Virus record (IMG/VR): IMGVR_UViG_3300047510_001118
Coordinates: 62,001-126,000 of that record
DNA: 64,000 nt
Strand: one strand, 5' to 3'
Shown: piece after piece, positions 1 through 64,000 of the stretch
Layout of the letters: each line of letters starts with the position of its first letter
Position numbering within the stretch: the stretch's first letter is position 1
Notes under the pieces: generated by a model
The model's input: only the letters and a program-made list of their open reading frames with translations
What the model was told of the DNA's origin: nothing
Databases searched by the model: none
Made by a program: the position numbers and the translations under genes

Positions 1-1227
1 CATTATTTGATAGCGTCCTGCAGCACTGGAACCTGCTCTACGAGCATGTGCTAACTGATAAGATGCTAACTCTTCCATAGTCATATTTAAAATAGCCGGA
101 TCACGTTTGCCACCAAACATTATATCATATTGGCCGCCACTTTCTGGACCAGCAACAAAATTAAGCACTTGTCCAACTTTGCCTTTTGTAACAGCATCAA
201 GTTGTAAAGGTTTGCTGACATCTACCTTGCTTTGAGCTGGTCTAACTTCAGCCTGCGAACTCTTTTTCAATGTAGCCAATAGTTCTGGTTTGGCTTTAAG
301 CATGGCATTCATCTTATCAACTGTTGCTTTGTCAGCATCACCAGTGGCCGGCAATCCATTCTTTTCTTGGAATGTTCTAATAGCAGCCGTTGTTTCTTTT
401 CCTTGTAAGCCGTCAACACCAAATTTTGGTAATGGAACACCTAATGCTATCAATGCCTTCTGTACGTCAGCAGTTTGTGGGCTTCTTAAACTTGGTGGAA
501 CTTCAACTACAAAGGATTGTTTATTAGGATCTTGTTCTTTATCACCTAACCCAACTTTGTTTAATACTTTATTACCAAATCTATCAAGAGAAGATTTTGG
601 TTCTTTTGGTTCTTCTTTTGAACTTGATCCTGGTTCATTACTTCCAAAAGCAGTTGGTTTGGCTGAACTAACTACCTGTGATGCTACAACCTTATATGTA
701 GACATACCAGCATGTACACCATCAGTTAGTGGTTTGCCGTTGATGTCAATAATCGGTATACCGCCAAGAGCACTTCTAATTGCAGCACGTACCTCTTCTT
801 GAAACTCACCACCATAGAACTTGGCTTCTTTACTACCTCGTCCTGGACCGTTAGGGAATAATAAGAAAAGTACTTTTGAAGGTTGCTGTGCGTTAATTCT
901 ATCTACCACACTGGAAACATCAGATGCGATTGATTGAGCAGTGCGGGATGGTTTTCCCGGAACCATGGCGTTAGCAGTATCGTTGGCTCCTAACGCTACT
1001 AATACCACAGAACCTTTGGGTATTTTTGGAATATTGGCCAACATCTGTTGTGTTCTTGGTGCTGGACCTTTGCTGGCCGCTGAAGGCACTCCTAAATTAA
1101 GCCATTTTACGCCTTTCATTACACCGCCCATTACGCCTACTGCATGTGCGTGGCTGTCACCGATAGCAACATAGACTGGTTCGGGTTCTGATTCAAAAAT
1201 TTGGGTTATAAATTCACGTGCTCTCAT
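1..1227 (-). CDS. SGNH/GDSL hydrolase + PG-binding + lysozyme-like (lambda/T4-type muramidase or transglycosylase) fusion; 3' end runs off the window
   Basis: Not in the ORF track; translated by hand from ATG at 1227 and open to base 1. Contains SGNH blocks (AIGDSHA, LGANDT, TDGVHA), a PG_binding_1-like segment (VQKALIALG..GVDGLQGKETTAAIRTFQEKNGLPATG) and a lysozyme-like start (ESGGQYDIMFGG...SSAAGRYQIM). TAAATA late motif upstream at 1235-1240. Confidence 0.8.
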   Translation of the reverse strand, partial: MRAREFITQIFESEPEPVYVAIGDSHAHAVGVMGGVMKGVKWLNLGVPSAASKGPAPRTQQMLANIPKIPKGSVVLVALGANDTANAMVPGKPSRTAQSIASDVSSVVDRINAQQPSKVLFLLFPNGPGRGSKEAKFYGGEFQEEVRAAIRSALGGIPIIDINGKPLTDGVHAGMSTYKVVASQVVSSAKPTAFGSNEPGSSSKEEPKEPKSSLDRFGNKVLNKVGLGDKEQDPNKQSFVVEVPPSLRSPQTADVQKALIALGVPLPKFGVDGLQGKETTAAIRTFQEKNGLPATGDADKATVDKMNAMLKAKPELLATLKKSSQAEVRPAQSKVDVSKPLQLDAVTKGKVGQVLNFVAGPESGGQYDIMFGGKRDPAILNMTMEELASYQLAHARRAGSSAAGRYQIM

Positions 1228-1272
1228 AGTACAGTATTTAGTATTTTTTATCTTTGACTAATAAATATTTTT

Positions 1273-1704
1273 GTGAAGGACATCTACGTTCGTACTTTTT
1301 ACACGCTGATCAAAGAGCGTGAACAGGAAACGGGATTTACTATGCCCGAACCAGTAGAACACTACTGTGTATTTTTGTTGGCAGAACGGGTTGAAAAAAC
1401 AGAGTTAATACCAGATCCTAGTTTTGCTGAAAAATATCTACAACTATACAGTGCCAAAGATCATACTGAAATAAAACATTTTGCTGACGACTGTTTATTT
1501 TTTACCAGTATACTTCCAGACTATGGAAAAAGACGCGGGTTAAACATGGACTACTACGCTACGTTAGGCATTAGCAGTTATTATGCTTATGGAGATCTAG
1601 TTAATGAATCGCTGTATACACACCTAGGAAATTACTTTTACCATCTACAAAAGTTTTTAGAATCAACGATCAAAAACAGACCGCTAATTAGTTTTGTTCT
1701 CTAA
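1273..1704 (+). CDS. hypothetical protein
   Basis: 143-aa ORF with GTG start just after TAAATA (1262-1267). Confidence 0.65.
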   Translation: MKDIYVRTFYTLIKEREQETGFTMPEPVEHYCVFLLAERVEKTELIPDPSFAEKYLQLYSAKDHTEIKHFADDCLFFTSILPDYGKRRGLNMDYYATLGISSYYAYGDLVNESLYTHLGNYFYHLQKFLESTIKNRPLISFVL

Positions 1705-2842
1705 CTTTTTCTACAGTAAAATCATCTCTGGTTAACGAAGGGTGACGTTCAATTACTCTATTAATAATATCTTCTTTGCTCTCGCCTTCAATTCTAGCCT
1801 GTTTACCATTTCTAGTCAGTGTAACAACATAGGTGCCAGGGCCTTGATCTTGGTCAACTTCTTCGTCATCTTTCTTTTCTTCTTCGCCGGAAGCAAAACT
1901 TAGAGGAAATCTCTGTTTTAGATCTTCAATTGCTGTGCCAACATCGTAGCCACCTGGAACTATTTCTTTGCTGGCGTCTTTGATTTCAGCAGCCTTAGAT
2001 TTAATGGCCGCTACAATTTTCTTCATTAGACCCGGAAACAATTCAGCAAACTTTTCGTCTCTGCGTACAGTTTGATTACCATTGTTGATTTGATTAGTTG
2101 GAGCATGAATCTGCCATTTACCATTAACATCTTCGTAGTTGTCTTTATCTACTACACTGATCACAGGACCGTCTTTAGCATAGCGATCAAACCATGTTGC
2201 TCCTGAACTAGAGCCTGTACAGAAACTTGCTTTGAATCCAGCACTGTTGTTAAATGTATAACAACTACCGTAGTTCATTGGCACAACAACTAGATACCGT
2301 TCATCGTCAATAAGTTCTACTTCTTTACGCTCACGCTTATGACGCTCAATAGTTTCCTGATCTTTAATTTTTTCTAATTCGTTGCGATATTCACGACTTT
2401 GAATTATGCTCTGTAGTTGACGCAGATTTTTAAATCTATTAAAATCTTGATGTTCTGGTTTTAATTTACCGCGAATACTCAGAGCCTTCCAAGCACCTAG
2501 AGCATCGCCGCCTTCACCGTTGATATCTTCGTAGTCTAGTATGCCATTCATATAAAGACGTGTCAGCCAATCATCAAACTTGCCGTCTGCTGATATATCA
2601 CCGTAGTCCGTTGATCGTAGACTGTTATCTAATAATTCACTCCAAAGATTAAGAAGTTTTTGATTGTTTTCTTCCTGTTTAGCAGGATCTGATTCACTGC
2701 GAAACACAGATGAACCTAGTGCCGCTACTTTATTTTTAGGCAGAGTAGCATCATGACGCATGGCAATACCAATCATCTTAATGGTCTTAGGATCTTTAAT
2801 TTTAGCCGCTACGTTGGCTTCTAATAAATGTATGACTTTCAT
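1688..2842 (-). CDS. hypothetical, probable virion/internal head protein
   Basis: 384-aa ORF, N-terminus MKVIHLLEA, coupled to upstream gene. Confidence 0.7.
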   Translation of the reverse strand: MKVIHLLEANVAAKIKDPKTIKMIGIAMRHDATLPKNKVAALGSSVFRSESDPAKQEENNQKLLNLWSELLDNSLRSTDYGDISADGKFDDWLTRLYMNGILDYEDINGEGGDALGAWKALSIRGKLKPEHQDFNRFKNLRQLQSIIQSREYRNELEKIKDQETIERHKRERKEVELIDDERYLVVVPMNYGSCYTFNNSAGFKASFCTGSSSGATWFDRYAKDGPVISVVDKDNYEDVNGKWQIHAPTNQINNGNQTVRRDEKFAELFPGLMKKIVAAIKSKAAEIKDASKEIVPGGYDVGTAIEDLKQRFPLSFASGEEEKKDDEEVDQDQGPGTYVVTLTRNGKQARIEGESKEDIINRVIERHPSLTRDDFTVEKVREQN

Positions 2843-3723
2843 CCTGATATCAATGTCCTTTTAAAGAATCCTAAAACGGTTCCAAGTTTCTTTTGGTCGC
2901 CATTAGATATATCTTGAAGTAGTTTAGTGACTCCTTCTGATCGTTCTGGTTGATAATTTCCGCTATAGGCTCTTCTTATTTCACCGGTTTCGTTTGGATA
3001 ATGATAACTAGCAGCCATCATGATTGCGGTATTAACTGAAGATCGTACTGAGTCAGGACCATTTGAGTCTATGTTTCCAGATTCAAGACCTTCTATAGAA
3101 TTTTGTAATTTTTCAACTCTTTCTATTTTCTTTTTGGCTTTATCAAAGGCATCGTTCTTAATCATATTAGCCACGTGACCTTTGATATCTGCTATGGCAG
3201 CAGTTAACGCTCTTACCCATAAAGGTTTAAACTTTTTAACCAAGGTTTCCACATTCATTGGTTGAGGACCAACACCTTGTTGTCTATCTTTACGCTGACG
3301 TTGCTTGTCTGTTACTGCGGTTGTATTTCTAGAAGAAAAGAATTTTACAGGTTTGCCTACTTCTGATTTGATAAAATCTAAAATTGTGCCGCCGCGGCCG
3401 TCGGAAACTGATCGTGTTTCCCCGCCATCACTGACTACTGCTGTGTATGAACCTGTTGTTCCGCCTGTGGCTTTGATCGCGGCAGTACCATTTGAACAGC
3501 GCATGATTACCCAAGCACCTCTGTAACTGTCTTTTAAGTCACTCCAGGAAATCTTAGGTATTTCTTGATACTCTAAATTATGAGCTAACGACATACCTTG
3601 ATGTAGTTTTTTAATAACCTGCTGACCACCTGGATGATCTGTTATTAAATTCATAGATGTGCTGGCTTCTGTGATAGATTCACAGAGATGAGCAAATGCT
3701 TTGTAGGCTTGAGCTGTTAACAT
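2839..3723 (-). CDS. hypothetical, probable virion/internal head protein
   Basis: 294-aa ORF, N-terminal LCESITEAS, 4-nt overlap with next gene. Confidence 0.7.
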   Translation of the reverse strand: MLTAQAYKAFAHLCESITEASTSMNLITDHPGGQQVIKKLHQGMSLAHNLEYQEIPKISWSDLKDSYRGAWVIMRCSNGTAAIKATGGTTGSYTAVVSDGGETRSVSDGRGGTILDFIKSEVGKPVKFFSSRNTTAVTDKQRQRKDRQQGVGPQPMNVETLVKKFKPLWVRALTAAIADIKGHVANMIKNDAFDKAKKKIERVEKLQNSIEGLESGNIDSNGPDSVRSSVNTAIMMAASYHYPNETGEIRRAYSGNYQPERSEGVTKLLQDISNGDQKKLGTVLGFFKRTLISG

Positions 3724-4158
3724 TTAATTACACCAACTTTGTTTTGCGTCACCATAGTATTCTCTAGCAAAGCCGTTGGCAATGAGTTGACTACGTAGAC
3801 TTTGTCCGTTTAGAATGATGTCGCCTAGAACACGCCCACCAAACTTATCCCATCCATAAAGGACCACTTGTCGTTTTTGACTGGCTTGAACGAGATTTTT
3901 AGTAAAAACTGATGCGGCTTCTCCTCGTTGTTTTTCACTATCGCATTGTCCACGAAAGCCTTTTTCGGGTGTGTCAACTCCGTAGATACGTACAGCAAGT
4001 TCTGGTTTAAGAGGCTGTGGGAGAAAGGGAGCGGCAATTACAATAGTATCGCCATCGCTTACTCTTAGTATTTGTGCGTCATACATAACGCCCTGCGGTG
4101 TTTTTTGTGCCAGTGCTAGTGTAGGAATTGCCAACAATAATAGTAGTAGTTTTTTCAT
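3724..4158 (-). CDS. thermonuclease (SNase-like) with signal peptide
   Basis: RVSDGDT, VRIYGVDTPE, DKFGGRVLG motifs; hydrophobic N-terminus. Confidence 0.9.
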   Translation of the reverse strand: MKKLLLLLLAIPTLALAQKTPQGVMYDAQILRVSDGDTIVIAAPFLPQPLKPELAVRIYGVDTPEKGFRGQCDSEKQRGEAASVFTKNLVQASQKRQVVLYGWDKFGGRVLGDIILNGQSLRSQLIANGFAREYYGDAKQSWCN

Positions 4159-4190
4159 CAGTGAACCTTTGGATTAATATGAATATTTAT

Positions 4191-4814
4191 CTATACAGAT
4201 TTTTCTGTGTATTCTGCTTTGGTCCACCCTATTAAACTGCTGGCTTTCCAATGATTTTGTTCAAATCCCTGTAAGGTCTGCCATAGACTGCGAGTATTCC
4301 ATATATATTTGGCCGCATCCTGCCAATCTGTGTGCCGTACTGTGTAGTCAAAATTTATCATTCGATCTTTAAAATGATCGTAATCATAGTTGTCGTACTC
4401 AACATGTAGAACTTCAAATACTGTTCCATCTTCTGAGACAGCATCTAGGGCAAAATCAAACCCCCATTTTGCTTTTGTGCGTATAAGGTAATCAGCAGTT
4501 GGTATAGATTGTTTGAGTTTTTTTAATTGATCTAGTGCTTCGCCGTTATAAGAGCAACGACATAAAAACATACTGTGATCAAGTATTAAATTCAGATTAT
4601 CGTGTTCTAATTCAAACCAAGGCTCTTGCCAACACGTATGATTTAACAGTGGATATTGAATAGGATGACCCATAGCAGAATAAAACTTCTGTTCTGCTCG
4701 ATTTAATTCAAATCCATCTTTGTCGTAGTATTGAAAATCGTTAGATTCAATATCAAGTACTGGTTTTAAACAAAGCGGATTTGACATCAATGTAACATTG
4801 TGTCTACGAAACAT
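4191..4814 (-). CDS. hypothetical protein
   Basis: 207-aa ORF within the operon. Confidence 0.7.
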   Translation of the reverse strand: MFRRHNVTLMSNPLCLKPVLDIESNDFQYYDKDGFELNRAEQKFYSAMGHPIQYPLLNHTCWQEPWFELEHDNLNLILDHSMFLCRCSYNGEALDQLKKLKQSIPTADYLIRTKAKWGFDFALDAVSEDGTVFEVLHVEYDNYDYDHFKDRMINFDYTVRHTDWQDAAKYIWNTRSLWQTLQGFEQNHWKASSLIGWTKAEYTEKSV

Positions 4815-4820
4815 TTGTTA

Positions 4821-4943
4821 TTACACTTGATCAAGGTTGTCGTGCTCGCAGAGATCACAAGCACATTCAGTACAGTGGTCACAGGTATCATCTAAACAAC
4901 TGTGTCCACAGTGAGCCGTATGTTTACAACTGTTACATATCAT
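4821..4943 (-). CDS. 40-aa Cys/His-rich metallothionein-like peptide
   Basis: Hand translation MICNSCKHTAHCGHSCLDDTCDHCTECACDLCEHDNLDQV (9 Cys, 5 His); fills the gap exactly between neighbouring genes. Confidence 0.65.
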   Translation of the reverse strand: MICNSCKHTAHCGHSCLDDTCDHCTECACDLCEHDNLDQV

Positions 4944-4944
4944 T

Positions 4945-5370
4945 TCATTCTGTTCTGTCTTTGTCATCTATCGCTCCTCCAGTGACCCATGCTGTACAAC
5001 TACGTGTGCCAGCGCATTTAAAATGTAAAAAGTTACAGTAACCTAAATCTGCCTTGTGTATTGTAGCCATAGCATCTGCTGATTTCTCGTCACCCTTAAT
5101 ACCATCTTCAATACAAGACCACATCTTATCTGAAACATCAAAGGCCGCACAGTTACCGCAACGCATTGTCTTAGCAGTCTTTTCGTCTATGTCCCAACGC
5201 TTGGCCGCATCCTTCCAGTAGTTACCTGACTCTTCAGGATTCGCAGGTCCATAATGATATTCGTCTATGGCTTTCTGACGATTTTTTAAGTTGACATCTA
5301 TGTCGTAGGTAGCAATGGGACAGCCTTTATTGGCTGCTTCTACTATGTTGATATATTTTCTGTAGATCAT
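4945..5370 (-). CDS. conserved phage Cys-containing hypothetical protein
   Basis: 141 aa, CGNC and C..H..C..TRSC motifs; N-terminus INIVEAA. Confidence 0.75.
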   Translation of the reverse strand: MIYRKYINIVEAANKGCPIATYDIDVNLKNRQKAIDEYHYGPANPEESGNYWKDAAKRWDIDEKTAKTMRCGNCAAFDVSDKMWSCIEDGIKGDEKSADAMATIHKADLGYCNFLHFKCAGTRSCTAWVTGGAIDDKDRTE

Positions 5371-6680
5371 AATTCATCCCATCCTATAGCCCAGCATTGT
5401 TGAGTTGAGTTAGTAGTTGTAGTTACAGCAATAAGAAACTCGTAATTTACACCTGTGAATGTGTTACGTTCTAACTGAAACTTGAAAGGAAATCCAGCCA
5501 GTGATGGTGCTATACTAGCCTGATTAGTGGCTATAACATACCCTTCATCAATCAGCCTACCGTTAGTATAACTAGTGGGTGTTAGGTTGTATTCTACTGA
5601 AGATGTTGTGCCGGTGTCTTGCCATTCACCACCAGTGGTGATAGCCTGCTGTATAATAAAGTATTGATAATTGGCTCCAGTTAATGGAGCAAAACTAAAA
5701 TTAGTAGGCACTACTATGGCGTTGTTTCTTCCTGCTTTGAGTCTTATACTGATCATAGGAACAGGAGTATTGACCTGTGCTTGGTTAGTAGTTCTCGGTG
5801 CGGTTATGTTATGGCCAATAACTCTAGGGCGACCTATGAGTTCATAGCCGCCTTCTGATATCACAGATTGGCAGATAAATTTTAGCGTGTCGCTGACTCC
5901 GGTGGCGCTGGTATTTTCTATCTCATAGCGAATAGGCAGTCGTGCTGTGCCCATATAGGTTGTGGTTATGCCAGCGTTGTTAGCATGATCCCATCTATGG
6001 CAGGGTATAAACTGTCCGTTGATTACAAATCCCATAGTCACTGATCCTACACCTAACCATTCTAAGTTGATATAAAGTATCTGCGATGTGGCTAGATTTA
6101 ATACGATCTTATCTGCGTCTGTGCCATCTAGTTTACTAATATTCCAATCTGCTTTGGCAATGCGAGTTGTATCTAAACTACCACTAGAACTGCTTCTTCG
6201 CACAAAGTAAACATCTGTTCCATCCTGTTCTAGATAGAAACCGTTGTCATTGTCAAAATATCCCACACGCTGTCTCAGTCCCACTCGGGCCTGTGCCATA
6301 CAGAATGTTTCTAATATCAACAAACTCTTGCCTGGTTGGTAGGCAAATGCCCTTGTACTTTCTCTGTAGACCTTACTGCCAGCGGTGCCATCTACGGTCA
6401 TTGCTAGGGCACTAGAATTTGTATTGTGTAAGGTACTGCCTCCGCTGGCAGTGAAGTTCACAAATCCATCTAAGTTGTCGTAGTACTTGCTGGAGTTGTC
6501 AAAAAGTGTAAAAGGCTCACTAGTACGAAATCGTCCAAACGCATCTACCGCCGTAGGACCTAATGTAGTTCTAATTATAGGGCGACCAAGTACATCGTAC
6601 TGCATGGCCATAGTTAAGTCATTGGTGTTTGGTTCGTAACTATGAAAGTAGTTGGTTGAGTTAGGATTTAAATTAGCCAT
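5367..6680 (-). CDS. virion structural protein (T4-like/cyanophage type)
   Basis: 437 aa, beta-rich, DAFGRFRTSEPFTLFD motif typical of such structural proteins. Confidence 0.6.
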   Translation of the reverse strand: MANLNPNSTNYFHSYEPNTNDLTMAMQYDVLGRPIIRTTLGPTAVDAFGRFRTSEPFTLFDNSSKYYDNLDGFVNFTASGGSTLHNTNSSALAMTVDGTAGSKVYRESTRAFAYQPGKSLLILETFCMAQARVGLRQRVGYFDNDNGFYLEQDGTDVYFVRRSSSSGSLDTTRIAKADWNISKLDGTDADKIVLNLATSQILYINLEWLGVGSVTMGFVINGQFIPCHRWDHANNAGITTTYMGTARLPIRYEIENTSATGVSDTLKFICQSVISEGGYELIGRPRVIGHNITAPRTTNQAQVNTPVPMISIRLKAGRNNAIVVPTNFSFAPLTGANYQYFIIQQAITTGGEWQDTGTTSSVEYNLTPTSYTNGRLIDEGYVIATNQASIAPSLAGFPFKFQLERNTFTGVNYEFLIAVTTTTNSTQQCWAIGWDEL

Positions 6681-6681
6681 A

Positions 6682-7134
6682 TCAAATCCAAGGCCTTCCT
6701 TGTACTAATCCGCTTGTGTTGACGTTATCGTCTGCGCCCGAAACATTACCGTTGTAAGTATCAGGCAACTGTGTTATATCGTAGGTATCTCTAGTATTAC
6801 CATCGCGTGTGCGTTTCTTCGCAGATATTTCAAGTTTTACAACTTGACGCTGTTGTTTGGTTAATCCTTCGTCTAGGGGGCGGGCAATGAATACGTCGCC
6901 CGGAACTAAAGTAATTCCTAAATCTGTTTCGATATCATCAAAAAAATCTGTTGGATAGTCTACACTGTTAAATCTACCGTCTCTTGCTAGGCTTAGATAA
7001 TAGTAACTCGAAGGTAAATCCTCTGCTAGGCGGATCACTTCGATATAGGCGTTAAACGTTGCAGTTTCCGTTCCTATGTTTAAAGTAGTCGGAGTTCTTA
7101 ATAACCCGTAGTATGTTGTATCAAAACTTGGCAT
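6682..7134 (-). CDS. hypothetical virion-associated protein
   Basis: 150-aa ORF after late motif TAAATA (7154-7159, minus strand). Confidence 0.6.
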   Translation of the reverse strand: MPSFDTTYYGLLRTPTTLNIGTETATFNAYIEVIRLAEDLPSSYYYLSLARDGRFNSVDYPTDFFDDIETDLGITLVPGDVFIARPLDEGLTKQQRQVVKLEISAKKRTRDGNTRDTYDITQLPDTYNGNVSGADDNVNTSGLVQGRPWI

Positions 7135-7175
7135 TTATTTTTCCTCGATACGATATTTATCGTTAAATATTGCTT

Positions 7176-7784
7176 ATGAAACCTTTGTTGATGATACATG
7201 AAGTTCGAGAATGGATGTTTGATCTTCCATTAAATGACTACATCCTAACCTTTGATGACGGACTTTACAGCCAGTATTATTACAACGATCGTTTCAAACA
7301 ATTAACTACACAGAGAATATACTACATCAGTTCGGGTATTGTTAGCAGTGGTAAACAAAACTTAGATTTTCCAACCTGTGTAGATGCTCACATAAAAGCT
7401 CGCCAGGGCAACACAGAAGACTACATGACTGTTGCCCAGATCAAAGAACTGATGAAAGACCCAAACGTAATCATTGGCGCACACAGTCACAGTCATATTC
7501 GCTTGGATAACTTTACTAGTCTAGCAGAAAAGGTTAGATATATCAATGAAGATACAGAGCAGATGATACAGTGGTTTGAAACAAACTTAGGATTTAAACC
7601 CACACACTTCTGTTTCCCTTACAACGAAGATCCACACGGACTGTACAAAGGACTAGTTAAAAAATTTGGGATTACGAACTGCGTTGGATACGGTCGAACA
7701 CCAATCGAAACGCTTCGGCATAATGTAAGCCAACTTGATAGCCTCGATATTTTGCCAGCGTGGTCATTGCCTCGATACTCCTAG
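7176..7784 (+). CDS. polysaccharide deacetylase (NodB/CE4 family)
   Basis: LTFDDG, HSHSH, FCFPY motifs; ATG 7176 preferred over the 7170 TTG. Confidence 0.85.
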   Translation: MKPLLMIHEVREWMFDLPLNDYILTFDDGLYSQYYYNDRFKQLTTQRIYYISSGIVSSGKQNLDFPTCVDAHIKARQGNTEDYMTVAQIKELMKDPNVIIGAHSHSHIRLDNFTSLAEKVRYINEDTEQMIQWFETNLGFKPTHFCFPYNEDPHGLYKGLVKKFGITNCVGYGRTPIETLRHNVSQLDSLDILPAWSLPRYS

Positions 7785-8331
7785 CGTCCGGAAACTCGTA
7801 AGTTTCTGTTTGATACCTTGACAGCGCCTGTTTCTTAACTTCAATATAATCACTGATGTCTATATAGGTAGTAGGTTGAAACGCAGGTGTTAGTTGATTA
7901 AATGTCCAATCTGTGCTAGACGGTACTTCAAAGAAATAAAGTCGATTAACAGTGCTATCCGGTTTAGGACGACTGGCTATCATAACAGCGTCTGCTAATA
8001 CTCTGTGGTCGTGATTGATATCTGATATGTTATGTGTGTAAACTACTTCAGGTTTATGTTGAGCAAATAACTGTGTGAGTAAATGAGCAGTATCATTGAG
8101 CTCTAGACTTAGATCTTTGTTATTCCAAATTTTCCATTCTATTCCTAGATGCTCGCAGTTGGCTTTGAGAGCAAACACTCTGTCAGCGGCCACTTGTTCA
8201 AAGCCCGGACGTTCTCCGTTACACAAACAGAACAGTGTGACCTTATGTCCTTCTGCTACCATTCTAGCCATAGTACCATACGGACCATATGCTTCATCGT
8301 CAGGGTGTGCTAGGACGAACAATATGTTCAC
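7672..8331 (-). CDS. PIG-L/LmbE family N-acetylsugar deacetylase
   Basis: LAHPDDE and DINHDH motifs. Confidence 0.9.
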   Translation of the reverse strand: MNILFVLAHPDDEAYGPYGTMARMVAEGHKVTLFCLCNGERPGFEQVAADRVFALKANCEHLGIEWKIWNNKDLSLELNDTAHLLTQLFAQHKPEVVYTHNISDINHDHRVLADAVMIASRPKPDSTVNRLYFFEVPSSTDWTFNQLTPAFQPTTYIDISDYIEVKKQALSRYQTETYEFPDARSIEAMTTLAKYRGYQVGLHYAEAFRLVFDRIQRSS

Positions 8332-9200
8332 AGCATGTCCCTGATGATGTCGTCTACACTGTGTCTTGCTACAAATCCTGTCATGTACTTTACTTTGGTT
8401 AGGTCAGGTACTCTGCTGATAATGTCACTGTGCGGTGTAGGTATGTACTGTATCTTAGAACTGGATCCAGACAATTCAATTACACGTTCTGCTAGACGTT
8501 TGATAGTAATAACACTGTCACTGCCTATGTTAAAAATTTCACCATTAATATTTTCTATCTTGAGCATAGTATCTATAGCATCTTCGATATGGCAGAAACT
8601 TCTAACCTGGTTGCCGTCACCGTAGACTGTGAGGTCTTTACCAGACTTAGCCGCATCAACAAATCGTGGCAGTACCATGCCGTGGTCTCCTATCTGTCCT
8701 GGGCCCGTGACATTAAAGAATCTAATTATAGTGTAAGGGAATGTACCTGCGGAGATCATAAACTCTGTTGCTAGTTTAGCAGCCGCATATCCCCAACGCA
8801 GGTCAGTGGGCGGACCTATGTGTAGAGTACTGTCTTCGCTAAATGGACCATCACCATAGACTTCCGATGTGGAACTAAAGATTACTTTCTTTTGATACCT
8901 TTCAAACAAAGGTATCAAACGAGACATTAGTTCTATGTTATTATGTAATGTTGTTGTTGGATTGTTGACGATGTTAGCAACGCCTACAGAGCCTGCTAGG
9001 TAATATACTACATCAGCATCTAACAGCAGTTCATCTAATGGAGCATATCTAATATCTGTTTTAATAAATTTAACAGGGAATGTCGGAGCCTTTGAAGTTA
9101 TCAGTGAATCTACTATTGTAACATCGTGTCCGTCTTTAATTAATCGCTGTGCTAAGTGGGCGCCAATAAATCCAGCGCCACCTAATAGTAGATACTTCAT
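8328..9200 (-). CDS. NAD-dependent nucleotide-sugar epimerase/dehydratase
   Basis: GGAGFIG, SSTSEVYG, YAAAK, RFFNVTGP. Confidence 0.92.
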   Translation of the reverse strand: MKYLLLGGAGFIGAHLAQRLIKDGHDVTIVDSLITSKAPTFPVKFIKTDIRYAPLDELLLDADVVYYLAGSVGVANIVNNPTTTLHNNIELMSRLIPLFERYQKKVIFSSTSEVYGDGPFSEDSTLHIGPPTDLRWGYAAAKLATEFMISAGTFPYTIIRFFNVTGPGQIGDHGMVLPRFVDAAKSGKDLTVYGDGNQVRSFCHIEDAIDTMLKIENINGEIFNIGSDSVITIKRLAERVIELSGSSSKIQYIPTPHSDIISRVPDLTKVKYMTGFVARHSVDDIIRDML

Positions 9201-9985
9201 AGATTAACGATTTCTACCGACCTCTGGAACTCGCCTTCCATAGCAGTAAGTTTTGTAACGAATTCAGTCTGTTCTGCGGTCAATGGGGCAAAGGGAAAGA
9301 AATAAGCCTTTGTCGCGTCGTACTTCTCTGATTCGCTAGGGACCATTATGACACCAAATTTAGCAGTAGGATTCTCGTCAAATATCATTAAATCAACACA
9401 ACTGATTTGATCGTTCTTGATAAACAGCCGGTCATTTAAGTTACTTAATAATGGATTTACATCTCCGTTAAAAGTATTTTTAATCTTATCTAATGTTGTC
9501 TTATCAAGGCTATCTATAGTAATTTTTACTCCTGGATCGTCAAACTGAAGAAACTGCGGAGTTTCAATTAGAAATTTAGGAAATCCTCCAGGAGGATTTT
9601 GAATTAAAGATTTTATAGCATCGACACTATCAGCACCAGCAATGGCATTTTTTGATGTTAAGACAGACTTTAAAAAATTATCAACTTCAACTTGATCAGA
9701 GTTTTGAACATCGGCGGCTCGATTTTGAGCATCTTCTGTGTAAAATTGTTCTAGGAAATTTTTGTAATAGTACATTTTACCTTCGTGTAAACAGTAAAGG
9801 TCCCACACTCCCCAAACCATTTCGGGGTCAACAAAGGTATCAAATTCTGCTTCAAGAGCAAAGATTGTATTTGTTCTGCGGCAGCCTTTTTGAGACTCTG
9901 TATCGTATTCACAAAGTCTGTAAGGATTGTCTTTTGAATTTTCTACCTGTGTTGCTGGGATAGAAATTTGTTCATGTTCTGTCAT
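9197..9985 (-). CDS. hypothetical protein
   Basis: 262-aa ORF coupled within the operon. Confidence 0.7.
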   Translation of the reverse strand: MTEHEQISIPATQVENSKDNPYRLCEYDTESQKGCRRTNTIFALEAEFDTFVDPEMVWGVWDLYCLHEGKMYYYKNFLEQFYTEDAQNRAADVQNSDQVEVDNFLKSVLTSKNAIAGADSVDAIKSLIQNPPGGFPKFLIETPQFLQFDDPGVKITIDSLDKTTLDKIKNTFNGDVNPLLSNLNDRLFIKNDQISCVDLMIFDENPTAKFGVIMVPSESEKYDATKAYFFPFAPLTAEQTEFVTKLTAMEGEFQRSVEIVNL

Positions 9986-9994
9986 GGTTGTTCC

Positions 9995-10639
9995 TCAATA
10001 TTCTATAATATTAGCATCTAATACAGGATAGTCAATACCCAAATGATCAGCAATGGGCTCCATATTTGTGCCTTTTTTAACGTATAGTGTATTTACCCTA
10101 TTATCTTCGTTGTAAAGGTAGATAAAGAAAGGCTTAGAATCCTTGGGTTCAAAGTGCTTAAAATCAATTAATTTAATTTGATCTCCGTTTCTAGCCAAAT
10201 TGTATGTCATACTGTTATAGAACGGAGTAAGTGCCAACTGCTCGTGCTGAGCGTTCAAATACTGAAACTCTTGCGCTGAGATTGATTCCACAGGGTCACC
10301 TTCCCAATACTCATAGACTAGGAAACTGTCGTTGCTTTCTAATAGTTTTGGTAACAGTGTTCCTTGATAGGATTCAAGAAATGTATAGATATCTGGAGGA
10401 CTAGTTTGTTTTGTTAGATAGCAGTAATAGGGATCAACTTCTTTGGTATATGTATCAGCATTAGTATAGACAAAGTTCAAAGCACGTTTGTGAATGTACT
10501 TTTTATTGTTGTGTTCAAAAAAATAAAAATATATCTTACGTGTAAAAGGAGTATGATCTAAGCCGTAGATTCTTTTAAAATCGTCACGGGCTTCTTTGAT
10601 AAAACGAACTTTGCTGTTAGTAAGATATGTATTGGTCAT
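9995..10639 (-). CDS. hypothetical, possible kinase-like fold
   Basis: LPKLL...LVYEY..G and IKLIDF segments; the catalytic HxD is not evident. Confidence 0.45.
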   Translation of the reverse strand: MTNTYLTNSKVRFIKEARDDFKRIYGLDHTPFTRKIYFYFFEHNNKKYIHKRALNFVYTNADTYTKEVDPYYCYLTKQTSPPDIYTFLESYQGTLLPKLLESNDSFLVYEYWEGDPVESISAQEFQYLNAQHEQLALTPFYNSMTYNLARNGDQIKLIDFKHFEPKDSKPFFIYLYNEDNRVNTLYVKKGTNMEPIADHLGIDYPVLDANIIEY

Positions 10640-11690
10640 CGCGTACTAAATCCAAAGTTGAACAGTGGATGCCGCCGGCAAAGATTTCTCCGTGCTCTAA
10701 TTTAACAGGAATAACTGTGAAGCCATTCTTGTCTAGTATATCAGAAACTCCTACGGCACGTTCTGTAACTAACACAGTATTTTCGTCAACGCTTAGTACA
10801 TTAACGTCCATACCACGACTGCTGGCCAGTCTAATATCGATGTCAGTCATACCACGCACATCAATGTTTGCTGTTAGGTCTTTAGGATATAGATAAGTCC
10901 AGTTGCGAAACTTACTAGGCAATAAATCTTTAATGTTTGGATATAAAGGATTAACTAAGAATACTCCTGGACGTAAACAAATCAAACAACCGTCAATATG
11001 ATTGTCTGCTACATGTAACACATGGAAGTCTGTATCCGGATAAAAGCTCTTGATCCACTCATAGCCCAAGTATTGATTGTAACTGTTGATATTGACTATA
11101 CAGTCTTTACCCATGCGTAGGAACTGTGCGCCATCTACGGCCATTACATAGTTACTGGGAATATTTGTATAGTCACGACTATCTCCCCAGTGTCCTAGAT
11201 CGATAGTGTCTTCTGTTAACTCAGTGTGCGGAGCCTTAATCCATTGCCCGCCACGTCCTCGGTCCCAGGCACGACTATACACATCATGTAACAAAGTATT
11301 CTCATAATAACGATTGCGTACAAACGTAGGAGTTTCAATTAACTTGTTACCATATACCAGTGTTAGGTCTCTAACATTACTTGCTGAACTTAGTTCGCTA
11401 CGAAAACTAGGAGTAGTAAACGGAACAATCTTATCTAACACATCGGGTCTGTGTACTGTTACTCCTAGACCTTCTAGAGTCTTTGCCAATCCATCTAACT
11501 GTTCATTACGCTGGTCAATCAACTCCATGCTGACTGTATAGTTTTCAAATGGTGCTTCGTAGATGCGTTCGTCTAAGGCTTCTCTATAAAACTGTTTGAA
11601 TGTAATGTCGCTGATACGCTTGGCTAGTTTTAATTCTCTGCCAACTACAACTTCTTTTAACCGACCAAAACTTGTGTGTGAGTTAATCAC
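10617..11690 (-). CDS. amidinotransferase (StrB1/glycine amidinotransferase family)
   Basis: NSHTSFGRLKEVVVG, HIDG, GGIHCSTLDLVR. Confidence 0.9.
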   Translation of the reverse strand: MINSHTSFGRLKEVVVGRELKLAKRISDITFKQFYREALDERIYEAPFENYTVSMELIDQRNEQLDGLAKTLEGLGVTVHRPDVLDKIVPFTTPSFRSELSSASNVRDLTLVYGNKLIETPTFVRNRYYENTLLHDVYSRAWDRGRGGQWIKAPHTELTEDTIDLGHWGDSRDYTNIPSNYVMAVDGAQFLRMGKDCIVNINSYNQYLGYEWIKSFYPDTDFHVLHVADNHIDGCLICLRPGVFLVNPLYPNIKDLLPSKFRNWTYLYPKDLTANIDVRGMTDIDIRLASSRGMDVNVLSVDENTVLVTERAVGVSDILDKNGFTVIPVKLEHGEIFAGGIHCSTLDLVRDDQYISY

Positions 11691-12531
11691 TTAACTTCCT
11701 CATTCTATTAAAGTATTCTACTTTCTCTCTAACCTTATCGTACACAGGATCGTGTATAAGATGTTCGTGCCAAAAGTATACTGTTCTAAGTTCATCATCT
11801 GTGAACTCCTTTACTGGAGTATACCACTCGCCTATCTGATACTTTTGTATTGGCTGTACTGGCCACAGTTTGTTGTTATAGATCTTGTCCATAACGTATT
11901 CTTCTAAGTAGTAGTCTCCGCTGACCGCACGAACCTTCTCCCACTCGGGATCATGGTTAGTCATAGTATCTGTTAGCACATCAAAGAAGAACTTGTAGAA
12001 ACCACTGTCACGTCTGCTAATGGTAAAGCCCGTGTCAAACGGATTGCTCCATCCTTCTTTAACTGTGCGCTGTTGTGCTGTACAGTAGTCATCGTACTGT
12101 CCGCAGATTAATGTTTCACTGTTAACCAACTGTTCAGGCAAGGGCTTGATCAAATTCATGTCTAGGTCTATTTTGATTAAGACATCCTCTGTAAGTCTCT
12201 GCTCTAACAACATACCCACTAACGGAACATTTAAGAAACCGCTGATAAATGTTTCTGTGATAGGCTGATACTCTTCTATGTAAGTTACATTTAATTCTTT
12301 AAATTGTTCTTTTGTTTTGTCAGTTACAACGTTGTGCGTGGGACAAAAGGTATAGATAGCACAGTCTTTTAACCATCCCGCATTCTTACGCCAGTTTTCA
12401 AAGCACAGTGTGGCTTCGCTTTCAAACAAACGTCTAGTGCCAACAATGCCTTTCTGTTCGTTAAGGTTGTTAGCATCTCCTTCGATGGCTGTGATCAAGG
12501 CATACTTCATAGAGCATAGTCCTTCAAACAC
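11683..12531 (-). CDS. putative GT-A-type glycosyltransferase
   Basis: KIDLDM DxD-like motif after a hydrophobic strand; sugar-pathway context. Confidence 0.4.
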   Translation of the reverse strand: MFEGLCSMKYALITAIEGDANNLNEQKGIVGTRRLFESEATLCFENWRKNAGWLKDCAIYTFCPTHNVVTDKTKEQFKELNVTYIEEYQPITETFISGFLNVPLVGMLLEQRLTEDVLIKIDLDMNLIKPLPEQLVNSETLICGQYDDYCTAQQRTVKEGWSNPFDTGFTISRRDSGFYKFFFDVLTDTMTNHDPEWEKVRAVSGDYYLEEYVMDKIYNNKLWPVQPIQKYQIGEWYTPVKEFTDDELRTVYFWHEHLIHDPVYDKVREKVEYFNRMRKLSD

Positions 12532-13142
12532 GCAAACTTTGAAATGTCTGGATAGTCTTTGTGTGATCCGTTAGTGTAATGTTCGCTGAGTTGATTAAGC
12601 AACAGTGTGCCACGTGCGGCTTCGTCTGGACTCATGTACATATGATAGCCCATAATGATGCCTGTGTCTTCTGCTGTGGGTATACTACTGTCTCTGCCAT
12701 CATGTCGCATACGTTTTAACTTTTCATACATCTCTTTGTCATCTAATAGTATGGCTCCGCCTTTGCCTATGTTTAATCTTTTCTTTTGCTGAAAACTTAG
12801 ACACTGTACCTGTCCTGGTACATACATATTCTTTTCAAAGCCCACAGCATAGTCATAGACATTAGTATGTCCAATGCGATAGTGCTCACTCCATTGAATG
12901 TTTTCTAACCAAACATTGTAGCCGTAGTTGATTAAAGTCATCGGAACGCTGAGATAAGTCTGCTTGGGTAACGTTACCTTATGTCTTTTATGTCCGTAGT
13001 ATTCCATTGCTAATAAGATAGCATTGGTACAACGATCTACGGCTACAGCATAGGGAGCGCCTGTGTACTCACAGAGTCGTTGCTCAAATAGTTCTACAAA
13101 ATCGTTGTTGTTGTGATAATTTCGTTCAATGTCTTTAGACAT
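12507..13142 (-). CDS. short DegT/DnrJ/EryC1/StrS PLP aminotransferase
   Basis: FEQRLCEYTGAPYAVAVDRCT and LSFQQKKRLNIGKGGAI; only 211 aa. Confidence 0.85.
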   Translation of the reverse strand: MSKDIERNYHNNNDFVELFEQRLCEYTGAPYAVAVDRCTNAILLAMEYYGHKRHKVTLPKQTYLSVPMTLINYGYNVWLENIQWSEHYRIGHTNVYDYAVGFEKNMYVPGQVQCLSFQQKKRLNIGKGGAILLDDKEMYEKLKRMRHDGRDSSIPTAEDTGIIMGYHMYMSPDEAARGTLLLNQLSEHYTNGSHKDYPDISKFACLKDYAL

Positions 13143-14083
13143 ATCTTATCCTTCTTTAGTTCATCAAGCAAAGTAACTATGTTAGTTATCATAGATACTG
13201 GGCGCCACTCAACTTTCTTAATCAAAGCATTGCCAGTATCCAGTAGTTGTTCGTAATCGTAGACTAATTCTTCTTGTAGTTTTTCTCCAGGTCTACGGCC
13301 AATTATAAGTTGCGGATAGTTCTTGGGTACTAAGTCCATTATAGATTGTTCTTCGCCCATGTCTAAGATATAAGTTGCTTTGGCAAACTCTAAGTGAACA
13401 ACATTAATGATCAACGACACAGCATCCTGTACTGAAATAAAATAACGTTTCATTTCAGGATCTGTAATAGTAATAGGCAAGTTGTTTGCTACCTGCCATT
13501 CTAAGGTTTCAACAAAGGAACCCGACGATTTATAAACATTGCCAAATCTTACTATCTTTATTTCTGCGTCAGAAGTTCTAGCATATTGTTGTACAATACG
13601 TTCACACCATAGTTTAGTATATCCCATGTTGTTAGTAGGATTAACTGCTTTGTCGCTGGATATGTGTATCATGGACTTGACTTGGTCAGCATGATCACAT
13701 AAGTTAATAACAGATAGAATATTATTCTTAACAACTGAATAAAAGTTATTTTCGTCTTCTAGTGTGTCTACATGTTTGTAAGCCGCGGCATTAAAAACGT
13801 AATCTATTTGATACTTGTTGAATATTAAATCTACTAGTTTCTTATCGCTAACATCTCCGACTATACAATGTACGTTCTTAGTGCCAATGCCGCGTTGTAG
13901 TTTATAGATAGCGTACTCGCTGATGTCAACTGCTATGATAGTTTTTGCCTGTATCTGATTTACCAGTTCACTGCCAATAGTTCCACCGGCGCCTGTCACT
14001 AGCACAGTGCTGTCCTTAAAACTTACAGGCTGATGTATTGGCAGTTTATTCTTCATTTTAATAGAAATTCCATTACTAGACAC
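13094..14083 (-). CDS. CapD/PglF-like UDP-GlcNAc 4,6-dehydratase
   Basis: VTGAGGTIGSEL, AAAYKHV, ISSDKAVNP, MGYTK, RFGNV, GRRPGEKL; real start probably MKNKL. Confidence 0.9.
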   Translation of the reverse strand: MSSNGISIKMKNKLPIHQPVSFKDSTVLVTGAGGTIGSELVNQIQAKTIIAVDISEYAIYKLQRGIGTKNVHCIVGDVSDKKLVDLIFNKYQIDYVFNAAAYKHVDTLEDENNFYSVVKNNILSVINLCDHADQVKSMIHISSDKAVNPTNNMGYTKLWCERIVQQYARTSDAEIKIVRFGNVYKSSGSFVETLEWQVANNLPITITDPEMKRYFISVQDAVSLIINVVHLEFAKATYILDMGEEQSIMDLVPKNYPQLIIGRRPGEKLQEELVYDYEQLLDTGNALIKKVEWRPVSMITNIVTLLDELKKDKICLKTLNEIITTTTIL

Positions 14084-14709
14084 AATCGATGGTCGTCACT
14101 CTTGTGTTCTCCAACTGCGTGTGGAAGGTCAACTTTATGTATAACTAGATCTCCGGTTTTAACTGACACAGGAAATATTTCTTCCTTAGGTATGGATCGA
14201 GGATCTATACCCATCTCACAATATCTTCTAGTATTTTTTAAAATTAGTAAATCAGCACTGTTATCCGGTGCTTGTAGATAAAAGATTGCTACGACTTTTT
14301 TAGGTGAATTAGGATCGCTGTCATCGTCGTGCGTATGACAATTACCAAAGGATCCGTTATACATTACATTCATCCAGTTGATAGTTAACTGCGGTTTAGA
14401 TGTCAAATCTAAATCAAAGTGCTCTGCTACGGACTGTACTTTTTCTGATATCCATTCTAACAACATTTCTGAATTTTGAAAATCAAAAAAAGACCTTGCT
14501 GGAGTTTCAAAACTACTCCATACTAATGTTTCTCCGCTGACGCTATTTTTGTCTAGGTTACATGACTGATTATCTCTTATATTTGAATCTTTAAGTTCTT
14601 TTAAGGCAGAATCAATCCAGACTGGTTGTATATGTTTTCCGTCGTCGGCCAAGTTAAACTTGTAAATGTCATAGCCAAATGCTGATATTTTCTCTTTAAA
14701 ATTGTTCAT
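14053..14709 (-). CDS. putative 2OG-Fe(II) oxygenase
   Basis: HTHD...H...R pattern (CHTHD, LPHAV, HRL). Confidence 0.7.
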   Translation of the reverse strand: MNNFKEKISAFGYDIYKFNLADDGKHIQPVWIDSALKELKDSNIRDNQSCNLDKNSVSGETLVWSSFETPARSFFDFQNSEMLLEWISEKVQSVAEHFDLDLTSKPQLTINWMNVMYNGSFGNCHTHDDDSDPNSPKKVVAIFYLQAPDNSADLLILKNTRRYCEMGIDPRSIPKEEIFPVSVKTGDLVIHKVDLPHAVGEHKSDDHRLCLVMEFLLK

Positions 14710-16217
14710 TTGAAACTGTATCCTAGTTTATTATTTTTATAGTTTTCTAAAAATATAGGAAAATTTCTATAGTAAGGACCTAAAGACTTAGCACTTCCCC
14801 TTATTTTTTCTTTTAATGAAATAATTTTTCCATTATCATCTGGTAATATATTTGAAAGATAAAAAGGATCTAACCTTGACAAATCGTGCTGTCCTACTTT
14901 CCAAATATCGAAAAACTCTTTTACCCATTTATGAACTTGAATAACATTTAAATGATCATTTTCCCATGCTATGCTTCCAAAACTGCTGTGCTTAATCATA
15001 TCTTTAAATGCGGCTTTTACTTTTTCATCATCTGTTATATTCATCTCTCTGTAGCCATATTTTTTATAATCTAGTGATAACTCTGATGGCCTAAACTCAT
15101 CTGCTATTCGTTGTATCTCTAATGTATTAGCCATAGCCACTTGATCTGTCCAGTTTTTTCTAAACCAGTCACTTGTTTCATTTAAAGATTCAATAGTCTC
15201 ATACGGCAATCCACCGATCATTGCGATTATAGCACGATATAATCCATTGGATTTTTCTGTAAAGTATTTTTTAACTTCTATTAGTCCTTCTTTTACTTTA
15301 TCCGGATGCATGCCTTTGCCAATGACTTTTCCGCTTGCGTGGTTAAATGTTTCAACACCGTAAAAGTGTCCTAGAAACCCCATACGGATTAAATGATCCC
15401 AATCTTGTCTACGACTAATCAATAAGTCTGCTCTTATATAACCTGTAAAATATGGTTTGAATGGCAATGTTTCAACAACGTCAGCAAATTTAATAATTTT
15501 TTCTGTATGATCATTAAACGTTTCATCTGATACAATATAATTTTCAATTCCAAACTCGTCGTAATTTCTTAATAATTGATTTTTTACACTATCAGCATCT
15601 CTAGTATGATCCTCTTTAACTCCTAAGATAGGATAGTTACAGTACAAACATTTAAATTTACATCCCCTAGTAAACTCAATCATACCCCACTCGCCTGGTT
15701 GAATAAAATCTCGTTTTTCGTAAAAGATTGTTGCGTCTTTAAAAGGATAAGCCGGATACATATGAAGCGCATTAATAATTTTTGTATTGCCTTTAGATCT
15801 AACTACGTCAAATTTGGGTTTTTCGCCGTTACTAAACAAATATTTTAGAAGGGCATCTAAAGCATATTCTCCATACCCGGCAATATGATAATCAAAGTGT
15901 TTCATATCGGGTAGCATAGTTTGACCGCCGGACATTAACACAATATTGGGATATTTTTCTTTAATCCAAACACATAAATCTCGTATCTTATTTTCCGCAT
16001 CGGCATTGTTAAACAAAAAACTAAAACCAAAAAATTTCATGTTTTCGTCAACTCTGCTATCTACTAATTCTTTTAGTTCTTCTAATTCCCAGTAATCAAC
16101 AAAGTCTATAACTTCAACATCCCAGTCTTGTTTTCTAAGGTGAGTAGCGATTCTGTGAGCGCCAGAACTTCTATACATTGTATAATTGTTAACGGTAAAA
16201 AATAAACTTTTGTTCAT
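14706..16217 (-). CDS. B12-binding-domain radical SAM enzyme (class B-like)
   Basis: N-terminal Rossmann-like domain with GYGEY; EFTRGCKFKCLYC; DETFN; GVETF. Confidence 0.85.
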   Translation of the reverse strand: MNKSLFFTVNNYTMYRSSGAHRIATHLRKQDWDVEVIDFVDYWELEELKELVDSRVDENMKFFGFSFLFNNADAENKIRDLCVWIKEKYPNIVLMSGGQTMLPDMKHFDYHIAGYGEYALDALLKYLFSNGEKPKFDVVRSKGNTKIINALHMYPAYPFKDATIFYEKRDFIQPGEWGMIEFTRGCKFKCLYCNYPILGVKEDHTRDADSVKNQLLRNYDEFGIENYIVSDETFNDHTEKIIKFADVVETLPFKPYFTGYIRADLLISRRQDWDHLIRMGFLGHFYGVETFNHASGKVIGKGMHPDKVKEGLIEVKKYFTEKSNGLYRAIIAMIGGLPYETIESLNETSDWFRKNWTDQVAMANTLEIQRIADEFRPSELSLDYKKYGYREMNITDDEKVKAAFKDMIKHSSFGSIAWENDHLNVIQVHKWVKEFFDIWKVGQHDLSRLDPFYLSNILPDDNGKIISLKEKIRGSAKSLGPYYRNFPIFLENYKNNKLGYSFK

Positions 16218-17125
16218 ATAATGTATCTTAAGTCTTTCTTATCACATAGCTCTATTACAGCACGATCACAATACTTACAGACTTCGTACTGCATACTTAG
16301 AATCTTTTCGTAGTCGCCATCCCATTCTTTGCCTTTGCTGGCTTCTAAGAAGAGATAACAGGGATATACTTTGCCGTTTATGTCTACCTGCTGACTCTTG
16401 TTTTCCCAACTCATACAGTAAGCCTTACCTTTGACAGGACTAGCATATTTGGCCCTAGCAAACTTATCCATGTACATGTAATCATCGATCTTTTTAGGAT
16501 TAGGACGCAGTTTAATTAAGTTTGTTTTGTCCACATAGTTGGCTTCATCTTTCTGTAAGAAAGTCTCAGTCCAATACACATGACTAAACTCACTAACCAT
16601 TTCTTTAAATTTAGGACTGTCAAAGTCCTCCGAGTTGTAGTAGAACCTGATACACTGGGCATAGTCATTTTTACTAGGTCCACGGAAAGCGCGAGCATTT
16701 TCTAATATCCTTTTTAAATTTGTTCCTGTACGATAAATTTCGTGTAGTTCTTGTGTGCTACCGCAGATACTAAAATATACTTTGTCGTTGGCATTCATCA
16801 GTGTGGCTAGCTCTGCCCACCATTCTGGCTTGTGCGTATCTCCGTTAGTACAGATTTCAATCTTTAATCCTCGATCCTTCATGTACTTGACTAAAGGAAA
16901 GAAATATTTGTACATGGTAGGTTCTGATATAGTACCAACAAGACGTATCCATTCTAAATCAGGGAAGGTTTCTAACTGTGCTATAACTTCATCCAAGGGT
17001 CTAACTTTATCTTCGGGATAGTGTTCTTTAAATGCTGTGTAGTTACGATAACACAGGCCGCACTTGGCATTACAGTATGTTGTAAGTTCTAACTCTAGGT
17101 CAATGACCTTAGGCATCTTCAGCAT
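16214..17125 (-). CDS. radical SAM protein (paralogue A1)
   Basis: CNAKCGLC, SEPT, TNG; C-terminal Cys cluster. Confidence 0.9.
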   Translation of the reverse strand: MLKMPKVIDLELELTTYCNAKCGLCYRNYTAFKEHYPEDKVRPLDEVIAQLETFPDLEWIRLVGTISEPTMYKYFFPLVKYMKDRGLKIEICTNGDTHKPEWWAELATLMNANDKVYFSICGSTQELHEIYRTGTNLKRILENARAFRGPSKNDYAQCIRFYYNSEDFDSPKFKEMVSEFSHVYWTETFLQKDEANYVDKTNLIKLRPNPKKIDDYMYMDKFARAKYASPVKGKAYCMSWENKSQQVDINGKVYPCYLFLEASKGKEWDGDYEKILSMQYEVCKYCDRAVIELCDKKDLRYII

Positions 17126-18048
17126 ACAAAGTCCAATCCCATTTTATCAATAAAGGTACGTGTGCGCTTCTCACATAGGAAACAATCTGGAAACTTAAAG
17201 GATAGGATATCACCGTAGTCCATGTCATCCTTGTCTGCTGGAAAGTAGTCTTGCTCGTTCTCAGCGTGAGTATAGCAGGCACTGACCTGTCCCCATTGAT
17301 TGATATAAATCTTTTTAGATTGCATACTACGACATTGTATGGTATATTGTTTTCCATCATTAGGCTCTGGGCGATTCTTAAACAACAACTTGATAGTTTG
17401 CTCCCGGGTCTTAACTGGACGAATGCCTAGTTCCACTTCTTTATTGTAGACGTTTACTCTACGCACACCTTCTGTTTCAACTTTCATTACACGACTAAAT
17501 TGATCAAAGATTGCTTTCATCGCAGGGCTTTCTCTATCCTCAGCATTGTACTCAAATCGTATATGTTGTATCCAATCGTTCTTGCGACCATTTTTACGAA
17601 AAGCAGCCGCATTATCTAATATTTGTTGTAGGTCACTGCCCACACGATACTTGGCATGTATTTCCTGTGTACTTCCGCAAACAGTAAAACAACACATACA
17701 CTTTTCAGGTACGATACTGCCTAACTGTTCCCACCATTCAGTATCGCGTGTATTGCCGTTGGTAAAGATTTCATAATAGATGTCACGACTGTTTAGGTAT
17801 TCAATAAACTTAATAAAGTCTTTGTACATTGTAGGTTCACTGACTACACCCGCAACAAAGAAACGTTTAAGTCCCGTGTATTGATCTAATTGTTTAATAA
17901 TAGTATCAATGTCACGTACATTCTTTTCTACTAGATGATTTGCGTGTTGATAGTTACGAGTACATAGTGGGCAGGAAAGGTTACAGACTCCTGTTAAGTC
18001 CATTTCCATTTCTTCCACTTCACTCTTTTTCATCGTAACCTGCGTCAT
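17119..18048 (-). CDS. radical SAM protein (paralogue A2)
   Basis: CNLSCPLC, SEPT, TNG; C-terminal Cys cluster. Confidence 0.9.
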   Translation of the reverse strand: MTQVTMKKSEVEEMEMDLTGVCNLSCPLCTRNYQHANHLVEKNVRDIDTIIKQLDQYTGLKRFFVAGVVSEPTMYKDFIKFIEYLNSRDIYYEIFTNGNTRDTEWWEQLGSIVPEKCMCCFTVCGSTQEIHAKYRVGSDLQQILDNAAAFRKNGRKNDWIQHIRFEYNAEDRESPAMKAIFDQFSRVMKVETEGVRRVNVYNKEVELGIRPVKTREQTIKLLFKNRPEPNDGKQYTIQCRSMQSKKIYINQWGQVSACYTHAENEQDYFPADKDDMDYGDILSFKFPDCFLCEKRTRTFIDKMGLDFVC

Positions 18049-18962
18049 CCCATTCGCTCCATACCATTACTTTCTAACATTGTCTTAGTCATGCTTTCGC
18101 ATTCGTAGCAGTAACGATTATTAAATTCAAATATATCGCTGTAGTCGTTGTGATCAAACGTCCTATTGTCATATATTCTATGTAGGAAGCAAGGATGCTC
18201 TCCTCCAAAATTATCAACAAACAAAAATTTTAATTCAAAACTCTTACATTTCATTGAACACTTAGTTCCGCTGTCATATCGTTTAAGGACAGCATTACGA
18301 ATTACATTGTATTTTTCACCCAACTTGCCGGCCATCTTTATATCGTTGTTAGGATCTTTAATTATATTAAACCGTTCTTGATAAGGAGCAGACTCGCAGA
18401 CATACAAATGATTAAATTCTTTAATAATCTTTTTCATGTCATCTGATTCTAGATTATCTTTGTTGTATTCAAAACGGATCAACTGTATCCAGTCGCTGGT
18501 ACATCCCGATTTACGAAATGCTTCAGCATGTCTTAACACTTGTTCTAAACTAGAATTGACACGATATTTTTCGTGTAACTCTTGTGTTGTGCCACAGACT
18601 GTAAACAGCACACGGTCTCTATCTTTAACTAGAGTTCCTAGTTCTTCCCACCACTCTTCTTTGTGTGTGTTAGCATTAGTGTATAGATCAAAACAAATGT
18701 TTCTAGAATTGAGGTATTTTATTAACTCTAAGAATTCTTTGTACATTGTAGGTTCACTGACTGCTCCACTTAGACAAGTGTATTTTAAATTTGGAAAACT
18801 ATCTAGGTGAGCAATCCATTCCTCTAAAGGACGGATGTGCTTGACATTAAGATGTTTAGCATTTTCATAACTTCTAGAACAAAGTGGGCAATCAAGATTA
18901 CAAGTACCCGTAAGCTCAAGTTCCAATTCTAGTATTTCTTCGCGTTTTAATCCAATAGTCAT
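18045..18962 (-). CDS. radical SAM protein (paralogue A3)
   Basis: CNLDCPLC, SEPT; C-terminal Cys cluster. Confidence 0.9.
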   Translation of the reverse strand: MTIGLKREEILELELELTGTCNLDCPLCSRSYENAKHLNVKHIRPLEEWIAHLDSFPNLKYTCLSGAVSEPTMYKEFLELIKYLNSRNICFDLYTNANTHKEEWWEELGTLVKDRDRVLFTVCGTTQELHEKYRVNSSLEQVLRHAEAFRKSGCTSDWIQLIRFEYNKDNLESDDMKKIIKEFNHLYVCESAPYQERFNIIKDPNNDIKMAGKLGEKYNVIRNAVLKRYDSGTKCSMKCKSFELKFLFVDNFGGEHPCFLHRIYDNRTFDHNDYSDIFEFNNRYCYECESMTKTMLESNGMERMG

Positions 18963-19582
18963 AGGTATATTATACTGTCAAAGTCTTTCTCTTTAAACAC
19001 TCTCATTTTTGATTCTTCGCTCATTCTGTTATGGTGTTTGGCCAGCATGGCGTGTTTTAATTTGGTAGATAGTATTACTCCATTAATACCTTCTGGATTA
19101 GTAGCCGCAACAAGATGGAACTGTATCTGTGGGTATTTATTGAGGAACGCTTCTAGATTTTTAAAATTGTTATCTGTTACTATTAATAGATACTGTAAAT
19201 TTAATTCTGAATCAATTATTATATCGTCCTCCGGATCTAAGTTCTCGCTACAGTGATATAGGACAGTATCAAAACGAGGCAACAGATCACGATAGCGTTT
19301 GATAAACAGTCCGTTAGTGTTGATGCTAGGACGGCAACCTTTCTTCTCTAGTTCGTCTAGGATGTATTCAATGTCTTTGCGTTTCATACTACCCACTTCA
19401 CCGCCACTGAGTGTTACATTATATCCAGGAATAACTTTATCTAACTTGGCTTTTACTTCATCCATGGTCAGTGTAGGACGATTGTGTGTATCAACACAGC
19501 AATAGTCACAGTGCCAGTTACATACCCATGTAACAACTAATTCAATTTCTCGTTCTTGTGCGTGAATTGCCATTAGTGCCAC
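18959..19582 (-). CDS. short radical SAM protein (paralogue B1)
   Basis: CNWHCDYC, SGGE, NTNG. Confidence 0.88.
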   Translation of the reverse strand: MALMAIHAQEREIELVVTWVCNWHCDYCCVDTHNRPTLTMDEVKAKLDKVIPGYNVTLSGGEVGSMKRKDIEYILDELEKKGCRPSINTNGLFIKRYRDLLPRFDTVLYHCSENLDPEDDIIIDSELNLQYLLIVTDNNFKNLEAFLNKYPQIQFHLVAATNPEGINGVILSTKLKHAMLAKHHNRMSEESKMRVFKEKDFDSIIYL

Positions 19583-20151
19583 CTTGCCACAACTGTGATG
19601 AATTCTTGTAATGATCCTGGATGTACTTTATCTCCGTGTTCATTAAAGAAGTCCATCATTAAGTTTAAGTTAATCTTCTTTTGACTACGCACATCTGGTA
19701 ACAACAGAAACTTAATGTGCGGATAACGTCTAATCATTTCATGTATGCTTCCATCTAAGAAGTTTGTGTTTGTAACTACAAGTCCGTAGGCTACATGATC
19801 TAACTGTAAGTCCGGAAACTCTATGTCGTCGGGCAAGTATTCAACACAATGATAATGTATCTTACCAAACTCGTGTACCAACGGCATATGACGTTTAAAG
19901 AACAGTCCGTTGGTTAATAAATCAATTACACAGTCTTTATTTTTCAAGATGCCAATTATTTCTTCTAACTGTTCACGCTTTAACAGTCCAGGTTCACCAC
20001 CACCAAAGGTAACTTCTGTGCCTGGTTCGATGGCATGTACTCTACGCAGAACTTCTTCGTAAGGCAACTCTGGACGATTGTGTGTGTCTGCTACACAATA
20101 GTCACAGTGCCAATTACACTTATAAGTTAAAGGAAGTTCTATTTCTTTCAT
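19573..20151 (-). CDS. short radical SAM protein (paralogue B2)
   Basis: CNWHCDYC, GGGEP, LTNG. Confidence 0.88.
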   Translation of the reverse strand: MKEIELPLTYKCNWHCDYCVADTHNRPELPYEEVLRRVHAIEPGTEVTFGGGEPGLLKREQLEEIIGILKNKDCVIDLLTNGLFFKRHMPLVHEFGKIHYHCVEYLPDDIEFPDLQLDHVAYGLVVTNTNFLDGSIHEMIRRYPHIKFLLLPDVRSQKKINLNLMMDFFNEHGDKVHPGSLQEFITVVARWH

Positions 20152-20816
20152 CTCAGTGCTTTTAATTTCCGTATATCATTTACTTCTCTACAGGTCGTAA
20201 TCAAATGTATGTAACTGTTTGGATCAATACGATCTTTAAATTCTTGATACACTTTAAATCCGTTTGTTCTACTAAGTCCTTTGCCAATAACGTTATCTGC
20301 GCCAAATACTAAAAATTTAATATCTGGATACTTGTTGATATAGTATTCTAATCTATTCATAGTATCATCGGTGATTACTAATTGGAAGTCTATCCTAGAC
20401 TGTTCAACATAATTTGGAATCCATATTTCATCGTCATCCAGGTGCTCACTACAGTGATATAAAAAACTATCAGGTATATGGCAAAGGTTACGATGCTTTT
20501 TAAAAAATGTACCATTGGTGTTTACATTTATGAAACAGCCCTTGTCTTTCAATGTAGTCAGTAGCCAAAGCATTACTTCTTTGTTTAATGTTCCGGGCTC
20601 ACCGCCTGTAATGGCCACATCTGCTCCCTGAGGTATCTTATCTACTTTCTCTTTTAATTGCTCAATCGTTATATCTTTTCTATTATGTGTATCTTCACTA
20701 CAGTAATCGCAGAACCAATTACATTTGTAAGTCACATAGAGAGTATAGGAATTGGCTCCGTCTAGGCCTCCTTGAAAGAACTCGTAGTTTTCGTGTAGAT
20801 TATTCCCAGCAATCAT
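20148..20816 (-). CDS. short radical SAM protein (paralogue B3)
   Basis: CNWFCDYC, TGGEP, NTNG; start placed at MIAG (20816) to avoid a long overlap with the SDR gene. Confidence 0.85.
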   Translation of the reverse strand: MIAGNNLHENYEFFQGGLDGANSYTLYVTYKCNWFCDYCSEDTHNRKDITIEQLKEKVDKIPQGADVAITGGEPGTLNKEVMLWLLTTLKDKGCFINVNTNGTFFKKHRNLCHIPDSFLYHCSEHLDDDEIWIPNYVEQSRIDFQLVITDDTMNRLEYYINKYPDIKFLVFGADNVIGKGLSRTNGFKVYQEFKDRIDPNSYIHLITTCREVNDIRKLKALR

Positions 20817-21432
20817 ATACTCTTCCGTTCTGTGTATCGCCAAATATGTGTTCGTAAACTGTGTTAAATTGTCTGTGATACTTTTCTTTGTCTTCATAGT
20901 CAAACATAGGACTCACTGAACTAACATTTACACCTTTGTCGTTATGTTCAGCCAAGGCTAACATTAACTGATGTTGATAGGCTTTGCCGCCATAATATCC
21001 TAACTTGTCTAAACCAAAACTACGTTCTCTATCGTAAATTACATCAGTGGTCATGAACACAATTTTAGATTGACTGTTCATTTTCTTTAATGCTTCTATG
21101 GATAACGTGTGTGGTATAATTGTCTGTACATAAAATCCCTGTATGTATAACTTTTCTTTTATTATTCCTTTGCTGGTAAAAGAGTCAGGTTCATTGGGAT
21201 ATCCTTTATAAGCAGAGTTGTATAATAAAATATCAATTGTATCTAAGTCCTCTGTTACGGTATTAAATTTAACAACCGCATCTTCCGCAGTTAAGAATGT
21301 TAAAGTCGCATCAGTATCGTTGCCAGTCCTATGAGATAGTACACGAACAGCATGTCCGTTGGACTTTGCTTGGCGAACAAAGTCGTTACCAAATTGTCCA
21401 AACCTACTGCCGCCGACTACAACAATATTCAT
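20800..21432 (-). CDS. SDR-like NAD(P)-dependent oxidoreductase
   Basis: VVVGGSRFGQFG, YYGGK. Confidence 0.7.
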   Translation of the reverse strand: MNIVVVGGSRFGQFGNDFVRQAKSNGHAVRVLSHRTGNDTDATLTFLTAEDAVVKFNTVTEDLDTIDILLYNSAYKGYPNEPDSFTSKGIIKEKLYIQGFYVQTIIPHTLSIEALKKMNSQSKIVFMTTDVIYDRERSFGLDKLGYYGGKAYQHQLMLALAEHNDKGVNVSSVSPMFDYEDKEKYHRQFNTVYEHIFGDTQNGRVYDCWE

Positions 21433-22454
21433 TTGTAGTATCCTTGTCTATAGAAGTTTACCTGATCAATCTTTTCGCCAGGTTCGGGTCTCAGTGTTAC
21501 ATTCTTAATCTGTTTCTCTACACCGTCACAGATATAGTAATGCTTACAGTTTAAACAGTCTTTGGTTTTATAATAAGTTCTATTGCGTTTGAATGCCGCC
21601 GCATCATACAGAGCCTTGTGTGGGTCCGCACGATACACCTGTGGATCTATGTCACCATTGTACACAGCAATATTCCAATCGTAGATGTCATAGATATGTT
21701 GATAGTAATTACAGACATACTGCTCATAGCCCTTCATAAAACAATAGGGCGTGTATCGAACATTGATCTTCTCTACAATATCTTTAAGTAAGTCTATGGC
21801 CTGATGTACATAGGGAGTAACTTCAGCATAGTCTATGGTTTCCTGTGCGCCAGCATCGTCCCAATAGTTCAGTGTTAGGAAGTTTACTTCAAATGGTTTG
21901 AGTTCTTTGACTAGCTCAACAAACTTAGTAGGCAAGCTCTTATAATTCTTATGTGTGACTGTACAGTTAACTCTAACCAACACTCCTAGTTCGTGTGCGT
22001 TTTTAATTGCCTGTACAATGTTCTCAAAGCCTTTGCGATGTCCTACTAGGATGTTGTGGCTTTCTTTATCATAGCCGTGTACTGAGAACAGTATTTCTTC
22101 TAAGCCGTGCTCTTTGCTTTTACGTAAGAACTCTTTGTCGGCAAACTTGTAGCCGTTGCTCAGTGTGCTGACCTTTAGTCCTTTACTCTTACAGTAGTCC
22201 AGTATGTCAAACCATTGCTTGTGTATACTACTTTCTCCGCCACTGAGATCTGCTTCTTTGATGCCGCAGGCTACAAGATAGTCTATTCGTTGTCGTATGG
22301 CATCGAACTCAGTTACATCATTTAACTGTGTTTTGTAATAGCAGAATTCGCAACGATAGTTACAGTGAGTGCCAGTGTCTAACTTGGCACGTTCACAGAT
22401 TGGTTCGTCACGGTCTATCTGTAACTTGTTGCTGAGTTCGTTGTAAAGTCTCAC
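21429..22454 (-). CDS. radical SAM protein with C-terminal Cys cluster
   Basis: CNYRCEFC, SGGE, SNG; CLNCKHYYICDG. Confidence 0.9.
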   Translation of the reverse strand: MRLYNELSNKLQIDRDEPICERAKLDTGTHCNYRCEFCYYKTQLNDVTEFDAIRQRIDYLVACGIKEADLSGGESSIHKQWFDILDYCKSKGLKVSTLSNGYKFADKEFLRKSKEHGLEEILFSVHGYDKESHNILVGHRKGFENIVQAIKNAHELGVLVRVNCTVTHKNYKSLPTKFVELVKELKPFEVNFLTLNYWDDAGAQETIDYAEVTPYVHQAIDLLKDIVEKINVRYTPYCFMKGYEQYVCNYYQHIYDIYDWNIAVYNGDIDPQVYRADPHKALYDAAAFKRNRTYYKTKDCLNCKHYYICDGVEKQIKNVTLRPEPGEKIDQVNFYRQGYYK

Positions 22455-23271
22455 GTTCTATCTCTTGGTATTGTTGATCAACTGGCACAGGATTGATCAT
22501 ATATTTCTTTTTACTTTCGGCCATTAGTTTAAAACTGCTGATGCTTTCCTTGTAACAGGTTCTACTAAAACTACTACAGTGTTTGACACAGATGCTTTGA
22601 CTGTCAAAAAACTTGTAGCGTATTGGATCTGTCAGTGCGTCTTTTAATGATGTATTGTGTAAGTTAGCAAAGGCTACCCTATCGTTAGGTGGTGTGTTGT
22701 CTTTGACAAACTTACAGAATACTACATCGCCATTGGCCATAATCTTAGGCATACTATGGAAGTGGCATTTGAGTTTAGGATCAAACTCTTCTGTTATCTT
22801 TGTGCCTGTGTAGTTAAACTCGTAACCATAATCTCTACGCTCTAGTTTATATTGTATGCCGTTAGCATCTAATTCTTCTAAACGTTTATGTACAATATCA
22901 AATAGATTCTTATCCATTGCTGTTAGTTCTTTGAAACGAGCAGGAGTATCTCCGTAGTAACTGACACAGAGTTTAATATTGTTCATAGGAACTTCTGCCA
23001 ACTTACGTACATTAACTGCGGTAACATTAGTAAACACAATGGTATACTTCATATGTTCGTTGAGGAACGCTAACATTTCATAGATGTCAGGATGTAAGAA
23101 TGGCTCTCCCTTTGCGGGGATAAGATCTATTTCAGTAATGCCCATTTCCTTTGCTTCAAGTATTATTCGTTTGAACAAGTCCAACGGCATATACTTTGGT
23201 TCAGTAATGTCTTTGGCTTTACAAAAATAACACTTGAAGTTACAGTACTCTAGGATCTCTACAACAATCAT
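22408..23271 (-). CDS. radical SAM protein with twitch/SPASM-like C-terminus
   Basis: CNFKCYFC, KGEPFLHP; C...GDVVFC...C. Confidence 0.88.
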   Translation of the reverse strand: MIVVEILEYCNFKCYFCKAKDITEPKYMPLDLFKRIILEAKEMGITEIDLIPAKGEPFLHPDIYEMLAFLNEHMKYTIVFTNVTAVNVRKLAEVPMNNIKLCVSYYGDTPARFKELTAMDKNLFDIVHKRLEELDANGIQYKLERRDYGYEFNYTGTKITEEFDPKLKCHFHSMPKIMANGDVVFCKFVKDNTPPNDRVAFANLHNTSLKDALTDPIRYKFFDSQSICVKHCSSFSRTCYKESISSFKLMAESKKKYMINPVPVDQQYQEIERETLQRTQQQVTDRP

Positions 23272-24164
23272 ATTATACCTTTAAGTATGTTCACAAGGTC
23301 GTCACTGGGTCTTAGACACAGACTATCAAAGTCGTTTTCTATATCCCAGTTGCGCCAGTACAATCCGCGATCCTCGTCCCAATAATCGATATTGTGGAAA
23401 ATTACGGATTTACCGTAATATTTACATTCTGCTATGAACCTGGGACTACAATCCCATTTACGCTTAACTGGAGTATAGACGTAAGTGCCAAACTGTTCAA
23501 ACAAGTCGTTCACAGGAGGAATTACAAAAGTAAATCCATTTATAGATTTAGGCATATTCTCTTTGTTTGTTATAACTAGGATGTCATTGCCGTACTGCGT
23601 TAGTTCTTCATAGGAGTCTAACTGTCTACAGTTCTTAGTAGCATAGACCAACACTGAATCCTTACTAGGACCCAGTGTTTTTAATCTATCAAATAGAATC
23701 TTCTTTTTATAATTGACACCGTTTTTCTTTACAAGTTCGTAGACGCGATTGTCTTGTAAGATCCATACATTATCTTTGTCGTTGTCTTTGATTTCTTTAT
23801 TGCCGCAGGCAAAGTAAAAGATGTTATCAAATAACAGTGTCACCGGCCGCATATTAACTATGCCGCCGTCTGTGAATATTATGTTGCGTCCCTTGACCAA
23901 TGTAGGTCTATTGGCAAACACTGTGTTAGATTTGATATCCTCTATCTCTTCGTCTGTGAAATTGTATTTGCCACGGATACTGGATTCAAACGTTGGCCAG
24001 TCAATGTCTTCGCAGAGCAGTACTCCAACTTTGAAATCATTTCTTAGAGTAAAGTAATAATCTATAACTTCATAGGTGTGTCCACAGATGCCATGATTGT
24101 TATTGCTCCAAGAGTAACTAAGCCAAAGATCATAGGAGTCGTCTAACTGTGTTATCTTAGACAT
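23268..24164 (-). CDS. hypothetical, possible GT-B-like glycosyltransferase
   Basis: C-terminal SPRFIAECKYYGK resembles the GT-B donor-binding E..G motif. Confidence 0.4.
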   Translation of the reverse strand: MSKITQLDDSYDLWLSYSWSNNNHGICGHTYEVIDYYFTLRNDFKVGVLLCEDIDWPTFESSIRGKYNFTDEEIEDIKSNTVFANRPTLVKGRNIIFTDGGIVNMRPVTLLFDNIFYFACGNKEIKDNDKDNVWILQDNRVYELVKKNGVNYKKKILFDRLKTLGPSKDSVLVYATKNCRQLDSYEELTQYGNDILVITNKENMPKSINGFTFVIPPVNDLFEQFGTYVYTPVKRKWDCSPRFIAECKYYGKSVIFHNIDYWDEDRGLYWRNWDIENDFDSLCLRPSDDLVNILKGII

Positions 24165-24940
24165 GCTCGCACCATAGGACAGTTTTCTGTGAGAGTATAG
24201 TTACCTAGTCCGTTGACAACTATATCGTTGTAGCGTAATTGTATCGAGTCAGTGTTGAGATTGTAGGGTTCTTCTACAGTCACAGTCTTACCATAAAAGA
24301 ATCCTTCTGGTATGATCCTGTTGTTGGTATCTCTGACTACATGGATGTAATGAACAGCATCAATTTGATCAAATAGATCTCCAATGCCTGTATGTTGTTT
24401 TTTTAATAAGATAGGACGATTGAATTGTGTCTTTAATCTTTCATATTCATAGCGTATGTACTTTGGATCAAGACAACTGACAAATACGCCAGATTGACTC
24501 TTACAGGGTCTGAATATTTCAAAGTTTAATTTTAAGATACATTCTACATCGTAGCGTTGATATGGATACAATCCATAGTAGGTAACTGTGCGATTATTCT
24601 TATAACGAAACATCTCGTGTGTGTCATTGCTGAAACAATGTATTTCGTTGGTTAAGAATTCTTTACAGTCATAGAAAGTGTTTACATCGAGGATGAGTGT
24701 ACGATCAAGATTGAGTTTATATAACTCAACTAAGGTAACTGGAATTATGTTGTCAACTACAGTGTCGTATTTTGCCGTAAGGATTTCAACGACTAGTTCT
24801 AGATCCTTTGCGTCTATACCAACAATATAAAACTTTGCGTCAACATACTTTCTTAGAAATTTAAAGTATTCGAAACAGTAAAACAATGTTCCGTTGATCT
24901 TATTGTGTGGTTTAAACTTGTATACAACACCATAGTTCAT
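24152..24940 (-). CDS. hypothetical, paralogue of 23268-24164
   Basis: GTLFYCFEYF and NNRIIPEGFFYGK align with the neighbour's GHTYEVIDYY and SPRFIAECKYYGK. Confidence 0.45.
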   Translation of the reverse strand: MNYGVVYKFKPHNKINGTLFYCFEYFKFLRKYVDAKFYIVGIDAKDLELVVEILTAKYDTVVDNIIPVTLVELYKLNLDRTLILDVNTFYDCKEFLTNEIHCFSNDTHEMFRYKNNRTVTYYGLYPYQRYDVECILKLNFEIFRPCKSQSGVFVSCLDPKYIRYEYERLKTQFNRPILLKKQHTGIGDLFDQIDAVHYIHVVRDTNNRIIPEGFFYGKTVTVEEPYNLNTDSIQLRYNDIVVNGLGNYTLTENCPMVRACLR

Positions 24941-24942
24941 TA

Positions 24943-25560
24943 TCAGAAGTTTGCGTAGAATCGCTCTAAGAATCGCTCTTCTATGGCTTTGATTTCTTCA
25001 ACTGTGGTAGCCGCACGTATTTCATTTCTAAATGCCGTGAACTTACGTTCTAAGTGTGCCACTGCTTCAATTTCGTCTTTGTAGTTGAGATAATCTTCTA
25101 ACTTGGCGATTAGTTTTTCGTCGCCAGTTTCTAAAATTTCTAGATACTTTTCTTCACGATTTTCATTAGTGATAAAATATCCGTTGGCGGCCATGTCGTT
25201 GTTTAATACAATAAATCCGTACATGGCAAAGCCGCTGATCTTAGATAGTTCTGGAGTTACCAGCATACGTATTTTGACTACAGACGCATCTCTGGCTTCT
25301 TGAATTGGATCTGTTTCTTTTAGATCAATGACATCAAACTCTCCAGGTAATACTTCTCCTGTCTGTAGAGTCTTGTGGATGTGTACTCGCTTGCCTTCCA
25401 TCAGTGCCTGTTTGATCAACTGATGGCTCATGTAAGAAAGACGCAGAATCTTTTCGTCTTTGTCTGCTTGATTATCTAGTGTGTTTTGAGTTACGTTTGT
25501 TACAAACCAATGTGTGCCACGGTCTTGTACTGTGGCTAAATCATATATGATGCTACTCAT
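24943..25560 (-). CDS. hypothetical protein adjacent to the Cys-rich S74 protein
   Basis: 205-aa ORF with a helical C-terminus. Confidence 0.65.
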   Translation of the reverse strand: MSSIIYDLATVQDRGTHWFVTNVTQNTLDNQADKDEKILRLSYMSHQLIKQALMEGKRVHIHKTLQTGEVLPGEFDVIDLKETDPIQEARDASVVKIRMLVTPELSKISGFAMYGFIVLNNDMAANGYFITNENREEKYLEILETGDEKLIAKLEDYLNYKDEIEAVAHLERKFTAFRNEIRAATTVEEIKAIEERFLERFYANF

Positions 25561-25561
25561 C

Positions 25562-26350
25562 TTATTCCTTTACTGTTGTTGGTTCGCTCCAAAGTTCTCC
25601 GTTGTTAGGTAGTCTGTCGTAGTGTACTCTAAAGAACCCTTGCTCATCGATTTCAACAGCATGAGAGTATTCGCTTTGTAATATCTCTCCAGCCATAACA
25701 CCGATATACTTTGTTTCAGGATCCCATGTATAAGTGTAACTGTAGATATTAATTCCTTCACGTGTGCCAAGGAATTTGATGTTTTGTTTTAGACGCTCGT
25801 CACTGTAGTTACAGCCGCAGTCTCTGTGGCAGTTACATACAGCATTACAGGTACAGTCTGAGTTACAAATACAATCTTGACGCATGATGTTGTATTTGTC
25901 ACGTAGAGCAATCCAGTGACTGTCGTCAATTAGTGCGCCTGAGCTATAACTATTGGCAGGAGTCGTAGCATCTGCCGGGTTAGTATACACAGCCGCGGTG
26001 CTACCTACAGGCTCAGTAACGTTATTTGTCTGTTGAACCATTAATTCTAAATCGTTAATCTGTGCGGCGGAAATAACAGTGCTAGTGCCGAACGCACTAG
26101 TTTGGCGATTAGCAACACCGCTGAAATGATTAACTGTTCCGCTGTTAGTTGTATGTGTTTTATAGCGGTCTAATTCTGCATTTATTTTACTACGTAAATC
26201 TTCGATATCAGCCGCAGTAACACGACCTGTGGTTACAGCAAATTCTGTACTAGATGACAATGGTCTGTTTGTAGAGCAGGCTCCACGATGATTTGAACAG
26301 GTTGTTGTTCCTGAACTATTTAAATTACAAAATGTTCCGCTACAAGCCAT
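25562..26350 (-). CDS. Cys-rich fibre-like protein with C-terminal S74 intramolecular chaperone/autoprotease
   Basis: (CxCxxx)4 at 25802-25873 immediately followed by YSDERLKQNI...GVMAGE...VHY. Confidence 0.8.
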   Translation of the reverse strand: MACSGTFCNLNSSGTTTCSNHRGACSTNRPLSSSTEFAVTTGRVTAADIEDLRSKINAELDRYKTHTTNSGTVNHFSGVANRQTSAFGTSTVISAAQINDLELMVQQTNNVTEPVGSTAAVYTNPADATTPANSYSSGALIDDSHWIALRDKYNIMRQDCICNSDCTCNAVCNCHRDCGCNYSDERLKQNIKFLGTREGINIYSYTYTWDPETKYIGVMAGEILQSEYSHAVEIDEQGFFRVHYDRLPNNGELWSEPTTVKE

Positions 26351-26351
26351 T

Positions 26352-27524
26352 TTAATATATTTCCTCTTGTTTGATTTCCTCGGGCTTTTTGGCTAGTTCT
26401 TTGTCTAGATAAGCCTGAACTGTGCGATCGATTTCCCCAAATGCTTTGTAGAAACCGCACATGTTATTTACCCAACGATCAGTCCAACGATCAAAGTAAT
26501 CTTCTTTCTTGCTGTTATCTAAGCTCGAAACAGGGCAAATCATACAGGTTGTGGCCACACAGCCCTTACAGATATCGCTGACTTCACGTGCTTTTGGCTG
26601 ATAAGTTGTGGCCATTTTAATAACTTTATCGATAAAATCAGCATCATCGATATTGCCGCCCGATGCCATTTGCTCTTTATTTGGACTATATAACGAACCG
26701 TGGCAAGCGTAACTGTTACCATCTACGTTGATAGCATGCATTGATGCTCCGCTTTGGCAATGACTCTTAGCATCCCCACCGTCAAACCAAGTACACAAAT
26801 GATGTCCGTATTTTTTAACAAACGCAATCTCTTCCTTGGCAATCATCAACATCTCTTTGCGGAAGTCTGCTACCATATCCGGCATTTTATCTATAGGAAG
26901 ATCTGTTACGTAGTCAATCGTAGGTGCGTACTCAACGCGGCAGTTAGGGCCAATGTCTTTGAATCTCTCATACAATGTTTTATAATCTTGCCAAGCATTG
27001 TAGATACCTCTCATTGTTGATAGGGGAACTGTGGCCTTTAGGCTTAGGTTAACACCCTTGCGAGCAAAGTATTCAAAGTTCTCAATAACCTGTGCTGATG
27101 TAGGTTTACCGCTGTGTGTTAATCGGAACTTGTCGTTGATGTTCTTACCATCGTAACTAAACTGAATGTTTAGTTTTTTAATATTGATATTATCTAATAC
27201 ATGTTCTAAACGTTTACGATTGTAACCGTTGGTATAGATATGGAATCCAATGTTTTCAATGTGTTGGAATTCCTTCATAATATCAATAATTAGATCTCCA
27301 TTAAGGGTTGGCTCACCGCCCCAAAAGTCGATCATCAGTTCATCATAGTTCTCTTTGAACCAAGCACTTTCGTAGAACTCTCTGATACGTACTTTTAAAA
27401 TATCTACTTTATCGTCGAGTCGGCGTGTATCTGTCTTTACACCTTCGAAGCAATATGAGCAACCTAGATTACACAGTGCTGTGGTTGTAACTTCTAGTGT
27501 AAATGATCCTTTTGATACTTTCAT
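26352..27524 (-). CDS. radical SAM/SPASM maturase
   Basis: CNLGCSYC, FWGGEP, YTNG; SPASM-like CQSG...GNSYACH...CKGC...CMIC...C. Confidence 0.92.
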   Translation of the reverse strand: MKVSKGSFTLEVTTTALCNLGCSYCFEGVKTDTRRLDDKVDILKVRIREFYESAWFKENYDELMIDFWGGEPTLNGDLIIDIMKEFQHIENIGFHIYTNGYNRKRLEHVLDNINIKKLNIQFSYDGKNINDKFRLTHSGKPTSAQVIENFEYFARKGVNLSLKATVPLSTMRGIYNAWQDYKTLYERFKDIGPNCRVEYAPTIDYVTDLPIDKMPDMVADFRKEMLMIAKEEIAFVKKYGHHLCTWFDGGDAKSHCQSGASMHAINVDGNSYACHGSLYSPNKEQMASGGNIDDADFIDKVIKMATTYQPKAREVSDICKGCVATTCMICPVSSLDNSKKEDYFDRWTDRWVNNMCGFYKAFGEIDRTVQAYLDKELAKKPEEIKQEEIY

Positions 27525-27751
27525 TTGATATCCTCAATGTTTAATATTTCGTCTAAGACTGACATCATTGTTTCCTCGCTGACCTTTTCTGGTTCTTCTT
27601 GGATGATGCCTAGCATATCTTCAGCAAGTTTGGCTAGATATTCTGCTTCCTCTTGAAACAGTTCTTCGTTGGACAAATGCTTGCTGGCTTCTAATAAGTG
27701 GAAGCTCGCATTGTATAGTGCCCTATTCATTTTCTTAATACTCGTAGCCAT
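27521..27751 (-). CDS. small acidic helical protein between two SPASM enzymes
   Basis: 76 aa, overlaps both neighbours. Confidence 0.65.
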   Translation of the reverse strand: MATSIKKMNRALYNASFHLLEASKHLSNEELFQEEAEYLAKLAEDMLGIIQEEPEKVSEETMMSVLDEILNIEDIK

Positions 27752-28760
27752 CTTCGTATTCCTTTTCCATTTCTTCTTTAACGACTTGTTTAAAATCTGG
27801 GTTATTTTTTAGGGCCGCTGTCATGCGTTTAACTTCTCTATACGTATATTTATAGATATCGCAGAGCTCGACTATAGGACCTTGGTTTTTAATCTGCTCA
27901 AATAAACAGCCCTTTTTACAGTAATTCTTAACTTCACAGGTCTGACAAACGGGCATTTGGGCATATTTGGGTATAGCCGCTATCATGTCCGGACTGTCTT
28001 TAAAACGTGTACAGGGCACAACTTTGTTTTCGCTGAACATAAACATATTTGTACCAGCACCGCAGTTATCCGTAGTAACACCTTTGCTGTGATAATCCAA
28101 AAAGTGTCTTAGATAGAACAGCACAAAGTAAGGCATGCCCTGTTCTGGATTGGCAATATACCAGTCAAACATCTCAGTAATGCCTACTTTGAGTTTATCA
28201 ACGCTGTCCTGATCCCAAGTACCTACGTCACGTACCAGTGTAAGTTCTGGGTTAAATCCAAAGTGCTCTTTGATCCATAGATGATTTTCCAATAAGTTAT
28301 AACAGCCTTTGGTTATCATGCTGTGGCAACTGACTTCGGGTAACTTCTTAAACAGTTCTCGCTTTTCAAAGAAACGTTGTTTAGTTCCTTTGCCGTTTAA
28401 CTGTAGTCTATTCTTATCCTGCCATAGTCCATCAAAACTGATAGAAACTTCTATGTTGTTTCTAACTAGGAAGTCTACAGTTTCTTCTGTAAGCAGTAAT
28501 CCATTTGTAGGCATGAATAGTTTGATGTTGCCATCATCACGCACACCTTCTAGTATCTCTTCTATCAAATCTATCTGTAGCAAGGGCTCGCCACCAAAGA
28601 AGTCTATCTTAATTGTTTCATCTGGATATTGCTCACGCATCTTACGGAACTCAGCCAAATACAACACAGGGTCAATACGATTCTTAGACCACTTGTCTAC
28701 TCCGCAATATGAGCAGTTAAGATTACATTTTTCGGATAGAACAACTAATAATGTCTTCAC
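27735..28760 (-). CDS. radical SAM/SPASM maturase
   Basis: CNLNCSYC, FFGGEP, PTNG; CGAG...VVPC...CQTC...CKKGC...C. Confidence 0.92.
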   Translation of the reverse strand: MKTLLVVLSEKCNLNCSYCGVDKWSKNRIDPVLYLAEFRKMREQYPDETIKIDFFGGEPLLQIDLIEEILEGVRDDGNIKLFMPTNGLLLTEETVDFLVRNNIEVSISFDGLWQDKNRLQLNGKGTKQRFFEKRELFKKLPEVSCHSMITKGCYNLLENHLWIKEHFGFNPELTLVRDVGTWDQDSVDKLKVGITEMFDWYIANPEQGMPYFVLFYLRHFLDYHSKGVTTDNCGAGTNMFMFSENKVVPCTRFKDSPDMIAAIPKYAQMPVCQTCEVKNYCKKGCLFEQIKNQGPIVELCDIYKYTYREVKRMTAALKNNPDFKQVVKEEMEKEYEDGYEY

Positions 28761-29494
28761 TGTCTATATACCTTGTTTAACAACAGCACAACATCTAGCA
28801 AAGGTACATCAAACTCTTTGGCCAATACTTCTGTGTCTTTGGGTAGGCATGGGCCTCCGAACCCTCGCTCTCCATCTGGTCCCGGCACTTCAAAATGATG
28901 TGTGCCCATCCATGGATGATTGCGTAGGATACCTGTAACCATTGGCCAGTCTGCGCCTACTTGATTTGCCACATCATACATCTGATTCATAAATGTAAGT
29001 TTGGTAGCATAAAAACTGTTCATACAGTATTTGGCCATACAGGCATTTTCCACTGTGGTCAACACTACTCTGTCTAAATTAACTGTGCTCAGTGTTTCAT
29101 ATATATTTAATAGACGCTGTGCTTTATCCGAGTCTCCACCTATGATCACCATAGGAGGATTTACAAAGTCTTCGTTGGCTGTGGCTCTACTTAAAAACTC
29201 AGGATTAAACAACACGTCATAATCTTTGATATACTTTGGCAGTATCGTACTCTTAACTACTGTGATGCCTTGATAGCCTGTGGCTTTGATTTGATCCAGC
29301 ACAGAGGTCAGTGTGGAATAATTACTGTCATCTGTAGGTGTAGGTACACAGACAAATATAGCCAGGGGCTCTTGTCTACAGATTGCTTCAACAGTTACAG
29401 TATTATATTTTGGGTCTGAGTAAACAGCAGTGGTTTTAGAAAAGCCAAACTTTACTGCCTTGCCCACCATGCCTAGGCCAATTATTCCAATCAT
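28757..29494 (-). CDS. UDP-glucose/GDP-mannose dehydrogenase family (short)
   Basis: [29 protein letters not shown]. Confidence 0.92.
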
Positions 29495-29500
29495 CTTATT

Positions 29501-29528
29501 ATTATACTTTCTTATTTGTAATTGTCAA
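29501..29528 (-). promoter_or_regulatory. sigma70 promoter for the biosynthetic island (probably leaderless)
   Basis: TTGACA-16-TATAAT on the minus strand; ATG 7 nt after the -10 box; a late TAAATA also lies at 29551-29556. Confidence 0.7.
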
Positions 29529-29574
29529 CTCTTTTAACATATTTGTGGAATATTTATTGGTTAAATACTATACT

Positions 29575-30777
29575 ATGATTAACAAAGATCCCTTCAAAAA
29601 ACTAATCCAAGACATGAAAGACAACGGCAAATACCGTGTCTTCAACGACATTGTACGCGAAAACGGCAAGTTCCCACAGGCAATATGGTACGGCCCGTAC
29701 AATATTAAAAACATCATCAATTGGTGTTCAAACGACTATCTAGGCATGGGACAGCATAAAGTTGTTCTTGATGCCATGCACACCGCTCTTGACCATACAG
29801 GATCGGGATCAGGCGGTACTCGTAACATTGGCGGTACCAGTCACTATCACGTTGCTCTAGAGCGTGAACTAGCCAGTCTACATAATAAGACAGGCGCACT
29901 GTTATTCAGCAGTGCCTATGTGGCTAACGAATGGACTTTAATTGCCCTATCGAAGATCATAGACAATATAGAATTCATATCAGATGCCAATAATCATAAC
30001 AGTCTTATTATTGGTATGAGTCACAGTCGTGCGCCCAAACAGGTATTCAAACACAACGACCTAGCAGACTTAGAAAACAAATTAGCCAACAGTAAACTCA
30101 GTGGACGCACTCCTTGTATTGTATTCGAAAGTGTTTACAGTATGGACGGAGATGTGGGATTGATTGAGGAAATCTGTGATCTAGCAGATAGATATCATGC
30201 CATTACATATATTGATGAAGTACACGCTGTGGGACTATATGGTGACGAAGGCGCAGGTAAATTAGAAGAGTTGGGCTTACAGGATCGTGTTGACATAGTT
30301 AACGGTACACTTGGTAAAGCATTTGGTACACAAGGTGGGTACATTGCCGCAGACAAAACAGTGGTAGATGCTATTCGTAGTGTGGCTGCTGGCTTTATCT
30401 TTACAACGAGTATGAGTCCAGTTACCTGTGCTGGAGCCTTGGCCGCAGTAAAATATCTACGTGAACATCAAGACGTTCGCGATCAACATCAACGACAGGC
30501 TCGTAAACTCAAAGAAGAATTAAAGAAAGCAGACTTGCCAGTAATGGACTGTTCAACTACACACATTGTTCCTGTGCTTGTTGGTGATGCTAAACGTTGT
30601 AAGGCAATGAGTGATAAACTGTTAGAACAGTTTAATATCTATGTACAGCCTATTAACTATCCAACTGTAGATGTGGGAACGGAGCGGTTACGTTTCGCAC
30701 CTACTCCGTTTCATGATGATGGAATGATTGAGGATCTAGTTAATGCGTTGAAAGTTGTGTTTAAAGAAAATTATTAA
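29575..30777 (+). CDS. hemA: 5-aminolevulinate synthase
   Basis: [53 protein letters not shown]; ATG 29575 follows TAAATA (29562-29567). Confidence 0.93.
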
Positions 30778-31231
30778 ACCAACCAATCTTGCGACCTTCG
30801 GCGATTCTCTTGTCGTGTTCTTCAACTGAACTAGGATAACGCCAAGCCCACACAGCAACCAATGCCATAAAGATTGCTGTACTAATAATACCAATTGGTT
30901 TAACTCCGCCAGTATACATCAGCACCAAACTCAACGACATCATGCCTAGCATGAAGTATTTCATCTTTAATGGGAACACACGCTTTTGGTTCCAGTTGGT
31001 TAGGAACGGACCAAACAGTTTATGATTGTATAGCCAAGCATGCATCTTAGGACTGCCTTTGGCAAAACAGTATGCGGCAAATACAACAAATGGACTGTAG
31101 GGGATGCCTGGTGTGACAACCCCTACATACGCCATTCCTAGGCTACAGAATCCTAGTATTTTCCAAAAGAATTTTTTCATATAATTATTTAATATAGTCA
31201 AGCCAACTAGGATGACGAACTTGAAAATCAA
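30761..31231 (-). CDS. YbaN/DUF454 membrane protein
   Basis: [35 protein letters not shown]; start probably MKKFF. Confidence 0.85.
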
Positions 31232-31697
31232 GTTGTTTCCGTTTATTGACTAACTCCCAATAGTCTGGCTTCTGAGGTTTAGTCAACGGTTTGATTTTTT
31301 TGTTGTTACCTTTGCTGGCATTACATGGACCGCAGGCAGTAACAGTATTATCAAATGTAGTCTTACCACCGTGGCTGACTGGCAGTACATGATCTAAAGT
31401 ACATTCGCGTTTCTCTAACTTATCACTACAGTATTGACAGGTATATTTGTCACGTAGGAACACGTTGCCTTTAGAAAATCTAACAGTCATCTTTGGCTTC
31501 ATATACTCAGTCAGCATCATCACTGCCGGAACTGGGGTTTCCCATCTAGCCGATCTAACGATCCAACCGTCGTGCCACTCCAGTACTCGTGCTTTGTCGA
31601 GTACCATATATTTGATAGCATCCTGCCAGGTCAATGTGCTCAAAGGCAACCATGACGCTGGTTGGGCATCACTGTTAAGCAAAAGAGTGTCAGCCAT
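31185..31697 (-). CDS. HNH endonuclease
   Basis: RDKYTCQYC...TLDHVLPVSHGG...ACGPCN. Confidence 0.92.
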   Translation of the reverse strand: MADTLLLNSDAQPASWLPLSTLTWQDAIKYMVLDKARVLEWHDGWIVRSARWETPVPAVMMLTEYMKPKMTVRFSKGNVFLRDKYTCQYCSDKLEKRECTLDHVLPVSHGGKTTFDNTVTACGPCNASKGNNKKIKPLTKPQKPDYWELVNKRKQLDFQVRHPSWLDYIK

Positions 31698-31768
31698 TTT
31701 GATTCTGCGTTTAAGTTATTTATAATGTTAGTATTTTATGGCCAAGTAACAGCCATTGTCAACCGTTT

Positions 31769-32326
31769 TTAGATAGAAAAGTAACTGCTGACCATGTCTT
31801 TGGCGGCAAGATCTATACTTCGTTTCCAAATACGTTCACCGTCCTTGCCGAATAAGATTGATTCGTTAGTCGGAGCAGTTACCCAGGAATTCTTTTTGTT
31901 CCATGGAGGACTACCTTTGAGTTCACCTTCTAACTGCATTGGTGCCCATACTGTCATGCCAAGAAATAGTTTCCATTTCTTTGGAGCATCACCTTCGGTT
32001 AATCTTTCAATCATATCTCGATCAGAACTGATCATTATGTTTCCAGATATGTGCATGGTGTTCTTTGAAGACCAGTCGTCTGTGTGTAGCATTATAAGAC
32101 TGGATGGATTTACTGGCCCGCCTACGTAGAGAGGTTCGGCGCCATCATAGTGGTGTCCGTGATGTGTGGCCAGTTCAGACACATAACGTTCGCTGGGTTT
32201 ATTCAGCATTAGTCCTACTATACTGGCTGGGGATTTTTCGTAGATATAGATTACTGCGTGTTCCCAGTAATCGTCCTTCTGTGCGGGTGGCGCAACGAGA
32301 AGCGTACCAATCATTGTTAACTCCAA
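31769..32326 (-). CDS. YqgE/AlgH (DUF179) family protein
   Basis: LLVAPP, GLMLNKP, YVGGPV, W...QLEGE...W. Confidence 0.88.
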   Translation of the reverse strand: MELTMIGTLLVAPPAQKDDYWEHAVIYIYEKSPASIVGLMLNKPSERYVSELATHHGHHYDGAEPLYVGGPVNPSSLIMLHTDDWSSKNTMHISGNIMISSDRDMIERLTEGDAPKKWKLFLGMTVWAPMQLEGELKGSPPWNKKNSWVTAPTNESILFGKDGERIWKRSIDLAAKDMVSSYFSI

Positions 32327-32562
32327 TCAGGCAATGGCCCGCCGTAGCGTTTTCCTTTGATCTTTTTGCCGCCCACCGTTTTGCGAGTCTTGCCGACCAA
32401 ATGACTTTTCTTTCCGTCTCGAGCTCTTAGTCCTTGGCTTTTACAACTAGCCAAATTAGAAGCGCCAAGTTCGGAATCGGACTTTTGACTCGCACAGAGT
32501 TTTCTGGAAGCCTTTTCGTCCAACGCTGTTTCAATGTTTTCGATTATTTCAATTACTCGCAT
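32317..32562 (-). CDS. small late protein
   Basis: 81 aa, TAAATA at 32571-32576, N-terminal ALDEKA. Confidence 0.65.
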   Translation of the reverse strand: MRVIEIIENIETALDEKASRKLCASQKSDSELGASNLASCKSQGLRARDGKKSHLVGKTRKTVGGKKIKGKRYGGPLPDWS

Positions 32563-32563
32563 A

Positions 32564-32779
32564 TTATCTATATTTATCTGCTGGGTTAAGCCAGTCCTCT
32601 GCGTAGGTTGGAGCCAATTTAAACGTAAGTGCTTTCCTTGGTCCTTTTGTTGTGTTTATTGTTACTTCTCCACTCTTTTCATGATACTCAATTTTAGTAA
32701 TTGTAGCATGTTCGTCATTTGGGCCCACTACAATTTCTTGACCTACTACCAAATTAATGGCAAGATTACGCAGGGTCAT
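32564..32779 (-). CDS. hypothetical protein
   Basis: 71-aa ORF. Confidence 0.6.
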   Translation of the reverse strand: MTLRNLAINLVVGQEIVVGPNDEHATITKIEYHEKSGEVTINTTKGPRKALTFKLAPTYAEDWLNPADKYR

Positions 32780-32827
32780 GATTATCTCCTTTTGGACACA
32801 AACTTATTTATTGGGTTTGGGTTTTAG

Positions 32828-32856
32828 TTGACAAATTCTGTGAATGGTCATATAAT
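32828..32856 (+). promoter_or_regulatory. sigma70 promoter
   Basis: TTGACA-17-TATAAT. Confidence 0.85.
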
Positions 32857-32888
32857 AATAACATCATAAACACACAGACACTAGATCA

Positions 32889-33083
32889 ATGCGCCCAATT
32901 TTGGTATTATTAACTGCTGTTATTTTAACTGGTTGTGCTTCTACAGAATGGATGACTGTGGATAACTGTAGTTATGGTTATCGACCAGAGGATCCAAAAA
33001 TTCGCTGTGGTGAAAAATGGGATCAAGTACATCGACATCCGTTTGATGCTCAAATTCGTAGAGCTCGAGGAGAACAATGGTGA
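32889..33083 (+). CDS. small lipoprotein-like protein
   Basis: LTGC lipobox after a hydrophobic stretch. Confidence 0.6.
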   Translation: MRPILVLLTAVILTGCASTEWMTVDNCSYGYRPEDPKIRCGEKWDQVHRHPFDAQIRRARGEQW

Positions 33084-33424
33084 AGCTCAAAGTCTACAAT
33101 ACAATGTATGAACGCAGGACTTCATACTTCTTTGAAATACCTGAATTCAATTACTATGAAGGCGATGAAGTTAAAGTCAAATGGGTAAAACCTGAAGAGA
33201 TTGCTCTGAGTACAGGACTCAAAGACTTTTCATTTCGTGTCATACAAAGAAAATACATTAGAGAAATAGATGGTAAGCCTTATTCATTTGAAGTCAAGGA
33301 TAAGAAAGAAGAAGTTCGATTGGTACAGGGCAGTAATGGCAAGGTATACGAAGTAACCAGTCATAGTTGTACTTGTCCGGGGTTCACGTTTAGAGGTTCA
33401 TGTAAACATATAGGAGTTAAATGA
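33077..33424 (+). CDS. SWIM zinc-finger protein
   Basis: CTCPGF..RGSCKH. Confidence 0.8.
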   Translation: MVKLKVYNTMYERRTSYFFEIPEFNYYEGDEVKVKWVKPEEIALSTGLKDFSFRVIQRKYIREIDGKPYSFEVKDKKEEVRLVQGSNGKVYEVTSHSCTCPGFTFRGSCKHIGVK

Positions 33425-33666
33425 TGACTGAAGTTTTATTTGCGTTAATGCTAGTGTCTAAGACACCAAATTTTCCTGACCAACAAGTGGCTGTGTTTGC
33501 CAGTCGATCCGAATGTGTTAAAGAAGCACAGGCCATCATACAACAAGGACCTAGTGCCTATTGTGTTCCTGTTAACCAACAACCCAGTCCTGAAGAAGCA
33601 ATTAAAAGAATGACTGCTTTAATGAAAACTATGATGAAGGAAATGGAAAATGGGAACCGTAATTGA
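33421..33666 (+). CDS. hypothetical protein
   Basis: coupled ORF with GGAG RBS. Confidence 0.6.
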   Translation: MMTEVLFALMLVSKTPNFPDQQVAVFASRSECVKEAQAIIQQGPSAYCVPVNQQPSPEEAIKRMTALMKTMMKEMENGNRN

Positions 33667-34006
33667 TTTTGAAAAGGAACGCGATCTCCGATATATGGGG
33701 ATGGAGATTCCTGAACATACCAAAGACAGTCTAGATCGTTATTTCGTTAATGGATTACGTCCAGGAGGCTTCTGTGAAGCCATGCTGGCACAGGATTACG
33801 ATCGAGCTCTTACTATAGCAGACACAGCCAATCGACAGATGTTTTGGGCTATTGCTACTTGGATTAGAGAAAATGCTCCGTTGGGCAGTGCTGGCAATTA
33901 CTCTATTATCGATGACTGGATTAAAGATAAAAACTCAGTTCGTTCAACCTTTGCTCGTCGAGCAGAAAAAGATTACACATGGCGAAGTCTAAAAAACGTG
34001 GACTAG
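33650..34006 (+). CDS. hypothetical protein
   Basis: 118-aa coupled ORF. Confidence 0.65.
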   Translation: MGTVIDFEKERDLRYMGMEIPEHTKDSLDRYFVNGLRPGGFCEAMLAQDYDRALTIADTANRQMFWAIATWIRENAPLGSAGNYSIIDDWIKDKNSVRSTFARRAEKDYTWRSLKNVD

Positions 34007-34317
34007 GTTATTATCTAGCATATTTTGATAGCCTAGGATTTGAAACTATAATTGATCTCAGTGCCTACGAAAAGGATCTTACCTGGGCGGCACTTAAAGG
34101 TGAACAACCAAAAATGAAATTGCCTGTAGGAATGTTAATCATGCGAGCCAAAGCCAATCCACAACGATTTCCAGAGATTTGGACATTTCAATCAGAGGTT
34201 GACATAAAGACATTAAGACAGTATAGTATTGACTCGCCGCAGGGCCTGGCTGACTTGATACGTGAGCACGGATCTAAGGTATTTGTGACTCTTAGAGAAA
34301 AGGAAGTAATTCAATGA
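33979..34317 (+). CDS. hypothetical protein
   Basis: 112-aa coupled ORF. Confidence 0.65.
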   Translation: MAKSKKRGLGYYLAYFDSLGFETIIDLSAYEKDLTWAALKGEQPKMKLPVGMLIMRAKANPQRFPEIWTFQSEVDIKTLRQYSIDSPQGLADLIREHGSKVFVTLREKEVIQ

Positions 34318-34934
34318 TCACACTAAAAGAATATATGGAGTTGGTGAACTACAGAATCACCGAAGGTAGTAACTACTGCTGGGACTGCTATGGCAATGAT
34401 GCTTATAGATTGGACAGTTGGAATCAAGATCAAAATGGACACACTGTCAGCATTGTGTTTGATACTAGAACTCAAACAGTCTACGAAGCAAGTGCCTATG
34501 ACTACAGTCGTAATCGTGCTTACAGATTGATCAATCCAGAATTCAAACATTATCATGACCAAGAAGCAGAAGTGCGGGGCATAGATGCCAATGAAGCATG
34601 GGATGATGTCAAATATATTGATTTGGATGTGGACGATGACTTTATCCAAAAAGCATTGGCCATTGTTGCTGGTGAAGATTATGATGATCGTGTAAAAGTT
34701 CCTATTGAACTTACAGATGAAGAACTACTGGAATACATGAAACTGGCACATGAGCGTGATATTACTTTCAATCAATTAGTTGAAGAAGCACTACGACATG
34801 CCATTGACGATTTACAACGTGATCCTGAAGGCATGAAAGCAAGAGCCGAACAATGGAAGTCTGTTCATGTGTCTAACACAGACAATCCTATAGATTTTCC
34901 TGTACCAAAAAAGAAAAGAAAAGGTAAGAAATGA
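34314..34934 (+). CDS. hypothetical protein
   Basis: 206-aa coupled ORF. Confidence 0.7.
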   Translation: MITLKEYMELVNYRITEGSNYCWDCYGNDAYRLDSWNQDQNGHTVSIVFDTRTQTVYEASAYDYSRNRAYRLINPEFKHYHDQEAEVRGIDANEAWDDVKYIDLDVDDDFIQKALAIVAGEDYDDRVKVPIELTDEELLEYMKLAHERDITFNQLVEEALRHAIDDLQRDPEGMKARAEQWKSVHVSNTDNPIDFPVPKKKRKGKK

Positions 34935-35149
34935 TTACTAAACTATTAAAACCGCAACCAAATTTTTCTTATCCATTAATGCGAGATCCTAAGCGTAATC
35001 CCAAATGTTATGAAATGACCGACGAAGAACGTAAAGAAGCAACTCAACGAGTAGAAAAAATCTTGGCTAATAAAAAGTCAGAACCTTATTTTGTCAATGA
35101 GTCCGGTCTTAAAATTAGTGCTGTTACCGGAGAATTAGTTAATGACTAA
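34931..35149 (+). CDS. hypothetical protein
   Basis: 72-aa coupled ORF. Confidence 0.6.
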   Translation: MITKLLKPQPNFSYPLMRDPKRNPKCYEMTDEERKEATQRVEKILANKKSEPYFVNESGLKISAVTGELVND

Positions 35150-35264
35150 GATTAGAATAGCCCTTGCTCGTTGGATATTGGGTAAACATTGTCCTTGCTA
35201 CAAAATGGGCTATCATAATCTCTGTGACTATAGAAAACACAGAATCGGAAACAAAAATATTTAA
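35142..35264 (+). CDS. 40-aa small protein
   Basis: hand-translated, fills the gap: MTKIRIALARWILGKHCPCYK... Confidence 0.5.
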   Translation: MTKIRIALARWILGKHCPCYKMGYHNLCDYRKHRIGNKNI

Positions 35265-35290
35265 TTATCTCAAAAAGAAAGGGCACTAAT

Positions 35291-35551
35291 TTGTCAATAA
35301 ACGAAAACGAAGCATTTGAATATAACAATGAAGAAGAAGCCGAAATGGCTCAACTTCATAGTATCCATTTACATTTGAACGCAATTGGTAAAGTTCAAGA
35401 ACAGTTAGCCAAACAGCGTAGTCAACCTAGTTTAGAAGAGTGCGAAGACTGCGGAGAAGAAATTCCCAAAGCACGGCAAGAAGCACAGCCAGGTGTAACT
35501 CGCTGTATCTACTGCCAAGAAAAATTTGAACGTAAACAACGAGGCCTATGA
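35291..35551 (+). CDS. TraR/DksA C4-type zinc-finger protein
   Basis: CEDCGEEIPKARQEAQPGVTRCIYCQ. Confidence 0.9.
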   Translation: MSINENEAFEYNNEEEAEMAQLHSIHLHLNAIGKVQEQLAKQRSQPSLEECEDCGEEIPKARQEAQPGVTRCIYCQEKFERKQRGL

Positions 35552-36030
35552 AAAAACAAACCATATTCTACAAAAAAGCAGGACGTAGATATGTTCCCGT
35601 GTCAGAATATGACAGCGAGTATTGTGATAGTTACCCCAAAGGCAGTCATCTTGTAGTATCAAAACCTGGATCGACTATGCGTATGTTTAATATTGATCCT
35701 GCCCTGGCTCCTATGGTTGCCGCAGGAACTTACGCCTTAGATGAAATCAGCGATAAAATTAGACAGGCCACAGAACTGCGCCCAGTTAATAGAGAAATGA
35801 CTGAAGAAGATAATCGTCGTTGGAAAGAGTTTATTAAGACCATGCCCGACGACATGCGGTTCATGATGACACACGGGTCAGCACGTGATGCTGCCGAAGC
35901 CGGTGTCAAAGCCATGACCAAAGAAGTAGAAAAACTTATGTCCAACCCGGCAGTGCGTAAAGCCTATGAAAGGTTTATGTTTGTCTGCCAACTTACTAAA
36001 GAAAGTGAGCGTAGTAAAAATGAGCAGTGA
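35548..36030 (+). CDS. hypothetical protein
   Basis: 160-aa coupled ORF. Confidence 0.7.
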   Translation: MKKQTIFYKKAGRRYVPVSEYDSEYCDSYPKGSHLVVSKPGSTMRMFNIDPALAPMVAAGTYALDEISDKIRQATELRPVNREMTEEDNRRWKEFIKTMPDDMRFMMTHGSARDAAEAGVKAMTKEVEKLMSNPAVRKAYERFMFVCQLTKESERSKNEQ

Positions 36031-36316
36031 ATTATTATGTAAAGATTGTAAACATAGTTTTAGAACCATCTCTAGTATTATAACACACGGCTTTAACAGT
36101 GAGTATGCTTACCAGTGCCGAAAAAGTTTTAAAGAAACGCATATTGAACCTAATCCTGTTGTAGGATCTAAAAAGGTACTAGCCAAATACGATTCCTGCG
36201 GTGTTACCCGAATTGGTCGTCCAGACAGAGATGATCGATGTGGTGAATTAGGTAAGTGGTGGGAACCCAAGAGCAAAAAGTTTTTGTTCCTACAGATTAA
36301 ACACAGTGAACAATGA
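36020..36316 (+). CDS. Cys-containing hypothetical protein
   Basis: CKDC...C...C...C; start placed at MSSELLC. Confidence 0.6.
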   Translation: MSSELLCKDCKHSFRTISSIITHGFNSEYAYQCRKSFKETHIEPNPVVGSKKVLAKYDSCGVTRIGRPDRDDRCGELGKWWEPKSKKFLFLQIKHSEQ

Positions 36317-36585
36317 GTCGTAAAAGACAGATCGCCGAAATGGTTGCCGAGGATATGGCCAAGGATATGTCCGCGGCCATTGACTTTGAAGTCCTAGCAG
36401 GTATGTTAGTGGAACTTGGTTGGATCAGAGTTGACCTTATCTATACTCCTCCCGAACGTGCCTGGTATAAGATAAAAGATTGGGTTGATCAAAACTGTCA
36501 AGGGCATCATGAAGAACACATGGGAACATGGGTGTTTGAAAAGCAACAAGATGCCAATTGGTTTGTGCTAAGGTGGGGAAACTAA
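36313..36585 (+). CDS. small protein, WFxL(R/K)W family
   Basis: ends DANWFVLRWG. Confidence 0.65.
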   Translation: MSRKRQIAEMVAEDMAKDMSAAIDFEVLAGMLVELGWIRVDLIYTPPERAWYKIKDWVDQNCQGHHEEHMGTWVFEKQQDANWFVLRWGN

Positions 36586-36881
36586 TGTCCTTGAAATTAG
36601 AATTTGACATTGACAAAGGTTACACAAACATTGTAACAAGGCAGGTATTGATACTCGAAGACTATCTCTGTCAACCAGTTATATCCTGGTGCCATGAAAG
36701 GATTGGACCAATGCTGTGGCCCAAAGACGTCAATGAAATACTTAGAGGCGACGGTTGGGAGATATCAGCAGACTGGAACACATGGATATACGATCATGAT
36801 AAAAAGCCTAGGACCAGTGTTATAATTCACAAAGACATAGACCCGCAACTGATTACAGAATTTTGGATGAGGTTTCAATAA
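36585..36881 (+). CDS. small protein, WFxL(R/K)W family
   Basis: SWCHERIG...EFWMRF; start placed at MSLKL. Confidence 0.55.
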   Translation: MSLKLEFDIDKGYTNIVTRQVLILEDYLCQPVISWCHERIGPMLWPKDVNEILRGDGWEISADWNTWIYDHDKKPRTSVIIHKDIDPQLITEFWMRFQ

Positions 36882-37195
36882 TGCCACGTAAAAAGAAAAC
36901 AGTCAACACACAGACAGTGAATACAGCAGTCACTAATCCCAGTGCTATTTTTAACAACATCACACTGCCCGCTCCATCAGGCGAAGATAAAAAAGGTCCT
37001 AAGATTGAAACCTGTGAAGTTGGTATGTTTAGACTTCCCGGAGTGAAACTGGATTTAGAACAGTTCACAGAAGACCAAATTAATGAAATGCGTAGTTGGG
37101 CCAAAGACAATGGCGCATACACTGATCCCGGCAATGGACTTTTCAGTTGGAAGGATCCTGCTAAACGTGATTGGTTTATACTCAAATGGAGTTAA
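36881..37195 (+). CDS. small protein, WFxL(R/K)W family
   Basis: ends KRDWFILKWS. Confidence 0.65.
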   Translation: MPRKKKTVNTQTVNTAVTNPSAIFNNITLPAPSGEDKKGPKIETCEVGMFRLPGVKLDLEQFTEDQINEMRSWAKDNGAYTDPGNGLFSWKDPAKRDWFILKWS

Positions 37196-37439
37196 TGTTG
37201 TGGGCACATCTAAAGAAGAACGTGATAGATACTTTAATTCTATTCGCAGAATGCGGCGTGAATATATCGAAGAGCACAAAGGTATCTATGATCTAACTGC
37301 TAGGCCCACGGTACATCATTGGGCAGAAAAGAAATACGGATTTGCCATGGCACTGGATGGCACTGGTAATTACACAGCCGATTATACTGTAACCAATCCA
37401 AAGAAGTTTATGTTGTTTCAAATAAAGTATTGGAAATGA
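37185..37439 (+). CDS. small protein, WFxL(R/K)W family (start uncertain)
   Basis: HWAEKKYG...FMLFQIKYW. Confidence 0.5.
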   Translation, partial: NGVNVVGTSKEERDRYFNSIRRMRREYIEEHKGIYDLTARPTVHHWAEKKYGFAMALDGTGNYTADYTVTNPKKFMLFQIKYWK

Positions 37440-37445
37440 AATAAT

Positions 37446-37486
37446 TTGACAAAAACAACACAGTGACAGTATAATGCTATTAAATA
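37446..37486 (+). promoter_or_regulatory. tandem sigma70 + late-type promoter
   Basis: TTGACA-18-TATAAT followed by TAAATA at 37481. Confidence 0.7.
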
Positions 37487-37505
37487 CACACACAGGAGTG
37501 AGATT

Positions 37506-37940
37506 ATGGACATACTAGGATTTTTGATTCAAGTGGCTTTATTTTATGCTGTTTTTAAATTAGGTCAGTGGAGTATCCTAGTACCTATGAAATTAACACT
37601 TGCGAAATTGGCAAAAGAAAAAGGTATTGATCTTGAAAAGGTATTAGAAGAACTAAGATCTGAACAAGAAGATGAAGTAACAGAAGTAAGTAAGCAAGAA
37701 GAATTTCTAGATATTGAACGAGTAGACGGAGTTTATTTTGCCTATGGCGATCAGGGCAGATTCCTAGCACAGGGCGCAGACTTCCGATCTATGTTTGAAA
37801 ACGTCAAACAGCGATTTCCTGGAAAGAGTTTTCGTGTCAATAACTACAATGCTAATCTCACAGAAGAAGAAGCAGGTCGTTTAGTCAAGGCTGTTTTTGA
37901 AACTTTTGGAGGAAATAATGACGCAGGTAGAACAAGGTAG
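37506..37940 (+). CDS. membrane-anchored hypothetical protein
   Basis: AGGAG RBS, N-terminal TM segment. Confidence 0.7.
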   Translation: MDILGFLIQVALFYAVFKLGQWSILVPMKLTLAKLAKEKGIDLEKVLEELRSEQEDEVTEVSKQEEFLDIERVDGVYFAYGDQGRFLAQGADFRSMFENVKQRFPGKSFRVNNYNANLTEEEAGRLVKAVFETFGGNNDAGRTR

Positions 37941-38121
37941 TCGTTGGTACGGCAACACTAGAGATTTTTATCACGTGCTCAGCGTGGTCGAAATAAACGG
38001 ACAGACTTGGGTACACTATCGTAGAGAAAATCCCTCTTCTGAAACACACAATGTAGAATTCAGTTGTTACTTAGAAAGTTTTCTTAGTAGGTTCTCTAGA
38101 TATGAAAACACCAGTCGTTAA
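37918..38121 (+). CDS. hypothetical protein
   Basis: GGAGG RBS before MTQVEQG. Confidence 0.6.
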   Translation: MTQVEQGSRWYGNTRDFYHVLSVVEINGQTWVHYRRENPSSETHNVEFSCYLESFLSRFSRYENTSR

Positions 38122-38278
38122 GAATTTTAGAACCTGGGCACAGGAAATATGGTTCCAAAACTGTGAGGAACACGACTTATACTATCTGCCCAGATATACA
38201 CAACAAGAGTATTTTCATCAGTATAAATGGTGGCTTCGAGCTCGTTATCAACAGCTCAAACGCCAAGGGCTAGTATGA
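38102..38278 (+). CDS. 58-aa hypothetical protein
   Basis: hand-translated gap-filling ORF with ATGA coupling. Confidence 0.55.
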   Translation: MKTPVVKNFRTWAQEIWFQNCEEHDLYYLPRYTQQEYFHQYKWWLRARYQQLKRQGLV

Positions 38279-38622
38279 CACTATCAGAATTAGAAACATT
38301 GGCCGGACGACCCAGAGGCGGCAATCAGATCACTGAGTGGCAGTGCTGGGGCGATGATCCCTGTTATTACATCGACTGGGGCACAGAAGACAGTCACCTA
38401 ATGAGTGTGGTAGCCCTGGAAAACGAAACAGTGGTCTGCGTTGAACTGTTTGCGGCCAATGGTGCGTTTCGTTGGATTGAATCAGAATTCCGCAATGACT
38501 TTATGACAGAATGTCTAAACAAAAAGATAGATCCAGAGGACTCAGGTTGGGGACTTTGGCAAGATATTCAAGACCCGCAACAGATCCTAGTACTGTTAGC
38601 ACATATCACAGGTGAACTATGA
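38275..38622 (+). CDS. hypothetical protein
   Basis: start placed at MTLSE. Confidence 0.6.
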   Translation: MTLSELETLAGRPRGGNQITEWQCWGDDPCYYIDWGTEDSHLMSVVALENETVVCVELFAANGAFRWIESEFRNDFMTECLNKKIDPEDSGWGLWQDIQDPQQILVLLAHITGEL

Positions 38623-38933
38623 CACTGCCAGATGAACGTTATCGTGCTGTTTTGTGGGCTGGTAGATTCCTACAGAGCCTCTGCTACAGCAGTGAAACAC
38701 CACGTGTGCCCTTAAAGATTCGACAAGAAGCACGTAGCATACTTAGGCACTTTCCCAGCCAATGGGACATGGATCGTGCCAGCACAGCCGCACCAGATGT
38801 ATTCCAACAACAGATGGAAGCCGTTAGTCGCTTGTTCGCCCAATACGAGTTAAATAAACTAAAGGAGAACACAAATGGCACAGATTTGGACAGTGATGGC
38901 ATTCAGTCCGTCAAAAAATCAACTACAGCGTGA
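38619..38933 (+). CDS. conserved phage hypothetical protein
   Basis: MTLPDERYRAV...LRHFP. Confidence 0.7.
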   Translation: MTLPDERYRAVLWAGRFLQSLCYSSETPRVPLKIRQEARSILRHFPSQWDMDRASTAAPDVFQQQMEAVSRLFAQYELNKLKENTNGTDLDSDGIQSVKKSTTA

Positions 38934-39087
38934 GTTTGACGAAGACAGCCTCAAAGGGCGTCATACCCAGGATCGCAAGTTGGCTCAGCAAAAAGCAGAG
39001 AGTTTCGCACAGCGCCTGAATCAACGTCAGTTCCTACGCACACAGGACTGGCAACCTAAAGTCGAATTAATCGAAACACTGATTTAA
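38875..39087 (+). CDS. hypothetical protein
   Basis: AAGGAG RBS. Confidence 0.6.
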   Translation: MAQIWTVMAFSPSKNQLQREFDEDSLKGRHTQDRKLAQQKAESFAQRLNQRQFLRTQDWQPKVELIETLI

Positions 39088-39089
39088 GG

Positions 39090-39118
39090 TTGACAGCCCA
39101 GGTCTAGTATTGTATAAT
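39090..39118 (+). promoter_or_regulatory. sigma70 promoter (leaderless start at 39125)
   Basis: TTGACA-17-TATAAT, ATG 7 nt later. Confidence 0.8.
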
Positions 39119-39124
39119 ACTAGC

Positions 39125-39808
39125 ATGAGTAAACAATTTCACCAAGCCCTCAAGACTATACTTGACATGCCCTACTATAAGAACGACCAAGCTCGTTCTG
39201 GGGCCACAGACGCAGGACACGAACAGGCCGTGGCCGACAGAGTTGAATCCGCAGGATTCACAGCAGTGTCCAAAGCACAACACCCAAAACTGACCAAAAG
39301 CCTACTGCGTCGATGGGCAGAGGGTGGCAGCGATCAAGACCTACGTCGAGCCACAGAAGGCATGCCTCCGGGTTCATTTATTGTACAGCCCGCAGGATCA
39401 CAGGGCTTTCCAGATATCCTAGTTCGAGACTTCAACGACAGATTCATAGCCCTTGAATGTAAAAGCGGTAAAAATGGACAGTGTCCCATGTGGAATGACA
39501 ACACTCCCAAACCCATGGCTATCTATGTGCTGAGTTCGGGCGTACAGAACAGCACCACAGTGTTCATGGGTCGTGATGTGATCACAGCAGAAGAACAGAG
39601 CCTAATGGATGAGCTACAGACCAAACTCACAGCCATAGTCAAAGAGTATGCTGTGAAGTTAACCAAAGTAGATCGTTTTAACAGGGGTTGGATACAAAAG
39701 GCACGTAAACAACATTTTCAAGGCGGGGGCTCGGAAAAGACTAATTACTTTACACACAGCCAACGATCAATCTGCGAAAAGAATGCCCTAGACTATGCCC
39801 AACAGTAA
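39125..39808 (+). CDS. putative PD-(D/E)xK restriction endonuclease
   Basis: GFPDILV...ALECKS; directly upstream of and overlapping an MTase. Confidence 0.65.
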   Translation: MSKQFHQALKTILDMPYYKNDQARSGATDAGHEQAVADRVESAGFTAVSKAQHPKLTKSLLRRWAEGGSDQDLRRATEGMPPGSFIVQPAGSQGFPDILVRDFNDRFIALECKSGKNGQCPMWNDNTPKPMAIYVLSSGVQNSTTVFMGRDVITAEEQSLMDELQTKLTAIVKEYAVKLTKVDRFNRGWIQKARKQHFQGGGSEKTNYFTHSQRSICEKNALDYAQQ

Positions 39809-40748
39809 ACCATTAAAGCCAGTTAACCTACACCTAAACTCTGTGACCCTCACAGACATTGAAAATCATAAGAACATCACTACCAAAGAACTGCGCAGGG
39901 ATTTGGATAACCTGAATCGCTTTGACGCCCGAGCCAATGCCAACAACTTTGCGGGCAATCCATTCCTTTATCACTATCAGTTTAAGAATCTGCTGAAATG
40001 CCGCAGACAGGATGGCAAGACCATCTATGACATACACAGTGACCCCCAGGCCTGGGCTAAACTGATTGCGGATACCAAAGTACGCAATCGCGGGGGTCGT
40101 ACTGCCGCAGGCAACGTGTTTGAGTGCTTTCGTATCAACTTGGGCAGTATCGTAATGTTCAAGGCCACCACTGCCAAATACCTGTATAAAAAGTATCGTG
40201 CTAAGAGTGTGTTAGACCCTACTGCGGGTTGGGGTGGACGTATGTTGGGTGCTTGGAGCCTGGGCATTGACTACACAGGCATTGACACCAACGTGGAAAT
40301 GAAGCCAGCATACGCAGACATGATGGCATTCTTAAAAGCAGAAACGGGCTTTGACAATGCCCTGTTTGAAGTAGACAACGGGTCTAAGTTAAACATGATT
40401 TGGCGTAGTTGCCTAGACGTAGACTTCAGCGAGCTTGACTACGACTTTGTATTAACCAGCCCACCCTATGTTAATCTAGAGCTCTACGAGCACATGACAC
40501 CCTGGCAACGGGATGAAGACTTTTACACAAACTTCTTTATACCCTTACACACCAAATGTGTCACACACATTAGGCCAGGCGGGCATGTGGCATTTAACAT
40601 TAGCCCAAAGATGTACGCAGATGCTGTCAAGCACGGACTTAGACCCTGTGATGAAGAAGAGGATCTAAAACAGCAGATGGGCCAAAAGGTGGCTGCTCTA
40701 AAAAAGGGTAAAAAGTCGCAGGACAAGATCTACGTTTGGCAGTGCTAG
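39795..40748 (+). CDS. amino (N4-C/N6-A) DNA methyltransferase
   Basis: motif I VLDPTAGWGGR, motif IV DFVLTSPPY. Confidence 0.88.
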   Translation: MPNSKPLKPVNLHLNSVTLTDIENHKNITTKELRRDLDNLNRFDARANANNFAGNPFLYHYQFKNLLKCRRQDGKTIYDIHSDPQAWAKLIADTKVRNRGGRTAAGNVFECFRINLGSIVMFKATTAKYLYKKYRAKSVLDPTAGWGGRMLGAWSLGIDYTGIDTNVEMKPAYADMMAFLKAETGFDNALFEVDNGSKLNMIWRSCLDVDFSELDYDFVLTSPPYVNLELYEHMTPWQRDEDFYTNFFIPLHTKCVTHIRPGGHVAFNISPKMYADAVKHGLRPCDEEEDLKQQMGQKVAALKKGKKSQDKIYVWQC

Positions 40749-40750
40749 TG

Positions 40751-40924
40751 TCACTGTAGTTCAATCCAAGTGGCCATGCGATCATCACACTCTACCAGTG
40801 TAACATAGTGATCAGTGAGATCGTCATACATGATGTGTATGATGCGAAAGTAGCCCTGGAACCGGAGATCCTGTACACGATTCAATTGGCTGAGGTTAAG
40901 GTCAAAGGTCCTGATTCTAGTCAT
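40751..40924 (-). CDS. 57-aa hypothetical protein
   Basis: hand-translated ORF with TAAATA (40932-40937) upstream. Confidence 0.45.
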   Translation of the reverse strand: MTRIRTFDLNLSQLNRVQDLRFQGYFRIIHIMYDDLTDHYVTLVECDDRMATWIELQ

Positions 40925-40952
40925 GGTCAAATATTTATGGATAACTACTGAT

Positions 40953-41243
40953 ATGAACTTATTACGTGCAACCCGTGACTTCTGGGTGAGAAGTTATACT
41001 AGTGATCGCAGGGCATTTTACTATGAAACCATAGCCGCAGTATGCCTATTCACATCAACTACCTATTTGGCAGTCACTGCCAATCAACCCTTGATGTACT
41101 ACATATATCCCATAAACTTCCTGGGTGCGATCTTTAGTATCTTGAGTTTCCTACGCAGAGGCGCAGGCTGGCCCTTGGTCATGACCATATATTTCGCACA
41201 CCTACACGTATTTGGCTTTGGACGCAGTCTAGGCTTTTGGTAG
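40953..41243 (+). CDS. small multi-TM membrane protein
   Basis: three hydrophobic segments. Confidence 0.65.
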   Translation: MNLLRATRDFWVRSYTSDRRAFYYETIAAVCLFTSTTYLAVTANQPLMYYIYPINFLGAIFSILSFLRRGAGWPLVMTIYFAHLHVFGFGRSLGFW

Positions 41244-41244
41244 A

Positions 41245-41436
41245 CTAGGCCACGTGGTCTTTACGGGGCACAGGTGTCATCTCTGGGTCTATCATCAGGG
41301 CCCAAAATACCCGATCTTCCCGTATGTAGAACTCTGCGTATGGCTCCACGGCGCAGGCATGTACCCACTCTGCGCACTGCCATAACTGCTCCTGAACACC
41401 CTCGGGTGCCGAAGTTCTATAACAACGTATGTACAT
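41245..41436 (-). CDS. hypothetical protein
   Basis: AGGAGCGAA RBS (41439-41447) before ATG 41436. Confidence 0.65.
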   Translation of the reverse strand: MYIRCYRTSAPEGVQEQLWQCAEWVHACAVEPYAEFYIREDRVFWALMIDPEMTPVPRKDHVA

Positions 41437-41496
41437 AATTCGCTCCTCGCTCACTGTTATTTACACAGAGCTTTAAATACTTCAAGGAGCGGGATT

Positions 41497-41709
41497 ATGA
41501 CCAAACAACAGCAGAGAACTCAGCGAATCATAGCACAGATGCGGATTCTAGCAGAAACACGCTACAGAGATCGAAATCTACAGCAGTTATATATGGTGGG
41601 ATTTCTAGCAGAACACCTGAGCAGGGCCATGGGTCAAGACAGCAAGGTCTACACAGACTTTTGGGATAATATTCAAGAGCTGGGACTTACAGAACCCGGC
41701 CCCAACTGA
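41497..41709 (+). CDS. hypothetical protein
   Basis: TAAATA at 41474, AAGGAG RBS. Confidence 0.6.
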   Translation: MTKQQQRTQRIIAQMRILAETRYRDRNLQQLYMVGFLAEHLSRAMGQDSKVYTDFWDNIQELGLTEPGPN

Positions 41710-41896
41710 TTCTAGCCCATATACGATCATAAAGATAGTAGGATGTCATCCAAACAGCATTGATGATCAAGGTGGGCACTAGAGCGGATTCCAAGCTCTG
41801 CCCTGTGACCAATAACATAATATAGGTAGTGATCAAAACCCATATTCTGTATATGACAGTTTTAACTAGACTGCGAGTAGGTGTTTCGTAGAGCAT
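41687..41896 (-). CDS. DUF2061-like membrane protein
   Basis: ETPTRSLVKTVIYR...YYLYDRIWARISWG. Confidence 0.75.
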   Translation of the reverse strand: MLYETPTRSLVKTVIYRIWVLITTYIMLLVTGQSLESALVPTLIINAVWMTSYYLYDRIWARISWGRVL

Positions 41897-41949
41897 AAAT
41901 TCCCGTTCAAGAGTCCCCTAAGCCCTAGAAGGGCCAGCGCAAAAATTTT

Positions 41950-42135
41950 TTAGTGTATGTACTCTATATAATAAGCAACAGCAGACAATAACAAAGTCAC
42001 ATATATCCAACCAAACTGTGATAAATGACCCAACTCTTCTGGCTCCGGTACTGGATAATAGCAGTCATAGTCCGGGTCATAGCGATACCGTCGGCCACTG
42101 CGTACTATGTATTCGTTGTATAGATCGTTGTTCAT
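41950..42135 (-). CDS. hypothetical protein with C-terminal TM
   Basis: 61-aa ORF. Confidence 0.5.
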   Translation of the reverse strand: MNNDLYNEYIVRSGRRYRYDPDYDCYYPVPEPEELGHLSQFGWIYVTLLLSAVAYYIEYIH

Positions 42136-42525
42136 ATTAGACTAGATCACTGGCCAGTTCGCGAGCTAGATCCTGACTGGGATCTCTTGACAAATACAAA
42201 ACAGCAAATACTGACCAAAACAACCCAAATGCTAGATAACCTATCATATAGTTTACTCCTTTGTAGTATATATGCGATGCCATTTTGGCTAGCACAGAGT
42301 CTGAATAGCCGCGAAGCGGCAGCGCCGCGGTTTTTTTGGCCTCCTAACTTCAACAGTGTATACACTATATTCTACTGTACTCACACTGTACGCTACTGTA
42401 CGCTACTGTATACGCAGCCTAAACGCACTGGCCCCGCTGCACCCACCTAGACCCATTGGTGTAATCTACCTGAGTGAACTGCCAAACTCCATTGACCCCG
42501 CTGCACTGATCTAGTATAATAAGGG

Positions 42526-42825
42526 ATGGACTCTAGACTTAGACAGTTTCTCTTGGGAATTTTGGCTATGTGCACAGTTGTGACCCTATGGCTGTGGGTC
42601 TCTGCCATAGAGATTGAAGAAGAGTTGATGGAACCTGAGTGGACAGTGCCGGAACGGTTCCTTAAGCCCGAAATCGCTGGCCCTAACTCAGTAGAAGATG
42701 ACGTAGACACTACAAAGATCTTAGAGCCCGAACCCCAGCATGGGTGGATAGTGCCTCCAGAACCCCTACGCAAGGCTGCGGGTAAGGTTAAACGGAAGAT
42801 CAAAAAGACTGTGAAAAAAGGGTGA
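42526..42825 (+). CDS. membrane-anchored hypothetical protein
   Basis: TTGACC-17-TATAAT at 42492-42520, ATG 6 nt later; N-terminal TM. Confidence 0.65.
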   Translation: MDSRLRQFLLGILAMCTVVTLWLWVSAIEIEEELMEPEWTVPERFLKPEIAGPNSVEDDVDTTKILEPEPQHGWIVPPEPLRKAAGKVKRKIKKTVKKG

Positions 42826-42847
42826 GAGTATTTGAACTATGCCTATC

Positions 42848-43416
42848 ATCGGTACGGACCGGTCAAGAAAAATATTGCTCATATCCTAGGTTTACCAGTA
42901 GCGACCGGTTGGGAAAACAGTGGCCGGTAGTGACCGCCGGTGTCTACCACCGTGAACCGGTATAGACCGAAACAGTGTTTTCACCATAAAAATCCCCTAG
43001 ATCGATGATAAATTACCATTCGGTCGCGACCGGTTCAAGGGTCTTTTAACCCTAGACACGGTAGGGTCACAGAGGATCTAAGTTAGTGTACGCTAACTCT
43101 AGATGCGAATAGTTCTTATCTACAGCGAAAAAACCGTTGTTCAAAAGCCACATCGGTCTCGACCGGCGGGTTAGTTAGTGCTTACTTAGAGAGAAAGTTA
43201 GTTGGCGCTTACATTTCTAGAAATGACAGGCACCCTCCACGTCCACCCCCGGACTGCCCGATCGAACGCATGTAGGACTAAGGTGTTATTATTATCGCTC
43301 TCTTAGTGTTTGCAGTATACTGTCACTCAGAGATTCTGTCAACCGGTAGTGACCGAATAGTTGAGTAGACTCTAGGGCTTTTCGGTAGTGACCGGTTGAC
43401 ATCGGTAGCGACCGGT
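42848..43416. repeat. non-coding hub of ACCGGT-N4-ACCGGT-like operator repeats
   Basis: copies at 42848, 42894, 42923, 42956, 43019, 43152, 43342, 43381, 43401; no credible ORF. Confidence 0.8.
43314..43342 (-). promoter_or_regulatory. leftward sigma70 promoter into the non-coding hub
   Basis: TTGACA-17-TATACT on the minus strand, with no start codon after its RBS-like AAGAGAGCGA. Confidence 0.7.
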
Positions 43417-43456
43417 GTTATACTATAGACTAGTTAATTAATTCAGGAGCGAACTG

Positions 43457-44158
43457 ATGAAACTGTTAAGTACTGCCAACCCAAAGATCCAGAAGGGTAC
43501 GAAACTGGGTTACTTGAGCTTTATCCTACACCTTGCGCCCGCAGATCTCAGTGGTCGTGAGACTTGCCCCAAGCGCACTCAAGGCTGCACCAGTGCATGT
43601 CTTAATACAGCGGGTCGTGGGGGTATGTTTAAACGGGGTGAAACGACTAACATGATCCAACAAGCTCGCATTCGTAAGACAAGGATGTTCTTTGAAGCTC
43701 GCGACGAATTCATGGCTCAACTAGAGAAAGACATTCGTTTAGGTATTAAGCAGGCCTCTAAGTTGGGATTGACACCCGTATTCCGTTTAAATGGTACCAG
43801 CGATCTTGCCTGGGAGAAGTACGGGATCATTGACAAGTTCCCAGGTGTACAGTTCTATGACTATACTAAGGTTTTGGGTCGCAAGGTCAGCCACTTAAAG
43901 AACTATCACTTGACGTTTTCAGCGGCAGATGGCAACGACAGAGATGTCCAAAAGGCCGTAGATCAAGGCATGAATGTGGCTGTGGTGTTCGATCGTTTGC
44001 CCGAAACTTACATGGGCAGGCGTGTGGAAGACGCTGATCAGCACGATCTGCGCTTCTTAGACCCTAAGGGTACAGTGGCAGGACTCAAAGCCAAGGGCCG
44101 TGCTAAGAAGGACACCACCGGATTTGTTCGTAAGACTATTATCTTGGAGGTTGCATAA
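43457..44158 (+). CDS. GP88-like phage protein
   Basis: CPKRTQGCTSACLNTAGRG, FRLNGTSD, FYDYTK, DLRFLDP. Confidence 0.75.
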   Translation: MKLLSTANPKIQKGTKLGYLSFILHLAPADLSGRETCPKRTQGCTSACLNTAGRGGMFKRGETTNMIQQARIRKTRMFFEARDEFMAQLEKDIRLGIKQASKLGLTPVFRLNGTSDLAWEKYGIIDKFPGVQFYDYTKVLGRKVSHLKNYHLTFSAADGNDRDVQKAVDQGMNVAVVFDRLPETYMGRRVEDADQHDLRFLDPKGTVAGLKAKGRAKKDTTGFVRKTIILEVA

Positions 44159-44346
44159 TGGCTCAATATGATCCGCAGGACGATCTACTGTTAGAGGACT
44201 TGGAGTATCGTAAGCAGATGGCCGTGGCCACCCTAAACGATGCCATCAATCAGATCTATAACATAGAGGGCGATCGCTGGCAAATGGCCTATGATACCCT
44301 GGAAGCCGTCATGGGTAATCTCAAGATAGAGGTTGACAACCGGTAG
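44158..44346 (+). CDS. hypothetical early protein
   Basis: GGAGG RBS; ends EVDNR. Confidence 0.6.
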   Translation: MAQYDPQDDLLLEDLEYRKQMAVATLNDAINQIYNIEGDRWQMAYDTLEAVMGNLKIEVDNR

Positions 44347-44391
44347 GGACCGGTGCTATACTATAGGCTAGATAGTTAAAAAGGAGCGAAG

Positions 44392-44655
44392 ATGTTTACA
44401 GTTGAAATCTACAAGAAGGATGCCCGTACTAAAGTGGGTGAGCGCATGGTCCACAAGGCAGATCATAATACCGATAACCTCTCAATGCTAGAGCACTCTG
44501 TGAAGAATACTTGGCGTGCATCACAGGGCTATCGCTACGAGATCCACGAGACCTATGTAACCCGACGGAACTTGATGGGCGGTGCGGAGTTCAAAGAACG
44601 CTATGACACGCCCTACTATTGCTCACCCAGTTCTGAATCTTATTGGAGTATGTGA
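44392..44655 (+). CDS. hypothetical early protein
   Basis: AAGGAGCGAA RBS; ends SPSSESYWSM. Confidence 0.75.
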   Translation: MFTVEIYKKDARTKVGERMVHKADHNTDNLSMLEHSVKNTWRASQGYRYEIHETYVTRRNLMGGAEFKERYDTPYYCSPSSESYWSM

Positions 44656-44656
44656 T

Positions 44657-44854
44657 ATGGCTACTGTAGACGGCGTAAGAGTACAGGTAGGGGACTGGGT
44701 CTCGTTTAAGAGCGACATAGAACAGTCGGGCAAGATCCAAGCAGTACTGTCGGGCAATAGGTTAGTGCTCACTAACCCTAACGGATTCCAGGGTGACTAC
44801 ATTGGTGGCTCGGAGACTACGATAGAACGTGCAGAGGACTGTTGGATCGAATAG
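44657..44854 (+). CDS. hypothetical early protein
   Basis: GGAG RBS before MATVDG. Confidence 0.6.
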   Translation: MATVDGVRVQVGDWVSFKSDIEQSGKIQAVLSGNRLVLTNPNGFQGDYIGGSETTIERAEDCWIE

Positions 44855-44916
44855 TGGTTGACAACCGGTACTGACCGGTTGTATACTGCAGTTATAGTAA
44901 ACAAAAAGGAGCGAAG

Positions 44917-45180
44917 ATGAATATCAGTACACTGCAAGCATTGGTAGAACAAGAGAATCGTTGGGGTAAATTGTTTGGGCGTCGTGAGCTCAGCCTGCTC
45001 CGCGCAGAAGATCGTCAGAAGATCGCTGGGATCATTGACAGCAGACTCAGCCCTGAGAACTTGACCTGCGATGGCGAGTTAAGCCGTGCAGAAGTGAACA
45101 GTCGCTATCGTCAATTGACCCGTGCGGCAGAAGAGTTGTTGAGCATTGACTCTAGTGTGACCTTTTACGAATTTAACTAA
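44917..45180 (+). CDS. hypothetical early protein
   Basis: AAGGAGCGAA RBS; LSPENLTCDGE. Confidence 0.75.
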   Translation: MNISTLQALVEQENRWGKLFGRRELSLLRAEDRQKIAGIIDSRLSPENLTCDGELSRAEVNSRYRQLTRAAEELLSIDSSVTFYEFN

Positions 45181-45190
45181 GGAGATTGAT

Positions 45191-45328
45191 ATGAACACCT
45201 ATCGTATTCAAGTGCGACTCAGTAACGGTATGGTCACTGAGACCGCTGTACAGGCTATTAGCCCTGCGATCGCCCGTGCCATGGTTGAGAGTCAGTATGG
45301 CGCAGGTTCCTTTTTGGGCTACCTTTAA
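45191..45328 (+). CDS. 45-aa early protein
   Basis: hand-translated, AAGGAG RBS. Confidence 0.6.
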   Translation: MNTYRIQVRLSNGMVTETAVQAISPAIARAMVESQYGAGSFLGYL

Positions 45329-45364
45329 TTGACAACCGGTCATGACCGGTAGTAAAGTATAACT

Positions 45365-45655
45365 ATGAAAGCAGTCAAACACACCGACGGAATACGCAGG
45401 ATCACCATGAAGATGGAGGTTGCTGTGGATGTTCGCCACTTGACCCTGTATGCACTGGACATGGTCAAAGGCGAGCAGTTCCCGGTGGACGTGATTTGTT
45501 CTGCTAACAAAAGGGAGATCTTTGCCCTAGCTCGAGCCAATATTCAGTCATTTGGTAAGGACACAGCAATTCAGAACGTGCCGCTGAGTCTAAACCCTGT
45601 AGAGATACAGCGAGCAATGGATCACGTTCGTAGTGTTTTTCCGGAGATTGATTAA
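45365..45655 (+). CDS. hypothetical early protein (leaderless)
   Basis: ATG 7 nt after the -10 box. Confidence 0.6.
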   Translation: MKAVKHTDGIRRITMKMEVAVDVRHLTLYALDMVKGEQFPVDVICSANKREIFALARANIQSFGKDTAIQNVPLSLNPVEIQRAMDHVRSVFPEID

Positions 45656-45960
45656 TGAATTCGATGCTTAGTTTGTATGGTAGACCTGTGGTCATGTTCG
45701 ATGTTAAGAACAAAGAACATCGTAGGATGGCACACCGGTTCTTGGTGGAACGTTCATGGGGTGGGTGCCCGGTGAGATTCGCCCTGCCCATTGGTGAGGG
45801 CAATGTCTACTCTATGGTCATGCGACTGTTGACCCAGTACTATTCTGCCAAAGAGTTTGGCCCTATTCCACAAGAGGACAGCGATCGTTGGCGTGAAGAT
45901 CTTGTGGCAAATACGCCACAGGTTGAATGGCGTAGAGCAACAGAGGTTGACAACCGGTAG
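45655..45960 (+). CDS. hypothetical early protein
   Basis: WGGCPVRF; ends EVDNR. Confidence 0.65.
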   Translation: MNSMLSLYGRPVVMFDVKNKEHRRMAHRFLVERSWGGCPVRFALPIGEGNVYSMVMRLLTQYYSAKEFGPIPQEDSDRWREDLVANTPQVEWRRATEVDNR

Positions 45961-46092
45961 GGACCGGTGCTATACTAATGATACTGTGAAAGTTAAGGGT
46001 GGTTCTGGCAGTCCTAGGTAAAACCTTAATTCAGAGTCAAATCAAGTGCGTGCCAACTCTGAGCCCAACTATTTTTGAAAAGGAGCGAACCT

Positions 46093-46290
46093 ATGTATGA
46101 CATCGTAAAGAACCCAATCCCCCGTAGCGGTCTATTCACTACGCCTACCCTGGAAGAGATCCAACGTCACATCAGCGGTCTACCCAGCGGTGAGCAGGCA
46201 GTGGCCAGCATGGTGTTCATGTTCACGCTGAACGCCTGTAACAAACTCGTAGAAGACGAGATCCTCTCTAAAGATGTATTCGCACAGTAA
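46093..46290 (+). CDS. hypothetical early protein
   Basis: AAGGAGCGAA RBS before MYDIV. Confidence 0.7.
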   Translation: MYDIVKNPIPRSGLFTTPTLEEIQRHISGLPSGEQAVASMVFMFTLNACNKLVEDEILSKDVFAQ

Positions 46291-46300
46291 GGAGCAGACT

Positions 46301-46576
46301 ATGAAGTCAGTACAAGAGATCAACTCAGCAATCATCCAAGGTACCTTTACCAATGACGAGCTCACTAGCATGATTGACGCTGTGAAGTTTGCACGTAGCC
46401 GTCTAAGTAACCAAATCAAATTCCAGGTGCGCAATGGTAGCACAGTGACATTCACTAGCAAACACGGTATGACTTATAGGGGCACTGTGGAGAAGGTGGC
46501 TATCAAATACGCCACAGTCAACACCCAAGTAGGTCGTTACAAGGTTCCTATGAACATGTTAGAGGTTGTTGCGTAA
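46301..46576 (+). CDS. hypothetical early protein (SH3-like C-terminus)
   Basis: AAGGAG RBS. Confidence 0.7.
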   Translation: MKSVQEINSAIIQGTFTNDELTSMIDAVKFARSRLSNQIKFQVRNGSTVTFTSKHGMTYRGTVEKVAIKYATVNTQVGRYKVPMNMLEVVA

Positions 46577-46656
46577 ACGCAACACACCGGTAACTACCGG
46601 TTGACAAGATAGCGGACCGGTAGTATACTATAGGCTAAGTTAACAAGGAGCGAACT

Positions 46657-46926
46657 ATGTTAAACATCAGCAAAATCGTCAAAGTCTACAACGGACGCAT
46701 AGGTTGTATGTGCGGCTGTAACGGAAAATATTCCTATACCGAAGACGGTGCCAGGAACTATGGCCCGGGCTACGACGTCACAGACAGCATCAATGAGCGT
46801 AGTGTGCGCATCATTGCTAAGAAGATCCTCAGCAATCCGAATGTAGAGTTTGAAAACAATTATGCGTTCGTAGAGGATCGCGTTCGTAACAAAATGCAAA
46901 TGGTGGTTTTTAAGGAGCAGGCATGA
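46657..46926 (+). CDS. hypothetical early protein
   Basis: AAGGAGCGAA RBS; GCMCGCNG. Confidence 0.75.
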   Translation: MLNISKIVKVYNGRIGCMCGCNGKYSYTEDGARNYGPGYDVTDSINERSVRIIAKKILSNPNVEFENNYAFVEDRVRNKMQMVVFKEQA

Positions 46927-47273
46927 TTAAATTTAATTGCGTATTAGAGACAGCCGGAAACGGCTACTGGTCGGACGTTGCTAAGTCTGTGAACGTCACT
47001 AAGATCAGCGTACCCTATGTCAACGAAGACGAGGACTTTGGTGAGCTCTGCGTTTACTTTGACAAGCAATGGGACACCCGCAAGGACGGGTTGATCTATA
47101 CGGACAGCCAGTTCCTTACAATGCTGAAAGACCGGCTCACAGAGTGTGGCTTTGATGCCACAGATGTAGACTACTCAGAGCAGGGCATGCAGGGCAACGA
47201 CTACGTGAGCTTAGACGTAGGCGAAAAGTTCCTAAAAAGTTGGTTCAATGTGGTTGACAAAGTTCTGGATTGA
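46923..47273 (+). CDS. hypothetical early protein
   Basis: coupled ORF; YSEQGMQG. Confidence 0.75.
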   Translation: MIKFNCVLETAGNGYWSDVAKSVNVTKISVPYVNEDEDFGELCVYFDKQWDTRKDGLIYTDSQFLTMLKDRLTECGFDATDVDYSEQGMQGNDYVSLDVGEKFLKSWFNVVDKVLD

Positions 47274-47315
47274 GCTTATACTATTAAAACAGTAACAAAT
47301 TAAGGAGCGAAACTT

Positions 47316-47795
47316 ATGGCAACTCGAAGCAGAATTGGCGTCATGCACGGAGATGTGGTCAAACACGTTTACTGTCACTGGGACGGTTATTTGAGCAATA
47401 ATGGTCAAATCCTACAAGAACACTACGATTCAACAAAGGCCAACAACTTGGTCGCGCTGGGTGACATTAGCAGTCTGCGCCCCGACATTGGTGAGAAGCA
47501 CGACTTTAGCCGTTTGGACAGCCCCCTGTCTGAAGACGAGTACGAAAAGCTCTACGGCAACATGACCACGTTCTACGGACGTGATCGCGGCGAAGAGAAC
47601 ACAGGTTGGAAGGTCAGCCACTCGTTTGAGGACTTCTTGGATCACGCTGCCGGATGCGGTGCTGAATGGTACTACATTCTCAGAGACGGTGTTTGGTATT
47701 GTGGCAACTTGTACAGCAGTGATTCACGCCACTACAAGAACTTGGTAGTACTGCGTGACAGCATTGAGTTGGAGTTGGCAGAGGAGGCAGCATGA
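47316..47795 (+). CDS. conserved phage early protein
   Basis: MATRSRIG...VYCHWDGY. Confidence 0.8.
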   Translation: MATRSRIGVMHGDVVKHVYCHWDGYLSNNGQILQEHYDSTKANNLVALGDISSLRPDIGEKHDFSRLDSPLSEDEYEKLYGNMTTFYGRDRGEENTGWKVSHSFEDFLDHAAGCGAEWYYILRDGVWYCGNLYSSDSRHYKNLVVLRDSIELELAEEAA

Positions 47796-48004
47796 AAGTT
47801 ATCGTAGAGACTGTGCTGACCCAAGAGCTTGAGGTTCCTGACAACTGGGATAGGTACGATGTGTTTGACTTCCTAGCAGAGAATCAATCCTTCCGTACAG
47901 CGTTCCAGGGTGTGAGCAACACGGACCAAACAGCCCGCATCATTGACGTGGGTGTGGTAACTGAAACAGTAACCGAAATGGGCGAGGAGGCCTTTGATGA
48001 GTAA
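47792..48004 (+). CDS. hypothetical early protein
   Basis: GGAGG RBS. Confidence 0.65.
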   Translation: MKVIVETVLTQELEVPDNWDRYDVFDFLAENQSFRTAFQGVSNTDQTARIIDVGVVTETVTEMGEEAFDE

Positions 48005-48179
48005 AATGGCAGAATTGGATATGTATGCTTACGATATTGAGCAACTGTATATCGATGGCTTGACTGAAAAGAACATTGCCAAGACCCTGGACATCCCCGT
48101 AGAGTACGTCTACGCTTGGATGGAGATGAATGGTGTGTGCGACGAAGAGTTCAGCCCTAACGCAACTATTAACTCCTAA
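47994..48179 (+). CDS. small HTH-like protein
   Basis: DGLTEKNIAKTLDIPVEYV. Confidence 0.55.
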   Translation: MMSKMAELDMYAYDIEQLYIDGLTEKNIAKTLDIPVEYVYAWMEMNGVCDEEFSPNATINS

Positions 48180-48190
48180 GGCCCCGCTAT

Positions 48191-48418
48191 ATGCAGATCA
48201 CAATTCAGAACCTTAGCCCTGTTGAAATCGAAATTGCGGATGCGCTTTGGGCCTGCGAGGATTTGAATGAGGTCAGAGACTACGTTCTCAGACTGCCAAA
48301 ATCATTGAGAGATCGGGCTCATGCTCTTTATCATACAATGATCTACGAAGTTATTGATCAGGAAATGGATGTTAACGATCTAGAAATGGCGAATCAAGTC
48401 ATTGACAAATATCGTTAA
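48191..48418 (+). CDS. hypothetical early protein
   Basis: 75-aa ORF. Confidence 0.6.
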   Translation: MQITIQNLSPVEIEIADALWACEDLNEVRDYVLRLPKSLRDRAHALYHTMIYEVIDQEMDVNDLEMANQVIDKYR

Positions 48419-48476
48419 TCTGCTATAATAATAAGACGATGCGGAACAGCATCTCTTTAACTACAGAGGAATTAAA

Positions 48477-48752
48477 ATGAAATACACTTTTTCTAAAGAA
48501 AGCAAGACTTTTAAAGTTTTCAACGCTCTTTATCAGGGCGAGCGTTTGACACAGAGCCAAGCCGTTAAACGTTTCGGCGTTAAGAATTTGGCTGCTGAAG
48601 CAAGCCGTATCCGTCAAAACGGTTACGCTGTCTACGCAAAGAGCCGTACTGCTGGTAATGGTGTTACCGTTACTGAGTACGAAATGGGTAATCCAAGTCG
48701 TGAGATCGTTGCTTTAGGTTACAAAGCCAAAGCAATGGGCATCACTATCTAA
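48477..48752 (+). CDS. winged-HTH DNA-binding protein
   Basis: LTQSQAVKRFGVKNLAAEASRIRQNGYAV followed by a beta-hairpin wing; own promoter; strong codon bias. Confidence 0.7.
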   Translation: MKYTFSKESKTFKVFNALYQGERLTQSQAVKRFGVKNLAAEASRIRQNGYAVYAKSRTAGNGVTVTEYEMGNPSREIVALGYKAKAMGITI

Positions 48753-48758
48753 GAATAA

Positions 48759-48895
48759 ACTCGCCGCGATGGCGATGTGAAGTCCTAGGATTCGCTCCCC
48801 TAGGCAACGGCTGAACCGATTCGCTCCCGGGTAGGCCACCGGAAGGGTACTGTAAAAGGTACCCTTCCACCTTATGTGGGTATTCAAAATACCAG
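48759..48895. ncRNA. structured intergenic RNA carrying two hairpins with identical ATTCGCTCC loops
   Basis: hairpins at 48762-48776, 48784-48804, 48809-48837 and 48841-48868 (10-bp perfect stem). Confidence 0.6.
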
Positions 48896-48954
48896 TTGAC
48901 AGTTTGGAGGATCGGCGCTATACTATGCACATAGTAAGAAGTTAGGAGCGAAAG

Positions 48955-49239
48955 ATGGAAAAAGGAACTTGCCCAGTCTGTAATGGATCAACCCGTGTGC
49001 CCGCTGGGGATAACAAATATAAATCAGTTATCGCTGGCTACGACCAGGCTACTGATACTTTTGGTTGTACCAACTGCGGGGGTCAGTATATGTACGGTCG
49101 CCCAACAGGTGAAGTTCGCTTGAACAAGGCGGGAGAGCCCTGCACTCACAAATATTCTTCTAAGACAGTGGGACGGTGCTTGACGGAATACACCTGCGAG
49201 CATTGTGGGGATCGATTCCAGATTGACAGCGGTGACTGA
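48955..49239 (+). CDS. zinc-ribbon early protein
   Basis: CPVC, CTNC, CEHC; AGGAGCGAA RBS. Confidence 0.75.
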   Translation: MEKGTCPVCNGSTRVPAGDNKYKSVIAGYDQATDTFGCTNCGGQYMYGRPTGEVRLNKAGEPCTHKYSSKTVGRCLTEYTCEHCGDRFQIDSGD

Positions 49240-49281
49240 TTGTGCTATACTATAGGTATAGTGAATGATAAGGAGCGAAAA

Positions 49282-49533
49282 ATGTTGACACTAGATAAAA
49301 TCCGTAAAATTGAATTCCGTGGCGAAGAGTTTGAACAGTTCCACGGCAGTCCGTTTGATCGCGGTGCAGCAGATAGTTATTACGGGAGACCTCAGGACCC
49401 GCATTGGTTTCCTGAAGGCACTTACAAGGGACGCCGCATTGACAGCCCTGACATGACTATGAAAGAACTTCGTGCTTACTTCGCAGGCTACGAATACAAC
49501 GAACAGCATGGCGACAAGAAGGACTGGGGTTAA
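49282..49533 (+). CDS. conserved phage early protein
   Basis: HGSPFDRGAADSYYGR; AAGGAGCGAA RBS. Confidence 0.75.
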   Translation: MLTLDKIRKIEFRGEEFEQFHGSPFDRGAADSYYGRPQDPHWFPEGTYKGRRIDSPDMTMKELRAYFAGYEYNEQHGDKKDWG

Positions 49534-49625
49534 TGGCTGACCTTGTAACCTATGTCCTACTTCGCATCATCCAGGTGGCGATACTGGTGTTTGCGATAGC
49601 AGTTTTTATCAACGGTTTTTTCTAA
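49533..49625 (+). CDS. 30-aa hydrophobic peptide
   Basis: hand-translated, coupled ORF. Confidence 0.45.
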   Translation: MADLVTYVLLRIIQVAILVFAIAVFINGFF

Positions 49626-49634
49626 GGAGCGAAT

Positions 49635-50258
49635 ATGCCTAATTGGTGCAATAACAGAGTGGTGATCAGCCACGAAGACTCAAGCAAGATGGAAGCCTTG
49701 GTAGAGGCTATCAAAGATGGTAAGTTCTGTAATCATGTGATTCCTGTGCCCGAAAGTCTACATATCGTAGCAGGCTCTGTAGGTGACCCTGATGAGCAGA
49801 AGAAGCTCGAAGAGGACACAGCCCGTAACCTAGAAGTCCACGGCTATGGCAACTGGTATGACTTCTGTGTGAATCGCTGGGGAACCAAGTGGGATGTAGA
49901 CCCTTACGATCCTACAGATGTTAAGGTTGAGAACAACACCATTGAGTTTGGTTTTGATTCAGCCTGGGCACCACCCGTGGGAGTCTACGATGAACTAGTG
50001 AATCAGGGCTTCGAAGTAGAGGCAACTTACTACGAGCCAGGCATGGCCTTTGTGGGTCGTTGGCATAATGGCTATGATGACTGCGTTGAGTTCGGCGGTG
50101 AGACCTCTGCGACTGTGCGTGATGTCATCGGAGAAGAGCTAGATGATGAGTATGGTATCTCAGAGACCATGGCTGAATACGAAGAGATGGACAAGGACGA
50201 AACTACCCAGTGGTATGAAGAGGGTGTGGAATCCAAAGGTTTAGAGCCACACAAATAA
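49635..50258 (+). CDS. YubB/DUF1281-like ferredoxin-domain protein
   Basis: MPNWCNN, WYDFC...WGTKWD, FDSAWAPP, YYEPG. Confidence 0.8.
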   Translation: MPNWCNNRVVISHEDSSKMEALVEAIKDGKFCNHVIPVPESLHIVAGSVGDPDEQKKLEEDTARNLEVHGYGNWYDFCVNRWGTKWDVDPYDPTDVKVENNTIEFGFDSAWAPPVGVYDELVNQGFEVEATYYEPGMAFVGRWHNGYDDCVEFGGETSATVRDVIGEELDDEYGISETMAEYEEMDKDETTQWYEEGVESKGLEPHK

Positions 50259-50412
50259 CAGCCACTAGGCCCTGCAACACGCCTGGGCACTTCGCTGGTG
50301 TGGCTTTTTTACAACAGGAATACCCTACTTAACCGTAGGGTTTTTCTGCTTTTTGGTTGACGGTTTGGGTGGCCCCTGCTATACTATAGAAACTGTAACA
50401 AAGGAGCGAGCA

Positions 50413-50565
50413 ATGCTGACACTGAAAGACGCTAAGAAACTGTGTGGGATGGATCCGCGCACTACGGCACGTTGGTATGCGCAGGGCTACTATATGAAGG
50501 CTGACGGACGCTGGTACATTACTGTAGGCGGTGTAGAGTATGTGAAATACTACACCGGAAACTAG
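50413..50565 (+). CDS. small early protein
   Basis: AAGGAGCGAG RBS before MLTLKD. Confidence 0.65.
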   Translation: MLTLKDAKKLCGMDPRTTARWYAQGYYMKADGRWYITVGGVEYVKYYTGN

Positions 50566-50610
50566 GGTTTTTGGTTGACAACCGGTAGTGACCGGTGCTA
50601 TAATATGAAC

Positions 50611-50829
50611 ATGAACTTAGAAACTATCGCCAAACACACAGCCCTGTTCTTTACCCTAGTAGGGGCCCTATTCACAGCACTAGCCTGGGATCCCATGAAC
50701 ATCCTGTTCTTGAACTTGGGCAGTCTGCTGTATCTCTTTTGGGCCTACAGGGTTAGGGATTGGAATCTCGTAGCAGTCAATGCAGGACTGTTGACAATCT
50801 ATGTGATTGGCGCTATAATTAGACTATGA
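50611..50829 (+). CDS. small multi-TM protein (PnuC-like segment)
   Basis: three hydrophobic helices; leaderless start. Confidence 0.55.
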   Translation: MNLETIAKHTALFFTLVGALFTALAWDPMNILFLNLGSLLYLFWAYRVRDWNLVAVNAGLLTIYVIGAIIRL

Positions 50830-50972
50830 TGAAACTTCAAGTAAAGATTCCCCAAAAGACTCGTGCACATCGTGTGCTTTGGGACAGAGACTTGCCTTTT
50901 CGTCCAAAAACGGAACAGAGCAAGACACAGTATCGCCGCAAGGCTAAACATCCTAACAAGGAGATTGCATAA
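50826..50972 (+). CDS. 48-aa basic protein
   Basis: hand-translated; RAHRVLWDRDLPFRPK...YRRKAKH. Confidence 0.6.
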   Translation: MMKLQVKIPQKTRAHRVLWDRDLPFRPKTEQSKTQYRRKAKHPNKEIA

Positions 50973-51154
50973 TGAAAGAAGGCTTCATGTTTGTCACTGG
51001 ACTCTTGCTGACGCTGGGCGGAGTGGGTGGAATTGAGAACTCTATGACGGACAGCGAACTGCTCTCATCGCTTGCTGTTGCTGTTGTGGGCTTGGGAATC
51101 TTTGGTTGTTCTGCTCTGATGATTCAGCAGAAAGAATTGGACAACCAAATCTAA
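50972..51154 (+). CDS. two-TM small protein
   Basis: AAGGAG RBS. Confidence 0.65.
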   Translation: MKEGFMFVTGLLLTLGGVGGIENSMTDSELLSSLAVAVVGLGIFGCSALMIQQKELDNQI

Positions 51155-51249
51155 AATATTGGTTGACACCCAATCCAAACGGTGTTACAATATGGATACA
51201 GTGAAAGGTTCACTGTTAACTTTAGGCAACTATAGAAAGGCAACTTAAA

Positions 51250-51618
51250 ATGGCAACTAGTAAACTGTACAACGTGGTAGGTATCTCTACCCTCAATGGC
51301 GACGCCAAAGTTCGCTTCGCAAATGATGTGATGCGCATCAAAGTGTTGGCTAAGAATGGTCACACTGACATCAATCTTGTAGAGCTTCCCTCTGCGATGT
51401 TGAAAACTGATGCAGCTCGCTTCTTGAGCAATCTCCCTGAGTTCCAAACTGCTGTGGCCAAGGCTGCTGTAGCAGAGTACCTTGACAAGAACGATCGTGC
51501 TCCTAAGGCACGTGTCGAAGTCAAGACTGCGGTGAAGAAAGCCGTTGAGACCAAGCCCGCAAAGGCCAAGGCTCCACGTGTGACTACTCCTGCTGAGGAC
51601 GAAGACGCACCCTTCTAA
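51250..51618 (+). CDS. hypothetical early protein with Ala/Lys-rich tail
   Basis: own promoter at 51163. Confidence 0.7.
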   Translation: MATSKLYNVVGISTLNGDAKVRFANDVMRIKVLAKNGHTDINLVELPSAMLKTDAARFLSNLPEFQTAVAKAAVAEYLDKNDRAPKARVEVKTAVKKAVETKPAKAKAPRVTTPAEDEDAPF

Positions 51619-51689
51619 GGTAGGGATCAAAAGCGGTTGACAACAGCCGCTTTTGGTGCTATACTTTAACAAATAGTAAGGAGCGTGAG

Positions 51690-51824
51690 ATGGAACTTAT
51701 TCTAGCATTCGTAGCAGGACTCATCGTAATGGATCTTCTCTGGGCTTGGCGCATGGGCATTCCCCAAATGCTTTGGGCTCGTTGGAAGTATCGTAAATCT
51801 CTCAAAGATCAGGAGCAATCATGA
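51690..51824 (+). CDS. 44-aa membrane peptide
   Basis: AAGGAGCGTG RBS. Confidence 0.55.
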   Translation: MELILAFVAGLIVMDLLWAWRMGIPQMLWARWKYRKSLKDQEQS

Positions 51825-51949
51825 CCAGTCATATCATAGCATTCATCGCAGGTGTCGTAGTGGCCACAGTAGGTTTCACAGGCGTGGCTCAGATCGCAGA
51901 CTCAGGCATCCAGAAGGTTCAGGCAATATCAAAAGAAGCGGCTAAGTAA
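51821..51949 (+). CDS. 42-aa membrane peptide
   Basis: AGGAG RBS, ATGA coupling. Confidence 0.55.
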   Translation: MTSHIIAFIAGVVVATVGFTGVAQIADSGIQKVQAISKEAAK

Positions 51950-51956
51950 TCAACCT

Positions 51957-52034
51957 GGGCCTCTAGCTCATGTTGGTTAGAGCAGTGGACTCATAATCCA
52001 TTGGTGCGGAGTTCGACTCTCCGGGGGCCCACCA
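51957..52034 (+). tRNA. tRNA CAT anticodon, probably Ile2 (lysidine, reads AUA)
   Basis: cloverleaf with GTGGA-CTCATAA-TCCAT arm, GTTCG T-loop, encoded CCA; resembles ileX rather than Met tRNAs. Confidence 0.9.
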
Positions 52035-52038
52035 GATC

Positions 52039-52123
52039 GCGACTGTGGTGAAATCGGTAGACACAAGAGACTTAAAATCTCTCGCTGCAAGGCGTGCCAG
52101 TTCGATTCTGGCCAGTCGCACCA
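52039..52123 (+). tRNA. tRNA-Leu(TAA)
   Basis: AGAGA-CTTAAAA-TCTCT arm, long variable arm, CCA. Confidence 0.93.
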
Positions 52124-52129
52124 AACAAT

Positions 52130-52206
52130 CTGCCCGTAGCTCAACCGGATAGAGCAACGGCCTTCTAAGCCGTAGGTTGGGGGTTCGATTCCCTCCGGGC
52201 AGGCCA
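52130..52206 (+). tRNA. tRNA-Arg(TCT)
   Basis: ACGGC-CTTCTAA-GCCGT arm, CTGCCCG/CGGGCAG acceptor stem, CCA. Confidence 0.93.
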
Positions 52207-52291
52207 GTGTTGCGAAAAAACAACACATTTTTTGGTTGACAATTTGGCTGACCCCTGCTATACTATTGATACTGTGATAACGAAGGAGCGA

Positions 52292-52633
52292 ATGATGATA
52301 CTAGTAATCGACACACAATACATGGAAAACTACGGTGCCCACGATTGGGACGGCAAGGGCGAGTGCCCCCAGTACTGGAAGATGAAGGGCGGCAGTTCCT
52401 ACAAGATCACCGGCATTCCTTCCGGTGTAGACTTCCAGGCAGTCATCGAACAGGTGACCCCAGAGATCGAGCGTAGCAACGACTACTGCCGTGAATACAT
52501 CATCGGCACCCACAGTGAAGCAGATGACTACCTCTCTGAGTTTGAGAAGAGCCAACTGGACTACGAGGGTGAGATCCAGTTTCCGGAACCCACAATCCAG
52601 TACGGGTCTTTGGTTGACAAAGTCGCGGCTTGA
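52292..52633 (+). CDS. conserved phage early protein
   Basis: TQYMENYGAHDWDGKGECPQYWKMKGG. Confidence 0.75.
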   Translation: MMILVIDTQYMENYGAHDWDGKGECPQYWKMKGGSSYKITGIPSGVDFQAVIEQVTPEIERSNDYCREYIIGTHSEADDYLSEFEKSQLDYEGEIQFPEPTIQYGSLVDKVAA

Positions 52634-52671
52634 TCGTATACTATTAAAACTGTAACTAAGGAGCGAACCAA

Positions 52672-53004
52672 ATGACAGACATCAAAACTATCGTAGATCA
52701 AGCAGTGGCCCTGGCTCAGGACGCTAGCCAGCAGTACTTCCAAAACACACTGAAAGGCCAGGATCAATTCGCCTGCGGCTTTGCCTGGGTTGATGTATAC
52801 GTAGAGCGTACCAATTCAAAAGAAGCCAAAGAGCTAATCGCTGCAGGCTTTAAGAAAGACTACAAGCCCAAGTGCTTGAGCATGTGGAACCCAGGCGGTA
52901 TCAACGTACAGAACATTGACACCAAAGAAGCGGGTGCTGATGCTATGGCTCGTTATCTACAGGCCCAGGGCTTCAAAGCCTACGCAGGCAGTCGATTAGA
53001 CTAA
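52672..53004 (+). CDS. conserved phage early protein
   Basis: ACGFAWV...QNIDTKEAGA. Confidence 0.75.
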   Translation: MTDIKTIVDQAVALAQDASQQYFQNTLKGQDQFACGFAWVDVYVERTNSKEAKELIAAGFKKDYKPKCLSMWNPGGINVQNIDTKEAGADAMARYLQAQGFKAYAGSRLD

Positions 53005-53064
53005 GTATTGACAGCCCCCAGGGGGCTGTAGTATAATTACATTTTTAACAGAGAAAGAGCGAAC

Positions 53065-53916
53065 ATGACTAATTTGGCAACTAAACCCGCAGGCTATCGT
53101 GTACTGAGTCTTGAGCAAGAAAGTCCTGCTCAAACACGTGAAACAGACGCAGAGATCATTGAACGCTTGCGTGAGCGTTTTGACATCCTTGATGACATGA
53201 CTCGTGCTGTAAAGAAAGGCGCTGTACGTGCAATGATCGTCAGTGGTGCTCCAGGCGTAGGTAAGAGCTTTGGTGTTGAGAAAGTTCTGGGCAAGCATGA
53301 TCTAATGGCCAATATCGCCAACGATGAAAAGCTCAAGAAGTACGAGATCGTCAAGGGTGCGATGTCAGCAATTGGCTTGTACTCAAAGCTCTATGAGTTC
53401 TCAGCAGAGAAGAACATCCTAGTGTTCGACGACTGTGACTCAGTACTGTTAGATGATCTTAGCCTTAACATTCTAAAGGCTGCTCTAGATACAAGTAAGA
53501 AGCGTACCATCCATTGGAACACTGACAGCAGACTGTTACGCAGTGAAGGTGTGCCCAATTCGTTTGAGTTCAAGGGTGGTGCTATCTTTATTACCAATAT
53601 CAACTTTCAGAACATCAAGAGCAAGAAGTTACAGGATCACTTGGCAGCTCTGGAAAGCCGTTGCCACTACATTGATCTAACCATACACACAGAGCGTGAG
53701 AAGATGTTGCGCATCAAACAGATCGTAGGCGATGGCATGCTCAACGAGTATGAGTTCTCAGAAGAGCAGACAGCAGAGCTTATTGGGTTTATTGACCTTA
53801 ACAAGAAGCGTCTACGCGAGCTGAGCCTGCGTACAGTACTAAAGACTGCAGACCTTATGCGCAGTTTCCCTGGGGACAAATGGCAGCGTGTAGCACAGAT
53901 CAGCCTAATGAAGTAA
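53065..53916 (+). CDS. P-loop AAA-like ATPase
   Basis: Walker A GAPGVGKS, Walker B LVFDDCD, FITN. Confidence 0.85.
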   Translation: MTNLATKPAGYRVLSLEQESPAQTRETDAEIIERLRERFDILDDMTRAVKKGAVRAMIVSGAPGVGKSFGVEKVLGKHDLMANIANDEKLKKYEIVKGAMSAIGLYSKLYEFSAEKNILVFDDCDSVLLDDLSLNILKAALDTSKKRTIHWNTDSRLLRSEGVPNSFEFKGGAIFITNINFQNIKSKKLQDHLAALESRCHYIDLTIHTEREKMLRIKQIVGDGMLNEYEFSEEQTAELIGFIDLNKKRLRELSLRTVLKTADLMRSFPGDKWQRVAQISLMK

Positions 53917-53917
53917 C

Positions 53918-53934
53918 GCTAGTTCGCTCCTAGC
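53918..53934. other. hairpin displaying TTCGCTC(C), antisense to the early RBS
   Basis: GCTAG-TTCGCTC-CTAGC. Confidence 0.6.
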
Positions 53935-53937
53935 CTT

Positions 53938-53965
53938 AGAGGATCCTTCGGGGTCCTCTTTTTTT
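53938..53965 (+). terminator. intrinsic terminator ending the early array
   Basis: AGAGGATCC-TTCG-GGGTCCTCT followed by a T-run. Confidence 0.9.
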
Positions 53966-54176
53966 ATCAAAAATTTTTTCGTCGAGGAGGTTAGAAAAAA
54001 TCTTTTCGAAAAAAAATTCGGTGAGGGGTAGTAAAATAAAACTGTTGTAAAAAAACAACATAGTGGTAACAAATCACCAGGCCACCGAAAAAATACCCTA
54101 TACTTTAATTTTTTACGGTGCAGTTTTTTAAAACCAGAGTGGACCCATTCGGGCCAAGTTCCTCGCTATATACTGT

Positions 54177-54398
54177 ATGATCAGATTCCCCCAAGAAACT
54201 ATCCAAAAGATTGTTCAAACACTCGCAGCCATAACAGCCACAGGTTTTATTACCTTTACAGTAACGCACCTACATGCGCCATTGATATCCTGGCTGTTAT
54301 GGTTTACACATTGGATTGTTGCCATCCCCATAGCCTTAGGCACTGTGTTTTGGCTAGCACCCCTATACAGTCGGTGGCTTAAAAAACTGGTTGGATAA
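54177..54398 (+). CDS. two-TM small protein (DUF2798-like)
   Basis: hydrophobic 73-aa ORF. Confidence 0.55.
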   Translation: MIRFPQETIQKIVQTLAAITATGFITFTVTHLHAPLISWLLWFTHWIVAIPIALGTVFWLAPLYSRWLKKLVG

Positions 54399-54469
54399 GT
54401 ATATAAGTACTCCGCAAATTTTTTTTGCGGGCTATTTTTTAAAACCGGGCAGGACCCATTGGAGCAACT

Positions 54470-54748
54470 GTGGCAAAACGTAAATCTGCAACTGTAGACA
54501 TAGAAACAAACCTCCCCAACGACGACTTTTCAAAACTCACTGAAGACCAAACTCTGGATCTATTAGAACTAACGTTCACAGCACTGTGTCAACGCTTAGA
54601 GCAAGGTGGAGTAGACCCAGAACTGATCACTGGCACACTGTTTGGCATATTTGCTGATCGTATGGCTGAGCTAGGAGATCGTGAATCATTTGACTGTATG
54701 TTAGCCGAAGCCATCGAAACACCATGGCAGGACTATACTCTACACTAA
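54470..54748 (+). CDS. hypothetical protein
   Basis: GGAG RBS, GTG start. Confidence 0.65.
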   Translation: MAKRKSATVDIETNLPNDDFSKLTEDQTLDLLELTFTALCQRLEQGGVDPELITGTLFGIFADRMAELGDRESFDCMLAEAIETPWQDYTLH

Positions 54749-54869
54749 CGAGTTTCTGTACAGTCTTTTAATGATATTCACTATGTACTTTATGGTCATT
54801 TAGTCATATAATACTGATACATACTAATGCAATACCTAGTATGTTTTATCAACACAAAGGAGTATTATT

Positions 54870-54941
54870 ATGTGGACCAAACCAACTGCAACTGAAATGC
54901 GTTACGGTTTTGAAGTAACCATGTACATCATGAACAGATAA
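54870..54941 (+). CDS. pqqA: PQQ precursor peptide
   Basis: hand translation MWTKPTATEMRYGFEVTMYIMNR with the conserved E-x3-Y; AAGGAG RBS. Confidence 0.92.
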   Translation: MWTKPTATEMRYGFEVTMYIMNR

Positions 54942-54965
54942 TCTCTGTCACTGTGTATAAGGAAC

Positions 54966-54989
54966 AGCCCACATAATAGTGGGCTTTTT
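54966..54989 (+). terminator. intrinsic terminator after pqqA
   Basis: AGCCCAC-ATAATA-GTGGGCT-TTTT. Confidence 0.8.
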
Positions 54990-55042
54990 CTTGGCTAAAA
55001 ATTTGTTTTTGACCGCTACGCGGCTTCGCCGCTACGTGACTC

Positions 55043-56482
55043 TCAGACAGGATCACCTGTGCCAATATTACTGAGGAATTGGCGCAGTTTAGTTGAATCT
55101 GCCTGTGCCCGTATTTTGGGCAAGGGTGCGCCCTGTGTGGGATCAGTGACTTCTCCAGTTTCTGGATCTGTTGCCGTATTACTGGTGCGTTTGATCTGAT
55201 CTAATATAGCAGTACTCTTGGGTCTATAGTCTGTGTCGCCTTCTATGCCCGGATCTGTGATACGCAGTGTGTCAATGTCAAAGTCTAGATCAATCTTCAT
55301 GCCCACACCACTTGATGAGCGTGTCTTCATCAACTGTATCTGATACTTGCCACGCTCACGCATAGCACGGCTGGTAAAGATACCTATGACGTTGTCTGCT
55401 GTTTGAATTTTACTGAGTCCGCCTGAAATGTGGCTGTGATCAAACTCTACTTCTTCTACAGCCGCACGGTTTAACTGGCTGGCAGTGACAAACACACACT
55501 GTTTTTCCATGGCTAGATTTCTGAGTTCTTCACTGACAAACTTGTCCTTGACAAACAGATCTGCGGGGCTGATCTTTTTGTTTATGGGCATCATTAGATC
55601 TAGGTAGTCCACTAATAACACGTCTACTTTACGATCTGTTTTGATTTCATACTCTTTTAAGTAAGCACGTATGTCATTGGCGTTCTTGCCTGAAGCCATG
55701 TATTTGACTTGGAATGCGCCCGATTTCTTGCCAATCATCTTGACCTTCATTTCCACGCCGTCTAAATCTTTGAAAATGTCCTTGGTTGATATGCCCGTGG
55801 TCATTGAATCTACACGCATACTTACCAGTGCTTCACTGAGCTCAAAGGTCAAGTACATGACGTTCAAGCCCGCCAGGGCCCAATTAACGCCCAAGTTGGC
55901 CAAGAATAGACTTTTACCTGCGCCCGAACCGCCAGCAAAGATATTCAACTCTCCGCGATTCATTCCGCCAAATAGGCGTTTGTCCACAGTTTCCCAACCA
56001 GTCTTTACCTGTCCGTTTTTGTCTTTTAGGCCTAGTAGTCTGCCCTTGGGATCACGCCAGTAGTCTGTGCCCAGATCTTTTTGAAGTCCTATCTGTACGG
56101 CCTGTTTGATCATGTCTTCCACAGGACCATAGTTGCCTTCTTCCAGCATGTCTGCGGCTTTGAGTATGGCACGTTCTAGACCCTTGTGTCGGGTAAATGT
56201 TTCAAACTCTGTGAGCAGCCAATCATAGTGCTCGTCTTTGAGCTGTCCTGGATCTTTGAGTTCTGTTTTGGTTGCGGCCACCACCATGTCAAATGTGGGC
56301 AGAGCATTGTGTTCTGACACATAGTTGTTGATGAATTCCGCTGAGTCCTGTAGTCTGCGATCAAATAGAGTGTGATCAAAAATGCTTTGGCAGCGCACAA
56401 AAGTGGCGGCATCACTGAGCATCATTTCCAAATACAGTTTCTGTATGTCATGTCCGTAGTCTGTGTTTTGTCTTGTTGTCAT
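55043..56482 (-). CDS. replicative DnaB/gp41-like helicase
   Basis: GGSGAGKS, VDYLD, TASQLNR, LMKTR. Confidence 0.93.
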   Translation of the reverse strand: MTTRQNTDYGHDIQKLYLEMMLSDAATFVRCQSIFDHTLFDRRLQDSAEFINNYVSEHNALPTFDMVVAATKTELKDPGQLKDEHYDWLLTEFETFTRHKGLERAILKAADMLEEGNYGPVEDMIKQAVQIGLQKDLGTDYWRDPKGRLLGLKDKNGQVKTGWETVDKRLFGGMNRGELNIFAGGSGAGKSLFLANLGVNWALAGLNVMYLTFELSEALVSMRVDSMTTGISTKDIFKDLDGVEMKVKMIGKKSGAFQVKYMASGKNANDIRAYLKEYEIKTDRKVDVLLVDYLDLMMPINKKISPADLFVKDKFVSEELRNLAMEKQCVFVTASQLNRAAVEEVEFDHSHISGGLSKIQTADNVIGIFTSRAMRERGKYQIQLMKTRSSSGVGMKIDLDFDIDTLRITDPGIEGDTDYRPKSTAILDQIKRTSNTATDPETGEVTDPTQGAPLPKIRAQADSTKLRQFLSNIGTGDPV

Positions 56483-56490
56483 ATACTATA

Positions 56491-57483
56491 TTATATCTCC
56501 GAGAACCAACGTTTTGCCATTAATTTGACTTTTAATTCTGACTGCTCCCTGTGCTGATAGATCTGCTCCAAACACCAAATCTTACCATAGCGTTGAACAG
56601 CATCATGTGCGTCTTTGCAGCCTGGAAACTCAGGCAGGCTCACTGACCAACCCAATTCCAGTGCTCGTGACACTGTGCGACTGCCATCTGTGTCACGATC
56701 TGGAACCAGTATGATTTCACGATCCAATCTATTGATCAGCATGGCCTGTTTTTCCATGACGTCTGCGCCCAATATGGCCACACCGTCAATGCTGAGTGCG
56801 TCCATGGGTCCTTCAACCACTACCACAAACTGTCTGTCACCCTGCTGATCTAAATTGAACACATAGCCTGGCTTTTGATCTGAAATGTACTTGGGCTTGC
56901 CCTCTACGACCTTGCGGGCAGTATTGCCCACTATGTTGCCTTGATAACGGAATGGTATGATCACACGATCTTGATAGCCATTTAAGGGTGTCCAATAGAA
57001 GTCATCCATGGGGTCAAAGCCTCGACTGTACACATAGTCTATGACCTGATTGAACCACTCTGCCAAATCCGGGGGCAGTTGATCTAAACTGATCAACCAC
57101 TGCCTGATTGGCAAACTGCCCTGGGGCAATTCACGCTGTTCAAACGTGGGCAGAGTCACAGCGGCCAGGGCCTGCTCATCTGCTTCTATTTTCATGGCTT
57201 CAAGGCTGAGTTTGGTTATGGCATCGTCTGGTGCGCCCATCCACTGCAGCAGTTGACGCATCTTACGTGGCAAATGACGCCCTGCTACATAACTGGCTTT
57301 GTATCCACAGTTAAAGCAGTGATAACTACAGCCGTCACTGTTGCGTATAATACCGCCACGCTGACGTGTGTCTAGGGTAGTGCCGTTATGATGGCAGCAC
57401 ACAGCGTTGAACTTGGTCCAACCGCTGGGTGTCTGTTTCCGTTTTGCGGGAAGGTACGTATAGATCGCATCGACGATACTCAT
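56491..57483 (-). CDS. DNA primase (gp61-like)
   Basis: N-terminal CCHH...HCFNC Zn finger; TOPRIM VEGPMDAL, DRDTDG. Confidence 0.9.
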   Translation of the reverse strand: MSIVDAIYTYLPAKRKQTPSGWTKFNAVCCHHNGTTLDTRQRGGIIRNSDGCSYHCFNCGYKASYVAGRHLPRKMRQLLQWMGAPDDAITKLSLEAMKIEADEQALAAVTLPTFEQRELPQGSLPIRQWLISLDQLPPDLAEWFNQVIDYVYSRGFDPMDDFYWTPLNGYQDRVIIPFRYQGNIVGNTARKVVEGKPKYISDQKPGYVFNLDQQGDRQFVVVVEGPMDALSIDGVAILGADVMEKQAMLINRLDREIILVPDRDTDGSRTVSRALELGWSVSLPEFPGCKDAHDAVQRYGKIWCLEQIYQHREQSELKVKLMAKRWFSEI

Positions 57484-57492
57484 ACATACATT

Positions 57493-58557
57493 TTAGTTTC
57501 TTATTCGGATTTTGTCAATGGGATTGGGCGGTCTGCCTACGGGATCTGTGCCAATACTTTCATAGACATTGGAACCACTGGTGCCAGTGCCAGTCCAAGA
57601 AATTGTGTCTATGTTGCCCTGAGTGGTCACGCCGTTGATTAGGCCTGTGACTGTGACAGTGATGTCGTTGAGTCCATTTACACCACCTAGGAAACTGCCC
57701 AATATGGTCAATGTATCACCAACTAGATAGTTCTGCCCACGCAGTACAGGGGTTACTGCTGAGTAGACGCCCGCAGTTTTGGTCACTGCGAATCGTGCGC
57801 CTGAACCAGCACCTGAACCTCTATTTCTAAAGATACGGAAACGAACAAATCTCCAATCGCCTGTGAGCGTTTTGGTAGTGTCTACACCAGTGTCCCAAAC
57901 ACCAATATTTGTCCAAGTAACGCTGTTGGCTGTGCTCTTATCACGTGTGGCTTCAACAATAATGCCGCCTTCGTATGTGCCTTCGTAATCTACAGTTATG
58001 GTTCTAGTGGCGCCTATATCATCATTGATGCTGTTGCCAAACCGTCCAACTTCACTGACATATTCTTTGCGATCAAATTCATAGTTAAACACTGTAAGTT
58101 CTTCGATCACAGTGCCTGCGGCATTGAGTTCATTGTAGCCATTTAGTACTTCTACAGATCCAAACAATTCAAACTGTCCGTCAATATACAGTGGAGTAGT
58201 ATCGTCATCACCGTCAACTAATCTAACAGCCATCAACAGTTGTTGTGGATCTACGTCATCTAATGTTGCTGTGGGTATAACCATGGATAACTGTCCAGGT
58301 TGACTGACAATAGGTGTAGCAGTGACTTCAAACAGTTTTTTGTGTTCACTGTCAAAAAATAACACATCAGCAGTGTAGCCTACAACATTCTGCTTACGCT
58401 GTTCTGAATTGCGTACATCTATCTGTATGGCATTGTCCGTGCCTTTGTATAATTTTAATTTGCGCTGATACACTTTTCTAAACTCCGTGTTGAATCCTAC
58501 TCGATCTGTAGTAACTGTAATCCTATTTGGTACTAAATAAAACTGAATTTTTTGCAT
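57493..58557 (-). CDS. probable virion structural protein
   Basis: beta-rich, Gly/Thr-rich C-terminal segment; TAAATA at 58588-58593. Confidence 0.55.
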   Translation of the reverse strand: MQKIQFYLVPNRITVTTDRVGFNTEFRKVYQRKLKLYKGTDNAIQIDVRNSEQRKQNVVGYTADVLFFDSEHKKLFEVTATPIVSQPGQLSMVIPTATLDDVDPQQLLMAVRLVDGDDDTTPLYIDGQFELFGSVEVLNGYNELNAAGTVIEELTVFNYEFDRKEYVSEVGRFGNSINDDIGATRTITVDYEGTYEGGIIVEATRDKSTANSVTWTNIGVWDTGVDTTKTLTGDWRFVRFRIFRNRGSGAGSGARFAVTKTAGVYSAVTPVLRGQNYLVGDTLTILGSFLGGVNGLNDITVTVTGLINGVTTQGNIDTISWTGTGTSGSNVYESIGTDPVGRPPNPIDKIRIRN

Positions 58558-58592
58558 TGGGATAATTCACTCAATTTGTAGTTATTGTATTT

Positions 58593-58964
58593 ATGGTAAA
58601 ACTAACGGAAGAAATCAGAGAAAACTTTCCTTTTATTTCAGTGGTCCACTACGGGGGCTTGGAATACGTGGGAATCGTGATCAATCAAGATCAATATGTA
58701 ACCAGCCTTTATAATTATGAAGCTCTAAGGTCTGACCTTGAAAAACGCCAGTTTTTAGAGTTAGGCGAAGCGTGGTGGTGGGAAAGTAATCGCACTATTC
58801 CAATTAACATTTTCTTAAAAATAGAAATGGAACCCTACAAATACAGCATCATGACCATGAATACCAAAGATGTTAATGTGGTATTTGGTCCTACTATAAA
58901 CATTCACAATATTTCTATTAAACGTGTAAAACGCAAGGTCATACAGTTAATACGCAAACGTTAA
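58593..58964 (+). CDS. hypothetical protein
   Basis: 123-aa ORF. Confidence 0.7.
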   Translation: MVKLTEEIRENFPFISVVHYGGLEYVGIVINQDQYVTSLYNYEALRSDLEKRQFLELGEAWWWESNRTIPINIFLKIEMEPYKYSIMTMNTKDVNVVFGPTINIHNISIKRVKRKVIQLIRKR

Positions 58965-59539
58965 CTGTATCCGTAACTGAGACCTTCACAGATTAAATTC
59001 ATGTGTACTACCACAGCCATAGCGTAGCTCATCGCATGTGCTTTTTTAAAGTAGTATTCACCGTTCGCTGGTTTCGTCCAAATCTCCTGCCCAATCTCTG
59101 TCCAAGTCTTCCCAACTAGATGTCTCTTCGCCGGGCGGATCAAAGCGAGCAACATTGCCAACTCTTCTATACTGCGGGGTTTCATTTGTCTCAGCAACCC
59201 ACCGTGCCCATTTACGTGGAATAGTAAATCCGTGAACTCGTCCTGCTCTAGTAGATCCCATAGCGGTTCAGTCTCCATTAGTTCTGTGAGATGTTCTTCA
59301 TTGCGAACACCTGTATATATCCCTACATTTAAAAAGTCTATTTTAAAGTAGCCGCGCTGTTCAGCATCCTTGTAATCGATAGTTGATTGATTAGTTCTAT
59401 AATCTTTGGGAATAGGTGTAACATATATGCCTGTGTTATGAGGCTTTACTTCGCCGCGATCTTCTCGTACGGCCACAGTGTGTTCGAATAATTCTAAGGC
59501 TCGACTTCTATCAGCAAAGTCTATGTCAATGTCCGGCAT
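58961..59539 (-). CDS. minimal DnaE (Pol III alpha)-like catalytic core
   Basis: MPDIDIDF, HNTG, FKIDFL, FKKAHAMSY in 192 aa. Confidence 0.85.
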   Translation of the reverse strand: MPDIDIDFADRSRALELFEHTVAVREDRGEVKPHNTGIYVTPIPKDYRTNQSTIDYKDAEQRGYFKIDFLNVGIYTGVRNEEHLTELMETEPLWDLLEQDEFTDLLFHVNGHGGLLRQMKPRSIEELAMLLALIRPAKRHLVGKTWTEIGQEIWTKPANGEYYFKKAHAMSYAMAVVVHMNLICEGLSYGYS

Positions 59540-59706
59540 GTTTCAACCTTTTTCCAATCCTGAGATCCGTTAGTGTGATGTCCAATATAGCGTTCACCCG
59601 TTTCAAGATCTATTAACATCCATTTCTCTGGACACTTGGTTTTAACAACCAATGTCTTTGGTTCTGCCAATTCTTGAACTTCTTTTCCGTCTAACAGTTT
59701 TCTCAT
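59521..59706 (-). CDS. hypothetical protein
   Basis: 61-aa coupled ORF. Confidence 0.6.
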   Translation of the reverse strand: MRKLLDGKEVQELAEPKTLVVKTKCPEKWMLIDLETGERYIGHHTNGSQDWKKVETCRTLT

Positions 59707-60437
59707 AGTTTTCCTTCTTCAACAACACTACGAACCATTTCCATGTCAACTGGATAAATTCTAAATCGTTTAGACCAAAACTCTGGCTCTAACACAGCAA
59801 ATACAATGGCCAGTTGTTCGTCGTTGAATTTACTCAACAGTTGACGTCCTGACTCACAGTTTAACACTAACCAAGGACTGATTTTTCCGTCCTTAATATC
59901 ATAGACTGCTCTGTTAACACTGACGTATTTGAAATAATGATTCCATTGACTTTGATTATTATCTGCCCAGGCCATCATAGTTGATATAGATCGTTGTAGG
60001 GCCACATCAGCAGGTTCTTTCTTGATAAGGTCTAGAACATAGTCATAGTACAGTTCTTCTCTACACCAATGATCTAATTTAACTCCACTGGTTACTACAA
60101 AATCAATATATCGATCTGTATACAACGGATTAACGTTGCTTAGAAAACTGCCAAACTTGACAAAAGCATTGTAGTAAGGACTTTTGGCAAATTCTTCGTA
60201 GGTTTTTTGATTTTTTACTTTTTGCGTTAGTTGAAAAAATCTCACATAGGTCTGATAGCCTAATAAGACATGTTTCTCATCTTTGGCTAAATGTCTACGT
60301 TTCTGTTCGCACATGTGAACAGACAGAGTACTTTCTTTGGTGTACCCATTGTTACAGTACTGACAGACATATGGTTTTTCAACGGCAGTCAATTTTATCT
60401 TGATTCCTTTGTGTTTCTCGAAAACATCTAAATTCAT
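59703..60437 (-). CDS. protein with N-terminal C2H2-like zinc finger
   Basis: EKPYVCQYCNNGYTKESTLSVHMC. Confidence 0.65.
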   Translation of the reverse strand: MNLDVFEKHKGIKIKLTAVEKPYVCQYCNNGYTKESTLSVHMCEQKRRHLAKDEKHVLLGYQTYVRFFQLTQKVKNQKTYEEFAKSPYYNAFVKFGSFLSNVNPLYTDRYIDFVVTSGVKLDHWCREELYYDYVLDLIKKEPADVALQRSISTMMAWADNNQSQWNHYFKYVSVNRAVYDIKDGKISPWLVLNCESGRQLLSKFNDEQLAIVFAVLEPEFWSKRFRIYPVDMEMVRSVVEEGKL

Positions 60438-60901
60438 AATAATTTTTTAATTTCTTTGTCATCGTAACCTAGGTCTTTGGCTATTTCCTTAATTTCTTTT
60501 TCTGAAGTGATCTTTGCTAATAATTCTAATTCATCTGTTTTCATGTCAGGATAAACAGTTTCTAAAAACTTAAGAACTTTATTATTTTCACTTTTCTTTT
60601 TATAGCCAATCCATTCATGAAAGTAAATTTTCTTTTCTTCGTTGCCAGTCATACAGACTAGATACCATAATAGTTTAGGGTGCTTGCTGATATCAAAAAA
60701 GTTTTTATTATAGTATTCGTTGGTTTTAAACACAGCCAACTCTTGTGCGTCTCTATCGCTGGTTTTAATAGAACTGGCATATCGTAACAGAAGATAAAGA
60801 CTAATCTGTTTTCTTTGATCATCTGTGAAGTTATCCCAGAGATCTCTAGCACCCATATCAATGGCTGCGGTTTCGTCTTTGATAGTTAGTTTATCACTCA
60901 T
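60434..60901 (-). CDS. possible clamp-loader small subunit (gp62-like)
   Basis: size and NKNFFDISKHPKLLW segment; replication context. Confidence 0.4.
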   Translation of the reverse strand: MSDKLTIKDETAAIDMGARDLWDNFTDDQRKQISLYLLLRYASSIKTSDRDAQELAVFKTNEYYNKNFFDISKHPKLLWYLVCMTGNEEKKIYFHEWIGYKKKSENNKVLKFLETVYPDMKTDELELLAKITSEKEIKEIAKDLGYDDKEIKKLL

Positions 60902-61520
60902 CTTTAGGTCTCAATAATGCGTCAAAGGCCATAACAGTTCTAGTTCCTGTACCTGTCCACGGATATACAGTGTGCGGTATATGACTAGGGAATACTATTA
61001 TTGTGCCCGGATTTGGTGTGTATTTCCAAACATCGTTCATTACAAATTTAGTAATGTCTTTGGTCTGTGGCATTCTAAAAAGAATCTGTCCGTCCGATAC
61101 TTTTTTATTTTCATCAAAGTCTGGAGCAGTAATATACATGTTTCCACTGATATGTCCTCCAGGATGACTATGAAGTTCTTGATATTCGCCTTCGTGTTGT
61201 TGTATAGTCCAGATGCTGGTTATCAACGGTTTACATAATTTTAATTCTTCAGCACCACTTTGTGCTGTGACAAGGTCCATGTATCCTTGGCAGACATATT
61301 CCAAATACTTTACCAACCAACTGACGTCTATGTCTAATTGATTAGGATATACCTGTATTTGTTGTCCCCCACGCAGGCTGATGTTAGGATCACCGCCATC
61401 GTTTAATTCCGGGTGACTGTGAAACTCGTCAGCCAACTTATGAATTTTTACAAAGGTGGATGCTGGGATATCATCTAATGCTATAACAGTGGGTTGAAAG
61501 TATGCTACCTTAAATGCCAT
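60894..61520 (-). CDS. putative 2OG-Fe(II) oxygenase
   Basis: QELHSHPGGHISG...FPSHIPHTV...RTVMAF. Confidence 0.8.
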   Translation of the reverse strand: MAFKVAYFQPTVIALDDIPASTFVKIHKLADEFHSHPELNDGGDPNISLRGGQQIQVYPNQLDIDVSWLVKYLEYVCQGYMDLVTAQSGAEELKLCKPLITSIWTIQQHEGEYQELHSHPGGHISGNMYITAPDFDENKKVSDGQILFRMPQTKDITKFVMNDVWKYTPNPGTIIVFPSHIPHTVYPWTGTGTRTVMAFDALLRPKDE

Positions 61521-61795
61521 TATTTGTCCTTGATTGTCTGATATATTAGTATAGCACGGTCTAGGGCTTTTTGTAAAGTAGGATTGGTACGTGCTTCTCT
61601 CCGAATTTCACCCCACATCTTATCTTCCATTACGTGATCGTGTAACGGTCGTCCATCAACGGTTCTTGGATCATTTTTATCGTATTCCCAACCGATTGGT
61701 TTTCTTGTATCGGGGGCCGCACCAATCTCTCGAGCATAGACAGTGTTGCCGTCACGCTCGTATATGTAAGTTGCCCCAGGTGTTAGCGATCCCAT
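61520..61795 (-). CDS. hypothetical protein
   Basis: start placed at MGSLTPGATYIYER. Confidence 0.65.
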   Translation of the reverse strand: MGSLTPGATYIYERDGNTVYAREIGAAPDTRKPIGWEYDKNDPRTVDGRPLHDHVMEDKMWGEIRREARTNPTLQKALDRAILIYQTIKDK

Positions 61796-61796
61796 A

Positions 61797-62303
61797 TTAT
61801 AATAACTTGTAATGGTTGATAATTTCGCTCTGTCTACTAATGTCTTTAGTAAAAAACGCACACATAGGTTTTGGCCCATCAGTTAACGGTACGCTGAGCA
61901 ATTGATTATTTTTCATTTTAGGAAAGTACCATTTAACATCACTGTAAATGTTTACTATTTCAATCTGAGCATACTCGTGTTTAAATGCGCTCAATGGATT
62001 AAAAATAAATGCTTCAAATCCTCTGTCGTTTAAACTAGTCAAAGGTAGAACTTCTAACTCGTTTCCGCACTCACTGTCCCCTACTGCTATGCTCCAATCT
62101 ATAGGCATAGTTACTTCGTTGCCTCCAATGTTTAATACCATTGCTGGACTATTAAAACTTTCTAAAAAGATTAATGGAATAAAAAAGAAATCGGGATTAT
62201 TTGGATCGTTGTTATCTAGAACACTAAATCTAATATCTTCCTCAACTTCATCTGGCATTTTTGATAAATCAAATGTCTTGTTGTCTATTGTTAAAATTAA
62301 CAT
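61797..62303 (-). CDS. conserved hypothetical protein
   Basis: 168-aa coupled ORF. Confidence 0.7.
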   Translation of the reverse strand: MLILTIDNKTFDLSKMPDEVEEDIRFSVLDNNDPNNPDFFFIPLIFLESFNSPAMVLNIGGNEVTMPIDWSIAVGDSECGNELEVLPLTSLNDRGFEAFIFNPLSAFKHEYAQIEIVNIYSDVKWYFPKMKNNQLLSVPLTDGPKPMCAFFTKDISRQSEIINHYKLL

Positions 62304-62315
62304 CTTATCTCCGAG

Positions 62316-63776
62316 TTACAGCCAATTTATCTTTTCAAGAGTAAAAGGATACTTGGCTTCTTTGTAAAATTTTTTTCGCTCTGTTAAGTGTCGTTTCGCG
62401 TATTTGCACGTTGACGTGATGTCCCAGATTTGTACAAAGTCTTTATCTTCTGCCTTTCTAATCCCTCGCCCAATGCTTTGTATAACGCGGACAAAGCTCT
62501 TTCCGGGTTCAAGAAGAACCAGATTAAAAATCCTTGGAATATTAAGACCCACAGCGGCCACACCATAAGTCGCCACAATAACCTTGCTATCAGATTCTTT
62601 AACTTCATCATAATGTTCTTTTCTCTCTGTTAATTTAACTTCGCCGCTGATAAACACTGAATCTGGAATCGCTTCAACGATTTGTTTGCCTGCGTCTAGC
62701 CTATCTACTAATATTAATGTATTGCCTGCATCTTTTATTGAATTACATAATTTTGCGATATATCCTATACGTTCACTGTCTGTGACAAGATATTTTAATT
62801 CTTCTTGATAGGTTCTAAATTCTTTTACATCTAGCATCTGTACAATGTTAACATGACATTGTGCCAACACACCTCGCTCTTGTAGTTGATGTGCCGCTAT
62901 TCTATTAACCACTGGGCCAATTGTGGCTAGGATACTATGAAAATTAATTTCTTCTTTGGGTATAGTTCCTGTAAGTCCCCAACGTATAGGAGCATGAGCC
63001 ATGTTTTGACTCAGTAGTTTCTTTAACACATCTGCCTTGGCCTGGTGAACTTCGTCTATGATTACACAGACTACACCTTCTAAGAATTCCGCCAATGACA
63101 GTGTTTCAGAATCGTAACTTTTCTTATCTAGTATGTTTAAACTTTGCCAAGTACAGATAGTATGTGTACGATTTAATTCTTTTCTATCTCCAAAATATAC
63201 CCCAACATCTAACCCAACATTGCGATAGTCTTCTTCTGTTTGAACAACTAGGCTCTTATTTGGAACAATAACTAATGTTCGACCGTAAGGTTCACACAGT
63301 GCTGATAGAGTGGCTGTGATAATTGTTTTACCTGCGCCAGTGGCTAACTCTTGTAACCCTTGCGGGTTATCCATAAAGTTATTAATCGCATCTAGTTGAT
63401 AGTCACGTAATACAATAGGTTGCCCAGCCATAGGGTGACCTTTTGGCCATGTCTTACCTTGTTCAGCCCAATATTGATCTGTGATTTTAGCAAAATCAAA
63501 TTTGTGTGTTTGGCGTAGATCTTCAATTTCTTCAACGCTGACGTCGCACTCTTCTAATATAGGAAGAATAGTTTCTAAGTGATTTAGATAACCATTGCCT
63601 CCAAGACCAAAGAACGTAGTAGTACCATCCCATCGTCCTAATTTGTATTGTGGCATGTGACGAGCATATGGAAGCTCAAATTTTAATGCGTTAGAAATTT
63701 TCCTCCGTATTTCAACTGGAAGACCTTCTATTTTAATATTGACTTCGTCTCGAATAATTATTTTACAACTGTACAA
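62316..63776 (-). CDS. UvsW-like SF2 DNA helicase
   Basis: LRDYQ, ATGAGKT, IIDEVH, GLTGT, QSIGRGIR. Confidence 0.92.
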   Translation of the reverse strand: MYSCKIIIRDEVNIKIEGLPVEIRRKISNALKFELPYARHMPQYKLGRWDGTTTFFGLGGNGYLNHLETILPILEECDVSVEEIEDLRQTHKFDFAKITDQYWAEQGKTWPKGHPMAGQPIVLRDYQLDAINNFMDNPQGLQELATGAGKTIITATLSALCEPYGRTLVIVPNKSLVVQTEEDYRNVGLDVGVYFGDRKELNRTHTICTWQSLNILDKKSYDSETLSLAEFLEGVVCVIIDEVHQAKADVLKKLLSQNMAHAPIRWGLTGTIPKEEINFHSILATIGPVVNRIAAHQLQERGVLAQCHVNIVQMLDVKEFRTYQEELKYLVTDSERIGYIAKLCNSIKDAGNTLILVDRLDAGKQIVEAIPDSVFISGEVKLTERKEHYDEVKESDSKVIVATYGVAAVGLNIPRIFNLVLLEPGKSFVRVIQSIGRGIRKAEDKDFVQIWDITSTCKYAKRHLTERKKFYKEAKYPFTLEKINWL

Positions 63777-64000
63777 TTACTGAATTTCCTTTTCTAGTGT
63801 AATTAGAACGTAAGTTATTATTATAATAGTAAACTGTTAAAAAGTCACTGATATACGCAGATGTTTTTCCATATTCATATGTGGTCGCCACAACAGCAGT
63901 GTGTGGTTTCCAATCAGCATTTAACAAAGGTTTAGGAATACGATTTTTTGTGATAAAAACCACCTTAGTATCCGGACCAATGTAACTGTTCAATTTTTGA
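63763..64000 (-). CDS. partial hypothetical protein (5' end outside window)
   Basis: frame open at the right edge, overlapping the helicase start. Confidence 0.5.
   Translation of the reverse strand, partial: QKLNSYIGPDTKVVFITKNRIPKPLLNADWKPHTAVVATTYEYGKTSAYISDFLTVYYYNNNLRSNYTRKGNSVIVQL

What the first reader, a model, noticed from the sequence alone, without database searches (positions are those of the whole stretch)
14706..28760. Eleven radical SAM genes around a (CxCxxx)4 Cys-rich protein with an S74 autocleaving chaperone: RiPP-like maturation of a virion fibre
Seen: 11 CxxxCxxC enzymes (one B12-type, two full SPASM) in one minus-strand run. Immediately after the SPASM pair is a 262-aa protein with N-terminal Cys (C3, C8, C18, C25) and CICNSD-CTCNAV-CNCHRD-CGCNYS (25802-25873), followed directly by SDERLK of an S74 domain. 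Established: S74 chaperones trimerise tail spikes and fibres and self-cleave at this Ser-Asp, which would leave the Cys array at the mature C-terminus; SPASM maturases install thioether crosslinks on Cys-rich peptides (sacti/ranthipeptides). Inference: the phage modifies a structural fibre tip with RiPP chemistry (crosslinks, methylation or a metal cluster), with S74 acting as a follower peptide, possibly combined with the glycosylation pathway.
Basis: partly seen in the sequence, partly recalled or inferred. Interest (0 to 1): 0.9.

Follow-up and report, generated by a model that had tools for sequence, protein, structure and literature searches.

The report
Cys-repeat protein with radical-SAM maturases
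A giant aquatic phage carries a long operon in which two peptide-crosslinking-type radical SAM enzymes always sit next to a small cysteine-repeat protein that ends in a self-cleaving chaperone domain; the same cassette occurs in many uncultured phages and in predatory Bdellovibrio-like bacteria, and it looks like an undescribed way of chemically maturing a protein, although no chemistry has been shown.

Summary
Eleven minus-strand ORFs (14706-28760) are radical SAM proteins. The 262-aa protein (25562-26350) has the stated Cys pattern, followed by SDERLK and a structurally confirmed S74 domain.

The pairing with the SPASM enzymes is not chance:
- The SPASM2 gene abuts the Cys-rich gene in 20 of 20 loci found through the Cys-rich protein.
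- A Cys-repeat gene lies within 4 kb of 29 of 33 SPASM2 orthologues, and of none of 45 generic radical SAM loci.
- This includes chromosomes of Halobacteriovorax, Peredibacter and Bacteriovorax.

The family has 414 representatives at 50% identity. It combines a conserved N-terminal domain with a variable Cys-repeat C-terminus. The repeat is followed by a fused S74 domain, an S74 domain split after 12 residues, possibly a Hint-like domain, or nothing. The mature protein therefore ends at the repeat.

Both SPASM enzymes score best against thioether-forming maturases (PapB, QhpD, CteB), below family cut-offs. Two neighbouring genes are GT-B glycosyltransferase-like, next to an unusual-sugar pathway.

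Most likely a roughly 183-aa, probably trimeric protein is crosslinked and perhaps glycosylated. "Virion fibre" is unproven. Only six radical SAM genes belong to the core shared with bacteria. Novel variant of a known kind; interest high.

The parts
28757..29494 (-). Truncated (245 aa) nucleotide-sugar dehydrogenase; first gene of the run
   Evidence: Pfam UDPG_MGDP_dh N-terminal and central domains, and NCBIfam TIGR03026 at 118 bits, below its cut-off. The same short form is conserved in most phage loci, in 13 of 15 from the Cys-rich search, and in CP220 gp019.
27735..28760 (-). SPASM1: radical SAM enzyme with the canonical 7-Cys SPASM domain and no N-terminal recognition domain
   Evidence: PF04055 at 58.5 bits. 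Best NCBIfam hits are PapB at 113.7 bits (cut-off 340) and QhpD at 87.7. Best PDB hit is CteB 5wgg, E 1e-11. Present in 19 of 20 related loci.
27521..27751 (-). Small acidic helical protein (76 aa, no Cys) between the two SPASM genes
   Evidence: A BLAST-detectable homologue is present in 15 of 20 loci, and L019 has a divergent 100-aa ORF at the same position. No family hit. Weak profile resemblance to CP220 gp020.
26352..27524 (-). SPASM2: radical SAM enzyme with a variant SPASM domain, always adjacent to the Cys-repeat gene
   Evidence: PF04055 at 43.9 bits. NCBIfam PapB 80.4, CXXX-repeat-target maturase 64.9, anSME 56, all below cut-offs. PDB CteB, E 8e-10. Directly upstream of the Cys-rich gene in 20 of 20 loci.
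25562..26350 (-). Cys-repeat protein (262 aa, 12 Cys): N-terminal Cys/His cluster, three-helix core, (CxCxxx)4 array, S74 domain
26276..26350 (-). N-terminal cluster, residues 1-25 (C3, C8, C18, C25, plus His and Arg)
   Evidence: R22 is invariant; C18 and C25 are conserved in at least 90% of sequences. AF2 pLDDT is below 50.
25802..25873 (-). Cys array, residues 160-183 (CICNSD CTCNAV CNCHRD CGCNYS)
   Evidence: C160, I161, C162, N163, D165, C166, C172, C174, C178 and Y182 are invariant in 55 sequences. AF2 pLDDT is below 50.
25562..25801 (-). S74 / intramolecular-chaperone auto-processing domain, residues 184-262 plus the stop codon; predicted cut between S183 and D184
   Evidence: S183 and K188 are conserved in at least 90% of sequences. 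See also PHROG and Foldseek BFVD.
24943..25560 (-). Conserved 205-aa protein of unknown function; always the next conserved cassette gene after the Cys-repeat gene
   Evidence: Present in 20 of 20 loci. Directly adjacent in most; a split S74 ORF or an inserted gene intervenes in four. No PDB or Pfam hit. Its C-terminal half resembles CP220 gp015, which lies beside baseplate-hub genes.
24152..24940 (-). GT-B-like protein (262 aa), paralogue of the next gene
   Evidence: hhalign probability 97% against the 298-aa family.
23268..24164 (-). GT-B glycosyltransferase-like protein (298 aa)
   Evidence: AF2 pLDDT 91.3. The top Foldseek PDB hits are nearly all GT-B-fold proteins, mainly glycosyltransferases: PimA probability 1.0, TM 0.50, E 2.5e-3; also SenB and GlgM. 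391 homologues, none with a Pfam domain among the 120 listed. 34% identity to CP220 gp184.
22408..23271 (-). Radical SAM protein (287 aa) with a weak SPASM hit; not in the bacterial core
21429..22454 (-). Radical SAM protein (341 aa), in the core shared with bacteria
   Evidence: PF04055 at 67.5 bits. 49% identity to the Bacteriovorax gene. Present in 18 of 20 loci.
20800..21432 (-). 210-aa protein with a Rossmann-type N-terminus; seen in a few phage loci only
   Evidence: Read from the sequence; no family hit. Homologue in L002 and L010 only.
18959..20903 (-). Three short radical SAM paralogues (251, 192 and 207 aa; CNW-C-YC motif); phage-side only
16214..18962 (-). Three paralogous radical SAM proteins of about 305 aa with C-terminal auxiliary Cys; in the core shared with bacteria
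   Evidence: Best NCBIfam hit is TIGR04317 at 50-80 bits, cut-off 380. 44-50% identity to the Bacteriovorax genes.
14706..16217 (-). B12-binding radical SAM protein (503 aa); phage-side only
7672..14709 (-). Sugar-tailoring block: 2OG-Fe(II) oxygenase, PseB/CapD-like dehydratase, short DegT aminotransferase, 282-aa unknown, amidinotransferase (10617-11690), 214-aa and 262-aa unknowns, epimerase, PIG-L deacetylase
   Evidence: Pfam. PDB StrB1, AGAT and SxtG at E about 5e-31 for 10617-11690. The 282-aa protein, the amidinotransferase and the 214-aa protein are shared with the bacterial island.

Best explanation
The core of the locus is a protein-maturation cassette. The Cys-repeat protein is the substrate of the two SPASM radical SAM enzymes encoded immediately upstream.

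Recognition (inferred). These enzymes lack the usual N-terminal peptide-recognition domain. They most likely recognise the conserved N-terminal domain of the substrate, residues about 25-158, perhaps with the 76-aa helical protein.

Chemistry (inferred). They most likely install sulfur-to-carbon (thioether) crosslinks from the Cys of the C-terminal repeat, and possibly of the N-terminal cluster, as QhpD does on QhpC and as PapB and CteB do on ranthipeptides.

Cleavage. In this phage the substrate is made with a C-terminal S74 domain. By analogy with known S74 domains, that domain drives trimerisation and then cuts itself off between S183 and D184. This would leave a protein of about 183 aa whose last residues are the crosslinked array.

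Glycosylation (inferred). The two GT-B-like proteins and the adjoining nucleotide-sugar genes then probably decorate this protein or a partner with an unusual amino or guanidino sugar. The sugar genes are a dehydratase, aminotransferase, amidinotransferase, epimerase, deacetylase, 2OG oxygenase, a B12 radical SAM enzyme and several twitch-type radical SAM enzymes.

Shown here: gene content, strict linkage, the conservation pattern, the S74 fold, and a C-terminal end at the array in S74-less relatives. Inferred: every chemical step, the trimer, and where the product ends up. A virion or cell-surface adhesive structure is my preferred guess.
For: 1. Linkage.
- SPASM2 abuts the Cys-rich gene in 20 of 20 loci found through the Cys-rich protein. 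These range from 31 to 92% identity and include five Bdellovibrionota genomes.
- The same gene order was seen in three further look-ups.
- In the reverse direction, 29 of 33 SPASM2 orthologue loci have a Cys-repeat ORF within 4 kb, 27 of them directly downstream. None of 45 generic radical SAM loci does.

2. RiPP-like conservation pattern.
- The N-terminal domain is conserved while the Cys-repeat end varies.
- The end is four CxCxxx units here, about ten C-T-C-D-C-N-Y-type units with 29 Cys in L050, and about ten C-H-S-N/D units in L051.
- Each variant still lies next to its SPASM2 orthologue.

3. Enzyme affinities.
- The best NCBIfam hits of both enzymes are thioether or Cys-targeting maturases: PapB, QhpD, CXXX-repeat-target maturase, SCIFF maturase, CcpM and anSME.
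- The best PDB hit of both is CteB.
- SPASM Cys motifs are present.

4. The array is at the mature C-terminus. Of the 150 best representatives:
- 48 end within 4 residues of the array's Tyr;
- 48 stop after an SDxxLK tail, exactly 12 aa long in 43 of them, with the rest of S74 as a separate ORF;
- 38 have a fused S74 domain.
The split form was checked in L005, L020, L026, L027 and L050. One locus may use a Hint-like domain instead (weak).

5. AF2 models the core and the S74 domain but not the two Cys segments, where pLDDT is below 50. That is expected if their structure needs crosslinks, metal or oligomerisation.

6. GT-B-like paralogues and sugar genes lie inside the conserved cassette.

7. 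Virion-gene context.
- phrog_1645 'virion structural protein' lies at 5367-6680 in the same strand run.
- In relatives a giant phrog_358/DUF4815 protein and a phrog_473 'virion structural protein' lie just upstream.
Against: - No enzyme reaches any NCBIfam family cut-off: 113.7 against 340 for PapB. So the reaction type is only a nearest-neighbour guess.
- CxC-rich, unmodelled segments are equally what a metal-thiolate site would look like.
- The bacterial homologues have no signal peptide and no S74 domain, so a surface location is not evident.
- The protein core matches no fibre or spike structure.
- Campylobacter Firehammervirus phages have SPASM1, SPASM2, 205-aa and GT-B-like homologues but no Cys-repeat homologue at the sensitivity used. 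These enzymes can therefore work on something else.
- The GT-B assignment rests on Foldseek E-values of only 2.5e-3 and worse.
- No protease, exporter or immunity gene was recognised.
Confidence: 0.55

Rival explanations
1. Metal-thiolate or disulfide knob. The CxC repeats and the N-terminal Cys/His cluster bind metal ions or form inter-chain disulfides that staple a trimer. This would be the Cys counterpart of the HxH iron sites in T4 gp37 and in the P2 gpV and phi92 gp138 spike tips. The radical SAM enzymes would act on other substrates such as sugars or other proteins.
For: - CxC spacing puts both thiols on the same face of a strand.
- His, Asn and Asp are conserved inside the array.
- The segments are unmodelled by AF2 in a monomer without ligands.
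- S74 implies a trimer.
- A HesB/IscA-like Fe-S carrier gene lies upstream of the cassette in one relative.
- The comparison with HxH sites comes from my own knowledge, not from a test here.
Against: - It does not explain why a SPASM2 orthologue is glued to the gene in nearly every locus while the repeat type changes.
- It does not explain why both adjacent enzymes resemble Cys-targeting peptide maturases.
Confidence: 0.17
2. Long-leader RiPP precursor. The N-terminal roughly 160 aa act as a leader, comparable to NHLP or Nif11 leaders. The Cys-repeat end is the core of a small secreted or cofactor-like product. That product is released after modification, and S74 or Hint merely unblocks the C-terminus.
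For: - The leader-like domain is conserved while the core is hypervariable.
- A removable follower module is present.
- A small helical partner protein is present.
- Y182 is invariant at or next to the C-terminus. That recalls the C-terminal Tyr chemistry of mycofactocin, which is also glycosylated (own knowledge).
Against: - No leader protease or exporter was recognised in at least 25 kb of conserved context.
- The N-terminal Cys cluster is itself conserved.
- S74 is a trimerisation-coupled module typical of fibres.
- A few members carry large extra N-terminal domains instead of being minimal, for example P0368 at 832 aa.
Confidence: 0.13
3. Glycan acceptor or carrier only. The locus is essentially an unusual-sugar and glycosylation island for virion or pilus proteins. 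The Cys-repeat protein is just the glycosylated acceptor, or a carrier on which the glycan is built. All the radical SAM enzymes would tailor the sugar.
For: - The cassette contains two GT-B-like genes, an amidinotransferase, DegT, a PseB-like dehydratase, an epimerase, a PIG-L deacetylase, a UDP-sugar dehydrogenase and a B12 radical SAM enzyme.
- The Bacteriovorax island also encodes a type-IV-pilin-like protein with an S74 end.
- The N-terminus is rich in Ser and Thr.
Against: - SPASM1 and SPASM2 resemble peptide maturases, not the sugar-acting BtrN or DesII types.
- The strictly conserved feature of the protein is the Cys repeat, not a glycosylation sequon.
- The N-Y-S triplet is lost in forms that end at Tyr.
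Confidence: 0.12

Closest known systems
QhpD / QhpC (maturation of the gamma subunit of quinohemoprotein amine dehydrogenase)
   Same: A SPASM radical SAM enzyme acts on a Cys-rich protein subunit rather than on a short peptide. It forms several Cys-to-Asp/Glu thioethers, and an extension of the substrate is removed afterwards (own knowledge). SPASM1 scores 87.7 bits on the QhpD model.
   Different: The score is far below the family cut-off of 453. There is no dehydrogenase partner and no subtilisin-like QhpE. The removable part here is C-terminal and self-cleaving. The hosts are phages and Bdellovibrionota.
Ranthipeptide / SCIFF systems (PapB-freyrasin, CteB-thermocellin) and NCBIfam's 'CXXX-repeat target' maturase family TIGR04115
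   Same: These are the best HMM and PDB neighbours of both SPASM enzymes. The substrate has regularly spaced Cys repeats with nearby Asp or Asn. One divergent relative has a true C-x3 repeat.
   Different: Those substrates are peptides of 40-60 aa with short leaders. Here the substrate is 150-300 aa with a folded domain. There are two maturases plus a 76-aa partner, and no equivalog-level score.
S74 intramolecular chaperone domains of phage tail spikes and fibres (K1F endosialidase, T5 L-shaped fibre, phi29 gp12 appendage)
   Same: C-terminal position, the Ser-Asp junction with Ser...Lys spacing, and the fold.
   Different: The cargo is not a long beta-helical or fibrous shaft. It is a small helical protein that ends in a Cys array. 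In about a third of the family the domain is split after its first 12 residues into a separate ORF. I do not know of a described split S74 domain.
Campylobacter Firehammervirus phages (CP220, CPt10, CP21) with 11-12 radical SAM genes
   Same: They are the only cultured phages with homologues of SPASM1, SPASM2, the 205-aa protein, the GT-B-like protein and the truncated sugar dehydrogenase. They are a precedent for a phage rich in radical SAM genes, whose function is unknown (PMC2853527).
   Different: The genes are dispersed, identities are 25-41%, and no Cys-repeat/S74 protein was found. A small neighbour, gp020, ends in a short Cys motif instead.
Metal-loaded fibre and spike tips (HxH iron sites of T4 gp37, P2 gpV and phi92 gp138)
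   Same: A repeated two-residue ligand motif with i/i+2 spacing near the end of a trimer (own knowledge).
   Different: Cys instead of His, no fold similarity found, and dedicated SPASM enzymes next door.

Membership tests
Radical SAM superfamily (PF04055) | CxxxCxxC cluster motif and a Pfam score above the gathering threshold | tested here: met
   All 11 ORFs score 32.3-67.5 bits against a gathering score of 29.5.
SPASM-domain peptide/protein maturases (PapB, CteB, QhpD, anSME type) | C-terminal SPASM auxiliary-cluster Cys motif | tested here: met
   SPASM1 has C233, C250, CxxCx5Cx3C at 272-285 and C300. SPASM2 has the variant CxxCx4CxxC at 319-330 with C256, C274 and C356. The Pfam SPASM model itself did not hit these two.
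SPASM-domain peptide/protein maturases (PapB, CteB, QhpD, anSME type) | Score above the curated cut-off of a named family | tested here: not met
   The best scores are 113.7 against 340 (PapB), 87.7 against 453 (QhpD) and 64.9 against 350 (CXXX-repeat).
SPASM-domain peptide/protein maturases (PapB, CteB, QhpD, anSME type) | Encoded next to a Cys-containing substrate gene | tested here: met
   20 of 20 and 29 of 33 loci.
SPASM-domain peptide/protein maturases (PapB, CteB, QhpD, anSME type) | Formation of thioether (or other) crosslinks on the substrate | not testable with these tools
   This needs mass spectrometry of co-expressed protein.
Peptidase S74 / intramolecular chaperone auto-processing domain | Pfam PF13884 above the gathering score | tested here: not met
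   19.2 bits against 22 for the window protein. Many relatives carry a precomputed PF13884 hit. The split ORF of L050 scores 22.2.
Peptidase S74 / intramolecular chaperone auto-processing domain | Ser-Asp junction with a conserved Ser and a Lys five residues on | tested here: met
   S183, D184, R186, L187 and K188 are each conserved in at least 90% of 55 sequences.
Peptidase S74 / intramolecular chaperone auto-processing domain | Fold of the domain | tested here: met
   Foldseek against BFVD gives 11 hits with E below 1e-3. Most are named auto-processing-domain or tail proteins and the rest are unnamed. Rmsd is about 1 A over 64-67 residues. The PDB profile hit to phi29 gp12 reaches only E 0.5.
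Peptidase S74 / intramolecular chaperone auto-processing domain | Trimerisation-dependent self-cleavage | not testable with these tools
   Indirect support only: S74-less relatives end at the predicted cut site.
Phage tail fibre / tail spike | Fibrous or beta-helical trimeric shaft, or similarity to a known fibre | tested here: not met
   The AF2 core is three helices. There is no PDB match. PHROG and BFVD matches cover only the S74 part.
Phage tail fibre / tail spike | Presence in virions | not testable with these tools
   No cultured phage carries the gene.
RiPP precursor | Conserved recognition (leader or follower) part plus a variable modified core, encoded beside its maturase | tested here: met
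RiPP precursor | Short peptide whose leader is removed by a dedicated protease and whose product is exported | tested here: not met
   Members are 150-300 aa. No protease or transporter was recognised in the cassette.
GT-B glycosyltransferases (for 23268-24164 and 24152-24940) | Two-Rossmann-domain GT-B fold | tested here: inconclusive
   The model has pLDDT 91. The top Foldseek hits are nearly all GT-B-fold proteins, mainly glycosyltransferases. E-values are 2.5e-3 or worse and TM is at most 0.50. No sequence family was hit.

The most novel reading that the evidence does not exclude
Phages and predatory bacteria share a dedicated machine that applies RiPP-type radical chemistry, and probably an exotic glycan, to a folded and trimerising structural or adhesive protein. 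A self-cleaving S74 module serves as a disposable follower; it is sometimes split and supplied in trans, and possibly replaced once by a Hint domain. This would be the first case of thioether-type crosslinking of a virion or cell-surface protein, and the first split S74 chaperone.
Probability: 0.3. Interest if true: 0.9.

Novelty: new variant of a known kind. Interest (0 to 1): 0.78.

Why it matters
If the SPASM enzymes do crosslink this protein, radical SAM 'natural-product' chemistry is being used to harden or functionalise a phage or predator protein, not to make a small antibiotic. That would be a new class of post-translational maturation in viruses.

It would also give a purpose to the long-unexplained clusters of radical SAM genes in large phages. 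Campylobacter phages CP220 and CPt10 have been a known puzzle since 2010 (PMC2853527).

The family is large, with 414 clusters at 50% identity, and entirely unannotated. It has a sharply defined, testable substrate-enzyme pair.

The fused, split and absent S74 series is a natural experiment on how these auto-processing chaperones work. A split form could be useful as a trans-acting trimerisation and cleavage tool.

The sharing between jumbo phages and Bdellovibrionota hints at a common need, possibly attachment to prey or host envelopes.

Tried and rejected
- Nucleotide and protein searches of the Cys-rich gene against 50,697 deposited phage genomes found nothing. No cultured phage carries it.
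- Rfam on the whole window gave only three tRNAs. The ORF-poor, GC-richer block at 38-54 kb is therefore not rRNA. It is a run of short plus-strand ORFs.
- Foldseek of the Cys-rich model against the PDB gave no hit with E at or below 0.001. A profile of the family against PDB sequences gave only chance-level hits.
- PDB sequence or profile searches for the 205-aa, 282-aa and 298-aa proteins gave nothing usable.
- A ferredoxin-like electron donor for the radical SAM enzymes was considered for the Cys-rich protein. I rejected it because an S74 trimerisation module and hypervariable repeat numbers do not fit a redox carrier.
- N-glycosylation at the N-Y-S triplet was considered. I rejected it because many members end at the Tyr.
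- MftC-like decarboxylation of a C-terminal Tyr was considered. It is unlikely because the residue after Tyr varies: none, A, G, S or AY.
- A programmed -1 frameshift was considered for the split S74 forms. All four junctions examined place the second ORF in the -1 frame. Each has its own start codon: ATG within TAATG, GTG after AAGGAG, or TTG. No slippery heptamer was found at the two junctions that were scanned (L005, L020). I therefore prefer separate, coupled ORFs, but the frameshift is not excluded.
- The tandem-repeat finder found no DNA repeat under the Cys array.
- Literature searches for phage-encoded ranthipeptide or SPASM systems and for Halobacteriovorax radical SAM clusters found no description of this cassette.

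Full report
**What is there.**

The window is part of a 278-kb viral contig, IMGVR_UViG_3300047510_001118. It carries DnaB-type helicase, primase and helicase genes, an HNH endonuclease and three tRNAs. The nearest cultured relatives by helicase are PA5oct-like jumbo phages at about 50% identity.

From about 29.5 kb down to about 1.7 kb nearly all genes are on the minus strand and tightly packed. Eleven of them (14706-28760) have CxxxCxxC and pass the Pfam radical SAM threshold.

Its C-terminal part is an S74, or intramolecular chaperone auto-processing, domain:
- Pfam is just below threshold, at 19.2 bits against 22.
- PHROG C-terminal matches reach E 5.6e-13.
- The junction residues S183, D184 and K188 are conserved.
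- Foldseek gives matches at about 1 A rmsd to auto-processing domains of phage tail proteins.

**Is the pairing real?**

The Cys-rich protein has 111 close homologues. A profile without the S74 part finds 414 representatives at 50% identity with E at or below 1e-3, and 196 at or below 1e-10.

In 55 aligned members the array residues C160, I161, C162, N163, D165, C166, C172, C174, C178 and Y182 are invariant, as are R22 and E59.

I fetched 20 related loci through the Cys-rich protein: 15 viral contigs and five Bdellovibrionota genomes (Bacteriovorax BAL6_X, two Halobacteriovorax, Peredibacter and a Bdellovibrionales MAG). Identity goes down to 31%. In these loci:
- SPASM2 lies directly upstream of the Cys-rich gene in 20 of 20.
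- SPASM1 is present in 19 of 20.
- The 205-aa gene is present downstream in 20 of 20, directly adjacent in most.
- The 298-aa gene is present in 19 of 20.
- The 341-aa radical SAM gene is present in 18 of 20.

I then searched in the other direction with a SPASM2 profile, which returned 78 viral loci. Their scores are bimodal.
- Of 33 orthologue-level loci, 27 have a Cys-repeat ORF directly downstream and 2 have one elsewhere within 4 kb. Four have none: three Campylobacter phages and one other contig.
- None of the 45 generic radical SAM loci has one.

**A RiPP-like conservation pattern.**

Next to divergent SPASM2 orthologues the substrate keeps its N-terminal domain but changes its repeat:
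- L050 has 29 Cys in about ten heptads of the C-T-C-D-C-N-Y type.
- L051 has about ten C-H-S-N/D units, a true CXXX repeat.
- L055 and L046 have shorter variants.

A conserved recognition part, a variable Cys core and an adjacent maturase are the signature of ribosomal peptide natural products, here on a protein of 150-300 aa.

Both SPASM enzymes start directly with the radical SAM motif and so have no N-terminal recognition domain. Their best family hits are thioether or Cys-targeting maturases: PapB, QhpD, the CXXX-repeat-target family, SCIFF maturase, CcpM and anSME. Their best solved relative is CteB. All scores are far below family cut-offs, so I do not file them in any named family.

**The C-terminal module.**

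Among the 150 best representatives:
- 48 end within four residues of the array's Tyr.
- 38 have a fused S74 domain.
- 48 stop after a short SDxxLK tail, which is exactly 12 residues long in 43 of them.

Wherever I had DNA, the rest of the S74 domain followed as a separate 84-104-aa ORF. It lies in the -1 frame in the four junctions checked, abuts or overlaps the stop, and has its own start codon. This holds for the Peredibacter chromosome (L005), L020, L026, L027 and L050. That ORF matches the C-terminal ends of many tail-fibre PHROGs and Pfam S74.

One high-GC locus, L054, has a weak Hint/intein-like domain after the array instead (Pfam E 0.0019, PDB E 0.009).

The array is therefore at or next to the mature C-terminus in every architecture. 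A removable self-processing follower has been kept, split or lost.

**The rest of the operon.**

Comparison with the Bacteriovorax island defines a shared core:
- SPASM1, the 76-aa protein, SPASM2, the Cys-repeat protein and the 205-aa protein;
- the 262-aa and 298-aa proteins;
- the 341-aa radical SAM protein and three paralogous radical SAM proteins of about 305 aa;
- an amidinotransferase (PDB StrB1, AGAT and SxtG at E about 5e-31), a 282-aa protein and a 214-aa protein.

The three short radical SAM proteins, the 287-aa one, the B12 type, the 2OG oxygenase and the 210-aa Rossmann-type protein are phage-side additions.

The 298-aa protein gives a confident AF2 model with pLDDT 91. Its structural neighbours are almost all GT-B-fold proteins, mainly glycosyltransferases: PimA probability 1.0 and TM 0.50, also SenB, GlgM and SnogD. 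The E-values are weak. The 262-aa protein is its paralogue.

Further sugar genes are a PseB-like dehydratase, DegT, an epimerase, a PIG-L deacetylase and a truncated sugar dehydrogenase. This part reads as synthesis and transfer of an unusual amino or guanidino sugar.

In Bacteriovorax the island continues with more sugar genes and a 531-aa type-IV-pilin-like protein that itself ends in S74.

**Where does the product go?**

This is the weakest point.

For a virion or surface role:
- the S74 module is present;
- a phrog_1645 'virion structural protein' gene lies in the same run at 5367-6680;
- in relatives a giant phrog_358/DUF4815 protein and a phrog_473 'virion structural protein' lie just upstream;
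- a few family members are fused to large extra N-terminal domains.

Against it:
- the confident core is three helices with no structural match;
- the protein is short;
- the bacterial copies lack both a signal peptide and S74.

I therefore keep 'structural or adhesive trimer' as the preferred reading, not an established one.

**Known precedents.**

Campylobacter phages CP220 and CPt10 were reported in 2010 to carry 11 and 12 radical SAM genes of unknown role (PMC2853527).

They turn out to hold dispersed homologues of SPASM1 (gp023), SPASM2 (CPT_0184), the truncated dehydrogenase (gp019), the 205-aa protein (gp015, beside baseplate genes) and the GT-B-like protein (gp184). They have no Cys-repeat/S74 protein.

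A 126-aa neighbour, gp020, weakly resembles the 76-aa family and ends in a short Cys motif.

I found no paper describing the cassette.

**Verdict.**

The best model, at confidence 0.55, is maturation of a Cys-repeat protein by a SPASM pair, of the QhpD/QhpC or ranthipeptide type. It is coupled to self-cleavage of an S74 follower and probably to glycosylation.

The rivals are a metal-thiolate knob, a long-leader RiPP precursor, and a pure glycan acceptor.

It is a new variant of a known kind, widespread and unannotated, with a directly testable enzyme-substrate pair.

Noticed in passing
L005:10559-10872, L020:10481-10800, L026:3486-3770, L027:2086-2346, L050:5720-6001: Split S74 domain. In about a third of the family the Cys-repeat ORF stops 12 aa after the array (SDxRLKxxIxY-x). 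The rest of the chaperone domain is a separate 84-104-aa ORF, in the -1 frame in the four junctions checked, with its own start codon. I know of no described split S74 domain. A programmed frameshift is not excluded.
   Followed up: partly
L054:5808-6470: In one high-GC viral contig the Cys array is followed by a Hint/intein-like domain instead of S74 (Pfam Intein_splicing E 0.0019; PDB 8w20 E 0.009). The evidence is weak and rests on a single case.
   Followed up: partly
window 29545-30777 (+): A full-length 5-aminolevulinate synthase (NCBIfam TIGR01821, 568.9 bits, above its cut-off) is encoded divergently from the operon. This is a tetrapyrrole-pathway auxiliary gene in a phage that also encodes a B12-type radical SAM enzyme.
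   Followed up: no
window 38000-54000: A block of many short plus-strand ORFs with GC 0.46-0.49, against 0.33-0.42 in the rest of the window. It has no Rfam hits except three tRNAs (Met, Leu, Arg) at 51957-52206.
   Followed up: partly
window 28757-29494 (-); also L025:10034-10804 (CP220 gp019): A nucleotide-sugar dehydrogenase shortened to about 245 aa, with no C-terminal domain. It is conserved in this form in most phage loci, in 13 of 15 from the Cys-rich search, and in Campylobacter phages. It is therefore probably functional in a new role rather than a pseudogene.
   Followed up: partly
L022:14940-16535 (Bacteriovorax sp. BAL6_X, AUMC01000003.1): The bacterial island contains a 531-aa protein with a type-IV-pilin-like N-terminus (G-FTLAE motif) and a C-terminal S74 domain (SDENLK). 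A pilin fused to a phage-type auto-chaperone is unusual.
   Followed up: no
L025:10829-11206 (CP220 gp020) and L025:12122-12346 (gp022): These are small ORFs beside the CP220 SPASM1 homologue. gp020 weakly resembles the 76-aa family (hhalign E 7.6e-4, probability 25%) and ends in a C-x4-C-x-C motif. gp022 has a CxxC. They are possible peptide substrates in Campylobacter phages.
   Followed up: partly
window 12507-13142 (-): The DegT-type aminotransferase is only 211 aa, against 357 aa in the bacterial island. It overlaps both neighbours. It is either truncated or a domain remnant.
   Followed up: no
window 31185-31697 (-); L019:10387-11733: An HNH endonuclease gene lies just upstream of the operon in the window. 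In L019 a 448-aa ORF is inserted between the Cys-repeat gene and the 205-aa gene. It looked to me like a homing-endonuclease-type gene, but that was not checked.
   Followed up: no
window 10617-11690 (-): An AGAT/StrB1-type amidinotransferase (PDB E about 5e-31) that Pfam did not report at E <= 0.001. It is conserved at 59% identity with the Bdellovibrionota islands. It implies a guanidino-modified sugar or amine.
   Followed up: partly

What the first reader, a model, noticed from the sequence alone, without database searches (positions are those of the whole stretch)
39090..40748. Early-expressed, phage-encoded restriction-modification-like pair
Seen: a sigma70 promoter, a leaderless PD-(D/E)xK nuclease gene and an overlapping SPPY amino-MTase. 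Established: orphan MTases are common in phages and complete RM pairs much less so. Inference: it degrades host DNA or excludes co-infecting phages while self DNA is methylated.
Basis: partly seen in the sequence, partly recalled or inferred. Interest (0 to 1): 0.6.

Follow-up and report, generated by a model that had tools for sequence, protein, structure and literature searches.

The report
Jumbo-phage restriction-modification gene pair
A large uncultured freshwater phage carries, behind a perfect host-type promoter, a DNA-cutting enzyme gene overlapping a DNA-methylase gene; together they look like a complete restriction-modification system, which is uncommon in lytic phages but is a known kind of system.

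Summary
A 12/12 sigma70 consensus promoter (39090-39118) lies 6 nt before the ATG of a 227-aa ORF (39125-39808). That ORF overlaps a 317-aa ORF (39795-40748) by 14 nt.

**ORF1** has an invariant E33, P96-D97 and E111-x-K113. Its confident model matches PD-(D/E)xK nucleases (Hjc, I-Ssp6803I, EcoRV, HincII) at moderate Z, and a symmetric homodimer is predicted. It has no Pfam family, but it is homologous to a Helicobacter pylori protein that NCBI names "type II restriction endonuclease".

**ORF2** is a class I amino-methyltransferase with motif I (DPTAGWGGR) before motif IV (TSPPY).

The strongest evidence is genomic linkage:
- Every ORF1 relative with readable flanks except phage S-CAM4 abuts a methyltransferase, drawn from at least four unrelated families, in phages and in bacteria.
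- The ORF2-type methyltransferase lacks ORF1 in 45 of 76 related phage loci.

This is the dependency expected of a restriction enzyme on its methylase.

Not shown: the recognition site, enzyme activity, the transcript 5' end and timing of expression, and the biological role (host-DNA degradation or exclusion of other phages).

The phage clade is 5- to 10-fold depleted of TGCA, but this does not track ORF1 presence.

Verdict: a real, probably functional type II R-M operon and a new member of a known kind. Interest is moderate.

The parts
39090..39095 (+). -35 hexamer TTGACA
   Evidence: part of a 12/12 consensus promoter; 8 such sites in the window against 0.06 expected
39113..39118 (+). -10 hexamer TATAAT (17-nt spacer)
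39125..39808 (+). ORF1: 227-aa PD-(D/E)xK nuclease, candidate restriction endonuclease. The ATG lies 6 nt after the -10 hexamer, so a leaderless mRNA is predicted.
39221..39223 (+). codon of E33, an invariant acidic residue in the first core helix
   Evidence: invariant across phage, Helicobacter and Mycoplasma members
39410..39415 (+). codons of P96-D97 (the PD of the nuclease motif)
   Evidence: invariant
39455..39463 (+). codons of E111-C112-K113 (the ExK of the nuclease motif)
   Evidence: E and K invariant
39795..39808 (+). 14-nt overlap of the end of ORF1 with the start of ORF2. No promoter-like site (9/12 or better) on the + strand inside ORF1, so a bicistronic, translationally coupled unit is inferred.
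   Evidence: the same overlap in phage UFOVP71
39795..40748 (+). ORF2: 317-aa SAM-dependent amino-methyltransferase. The helical N-terminal ~130 aa is a candidate target-recognition part; the Rossmann domain follows.
40215..40241 (+). motif I (SAM binding), D141-PTAGWGG-R149
   Evidence: invariant in 23 relatives
40458..40469 (+). motif IV (catalytic), S222-P-P-Y225
   Evidence: invariant. By established knowledge of amino-methyltransferases, SPPY is commonest in N4-cytosine enzymes.

Best explanation
The locus is a two-gene type II restriction-modification operon carried by an uncultured freshwater jumbo phage. The held record is 278 kb, and a 381,653-bp contig carries the same proteins.

**Proposed mechanism**
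- Host RNA polymerase with its primary sigma factor starts transcription at or next to the A of the ORF1 start codon (inferred from spacing).
- This gives one mRNA for both genes. ORF2 is translated by coupling through the 14-nt overlap (inferred).
- ORF1 is a PD-(D/E)xK nuclease that acts as a symmetric homodimer and cuts a short, probably palindromic DNA site when it is unmethylated (fold, motif and dimer predicted; specificity not known).
- ORF2 methylates an exocyclic amino group in the same site, most likely N4 of cytosine given SPPY. Phage DNA, already methylated when it enters and re-methylated as it replicates, is therefore spared.
- Host DNA and unmethylated DNA of competing phages would be cut.

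**Role**
- R-before-M on one transcript is awkward for a plasmid (Eco29kI needs extra promoters, PMC3113576). It is harmless for a phage whose incoming DNA is pre-methylated, and it suits an offensive use.
- Which target matters in nature, host chromosome or rival phage, is open. I put each at roughly one third given that the pair is a true R-M system.
- The methyltransferase alone is the ancestral, conserved function of the clade and probably protects against host restriction. The nuclease is an add-on cassette.
For: **Anatomy**
- gene layout and overlap.
- perfect promoters are 8 against 0.06 expected and clustered on the + strand.
- most ORF1 relatives keep an 11-12/12 promoter directly upstream. 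Four lineages have 5-7 nt between the -10 hexamer and the ATG.

**Nuclease**
- 64 invariant columns, including P96, D97, E111 and K113.
- E33, D97, E111 and K113 are invariant across phage, H. pylori, Campylobacter-like and Mycoplasma members.
- AF2 model with pLDDT 85.8.
- the best structural neighbours are PD-(D/E)xK nucleases. Hjc scores Z 6.0 (rmsd 3.2, 101 aligned), I-Ssp6803I 5.7, EcoRV 5.5, and HincII and the restriction endonuclease of entry 3ndh 5.2 each.
- the weak Foldseek rows are the same kind of protein.
- homodimer ipSAE 0.84 against 0.00 for the best of 3 controls. At least 98% of contacts agree between runs and partner pLDDT is at least 89. The mark was reached by 20 of 30 solved homodimers and 1 of 23 solved monomers. 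The interface is residues 151-213.
- the H. pylori homologue (cluster of 1102 sequences) and a Metamycoplasma one are named type II restriction endonuclease by NCBI.

**Methyltransferase**
- PADLOC type II MTase models, E 2e-6 and 4e-6.
- PHROG DNA methyltransferase, E 9e-5.
- many relatives carry a precomputed PF01555 hit.
- a class I Rossmann methyltransferase fold, nearest the (D/N)PPY amino-methyltransferases.

**Linkage**
- 23 of 30 IMG/VR loci with an ORF1 relative have the ORF2-type MTase directly downstream.
- three more have a different, beta-class PF01555 MTase overlapping instead. The other four are cut short by a contig end or are a weak partial match.
- phage S-SKS1 has the same beta-class arrangement.
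- in a T4-like phage the ORF1 relative is flanked by two PF01555 MTases.
- a 388-aa relative sits next to an Eco57I/N6_Mtase-type MTase.
- in the H. pylori chromosome a 298-aa NPPF methyltransferase overlaps the relative.
- conversely, 45 of 76 ORF2-type MTase loci lack ORF1.
- ORF2 is more conserved (78-88% identity) than ORF1 (56-76%), as is usual for M against R genes.
- no second copy of either gene in the held genome.
Against: - No enzyme activity, recognition site, methylome or transcript is available (DNA metagenomes only).
- ORF1 matches no curated family. Pfam gave only a chance-level row (E 0.61) and NCBIfam nothing. Its structural Z-scores of 5-6 are in the range the tool calls middling.
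- ORF2's closest solved folds are tRNA and rRNA amino-methyltransferases (Trm11 Z 15.4, TrmN 15.1, METTL5 13.9). The fold does not prove a DNA substrate.
- ORF1 is patchy on the methyltransferase tree, with at least 9 changes among 54 rows. In one close pair it is a clean 677-bp presence/absence between collinear flanks. A mobile homing endonuclease would also look like this.
- In phage S-CAM4 the adjacent 317-aa gene is not a recognisable methyltransferase. A partial PF01555 gene lies two genes away.
- The leaderless layout is not conserved in most relatives.
Confidence: 0.62

Rival explanations
1. ORF2 is an orphan, anti-restriction methyltransferase that is a core gene of this phage clade. 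ORF1 is an unrelated selfish element: a free-standing PD-(D/E)xK homing endonuclease that has inserted with its own promoter next to a conserved gene. It spreads by cutting the same locus in co-infecting relatives that lack it.
For: - ORF1 is absent from 45 of 76 methyltransferase loci.
- At least 6-9 gains or losses are needed on the methyltransferase tree.
- There is a clean 677-bp indel between collinear flanks in L035 against L043.
- In five relatives the gene just upstream of the methyltransferase is an HNH endonuclease typical of phage homing genes.
- The PD-(D/E)xK homing enzyme I-Ssp6803I is among the best fold matches (Z 5.7).
- ORF1 brings its own promoter.
Against: - A homing endonuclease has no reason to sit next to a methyltransferase. 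Yet ORF1 relatives abut methyltransferases of at least four unrelated families in unrelated genomes, including bacterial chromosomes.
- None of the readable IMG/VR loci lacks one.
- The H. pylori and Mycoplasma members are annotated as type II restriction enzymes.
- The 14-nt overlap implies coupled expression with the methyltransferase.
- R genes of R-M systems are also known to be lost and gained often.
Confidence: 0.15
2. It is a true R-M pair, but its selected role is selfish or defensive rather than offensive. It may act as an addiction-like module that stabilises itself. Alternatively it may be a superinfection-exclusion device that cuts unmethylated DNA of unrelated phages entering the same cell, with host-DNA breakdown incidental.
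For: - Established knowledge: type II R-M systems behave as selfish post-segregational killers, and prophage-borne ones exclude other phages.
- Frequent gain and loss of R.
- The same R family sits with different M partners, which fits mobile cassettes.
Against: - A strong early promoter with R translated first gives immediate nuclease activity in a cell that is about to be lysed, where addiction has little meaning.
- I found no integrase or other lysogeny gene in the ORFs scanned in the window. I did not search the whole genome for them.
- Nothing here separates exclusion from host degradation.
Confidence: 0.15
3. The two genes are not a functional pair on DNA. ORF2 methylates RNA (tRNA or rRNA, like Trm11, TrmN or METTL5). 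ORF1 is a structure-specific nuclease of the Hjc/RecU kind that works in phage recombination or packaging.
For: - ORF2's best solved neighbours are RNA amino-methyltransferases (Z 15.4-13.9).
- ORF1's single best neighbour is the Holliday-junction resolvase Hjc (Z 6.0).
- In 8 relatives the methyltransferase sits right after the recombination mediator UvsY.
Against: - ORF2 lacks a THUMP or other RNA-binding domain; its N-terminal part is helical.
- DNA-methyltransferase profiles of PADLOC, PHROGs and Pfam are what ORF2 and its relatives hit.
- ORF1's partners elsewhere are bona fide DNA methyltransferase families, PF01555 and Eco57I/N6_Mtase.
- Z differences among class I methyltransferases are small (15.4 against about 13 for generic ones).
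Confidence: 0.06

Closest known systems
H. pylori chromosomal R-M pair: a 298-aa NPPF methyltransferase overlapping a 243-aa 'type II restriction endonuclease' (e.g. WP_120874620.1), between fbp and the cytochrome bc1 genes
   Same: - The nuclease is homologous over its whole length, with the same invariant residues: E33, Q88-P89-x-G91, P96-D97, E111-x-K113, P121, N124, R194 and E218.
- The two genes overlap.
- It is named a type II restriction enzyme by NCBI.
   Different: - Only about 24% identity to ORF1.
- The gene order is M then R.
- The methyltransferase is unrelated to ORF2 and is an adenine-type (NPPF) enzyme.
- It is bacterial and chromosomal, not phage-borne.
- I could not establish which named Hpy enzyme or site it is.
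Eco29kI R-M system (PMC3113576)
   Same: The R gene comes first and partly overlaps the M gene, forming one operon.
   Different: - By my recollection, not checked in the paper, Eco29kI R is a GIY-YIG enzyme.
- The system is plasmid-borne.
- It needs an internal M promoter and antisense promoters to establish safely. No promoter-like site of 9/12 or better lies on the + strand inside ORF1.
Chlorovirus-encoded type II R-M systems, such as CviAII of PBCV-1 and CviRI (own knowledge, not checked here)
   Same: A lytic large dsDNA virus carries both R and M. The R enzyme attacks unmethylated host DNA early, while the viral DNA is methylated. This is the working model proposed here.
   Different: - The hosts are eukaryotic algae and the proteins are unrelated.
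- In chloroviruses, host-DNA degradation and enzyme specificity are experimentally shown. Here nothing is.
Orphan phage DNA methyltransferases, such as those of lactococcal 936-type phages (PMC4190342)
   Same: A phage-borne methyltransferase protects phage DNA from host restriction. 59% of the relatives of this phage carry ORF2 in exactly this solitary form.
   Different: In this window, and in 31 of 76 related loci, a nuclease of a restriction-enzyme family is coupled to it.
PD-(D/E)xK type IIP enzymes of the EcoRV/HincII kind and the resolvase Hjc
   Same: The core fold and the E...PD...ExK catalytic signature are shared. A symmetric homodimer is predicted.
   Different: - There is no sequence similarity.
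- Z is only 5-6.
- Dimerisation is predicted through a long helix (155-182) and a conserved C-terminal segment that are specific to this family.

Membership tests
Type II restriction-modification system | Separate, adjacent genes for an endonuclease and a methyltransferase | tested here: met
   ORF1 39125-39808 and ORF2 39795-40748 share a strand and overlap by 14 nt. The same layout occurs in UFOVP71 and in 31 IMG/VR loci.
Type II restriction-modification system | Endonuclease with a recognised catalytic nuclease core | tested here: met
   E33, D97, E111 and K113 are invariant. The model has a PD-(D/E)xK fold at moderate Z of 5-6.
Type II restriction-modification system | Methyltransferase with a SAM-binding motif I and a catalytic motif IV for an exocyclic amino group | tested here: met
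   DPTAGWGGR and TSPPY are invariant. PADLOC MTase_II hits at E 2e-6. Rossmann methyltransferase fold.
Type II restriction-modification system | The endonuclease depends on a cognate methyltransferase: R is not found without M, while M may be solitary | tested here: met
   All 26 IMG/VR ORF1 loci with readable flanks have a methyltransferase next door: 23 of ORF2 type and 3 beta-class. Distant members do as well. 45 of 76 ORF2 loci lack ORF1. One unclear case is S-CAM4.
Type II restriction-modification system | Both enzymes recognise the same defined DNA sequence, and methylation blocks cleavage | not testable with these tools
   This needs enzyme assays or a methylome. TGCA is only a candidate site.
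Type II restriction-modification system | Orthodox IIP enzymes act as homodimers on palindromes | tested here: inconclusive
   A homodimer is predicted: ipSAE 0.84 against 0.00 for the best control. The mark was reached by 20 of 30 solved homodimers and 1 of 23 solved monomers. This is a prediction only, and Hjc-type resolvases are dimers too.
PD-(D/E)xK nuclease superfamily | An alpha-beta-beta-beta-alpha-beta core carrying D on the second strand and (D/E)xK on the third | tested here: met
   In the model, strand 98-101 follows D97 and strand 107-115 carries E111-x-K113.
N6-adenine/N4-cytosine DNA methyltransferases (Pfam PF01555 and allies) | Score over the curated Pfam threshold | tested here: not met
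   ORF2 scores 14.1 bits against a cut-off of 26.7. Many close relatives do carry a precomputed PF01555 hit. The motif order here is I then IV, unlike the beta-class core of PF01555. I therefore file it as an amino-methyltransferase, not as a PF01555 member.
Free-standing homing endonuclease | Sporadic presence between conserved genes, independent of any protective methyltransferase, with a long target at the empty allele | tested here: inconclusive
   Sporadic presence and a clean indel are met. Independence from methyltransferases is not met. The target site is not testable.
Virus-encoded R-M used to degrade host DNA (chlorovirus type) | Host chromosome is cut early in infection at the enzyme's sites while viral DNA is methylated | not testable with these tools
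   The host is unknown and no infection or RNA data exist. Only the early-type promoter supports the timing.

The most novel reading that the evidence does not exclude
A whole clade of freshwater and marine T4-like jumbo phages keeps one core DNA methyltransferase. Just upstream of it is a swappable slot for a nuclease gene: the ORF1-type PD-(D/E)xK enzyme, a ~380-aa protein with a D...SxK motif and a faint HaeIII-like signal, or an HNH enzyme. When the slot is filled, the pair is fired from a strong early, sometimes leaderless, promoter as an offensive weapon that shreds host or rival DNA, as chloroviruses do. In this reading the site would be TGCA, which the clade has purged 5- to 10-fold from its own genomes.
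Probability: 0.15. Interest if true: 0.7.

Novelty: new member of a known kind. Interest (0 to 1): 0.45.

Why it matters
- Complete type II R-M pairs in lytic phages of bacteria are uncommon. Their use as an offensive tool against host DNA or rival phages is well documented mainly for algal chloroviruses. Here the pair recurs in many uncultured freshwater and marine jumbo phages, so an experiment on one cloned pair would speak for an abundant group.
- ORF1 belongs to a restriction-enzyme family of about 770 sequence clusters. It has no Pfam or NCBIfam model and no solved structure, so it could yield a new specificity or at least a new family definition.
- The contrast between a core methyltransferase and a repeatedly gained and lost nuclease is a natural system for asking when a phage benefits from carrying the dangerous half of an R-M system.

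Tried and rejected
- **Curated families and sequence search for ORF1.** Pfam gave only a chance-level row (E 0.61); NCBIfam and PADLOC gave nothing. PDB sequence search gave nothing useful for either protein. blastn of the locus against 50,697 phage records found no match.
- **Naming the H. pylori homologue and its site.**
  - I searched and read methylome papers. The TGCA methyltransferase of H. pylori is M.Hpy66VIII, with locus tags HPP12_1523, HPF16_1447 and K747_12120.
  - I could not map those tags to the sequence, because the alignment figure is held as an image. The TGCA link through H. pylori is unproven and I dropped it as evidence.
- **TGCA depletion as a fingerprint of ORF1.**
  - Depletion is clade-wide but does not differ significantly between ORF1-plus and ORF1-minus relatives. 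Mann-Whitney p is 0.27 and the independent-pairs median p is 0.375.
  - ORF1-domain carriers outside the clade vary: S-SKS1 0.58 and S-CAM4 0.24, against 0.69-0.71 in control cyanophages.
  - I rejected it as support. A phage that methylates a site has less need to purge it, which argues mildly against TGCA being the ORF2 site.
- **Expression data.** Only DNA metagenomes hold the locus. I did not use read laying, because contigs cannot show transcript starts.
- **Bacterial relatives of the phage-type ORF1.** A scan of one genome for each of 185,579 species gave one spurious hit in a high-GC actinobacterial contig. The broad alignment A3 was too divergent to scan with.
- **The ~380-aa alternative upstream partner.** It shows no profile similarity to ORF1, no PDB sequence match and no Pfam hit even at E 10. 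Only an Atlas cluster in which 10% of members carry RE_HaeIII. It remains a lead.
- **Other methyltransferases in the held genome.** Searches with PF01555, PF00145 and PF02086 found none. CheckV estimates the record at 75% complete, so absence is not proven.
Full report
**What is there**

The window is part of a virus record of 278,126 bases, which CheckV estimates as 75% complete. Proteins identical to ORF1 and to ORF2 from residue 17 onward occur on a contig of 381,653 bases.

The phage has virion proteins like those of T4-like cyanophages, and DnaB, primase and helicase genes. Only freshwater and lake DNA metagenomes hold the locus.

The gene layout of the window is as follows:

| Window span | Strand | Content | GC |
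|---|---|---|---|
| 1-29.5 kb | - | mostly virion and other genes | about 0.39 |
| about 29.5-54 kb | + | small ORFs | 0.46-0.49 from 38 kb on |
| 55-64 kb | - | replication genes | 0.36-0.48 |

The + strand block holds 7 of the window's 8 perfect TTGACA-N15-19-TATAAT sites, against 0.06 expected. The part scanned (32-51 kb) also holds about a dozen 11/12 sites, mostly TTGACA-17/18-TATACT. This looks like an early region read by the host's primary sigma factor.

**The finding itself**

The promoter has TTGACA at 39090, a 17-nt spacer and TATAAT at 39113-39118. The ORF1 ATG at 39125 lies 6 nt after the -10 hexamer.

Relatives all begin with the same M-S-x-Q-L-H and conserve residues 8, 12 and 13. 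The start is therefore right, and the TTG at 39110 that the ORF lister offers lies inside the promoter.

ORF1 ends at 39808. ORF2 starts at 39795 and ends at 40748, so the two overlap by 14 nt. No + strand promoter-like site of 9/12 or better lies inside ORF1, so one bicistronic transcript is the simplest reading.

**ORF1**

ORF1 has no curated family. Pfam gave only a chance-level row at E 0.61, NCBIfam and PADLOC gave nothing, and PHROGs gave an unnamed family, phrog_18119 at 2e-24.

The word search found 277 relatives, nearly all 227 aa and 56-76% identical, from metagenomes and from the 332-kb uncultured phage UFOVP71. A profile search of 1.84 billion representatives found 770 clusters at E of 0.001 or better.

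Evidence that it is a nuclease:
- In 20 relatives, 64 columns are invariant, among them P96, D97, E111 and K113.
- In a broad alignment with Helicobacter, Campylobacter-like, Mycoplasma and cyanophage members, E33, Q88-P89-x-G91, P96-D97, E111-x-K113, P121, N124, R194 and E218 stay invariant.
- The AF2 model is confident (pLDDT 85.8). Foldseek gives only weak rows, but they are PD-(D/E)xK nucleases.
- The exhaustive structural search puts these on top: Hjc (Z 6.0, rmsd 3.2, 101 aligned), I-Ssp6803I (5.7), EcoRV (5.5), HincII, the restriction endonuclease of entry 3ndh and RecU/PrfA (5.2), and HhaI and SwaI (5.0). One unrelated chain (Rep15, Z 5.7) sits among them. These Z values are middling by the tool's own note. 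The consistency of the matches together with the invariant motif carries the call.
- A symmetric homodimer is predicted with ipSAE 0.84 against 0.00 for the best of three controls. Contact agreement is at least 98% and partner pLDDT at least 89. The mark was reached by 20 of 30 solved homodimers and 1 of 23 solved monomers. The interface is the long helix 155-182 plus the conserved segment 182-213. This supports binding but does not show it.

**ORF2**

Motif I (DPTAGWGGR, residues 141-149) precedes motif IV (TSPPY, 221-225). Both are invariant in 23 relatives of 64-88% identity.

Profile matches are weak but all point the same way:
- PADLOC type II MTase, 2e-6 and 4e-6.
- PHROG DNA methyltransferase, 9e-5.
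- Pfam N6_N4_Mtase and Eco57I, about 0.05 and below the curated cut-off.
- Many relatives carry a precomputed PF01555 hit.

The model (pLDDT 81) has a helical N-terminal ~130 residues and then a Rossmann methyltransferase domain. Foldseek finds class I methyltransferases, including M.BseCI and the PacII methylase. In the second look, the amino-methyltransferases Trm11 (Z 15.4), TrmN (15.1) and METTL5 (13.9) lead a long list of generic enzymes at about 13.

The fold therefore says amino-methyltransferase but cannot separate DNA from RNA substrates. By established knowledge SPPY is commonest in N4-cytosine DNA enzymes, so m4C is my guess.

ORF2 is more conserved and more widespread than ORF1, with 1629 hits and the best 120 at 78-100% identity.

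**Linkage: the decisive evidence**

First, I fetched 80 IMG/VR loci that encode an ORF2 relative. Of these, 31 have an ORF1 relative directly upstream, 45 have room but none, and 4 are cut short. In the 45, the upstream gene varies:

| Upstream gene | Loci |
|---|---|
| ~380-aa unknown protein | 15 |
| UvsY-like mediator | 8 |
| HNH endonuclease | 5 |
| ~260-aa unknown protein | 3 |
| second methyltransferase paralogue | 3 |
| others | remainder |

Second, I fetched 30 loci that encode an ORF1 relative. Of these, 23 are followed by the ORF2-type enzyme. Three (L096, L108, L112) are followed, overlapping, by an unrelated beta-class methyltransferase with DPPY first and FxGSGST last. For L096 this was confirmed as PF01555 at 6e-33. 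The other four are truncated or weak partial matches.

Farther relatives repeat the pattern:
- Phage S-SKS1 has a PF01555 methylase overlapping.
- A T4-like phage has PF01555 genes on both sides.
- A 388-aa member sits next to an Eco57I/N6_Mtase enzyme.
- In the H. pylori chromosome, a 298-aa enzyme with LEPSAGSGSF and VGNPPF overlaps the nuclease gene.
- NCBI names that H. pylori nuclease, and a Metamycoplasma one, "type II restriction endonuclease".

So the nuclease abuts a methyltransferase wherever its flanks could be read, except in phage S-CAM4. The partners come from at least four unrelated families, while the methyltransferase is often alone. That asymmetry is what a toxic restriction enzyme and its protecting methylase produce. 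It is hard to explain for a homing endonuclease or a repair nuclease.

**History of the pair**

On a tree of 54 distinct methyltransferases (19 with ORF1, 35 without), ORF1 presence needs at least 9 changes, of which 6 are forced by well-supported branches. Shuffled labels need 15.8, so presence is clustered but the gene has been gained or lost repeatedly (quick tree).

In one close pair, L035 and L043, the flanks are collinear and differ by 677 bp, which is the ORF1 gene. In one subgroup (L025 and kin), ORF1 is only 30% identical while ORF2 is 78% identical. That fits replacement or fast divergence of R. It is ordinary R-M evolution, but it is also the main support for the homing-endonuclease rival.

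**Expression**

Most ORF1 relatives have an 11-12/12 sigma70-type promoter directly upstream. The distance from the -10 hexamer to the ATG is 5-7 nt in the window and in L035, L020 and L094. Elsewhere it is 21-35 nt; UFOVP71 has 23 nt. A private early-type promoter is therefore a conserved trait of the cassette. The leaderless form is a recurrent variant, not a rule.

R-first overlapping operons are known. Eco29kI has that layout, but as a plasmid system it needs an internal M promoter and antisense promoters to be established or stably maintained (PMC3113576). A phage whose incoming DNA is already methylated does not need them.

**Recognition site**

The site is unknown.

- The held genome is strikingly poor in TGCA (223 sites against about 1113 expected, z -54) and AGCT (183 against about 924, z -48).
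- TGCA depletion is shared by the whole clade. Observed over expected is 0.11 in loci with both genes and 0.20 in loci with ORF2 only. AGCT depletion is variable and is common in Synechococcus phages generally.
- TGCA depletion does not differ significantly with ORF1 presence (p 0.27; independent pairs median p 0.375).
- Carriers of the ORF1 domain outside the clade vary.
- No TGCA lies inside the two genes, while 4 AGCT do.

TGCA is therefore a candidate worth testing first, but host-restriction avoidance explains the depletion at least as well. A phage that methylates a site has less need to purge it.

I tried to learn the site of the H. pylori homologue from methylome papers and failed.

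**Verdict**

This is a real feature and very probably a functional type II R-M operon on a jumbo phage, expressed from a host-type early promoter.

The nuclease family is uncharacterised. It has no Pfam or NCBIfam model and no solved structure, but it is already annotated as restriction enzymes in H. pylori. The kind of system is known, so this is a new member of a known kind.

Noticed in passing
whole genome G000 (window = C1:62001-126000); loci L007-L116: The phage genome is about 5-fold depleted of TGCA (223 sites against ~1113 expected) and AGCT (183 against ~924). CGCG stands at 0.44 and GGCC at 0.66 of expectation. TGCA depletion (0.11-0.20) is shared by nearly all related contigs that carry the ORF2-type methyltransferase. 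Exceptions include L063, L067, L064, L080 and L076. The cause is unknown.
   Followed up: partly
window 38000-54000: GC content steps from about 0.39 to 0.46-0.49 in the part of the + strand block of small ORFs that holds most of the consensus sigma70 promoters. Residual TGCA and AGCT sites are also two to three times denser here than in the rest of the genome.
   Followed up: partly
window 53008-53037 and 50575-50604: Two of the perfect promoters carry symmetric or repeated spacers between -35 and -10. One has the palindrome GCCCCCAGGGGGC and the other has ACCGGT twice. These look like operator sites for a regulator that would sit on the promoter.
   Followed up: no
L013:2851-3972, L018:2118-3269, L064:2677-3909 and 12 more loci: In 15 related phages the gene abutting the methyltransferase is a ~370-410-aa unknown protein with an invariant D...S-x-K pattern (D114, S126, K128). 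It matches an ESM Atlas cluster in which 10% of members carry the HaeIII restriction-enzyme family. This is possibly a second, unrelated nuclease partner for the same methyltransferase. Pfam, PDB sequence search and hhalign against ORF1 were all negative.
   Followed up: partly
L012:3429-3938 and 4 more loci; L074:2745-3998 and 2 more: Other occupants of the slot upstream of the methyltransferase are an HNH endonuclease (Pfam HNH_5, 1e-14) and a 418-aa second methyltransferase paralogue (phrog_12517). In 8 loci the methyltransferase follows uvsY directly.
   Followed up: partly
window 39795-39842: Public gene calls for this genome start ORF2 at an internal GTG (301 aa, P0123). That hides the overlap with ORF1. 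Relatives of 313-317 aa support the longer form.
   Followed up: yes
window 51957-52206: A cluster of three tRNA genes, Met (CAT), Leu (TAA) and Arg (TCT), lies at the end of the early region.
   Followed up: no
window 26352-27524 (- strand): A 390-aa radical SAM protein (phrog_1802, 4e-31) sits within a long run of - strand genes. Most of the neighbours I scanned have no PHROG match.
   Followed up: no
L002 (Synechococcus phage S-CAM4, record 44752-47226): Here the ORF1-domain protein gp218 is followed by a 317-aa protein that is not a recognisable methyltransferase. Two genes further on there is only a 165-aa C-terminal piece of a PF01555 methylase. This may be a decayed or split system. It is the one context that does not fit the R-next-to-M rule.
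   Followed up: partly

What the first reader, a model, noticed from the sequence alone, without database searches (positions are those of the whole stretch)
42848..50598. 16-bp palindromic operator ACCGGT-N4-ACCGGT filling the -35/-10 spacer of early promoters
Seen: perfect or near-perfect copies directly after TTGACA at 44339, 44864, 45335, 45953 and 50581, one at 43401 that overlaps the last base of the -35 box, one just upstream of the 46601 promoter at 46586, and about eight more in 42848-43396. Promoters at 47254, 48896, 49223 and 51637-53008 lack it. Inference: a dimeric phage regulator (repressor, or MerR-style spacer-twisting activator, since several spacers are 18 bp) controls a subset of early genes, with the hub acting as a high-avidity site. 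The wHTH at 48477 is the nearest candidate.
Basis: partly seen in the sequence, partly recalled or inferred. Interest (0 to 1): 0.72.

Follow-up and report, generated by a model that had tools for sequence, protein, structure and literature searches.

The report
Phage early-promoter operator with its regulator
A 16-base palindrome that sits inside a subset of the strong early promoters of an uncultured freshwater jumbo phage is real. It travels across related phages together with one small phage gene of unknown fold, so it is most likely the binding site of a phage-made switch that turns those early genes down.

Summary
ACCGGT-N4-ACCGGT occurs 6 times exactly and 16 times with up to 2 mismatches in the window (0.96 expected). 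Fifteen of these lie in 42848-50596, at the stated positions.

Across about 95 related loci the arms are invariant and the central 4 bases vary. Sites take fixed positions relative to consensus sigma-70 promoters, and promoter-less copies cluster in a non-coding hub.

The suggested winged-helix protein (48477) is not the specificity factor. It is equally conserved in relatives that lack the motif, and no alignment column separates the two groups.

The 96-aa gene at 45365-45655 is the better candidate. It lies behind an operator-bearing promoter. It is present in every motif-bearing locus (13 of 13, two reached by blind DNA-pattern scans). It is absent from 75 motif-free loci and from five motif-free genomes. 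One 39%-identical homologue sits beside a different palindrome of the same 6-4-6 geometry in the same spacer position.

Its confident model matches no known DNA-binding fold, so binding remains inferred. MerR-style activation is unlikely because the spacers are 17-18 bp.

The overall architecture matches the PeSL promoter/stem-loop cassettes of T4-type phages. The main rival reading is therefore a plain PeSL stem-loop.

The parts
42826..43456 (.). Non-coding hub. It holds ten motif copies at 42848, 42894, 42923 (3 mismatches), 42956, 43019, 43152, 43342, 43381, 43391 and 43401. The last three overlap in 10-bp register.
   Evidence: Homologous hubs occur in L008, L011, L050, L068, L086, L089, L094 and L099.
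43314..43357 (-). Minus-strand promoter in the hub: -35 at 43342-43337, -10 at 43319-43314. A motif copy (43342-43357) ends on the first T of its -35 box, so its centre is near -42.5.
   Evidence: The same arrangement is conserved in 8 related loci.
43396..43424 (+). Promoter of the GP88-family gene (43457-44158). The operator at 43401-43416 starts on the last base of the -35 box. Further half-sites at 43381 and 43391 span the -35 box.
44333..44362 (+). Early promoter with the operator at 44339-44354 filling an 18-bp spacer. The last T of the operator plus the next G form the TGn extended -10.
44858..44887 (+). Early promoter with operator at 44864-44879.
45329..45358 (+). Promoter of the candidate regulator, with operator at 45335-45350. 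The -10 is TAAAGT and the ATG follows 6 nt later, so the mRNA is probably leaderless.
   Evidence: The same layout occurs in L068.
45365..45655 (+). Candidate regulator, 96 aa, with no Pfam or PHROG family. The AF2 model has pLDDT 89: a beta-hairpin followed by five helices. The stretch ANKREIFALAR is invariant.
45947..45976 (+). Early promoter with operator at 45953-45968. A leader of about 120 nt follows before the gene at 46093.
46586..46629 (+). Promoter (-35 at 46601) with the operator upstream at 46586-46601, centre near -42.5. A lone half-site lies in the spacer at 46616-46621, in 10-bp register.
50575..50604 (+). Isolated operator-bearing promoter (operator 50581-50596) in front of a small membrane protein.
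It is not linked to the motif.

Best explanation
**What it is.** The window carries the early, host-RNA-polymerase-transcribed region of an uncultured freshwater jumbo phage. The phage is distantly related to the PA5oct and T4-type groups. The region is built of small-gene cassettes, each behind a near-consensus sigma-70 promoter.

**Proposed mechanism (inferred).**
- ACCGGT-N4-ACCGGT is a sequence-specific operator laid over a subset of these promoters.
- The 96-aa product of gene 45365-45655 is made early from an operator-bearing promoter.
- It binds the operator, probably as a dimer or higher oligomer, because the half-site is itself a palindrome and half-sites repeat every 10 bp.
- Binding covers positions -29 to -14, including the TG of the extended -10, and so shuts off its own promoter and about six other immediate-early promoters.
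- Sites that end on the -35 box (centre about -42.5) and sites that span the -35 box give other promoters a different response. Whether that is repression or activation is not decided.
- The hub of 7-10 promoter-less sites acts as a high-avidity sink or nucleation centre.

**Shown.** The sites, their positions, their conservation and the gene-motif co-occurrence.

**Inferred.** That the protein binds DNA, and that binding represses.
For: 1. **Enrichment and positions.**
   - The motif is strongly enriched and clustered.
   - Over 10 non-redundant motif-bearing loci, 107 sites fall into fixed classes:
     - 50 in the spacer
     - 18 ending on the first T of a -35 box
     - 6 spanning the -35 box
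     - 33 promoter-less hub sites
2. **Sequence, not just pairing, is conserved.**
   - The arms are invariant and the centre is free. The flanks of promoter-less sites carry no information.
   - Degenerate copies do not keep pairing.
3. **Co-occurrence with gene 45365.**
   - It is present in 5 of 5 motif-bearing and 0 of 75 motif-free GP88 loci.
   - Every locus fetched through its homologues carries motif clusters.
   - It is absent, along with the motif, from five related genomes of 191-357 kb.
   - A blind DNA-pattern scan of 185,579 species' genomes gave one contig, and that contig encodes a 76% homologue.
   - The same scan of IMG/VR returned the known motif-bearing contigs plus one unrelated single site.
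4. **Not simple linkage.**
   - On the GP88 tree the motif-bearing state is scattered: 9 changes, at least 5 forced.
   - Gene and motif go together in 5 of 5 supported independent pairs and 9 of 9 on all branches.
   - Orthologous GP88 promoters keep their architecture but swap spacer content by lineage.
5. **Co-variation.**
   - A 43%-identical homologue in a 55% GC background keeps ACCGGT sites and a compact hub.
   - A 39%-identical homologue sits beside (A/T)GGACA-N4-TGTCC(T/G) in 7 promoter spacers: same 6-4-6 geometry, same position, 8 observed against 0.42 in shuffles.
6. **Autoregulatory layout.** The gene lies behind an operator-bearing promoter in the window and in relatives.
Against: - **DNA binding is not shown.**
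   - The protein has no Pfam or PHROG family.
   - The confident model has no structural match to any DNA-binding fold. The best PDB Z is 3.7. The only good match is an unnamed viral protein.
   - The family pI is near neutral, 4.7-8.1.
- **Palindromes in or around early promoters are a known general feature.** PeSL cassettes have them (PMC2839356). Motif-free relatives also show a modest hairpin excess at promoters.
- **Some copying within genomes.** N4 is partly shared within a genome, for example CATG six times in L086. Some copies therefore spread by duplication or conversion.
- **Limited statistics.** The independent-pairs test on supported branches reaches only p = 0.06.
- **Thin co-variation.** It rests on one clear case (L095) and one weak case (L101).
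- **No expression data.** No transcript or binding data exist for this phage. Only relatives' metatranscriptome scraps were found.
Confidence: 0.55

Rival explanations
1. The palindrome is only the stem-loop part of a PeSL-type cassette (promoter-early stem-loop). In this reading it is an RNA or DNA hairpin. It attenuates read-through from the upstream cassette and serves as a recombination point for cassette shuffling. Its uniform sequence within a genome comes from recombination or conversion between PeSLs. Gene 45365 is a linked passenger.
For: - PeSLs of T4-type phages combine consensus sigma-70 early promoters with stem-loops. Most commonly these lie between -35 and -10. They flank shuffled ORFan cassettes (PMC2839356, PMC4122927).
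- Here the gene order is heavily shuffled among relatives.
- Other promoters carry unrelated hairpins, for example 51626-51657 and 53014-53026.
- The 6-bp stem folds at about -9 to -17 kcal/mol.
- N4 is partly shared within genomes.
- Promoter segments of motif-free relatives fold somewhat better than controls.
Against: - No compensatory arm changes occur in more than 100 sites. The sequence itself is conserved down to 43% identity of the linked protein and across a shift from 47% to 55% GC.
- Dozens of promoter-less copies cluster in hubs.
- No U-tract follows the stem, and imperfect copies do not fold.
- A passenger gene should have been lost in some of 13 mosaic loci.
- The second lineage motif, GGTAAAACC, is not a palindrome at all, so spacer motifs in this family are not all hairpins.
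Confidence: 0.25
2. The motif is a protein operator, but the binder is not the 45365 protein. It would be a host transcription factor or a phage protein encoded outside the fetched neighbourhoods. The 45365 protein would be a partner, antagonist or target of that system.
For: - The 45365 protein shows no recognisable DNA-binding fold.
- Most motif-bearing contigs cover only 5-68 kb, so distant genes could not be profiled.
Against: - Within 10 kb on either side, 45365 is the only gene with a perfect profile.
- The wHTH is excluded as specificity factor.
- The promoter-plus-operator pattern is absent from 185,579 bacterial and archaeal species' genomes, apart from one phage-like contig.
- A divergent homologue goes with a different palindrome, which a fixed host factor would not explain.
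Confidence: 0.12
3. The hub is a replication origin or partition-like site. The 16-mers act as iterons bound by an initiator or centromere-binding protein, and the promoter copies serve its autoregulation.
For: - Hubs of relatives hold arrays of perfect DnaA boxes (TGTGGATAA) interleaved with the 16-mers: 9 in L089, 7 in L094, 6 in L050 and 5 in L008.
- The sites are repeated and partly phased.
Against: - The window's own hub has no DnaA box.
- The same sites sit in 6 or more promoters of unrelated small genes.
- No Rep-like or ParB/ParR-like protein was found among 30 early proteins.
- Helical phasing of non-overlapping sites is weak (p about 0.05, with related loci counted).
Confidence: 0.06

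Closest known systems
PeSLs (promoter-early stem-loops) of T4-type phages (Arbiol et al. 2010, PMC2839356; Comeau et al. 2014, PMC4122927)
   Same: - Strong consensus sigma-70 early promoters plus a Shine-Dalgarno sequence stand in front of small ORFan genes.
- A palindrome often lies between -35 and -10, or overlaps or precedes the -35 box.
- Cassette order is shuffled among relatives.
   Different: - Here one fixed 6-4-6 sequence is shared by a subset of promoters, and its arms never vary.
- It also occurs as many promoter-less copies in a hub.
- Its presence tracks one particular gene.
- PeSL stems are described as variable (often polyG/polyC) and as working as terminators. No binding protein is known for them.
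Lambda Cro-type early shut-off and autoregulation
   Same: - A small protein made from an early promoter.
- Dyad-symmetric operators overlap the core promoter elements of early promoters, including its own.
   Different: - No HTH_3/Cro domain or fold was detected.
- There are many more operators (about 17 in the window).
- They are spread over about 7 promoters and a hub rather than two tripartite operators.
- There is no sign of a lysogeny switch.
Aca repressors of anti-CRISPR operons
   Same: - The logic is the same: very strong early promoters for small host-takeover genes.
- These are damped by a small autoregulated repressor that binds inverted repeats within the promoter.
   Different: - Aca proteins are HTH proteins that act on their own operon. 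This resemblance rests on my own knowledge and was not tested here.
- The candidate here has an uncharacterised fold and a multi-promoter regulon.
Phage P1 C1 repressor with many dispersed operators
   Same: One phage protein with more than ten operators that overlap promoters across a large phage genome. This rests on my own knowledge.
   Different: - P1 operators are asymmetric 17-mers bound by a 283-aa monomer that maintains lysogeny.
- Here the sites are palindromic and confined to the early region.
MerR-family spacer-twisting activators
   Same: A dyad site centred in the -35/-10 spacer.
   Different: - The spacer is 17-18 bp, not 19-20 bp.
- The promoters are consensus and carry an extended -10.
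- No MerR-family protein is present.

Membership tests
Repressor-operator pair overlapping a sigma-70 promoter | Dyad-symmetric site overlapping core promoter elements | tested here: met
   50 of 107 sites fill positions -29 to -14, including the TG of the extended -10. Six span the -35 box.
Repressor-operator pair overlapping a sigma-70 promoter | Conserved recognition arms with a free centre, independent of flanks | tested here: met
   The arms carry about 2 bits per position and N4 positions 7-9 carry about 0. The flanks of promoter-less sites carry no information.
Repressor-operator pair overlapping a sigma-70 promoter | Cognate regulator gene that co-occurs with the sites and is itself controlled by them | tested here: met
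   Gene 45365-45655 is in 13 of 13 motif-bearing loci, 0 of 75 motif-free loci and 0 of 5 motif-free genomes. It lies behind operator-bearing promoters.
Repressor-operator pair overlapping a sigma-70 promoter | Regulator has a recognisable DNA-binding domain | tested here: not met
   There is no Pfam or PHROG hit and no PDB sequence hit. The best structural Z is 3.7. One unnamed viral look-alike was found.
Repressor-operator pair overlapping a sigma-70 promoter | Demonstrated binding and repression | not testable with these tools
   The protein-DNA complex job was not folded. No transcript data exist for this phage.
MerR-type activation | Over-long 19-20-bp spacer with the dyad centred in it | tested here: not met
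   Spacers are 18 bp (41 sites) or 17 bp (9 sites).
MerR-type activation | MerR-family regulator encoded nearby | tested here: not met
   No MerR hit among 30 early-region proteins.
PeSL cassette (T4-type phages) | Consensus sigma-70 early promoter plus Shine-Dalgarno in front of small ORFan genes in a plastic region | tested here: met
   About 20 near-consensus promoters lie at 43396-53008. Gene order is shuffled among 80 relatives.
PeSL cassette (T4-type phages) | Stem-loop-forming sequence within or next to the promoter | tested here: met
   A 6-bp stem with a 4-nt loop folds at -9 to -17 kcal/mol. The positions match PeSL subclasses.
PeSL cassette (T4-type phages) | Stem-loop acts as terminator or attenuator | not testable with these tools
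   No U-tract follows the stem. No RNA 3' ends are available.
HTH_39 winged-helix protein (48477) as the cognate regulator | Presence or recognition residues co-vary with the motif | tested here: not met
   It is present in 22 motif-free loci at about 80% identity. No discriminating alignment column was found.
Iteron-type origin | Repeats next to DnaA boxes, with a Rep-type initiator | tested here: inconclusive
   DnaA-box arrays occur in relatives' hubs but not in the window's. No Rep-like protein was found.
Intrinsic terminator | GC-rich stem followed by a U-run | tested here: not met
   The sites are not called by the terminator scan. They are followed by GCTATACT or GTTATAAT.

The most novel reading that the evidence does not exclude
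- The 96-aa protein family founded by gene 45365-45655 is a previously unrecognised fold of sequence-specific DNA-binding regulators.
- Together with its 6-4-6 palindromic operators it forms a portable 'private regulon'. This regulon is overlaid on PeSL-type early cassettes of jumbo phages.
- Regulator and operator diversify together: ACCGGT-N4-ACCGGT in one branch and AGGACA-N4-TGTCCT in another.
- A multi-site hub, packed with DnaA boxes in relatives, serves as a sink that times the shut-off of immediate-early genes.
Probability: 0.4. Interest if true: 0.75.

Novelty: new variant of a known kind. Interest (0 to 1): 0.6.

Why it matters
- **Gene timing in phages without their own polymerase.** How large virulent phages that rely on host RNA polymerase order the expression of dozens of small early genes is poorly understood. 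This locus offers a small, directly testable operator-regulator pair for that question.
- **A possible second role for PeSL palindromes.** If the 96-aa protein binds the site, then the palindromes inside PeSL-type promoter cassettes, so far read as terminators and recombination points, can also be operators.
- **A possible new protein family.** A protein family with no known fold would join the DNA-binding regulators.
- **A possible tool.** The pair would be a compact, orthogonal repressor-promoter part that works with consensus sigma-70 promoters.

Tried and rejected
- **Protein-DNA complex prediction** (two copies of the 45365 protein plus the 28-bp operator). The job was not folded, so it is no evidence either way.
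- **Fold searches** of the confident model in PDB (two methods), AlphaFold DB clusters, BFVD and the ESM Atlas, plus the language-model look-alike search. No informative match was found.
- **Rfam** on 40000-56000 found only three tRNAs.
- **Hub minus-strand transcript.** Its fold is no more stable than shuffles (z = 0.23). RNAalifold on 41 copies of the conserved minus-strand hub element gave no structure.
- **Helical phasing** of hub sites is weak: p about 0.05 for non-overlapping sites, not independent across relatives.
- **Transcript evidence.** No RNA run holds this phage. Relatives' metatranscriptome contigs cover some early genes, including a 256-nt contig over 45333-45588, but show no starts or ends.
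- **A regulator for the second lineage motif GGTAAAACC.** Two candidates were found, a GcrA-like Cys-rich protein of about 100 aa and a 303-aa protein. Neither has a clean profile.
- **Restriction or modification reading of ACCGGT.** Single hexamers outside the region number 37. My own composition-based estimate, not a tool result, is about 39, so I see no avoidance or enrichment.
- **Nucleotide search of the INPHARED phage collection.** No close relative was found.

Full report
**1.

- The pattern ACCGGTNNNNACCGGT occurs six times exactly in the window: 44339, 44864, 45335, 45953, 46586 and 50581. The expected number is 0.01.
- With up to two mismatches it occurs 16 times against 0.96 expected. 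Nine of these lie in 42848-43416.
- The window is bases 62001-126000 of a 278-kb IMG/VR virus record, estimated 75% complete.
- Across that record, 15 of 20 near-matches lie in this 8-kb stretch. The only other exact copy is an A/T-flanked terminator-like hairpin far away.
- The sequence shows about 20 near-consensus sigma-70 promoters on the + strand between 43396 and 53008. Each stands in front of one to three small genes with an AGGAGCGAA ribosome-binding site.
- The motif follows TTGACA directly at five promoters, starts on the last base of the -35 box at 43401, and ends on the first base of the -35 box at 46586.

**2. Anatomy**

- *Spacer sites.*
  - The 16-mer plus two bases make an 18-bp spacer.
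  - The last T of the motif and the following G form the TGn of an extended -10.
  - Where the motif starts one base earlier, the spacer is 17 bp. The motif therefore keeps its register to the -10 box.
- *Half-site symmetry.* ACCGGT is itself a palindrome. At 43381-43416, four half-sites follow each other every 10 bp across the -35 box.
- *Hub.*
  - The hub (42826-43456) is non-coding and holds ten copies of varying quality.
  - It also holds a minus-strand consensus promoter whose -35 box is preceded by a motif copy.

**3. Relatives**

- The GP88-family gene just downstream of the hub (Pfam PF17338) retrieved 80 related viral loci at 67-87% protein identity.
- All show the same promoter-cassette architecture. 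Only five carry ACCGGT-N4-ACCGGT.
- Others carry other recurrent spacer contents, for example GGTAAAACC in about 14 loci.
- Orthologous GP88 promoters keep -35, -10, leader and ribosome-binding site but swap the spacer content by lineage.
- Over ten non-redundant motif-bearing loci, 107 sites fall into the classes below.

| Position class | Sites |
|---|---|
| In the spacer, directly after TTGACA | 41 |
| In the spacer, starting one base earlier | 9 |
| Ending on the first T of a + strand -35 box (centre about -42.5) | 10 |
| Same arrangement at the conserved minus-strand hub promoter | 8 |
| Spanning the -35 box (ACCGGTTGACACCGGT) | 6 |
| Promoter-less, in hubs | 33 |

- The arms carry nearly 2 bits per position and the centre almost none.
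- There are 14 different N4 among 41 spacer sites and 26 among 52 promoter-less sites. The flanks of promoter-less sites carry no information.
The motif is not merely inherited with duplicated promoters.

**4. Which protein?**

*The winged-helix protein at 48477*
- It is a real HTH_39 match.
- It occurs at about 80% identity in 22 motif-free loci.
- An alignment of 8 motif-bearing and 21 motif-free copies has no discriminating column.
- It is not the specificity factor.

*The 96-aa gene at 45365-45655*
- A tblastn profile of 39 early genes against all loci singled it out. It is in 5 of 5 motif-bearing and 0 of 75 motif-free loci.
- Reverse tests agree. Every further locus reached through its homologues carries clusters of the motif.
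- Five related genomes of 191-357 kb lack both the gene and the motif.
- A blind scan of 185,579 species' genomes for promoter-plus-operator gave one contig, which encodes a 76% homologue.
- The same scan of IMG/VR returned the six known motif-bearing contigs and one unrelated contig with a single site.
- On a GP88 tree the motif-bearing state is scattered: 9 changes, at least 5 forced by supported branches.
- Gene and motif go together in 5 of 5 supported independent pairs (p = 0.06) and 9 of 9 on all branches.
- Simple block inheritance is therefore unlikely.

*Layout of the gene*
- In the window it has its own operator-bearing promoter, and its ATG lies six bases after the -10 box.
- In several relatives it is the third or fourth gene of an operon behind an operator-bearing promoter.

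**5. Co-variation**

- A profile search of 1.84 billion representatives found a small family of 30 clusters, all stand-alone proteins of about 95-105 aa.
- The table lists the three divergent homologues for which a recurrent spacer palindrome was seen.

| Homologue | Identity to window protein | Locus | Spacer palindromes nearby |
|---|---|---|---|
| P0129 | 43% | L099 (55% GC) | Five exact ACCGGT-N4-ACCGGT, in a compact hub and promoters |
| P0126 | 39% | L095 | (A/T)GGACA-N4-TGTCC(T/G) directly after TTGACA in seven promoters; 8 observed vs 0.42 in shuffles |
| P0127 | 36% | L101 | Two palindromes sharing the centre CA-AGGA-TG |

- The contigs of three further divergent homologues showed no recurrent palindrome. 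Two are under 3 kb and the third (L098) is a 9.7-kb stretch of a 16.8-kb contig.
- The evidence is suggestive but thin.

**6. What the protein looks like**

- An AlphaFold2 model built on 44 homologues is confident (pLDDT 89, pTM 0.80). It shows a beta-hairpin followed by five helices.
- The invariant stretch ANKREIFALAR falls in helix 49-63, preceded by a short helix and a turn.
- No search found a known DNA-binding fold. Foldseek against PDB gave nothing below E 0.6. An exhaustive aligner gave a best Z of 3.7. AlphaFold DB clusters gave only uncharacterised proteins at TM up to 0.63.
- BFVD gave one unnamed viral protein at TM 0.78.
- DNA binding by this protein is therefore an inference from comparative genomics, not from structure.
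- The one protein-DNA complex job was not folded and counts for nothing.

**7. Comparison with what is known**

- The general architecture matches PeSLs (promoter-early stem-loops) of T4-type phages. These have consensus early promoters with a stem-loop that most often lies between -35 and -10.
- They flank ORFan cassettes whose order is shuffled by recombination between PeSLs, and the stem-loop acts as terminator or attenuator (PMC2839356, PMC4122927).
- The phage is a distant relative of such phages. Its 283-aa ATPase-like early protein is 46% identical to one of the PA5oct group and is found in about 1300 T4-type records.
- Gene order here is heavily shuffled.
- Other promoters carry unrelated hairpins.
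- Promoter segments of motif-free relatives fold somewhat better than controls: 26% at or below -8 kcal/mol against 13% shuffled.

So the plain-PeSL reading is a serious rival. I rank it second for these reasons:
- The arm sequence, not only the pairing, is conserved over large divergence.
- No compensatory changes occur, and degenerate copies lose pairing.
- There is no U-tract after the stem.
- Promoter-less copies pile up in hubs.
- One gene tracks the motif perfectly.
- A sister lineage motif (GGTAAAACC) is not a palindrome.

MerR-type activation is disfavoured by the 17-18-bp spacers, the consensus hexamers and the absence of a MerR protein.

**8. Mechanism proposed**

- The 45365 protein, made at once from strong promoters, binds the operators.
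- It occludes positions -29 to -14 and so damps its own and about six other immediate-early promoters, as Cro or Aca proteins do.
- Operator-free early promoters (47254 to 53008) continue.
- Sites centred near -42.5 (the 46601 promoter and the conserved minus-strand hub promoter) may be repressed differently or activated. Those promoters are already consensus, so activation is not required.
- The hub may act as a sink that delays shut-off, or as a nucleation centre.
- These functional statements are inferred.

**9. Verdict**

- The feature is real and non-random. It is best read as a phage-encoded operator-regulator system overlaid on known PeSL-type cassettes.
- It is a new variant of a known kind, with a candidate regulator of uncharacterised fold.
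- My confidence that the 45365 protein is the binder and acts mainly as a repressor is about 0.55.

Noticed in passing
L089:7665-7822, L094:6822-7030, L050:408-616, L008:2205-2281 (hubs of relatives); the window hub has none: Arrays of up to nine perfect DnaA boxes (TGTGGATAA), about 11 bp apart, are interleaved with the ACCGGT sites in the hubs of relatives. Motif-free relatives hold 72 boxes in 1.09 Mb; my own estimate of the chance expectation is about 8. They could mark an origin or a DnaA sink.
   Followed up: partly
window 43236-43290, minus strand; 51 copies in L005-L094: A conserved element, TTCGAA-N8-15-GGGG(A/G)TGGACG(T/G)(G/C)GA, always lies on the minus strand just downstream of a minus-strand consensus promoter upstream of the GP88 gene. 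It occurs in motif-bearing and motif-free relatives alike. There is no Rfam match and no consensus structure. It may be an unknown small RNA or a DNA site.
   Followed up: partly
L012, L022, L028, L038, L046, L049, L053, L054, L067, L073, L076, L079, L082: A second lineage-specific spacer motif, GGTAAAACC, is not palindromic and occurs in either orientation. It occupies early-promoter spacers in about 14 relatives. The candidate partners are a Cys-rich GcrA-like protein of about 100 aa and a 303-aa protein. Both have imperfect profiles.
   Followed up: partly
window 45353-45367, 50599-50613, 50814-50828: Start codons lie 6 nt after the -10 hexamer at 45365 and 50826. At 50605 and 50611 they lie 0 and 6 nt after it. 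This suggests leaderless mRNAs. The N-terminal 14 residues of the 45365 protein are conserved, which supports the upstream start.
   Followed up: partly
window 44326-44346 and 45940-45960: Two unrelated genes (44158-44346 and 45655-45960) end with the same peptide, EVDNR-stop. Their last codons are the next promoter's GAGGTTGACAACCGGTAG, that is the -35 box plus the first operator arm, and the stop codon falls just after that arm.
   Followed up: no
window 38000-54000 versus the rest: The early region has 46-49% GC, against 33-42% elsewhere in the window.
   Followed up: no
window 51957-52206: Three tRNA genes (Met-CAT, Leu-TAA, Arg-TCT) sit inside the early promoter-cassette region.
   Followed up: no
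window 42826-42847; L086:3154-3165, L089:7440-7451, L099:4165-4178: The left edge of the hub starts with a conserved stretch, GAGTATTTGAACTATGCCT(A/C)TC, directly before the first motif copy. It is kept even in the 55% GC relative.
   Followed up: no
window 41245-41454 and 40751-40930, minus strand: Small minus-strand ORFs upstream of the hub have homologues on the opposite strand upstream of GP88 in many relatives. The hub's minus-strand promoter may therefore drive a leftward unit. Gene calls in 41-42.8 kb are ambiguous between strands.
   Followed up: partly
window 45977-46092: An unusually long leader of about 120 nt lies between the 45947 promoter and the gene at 46093. It has no Rfam match.
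   Followed up: no
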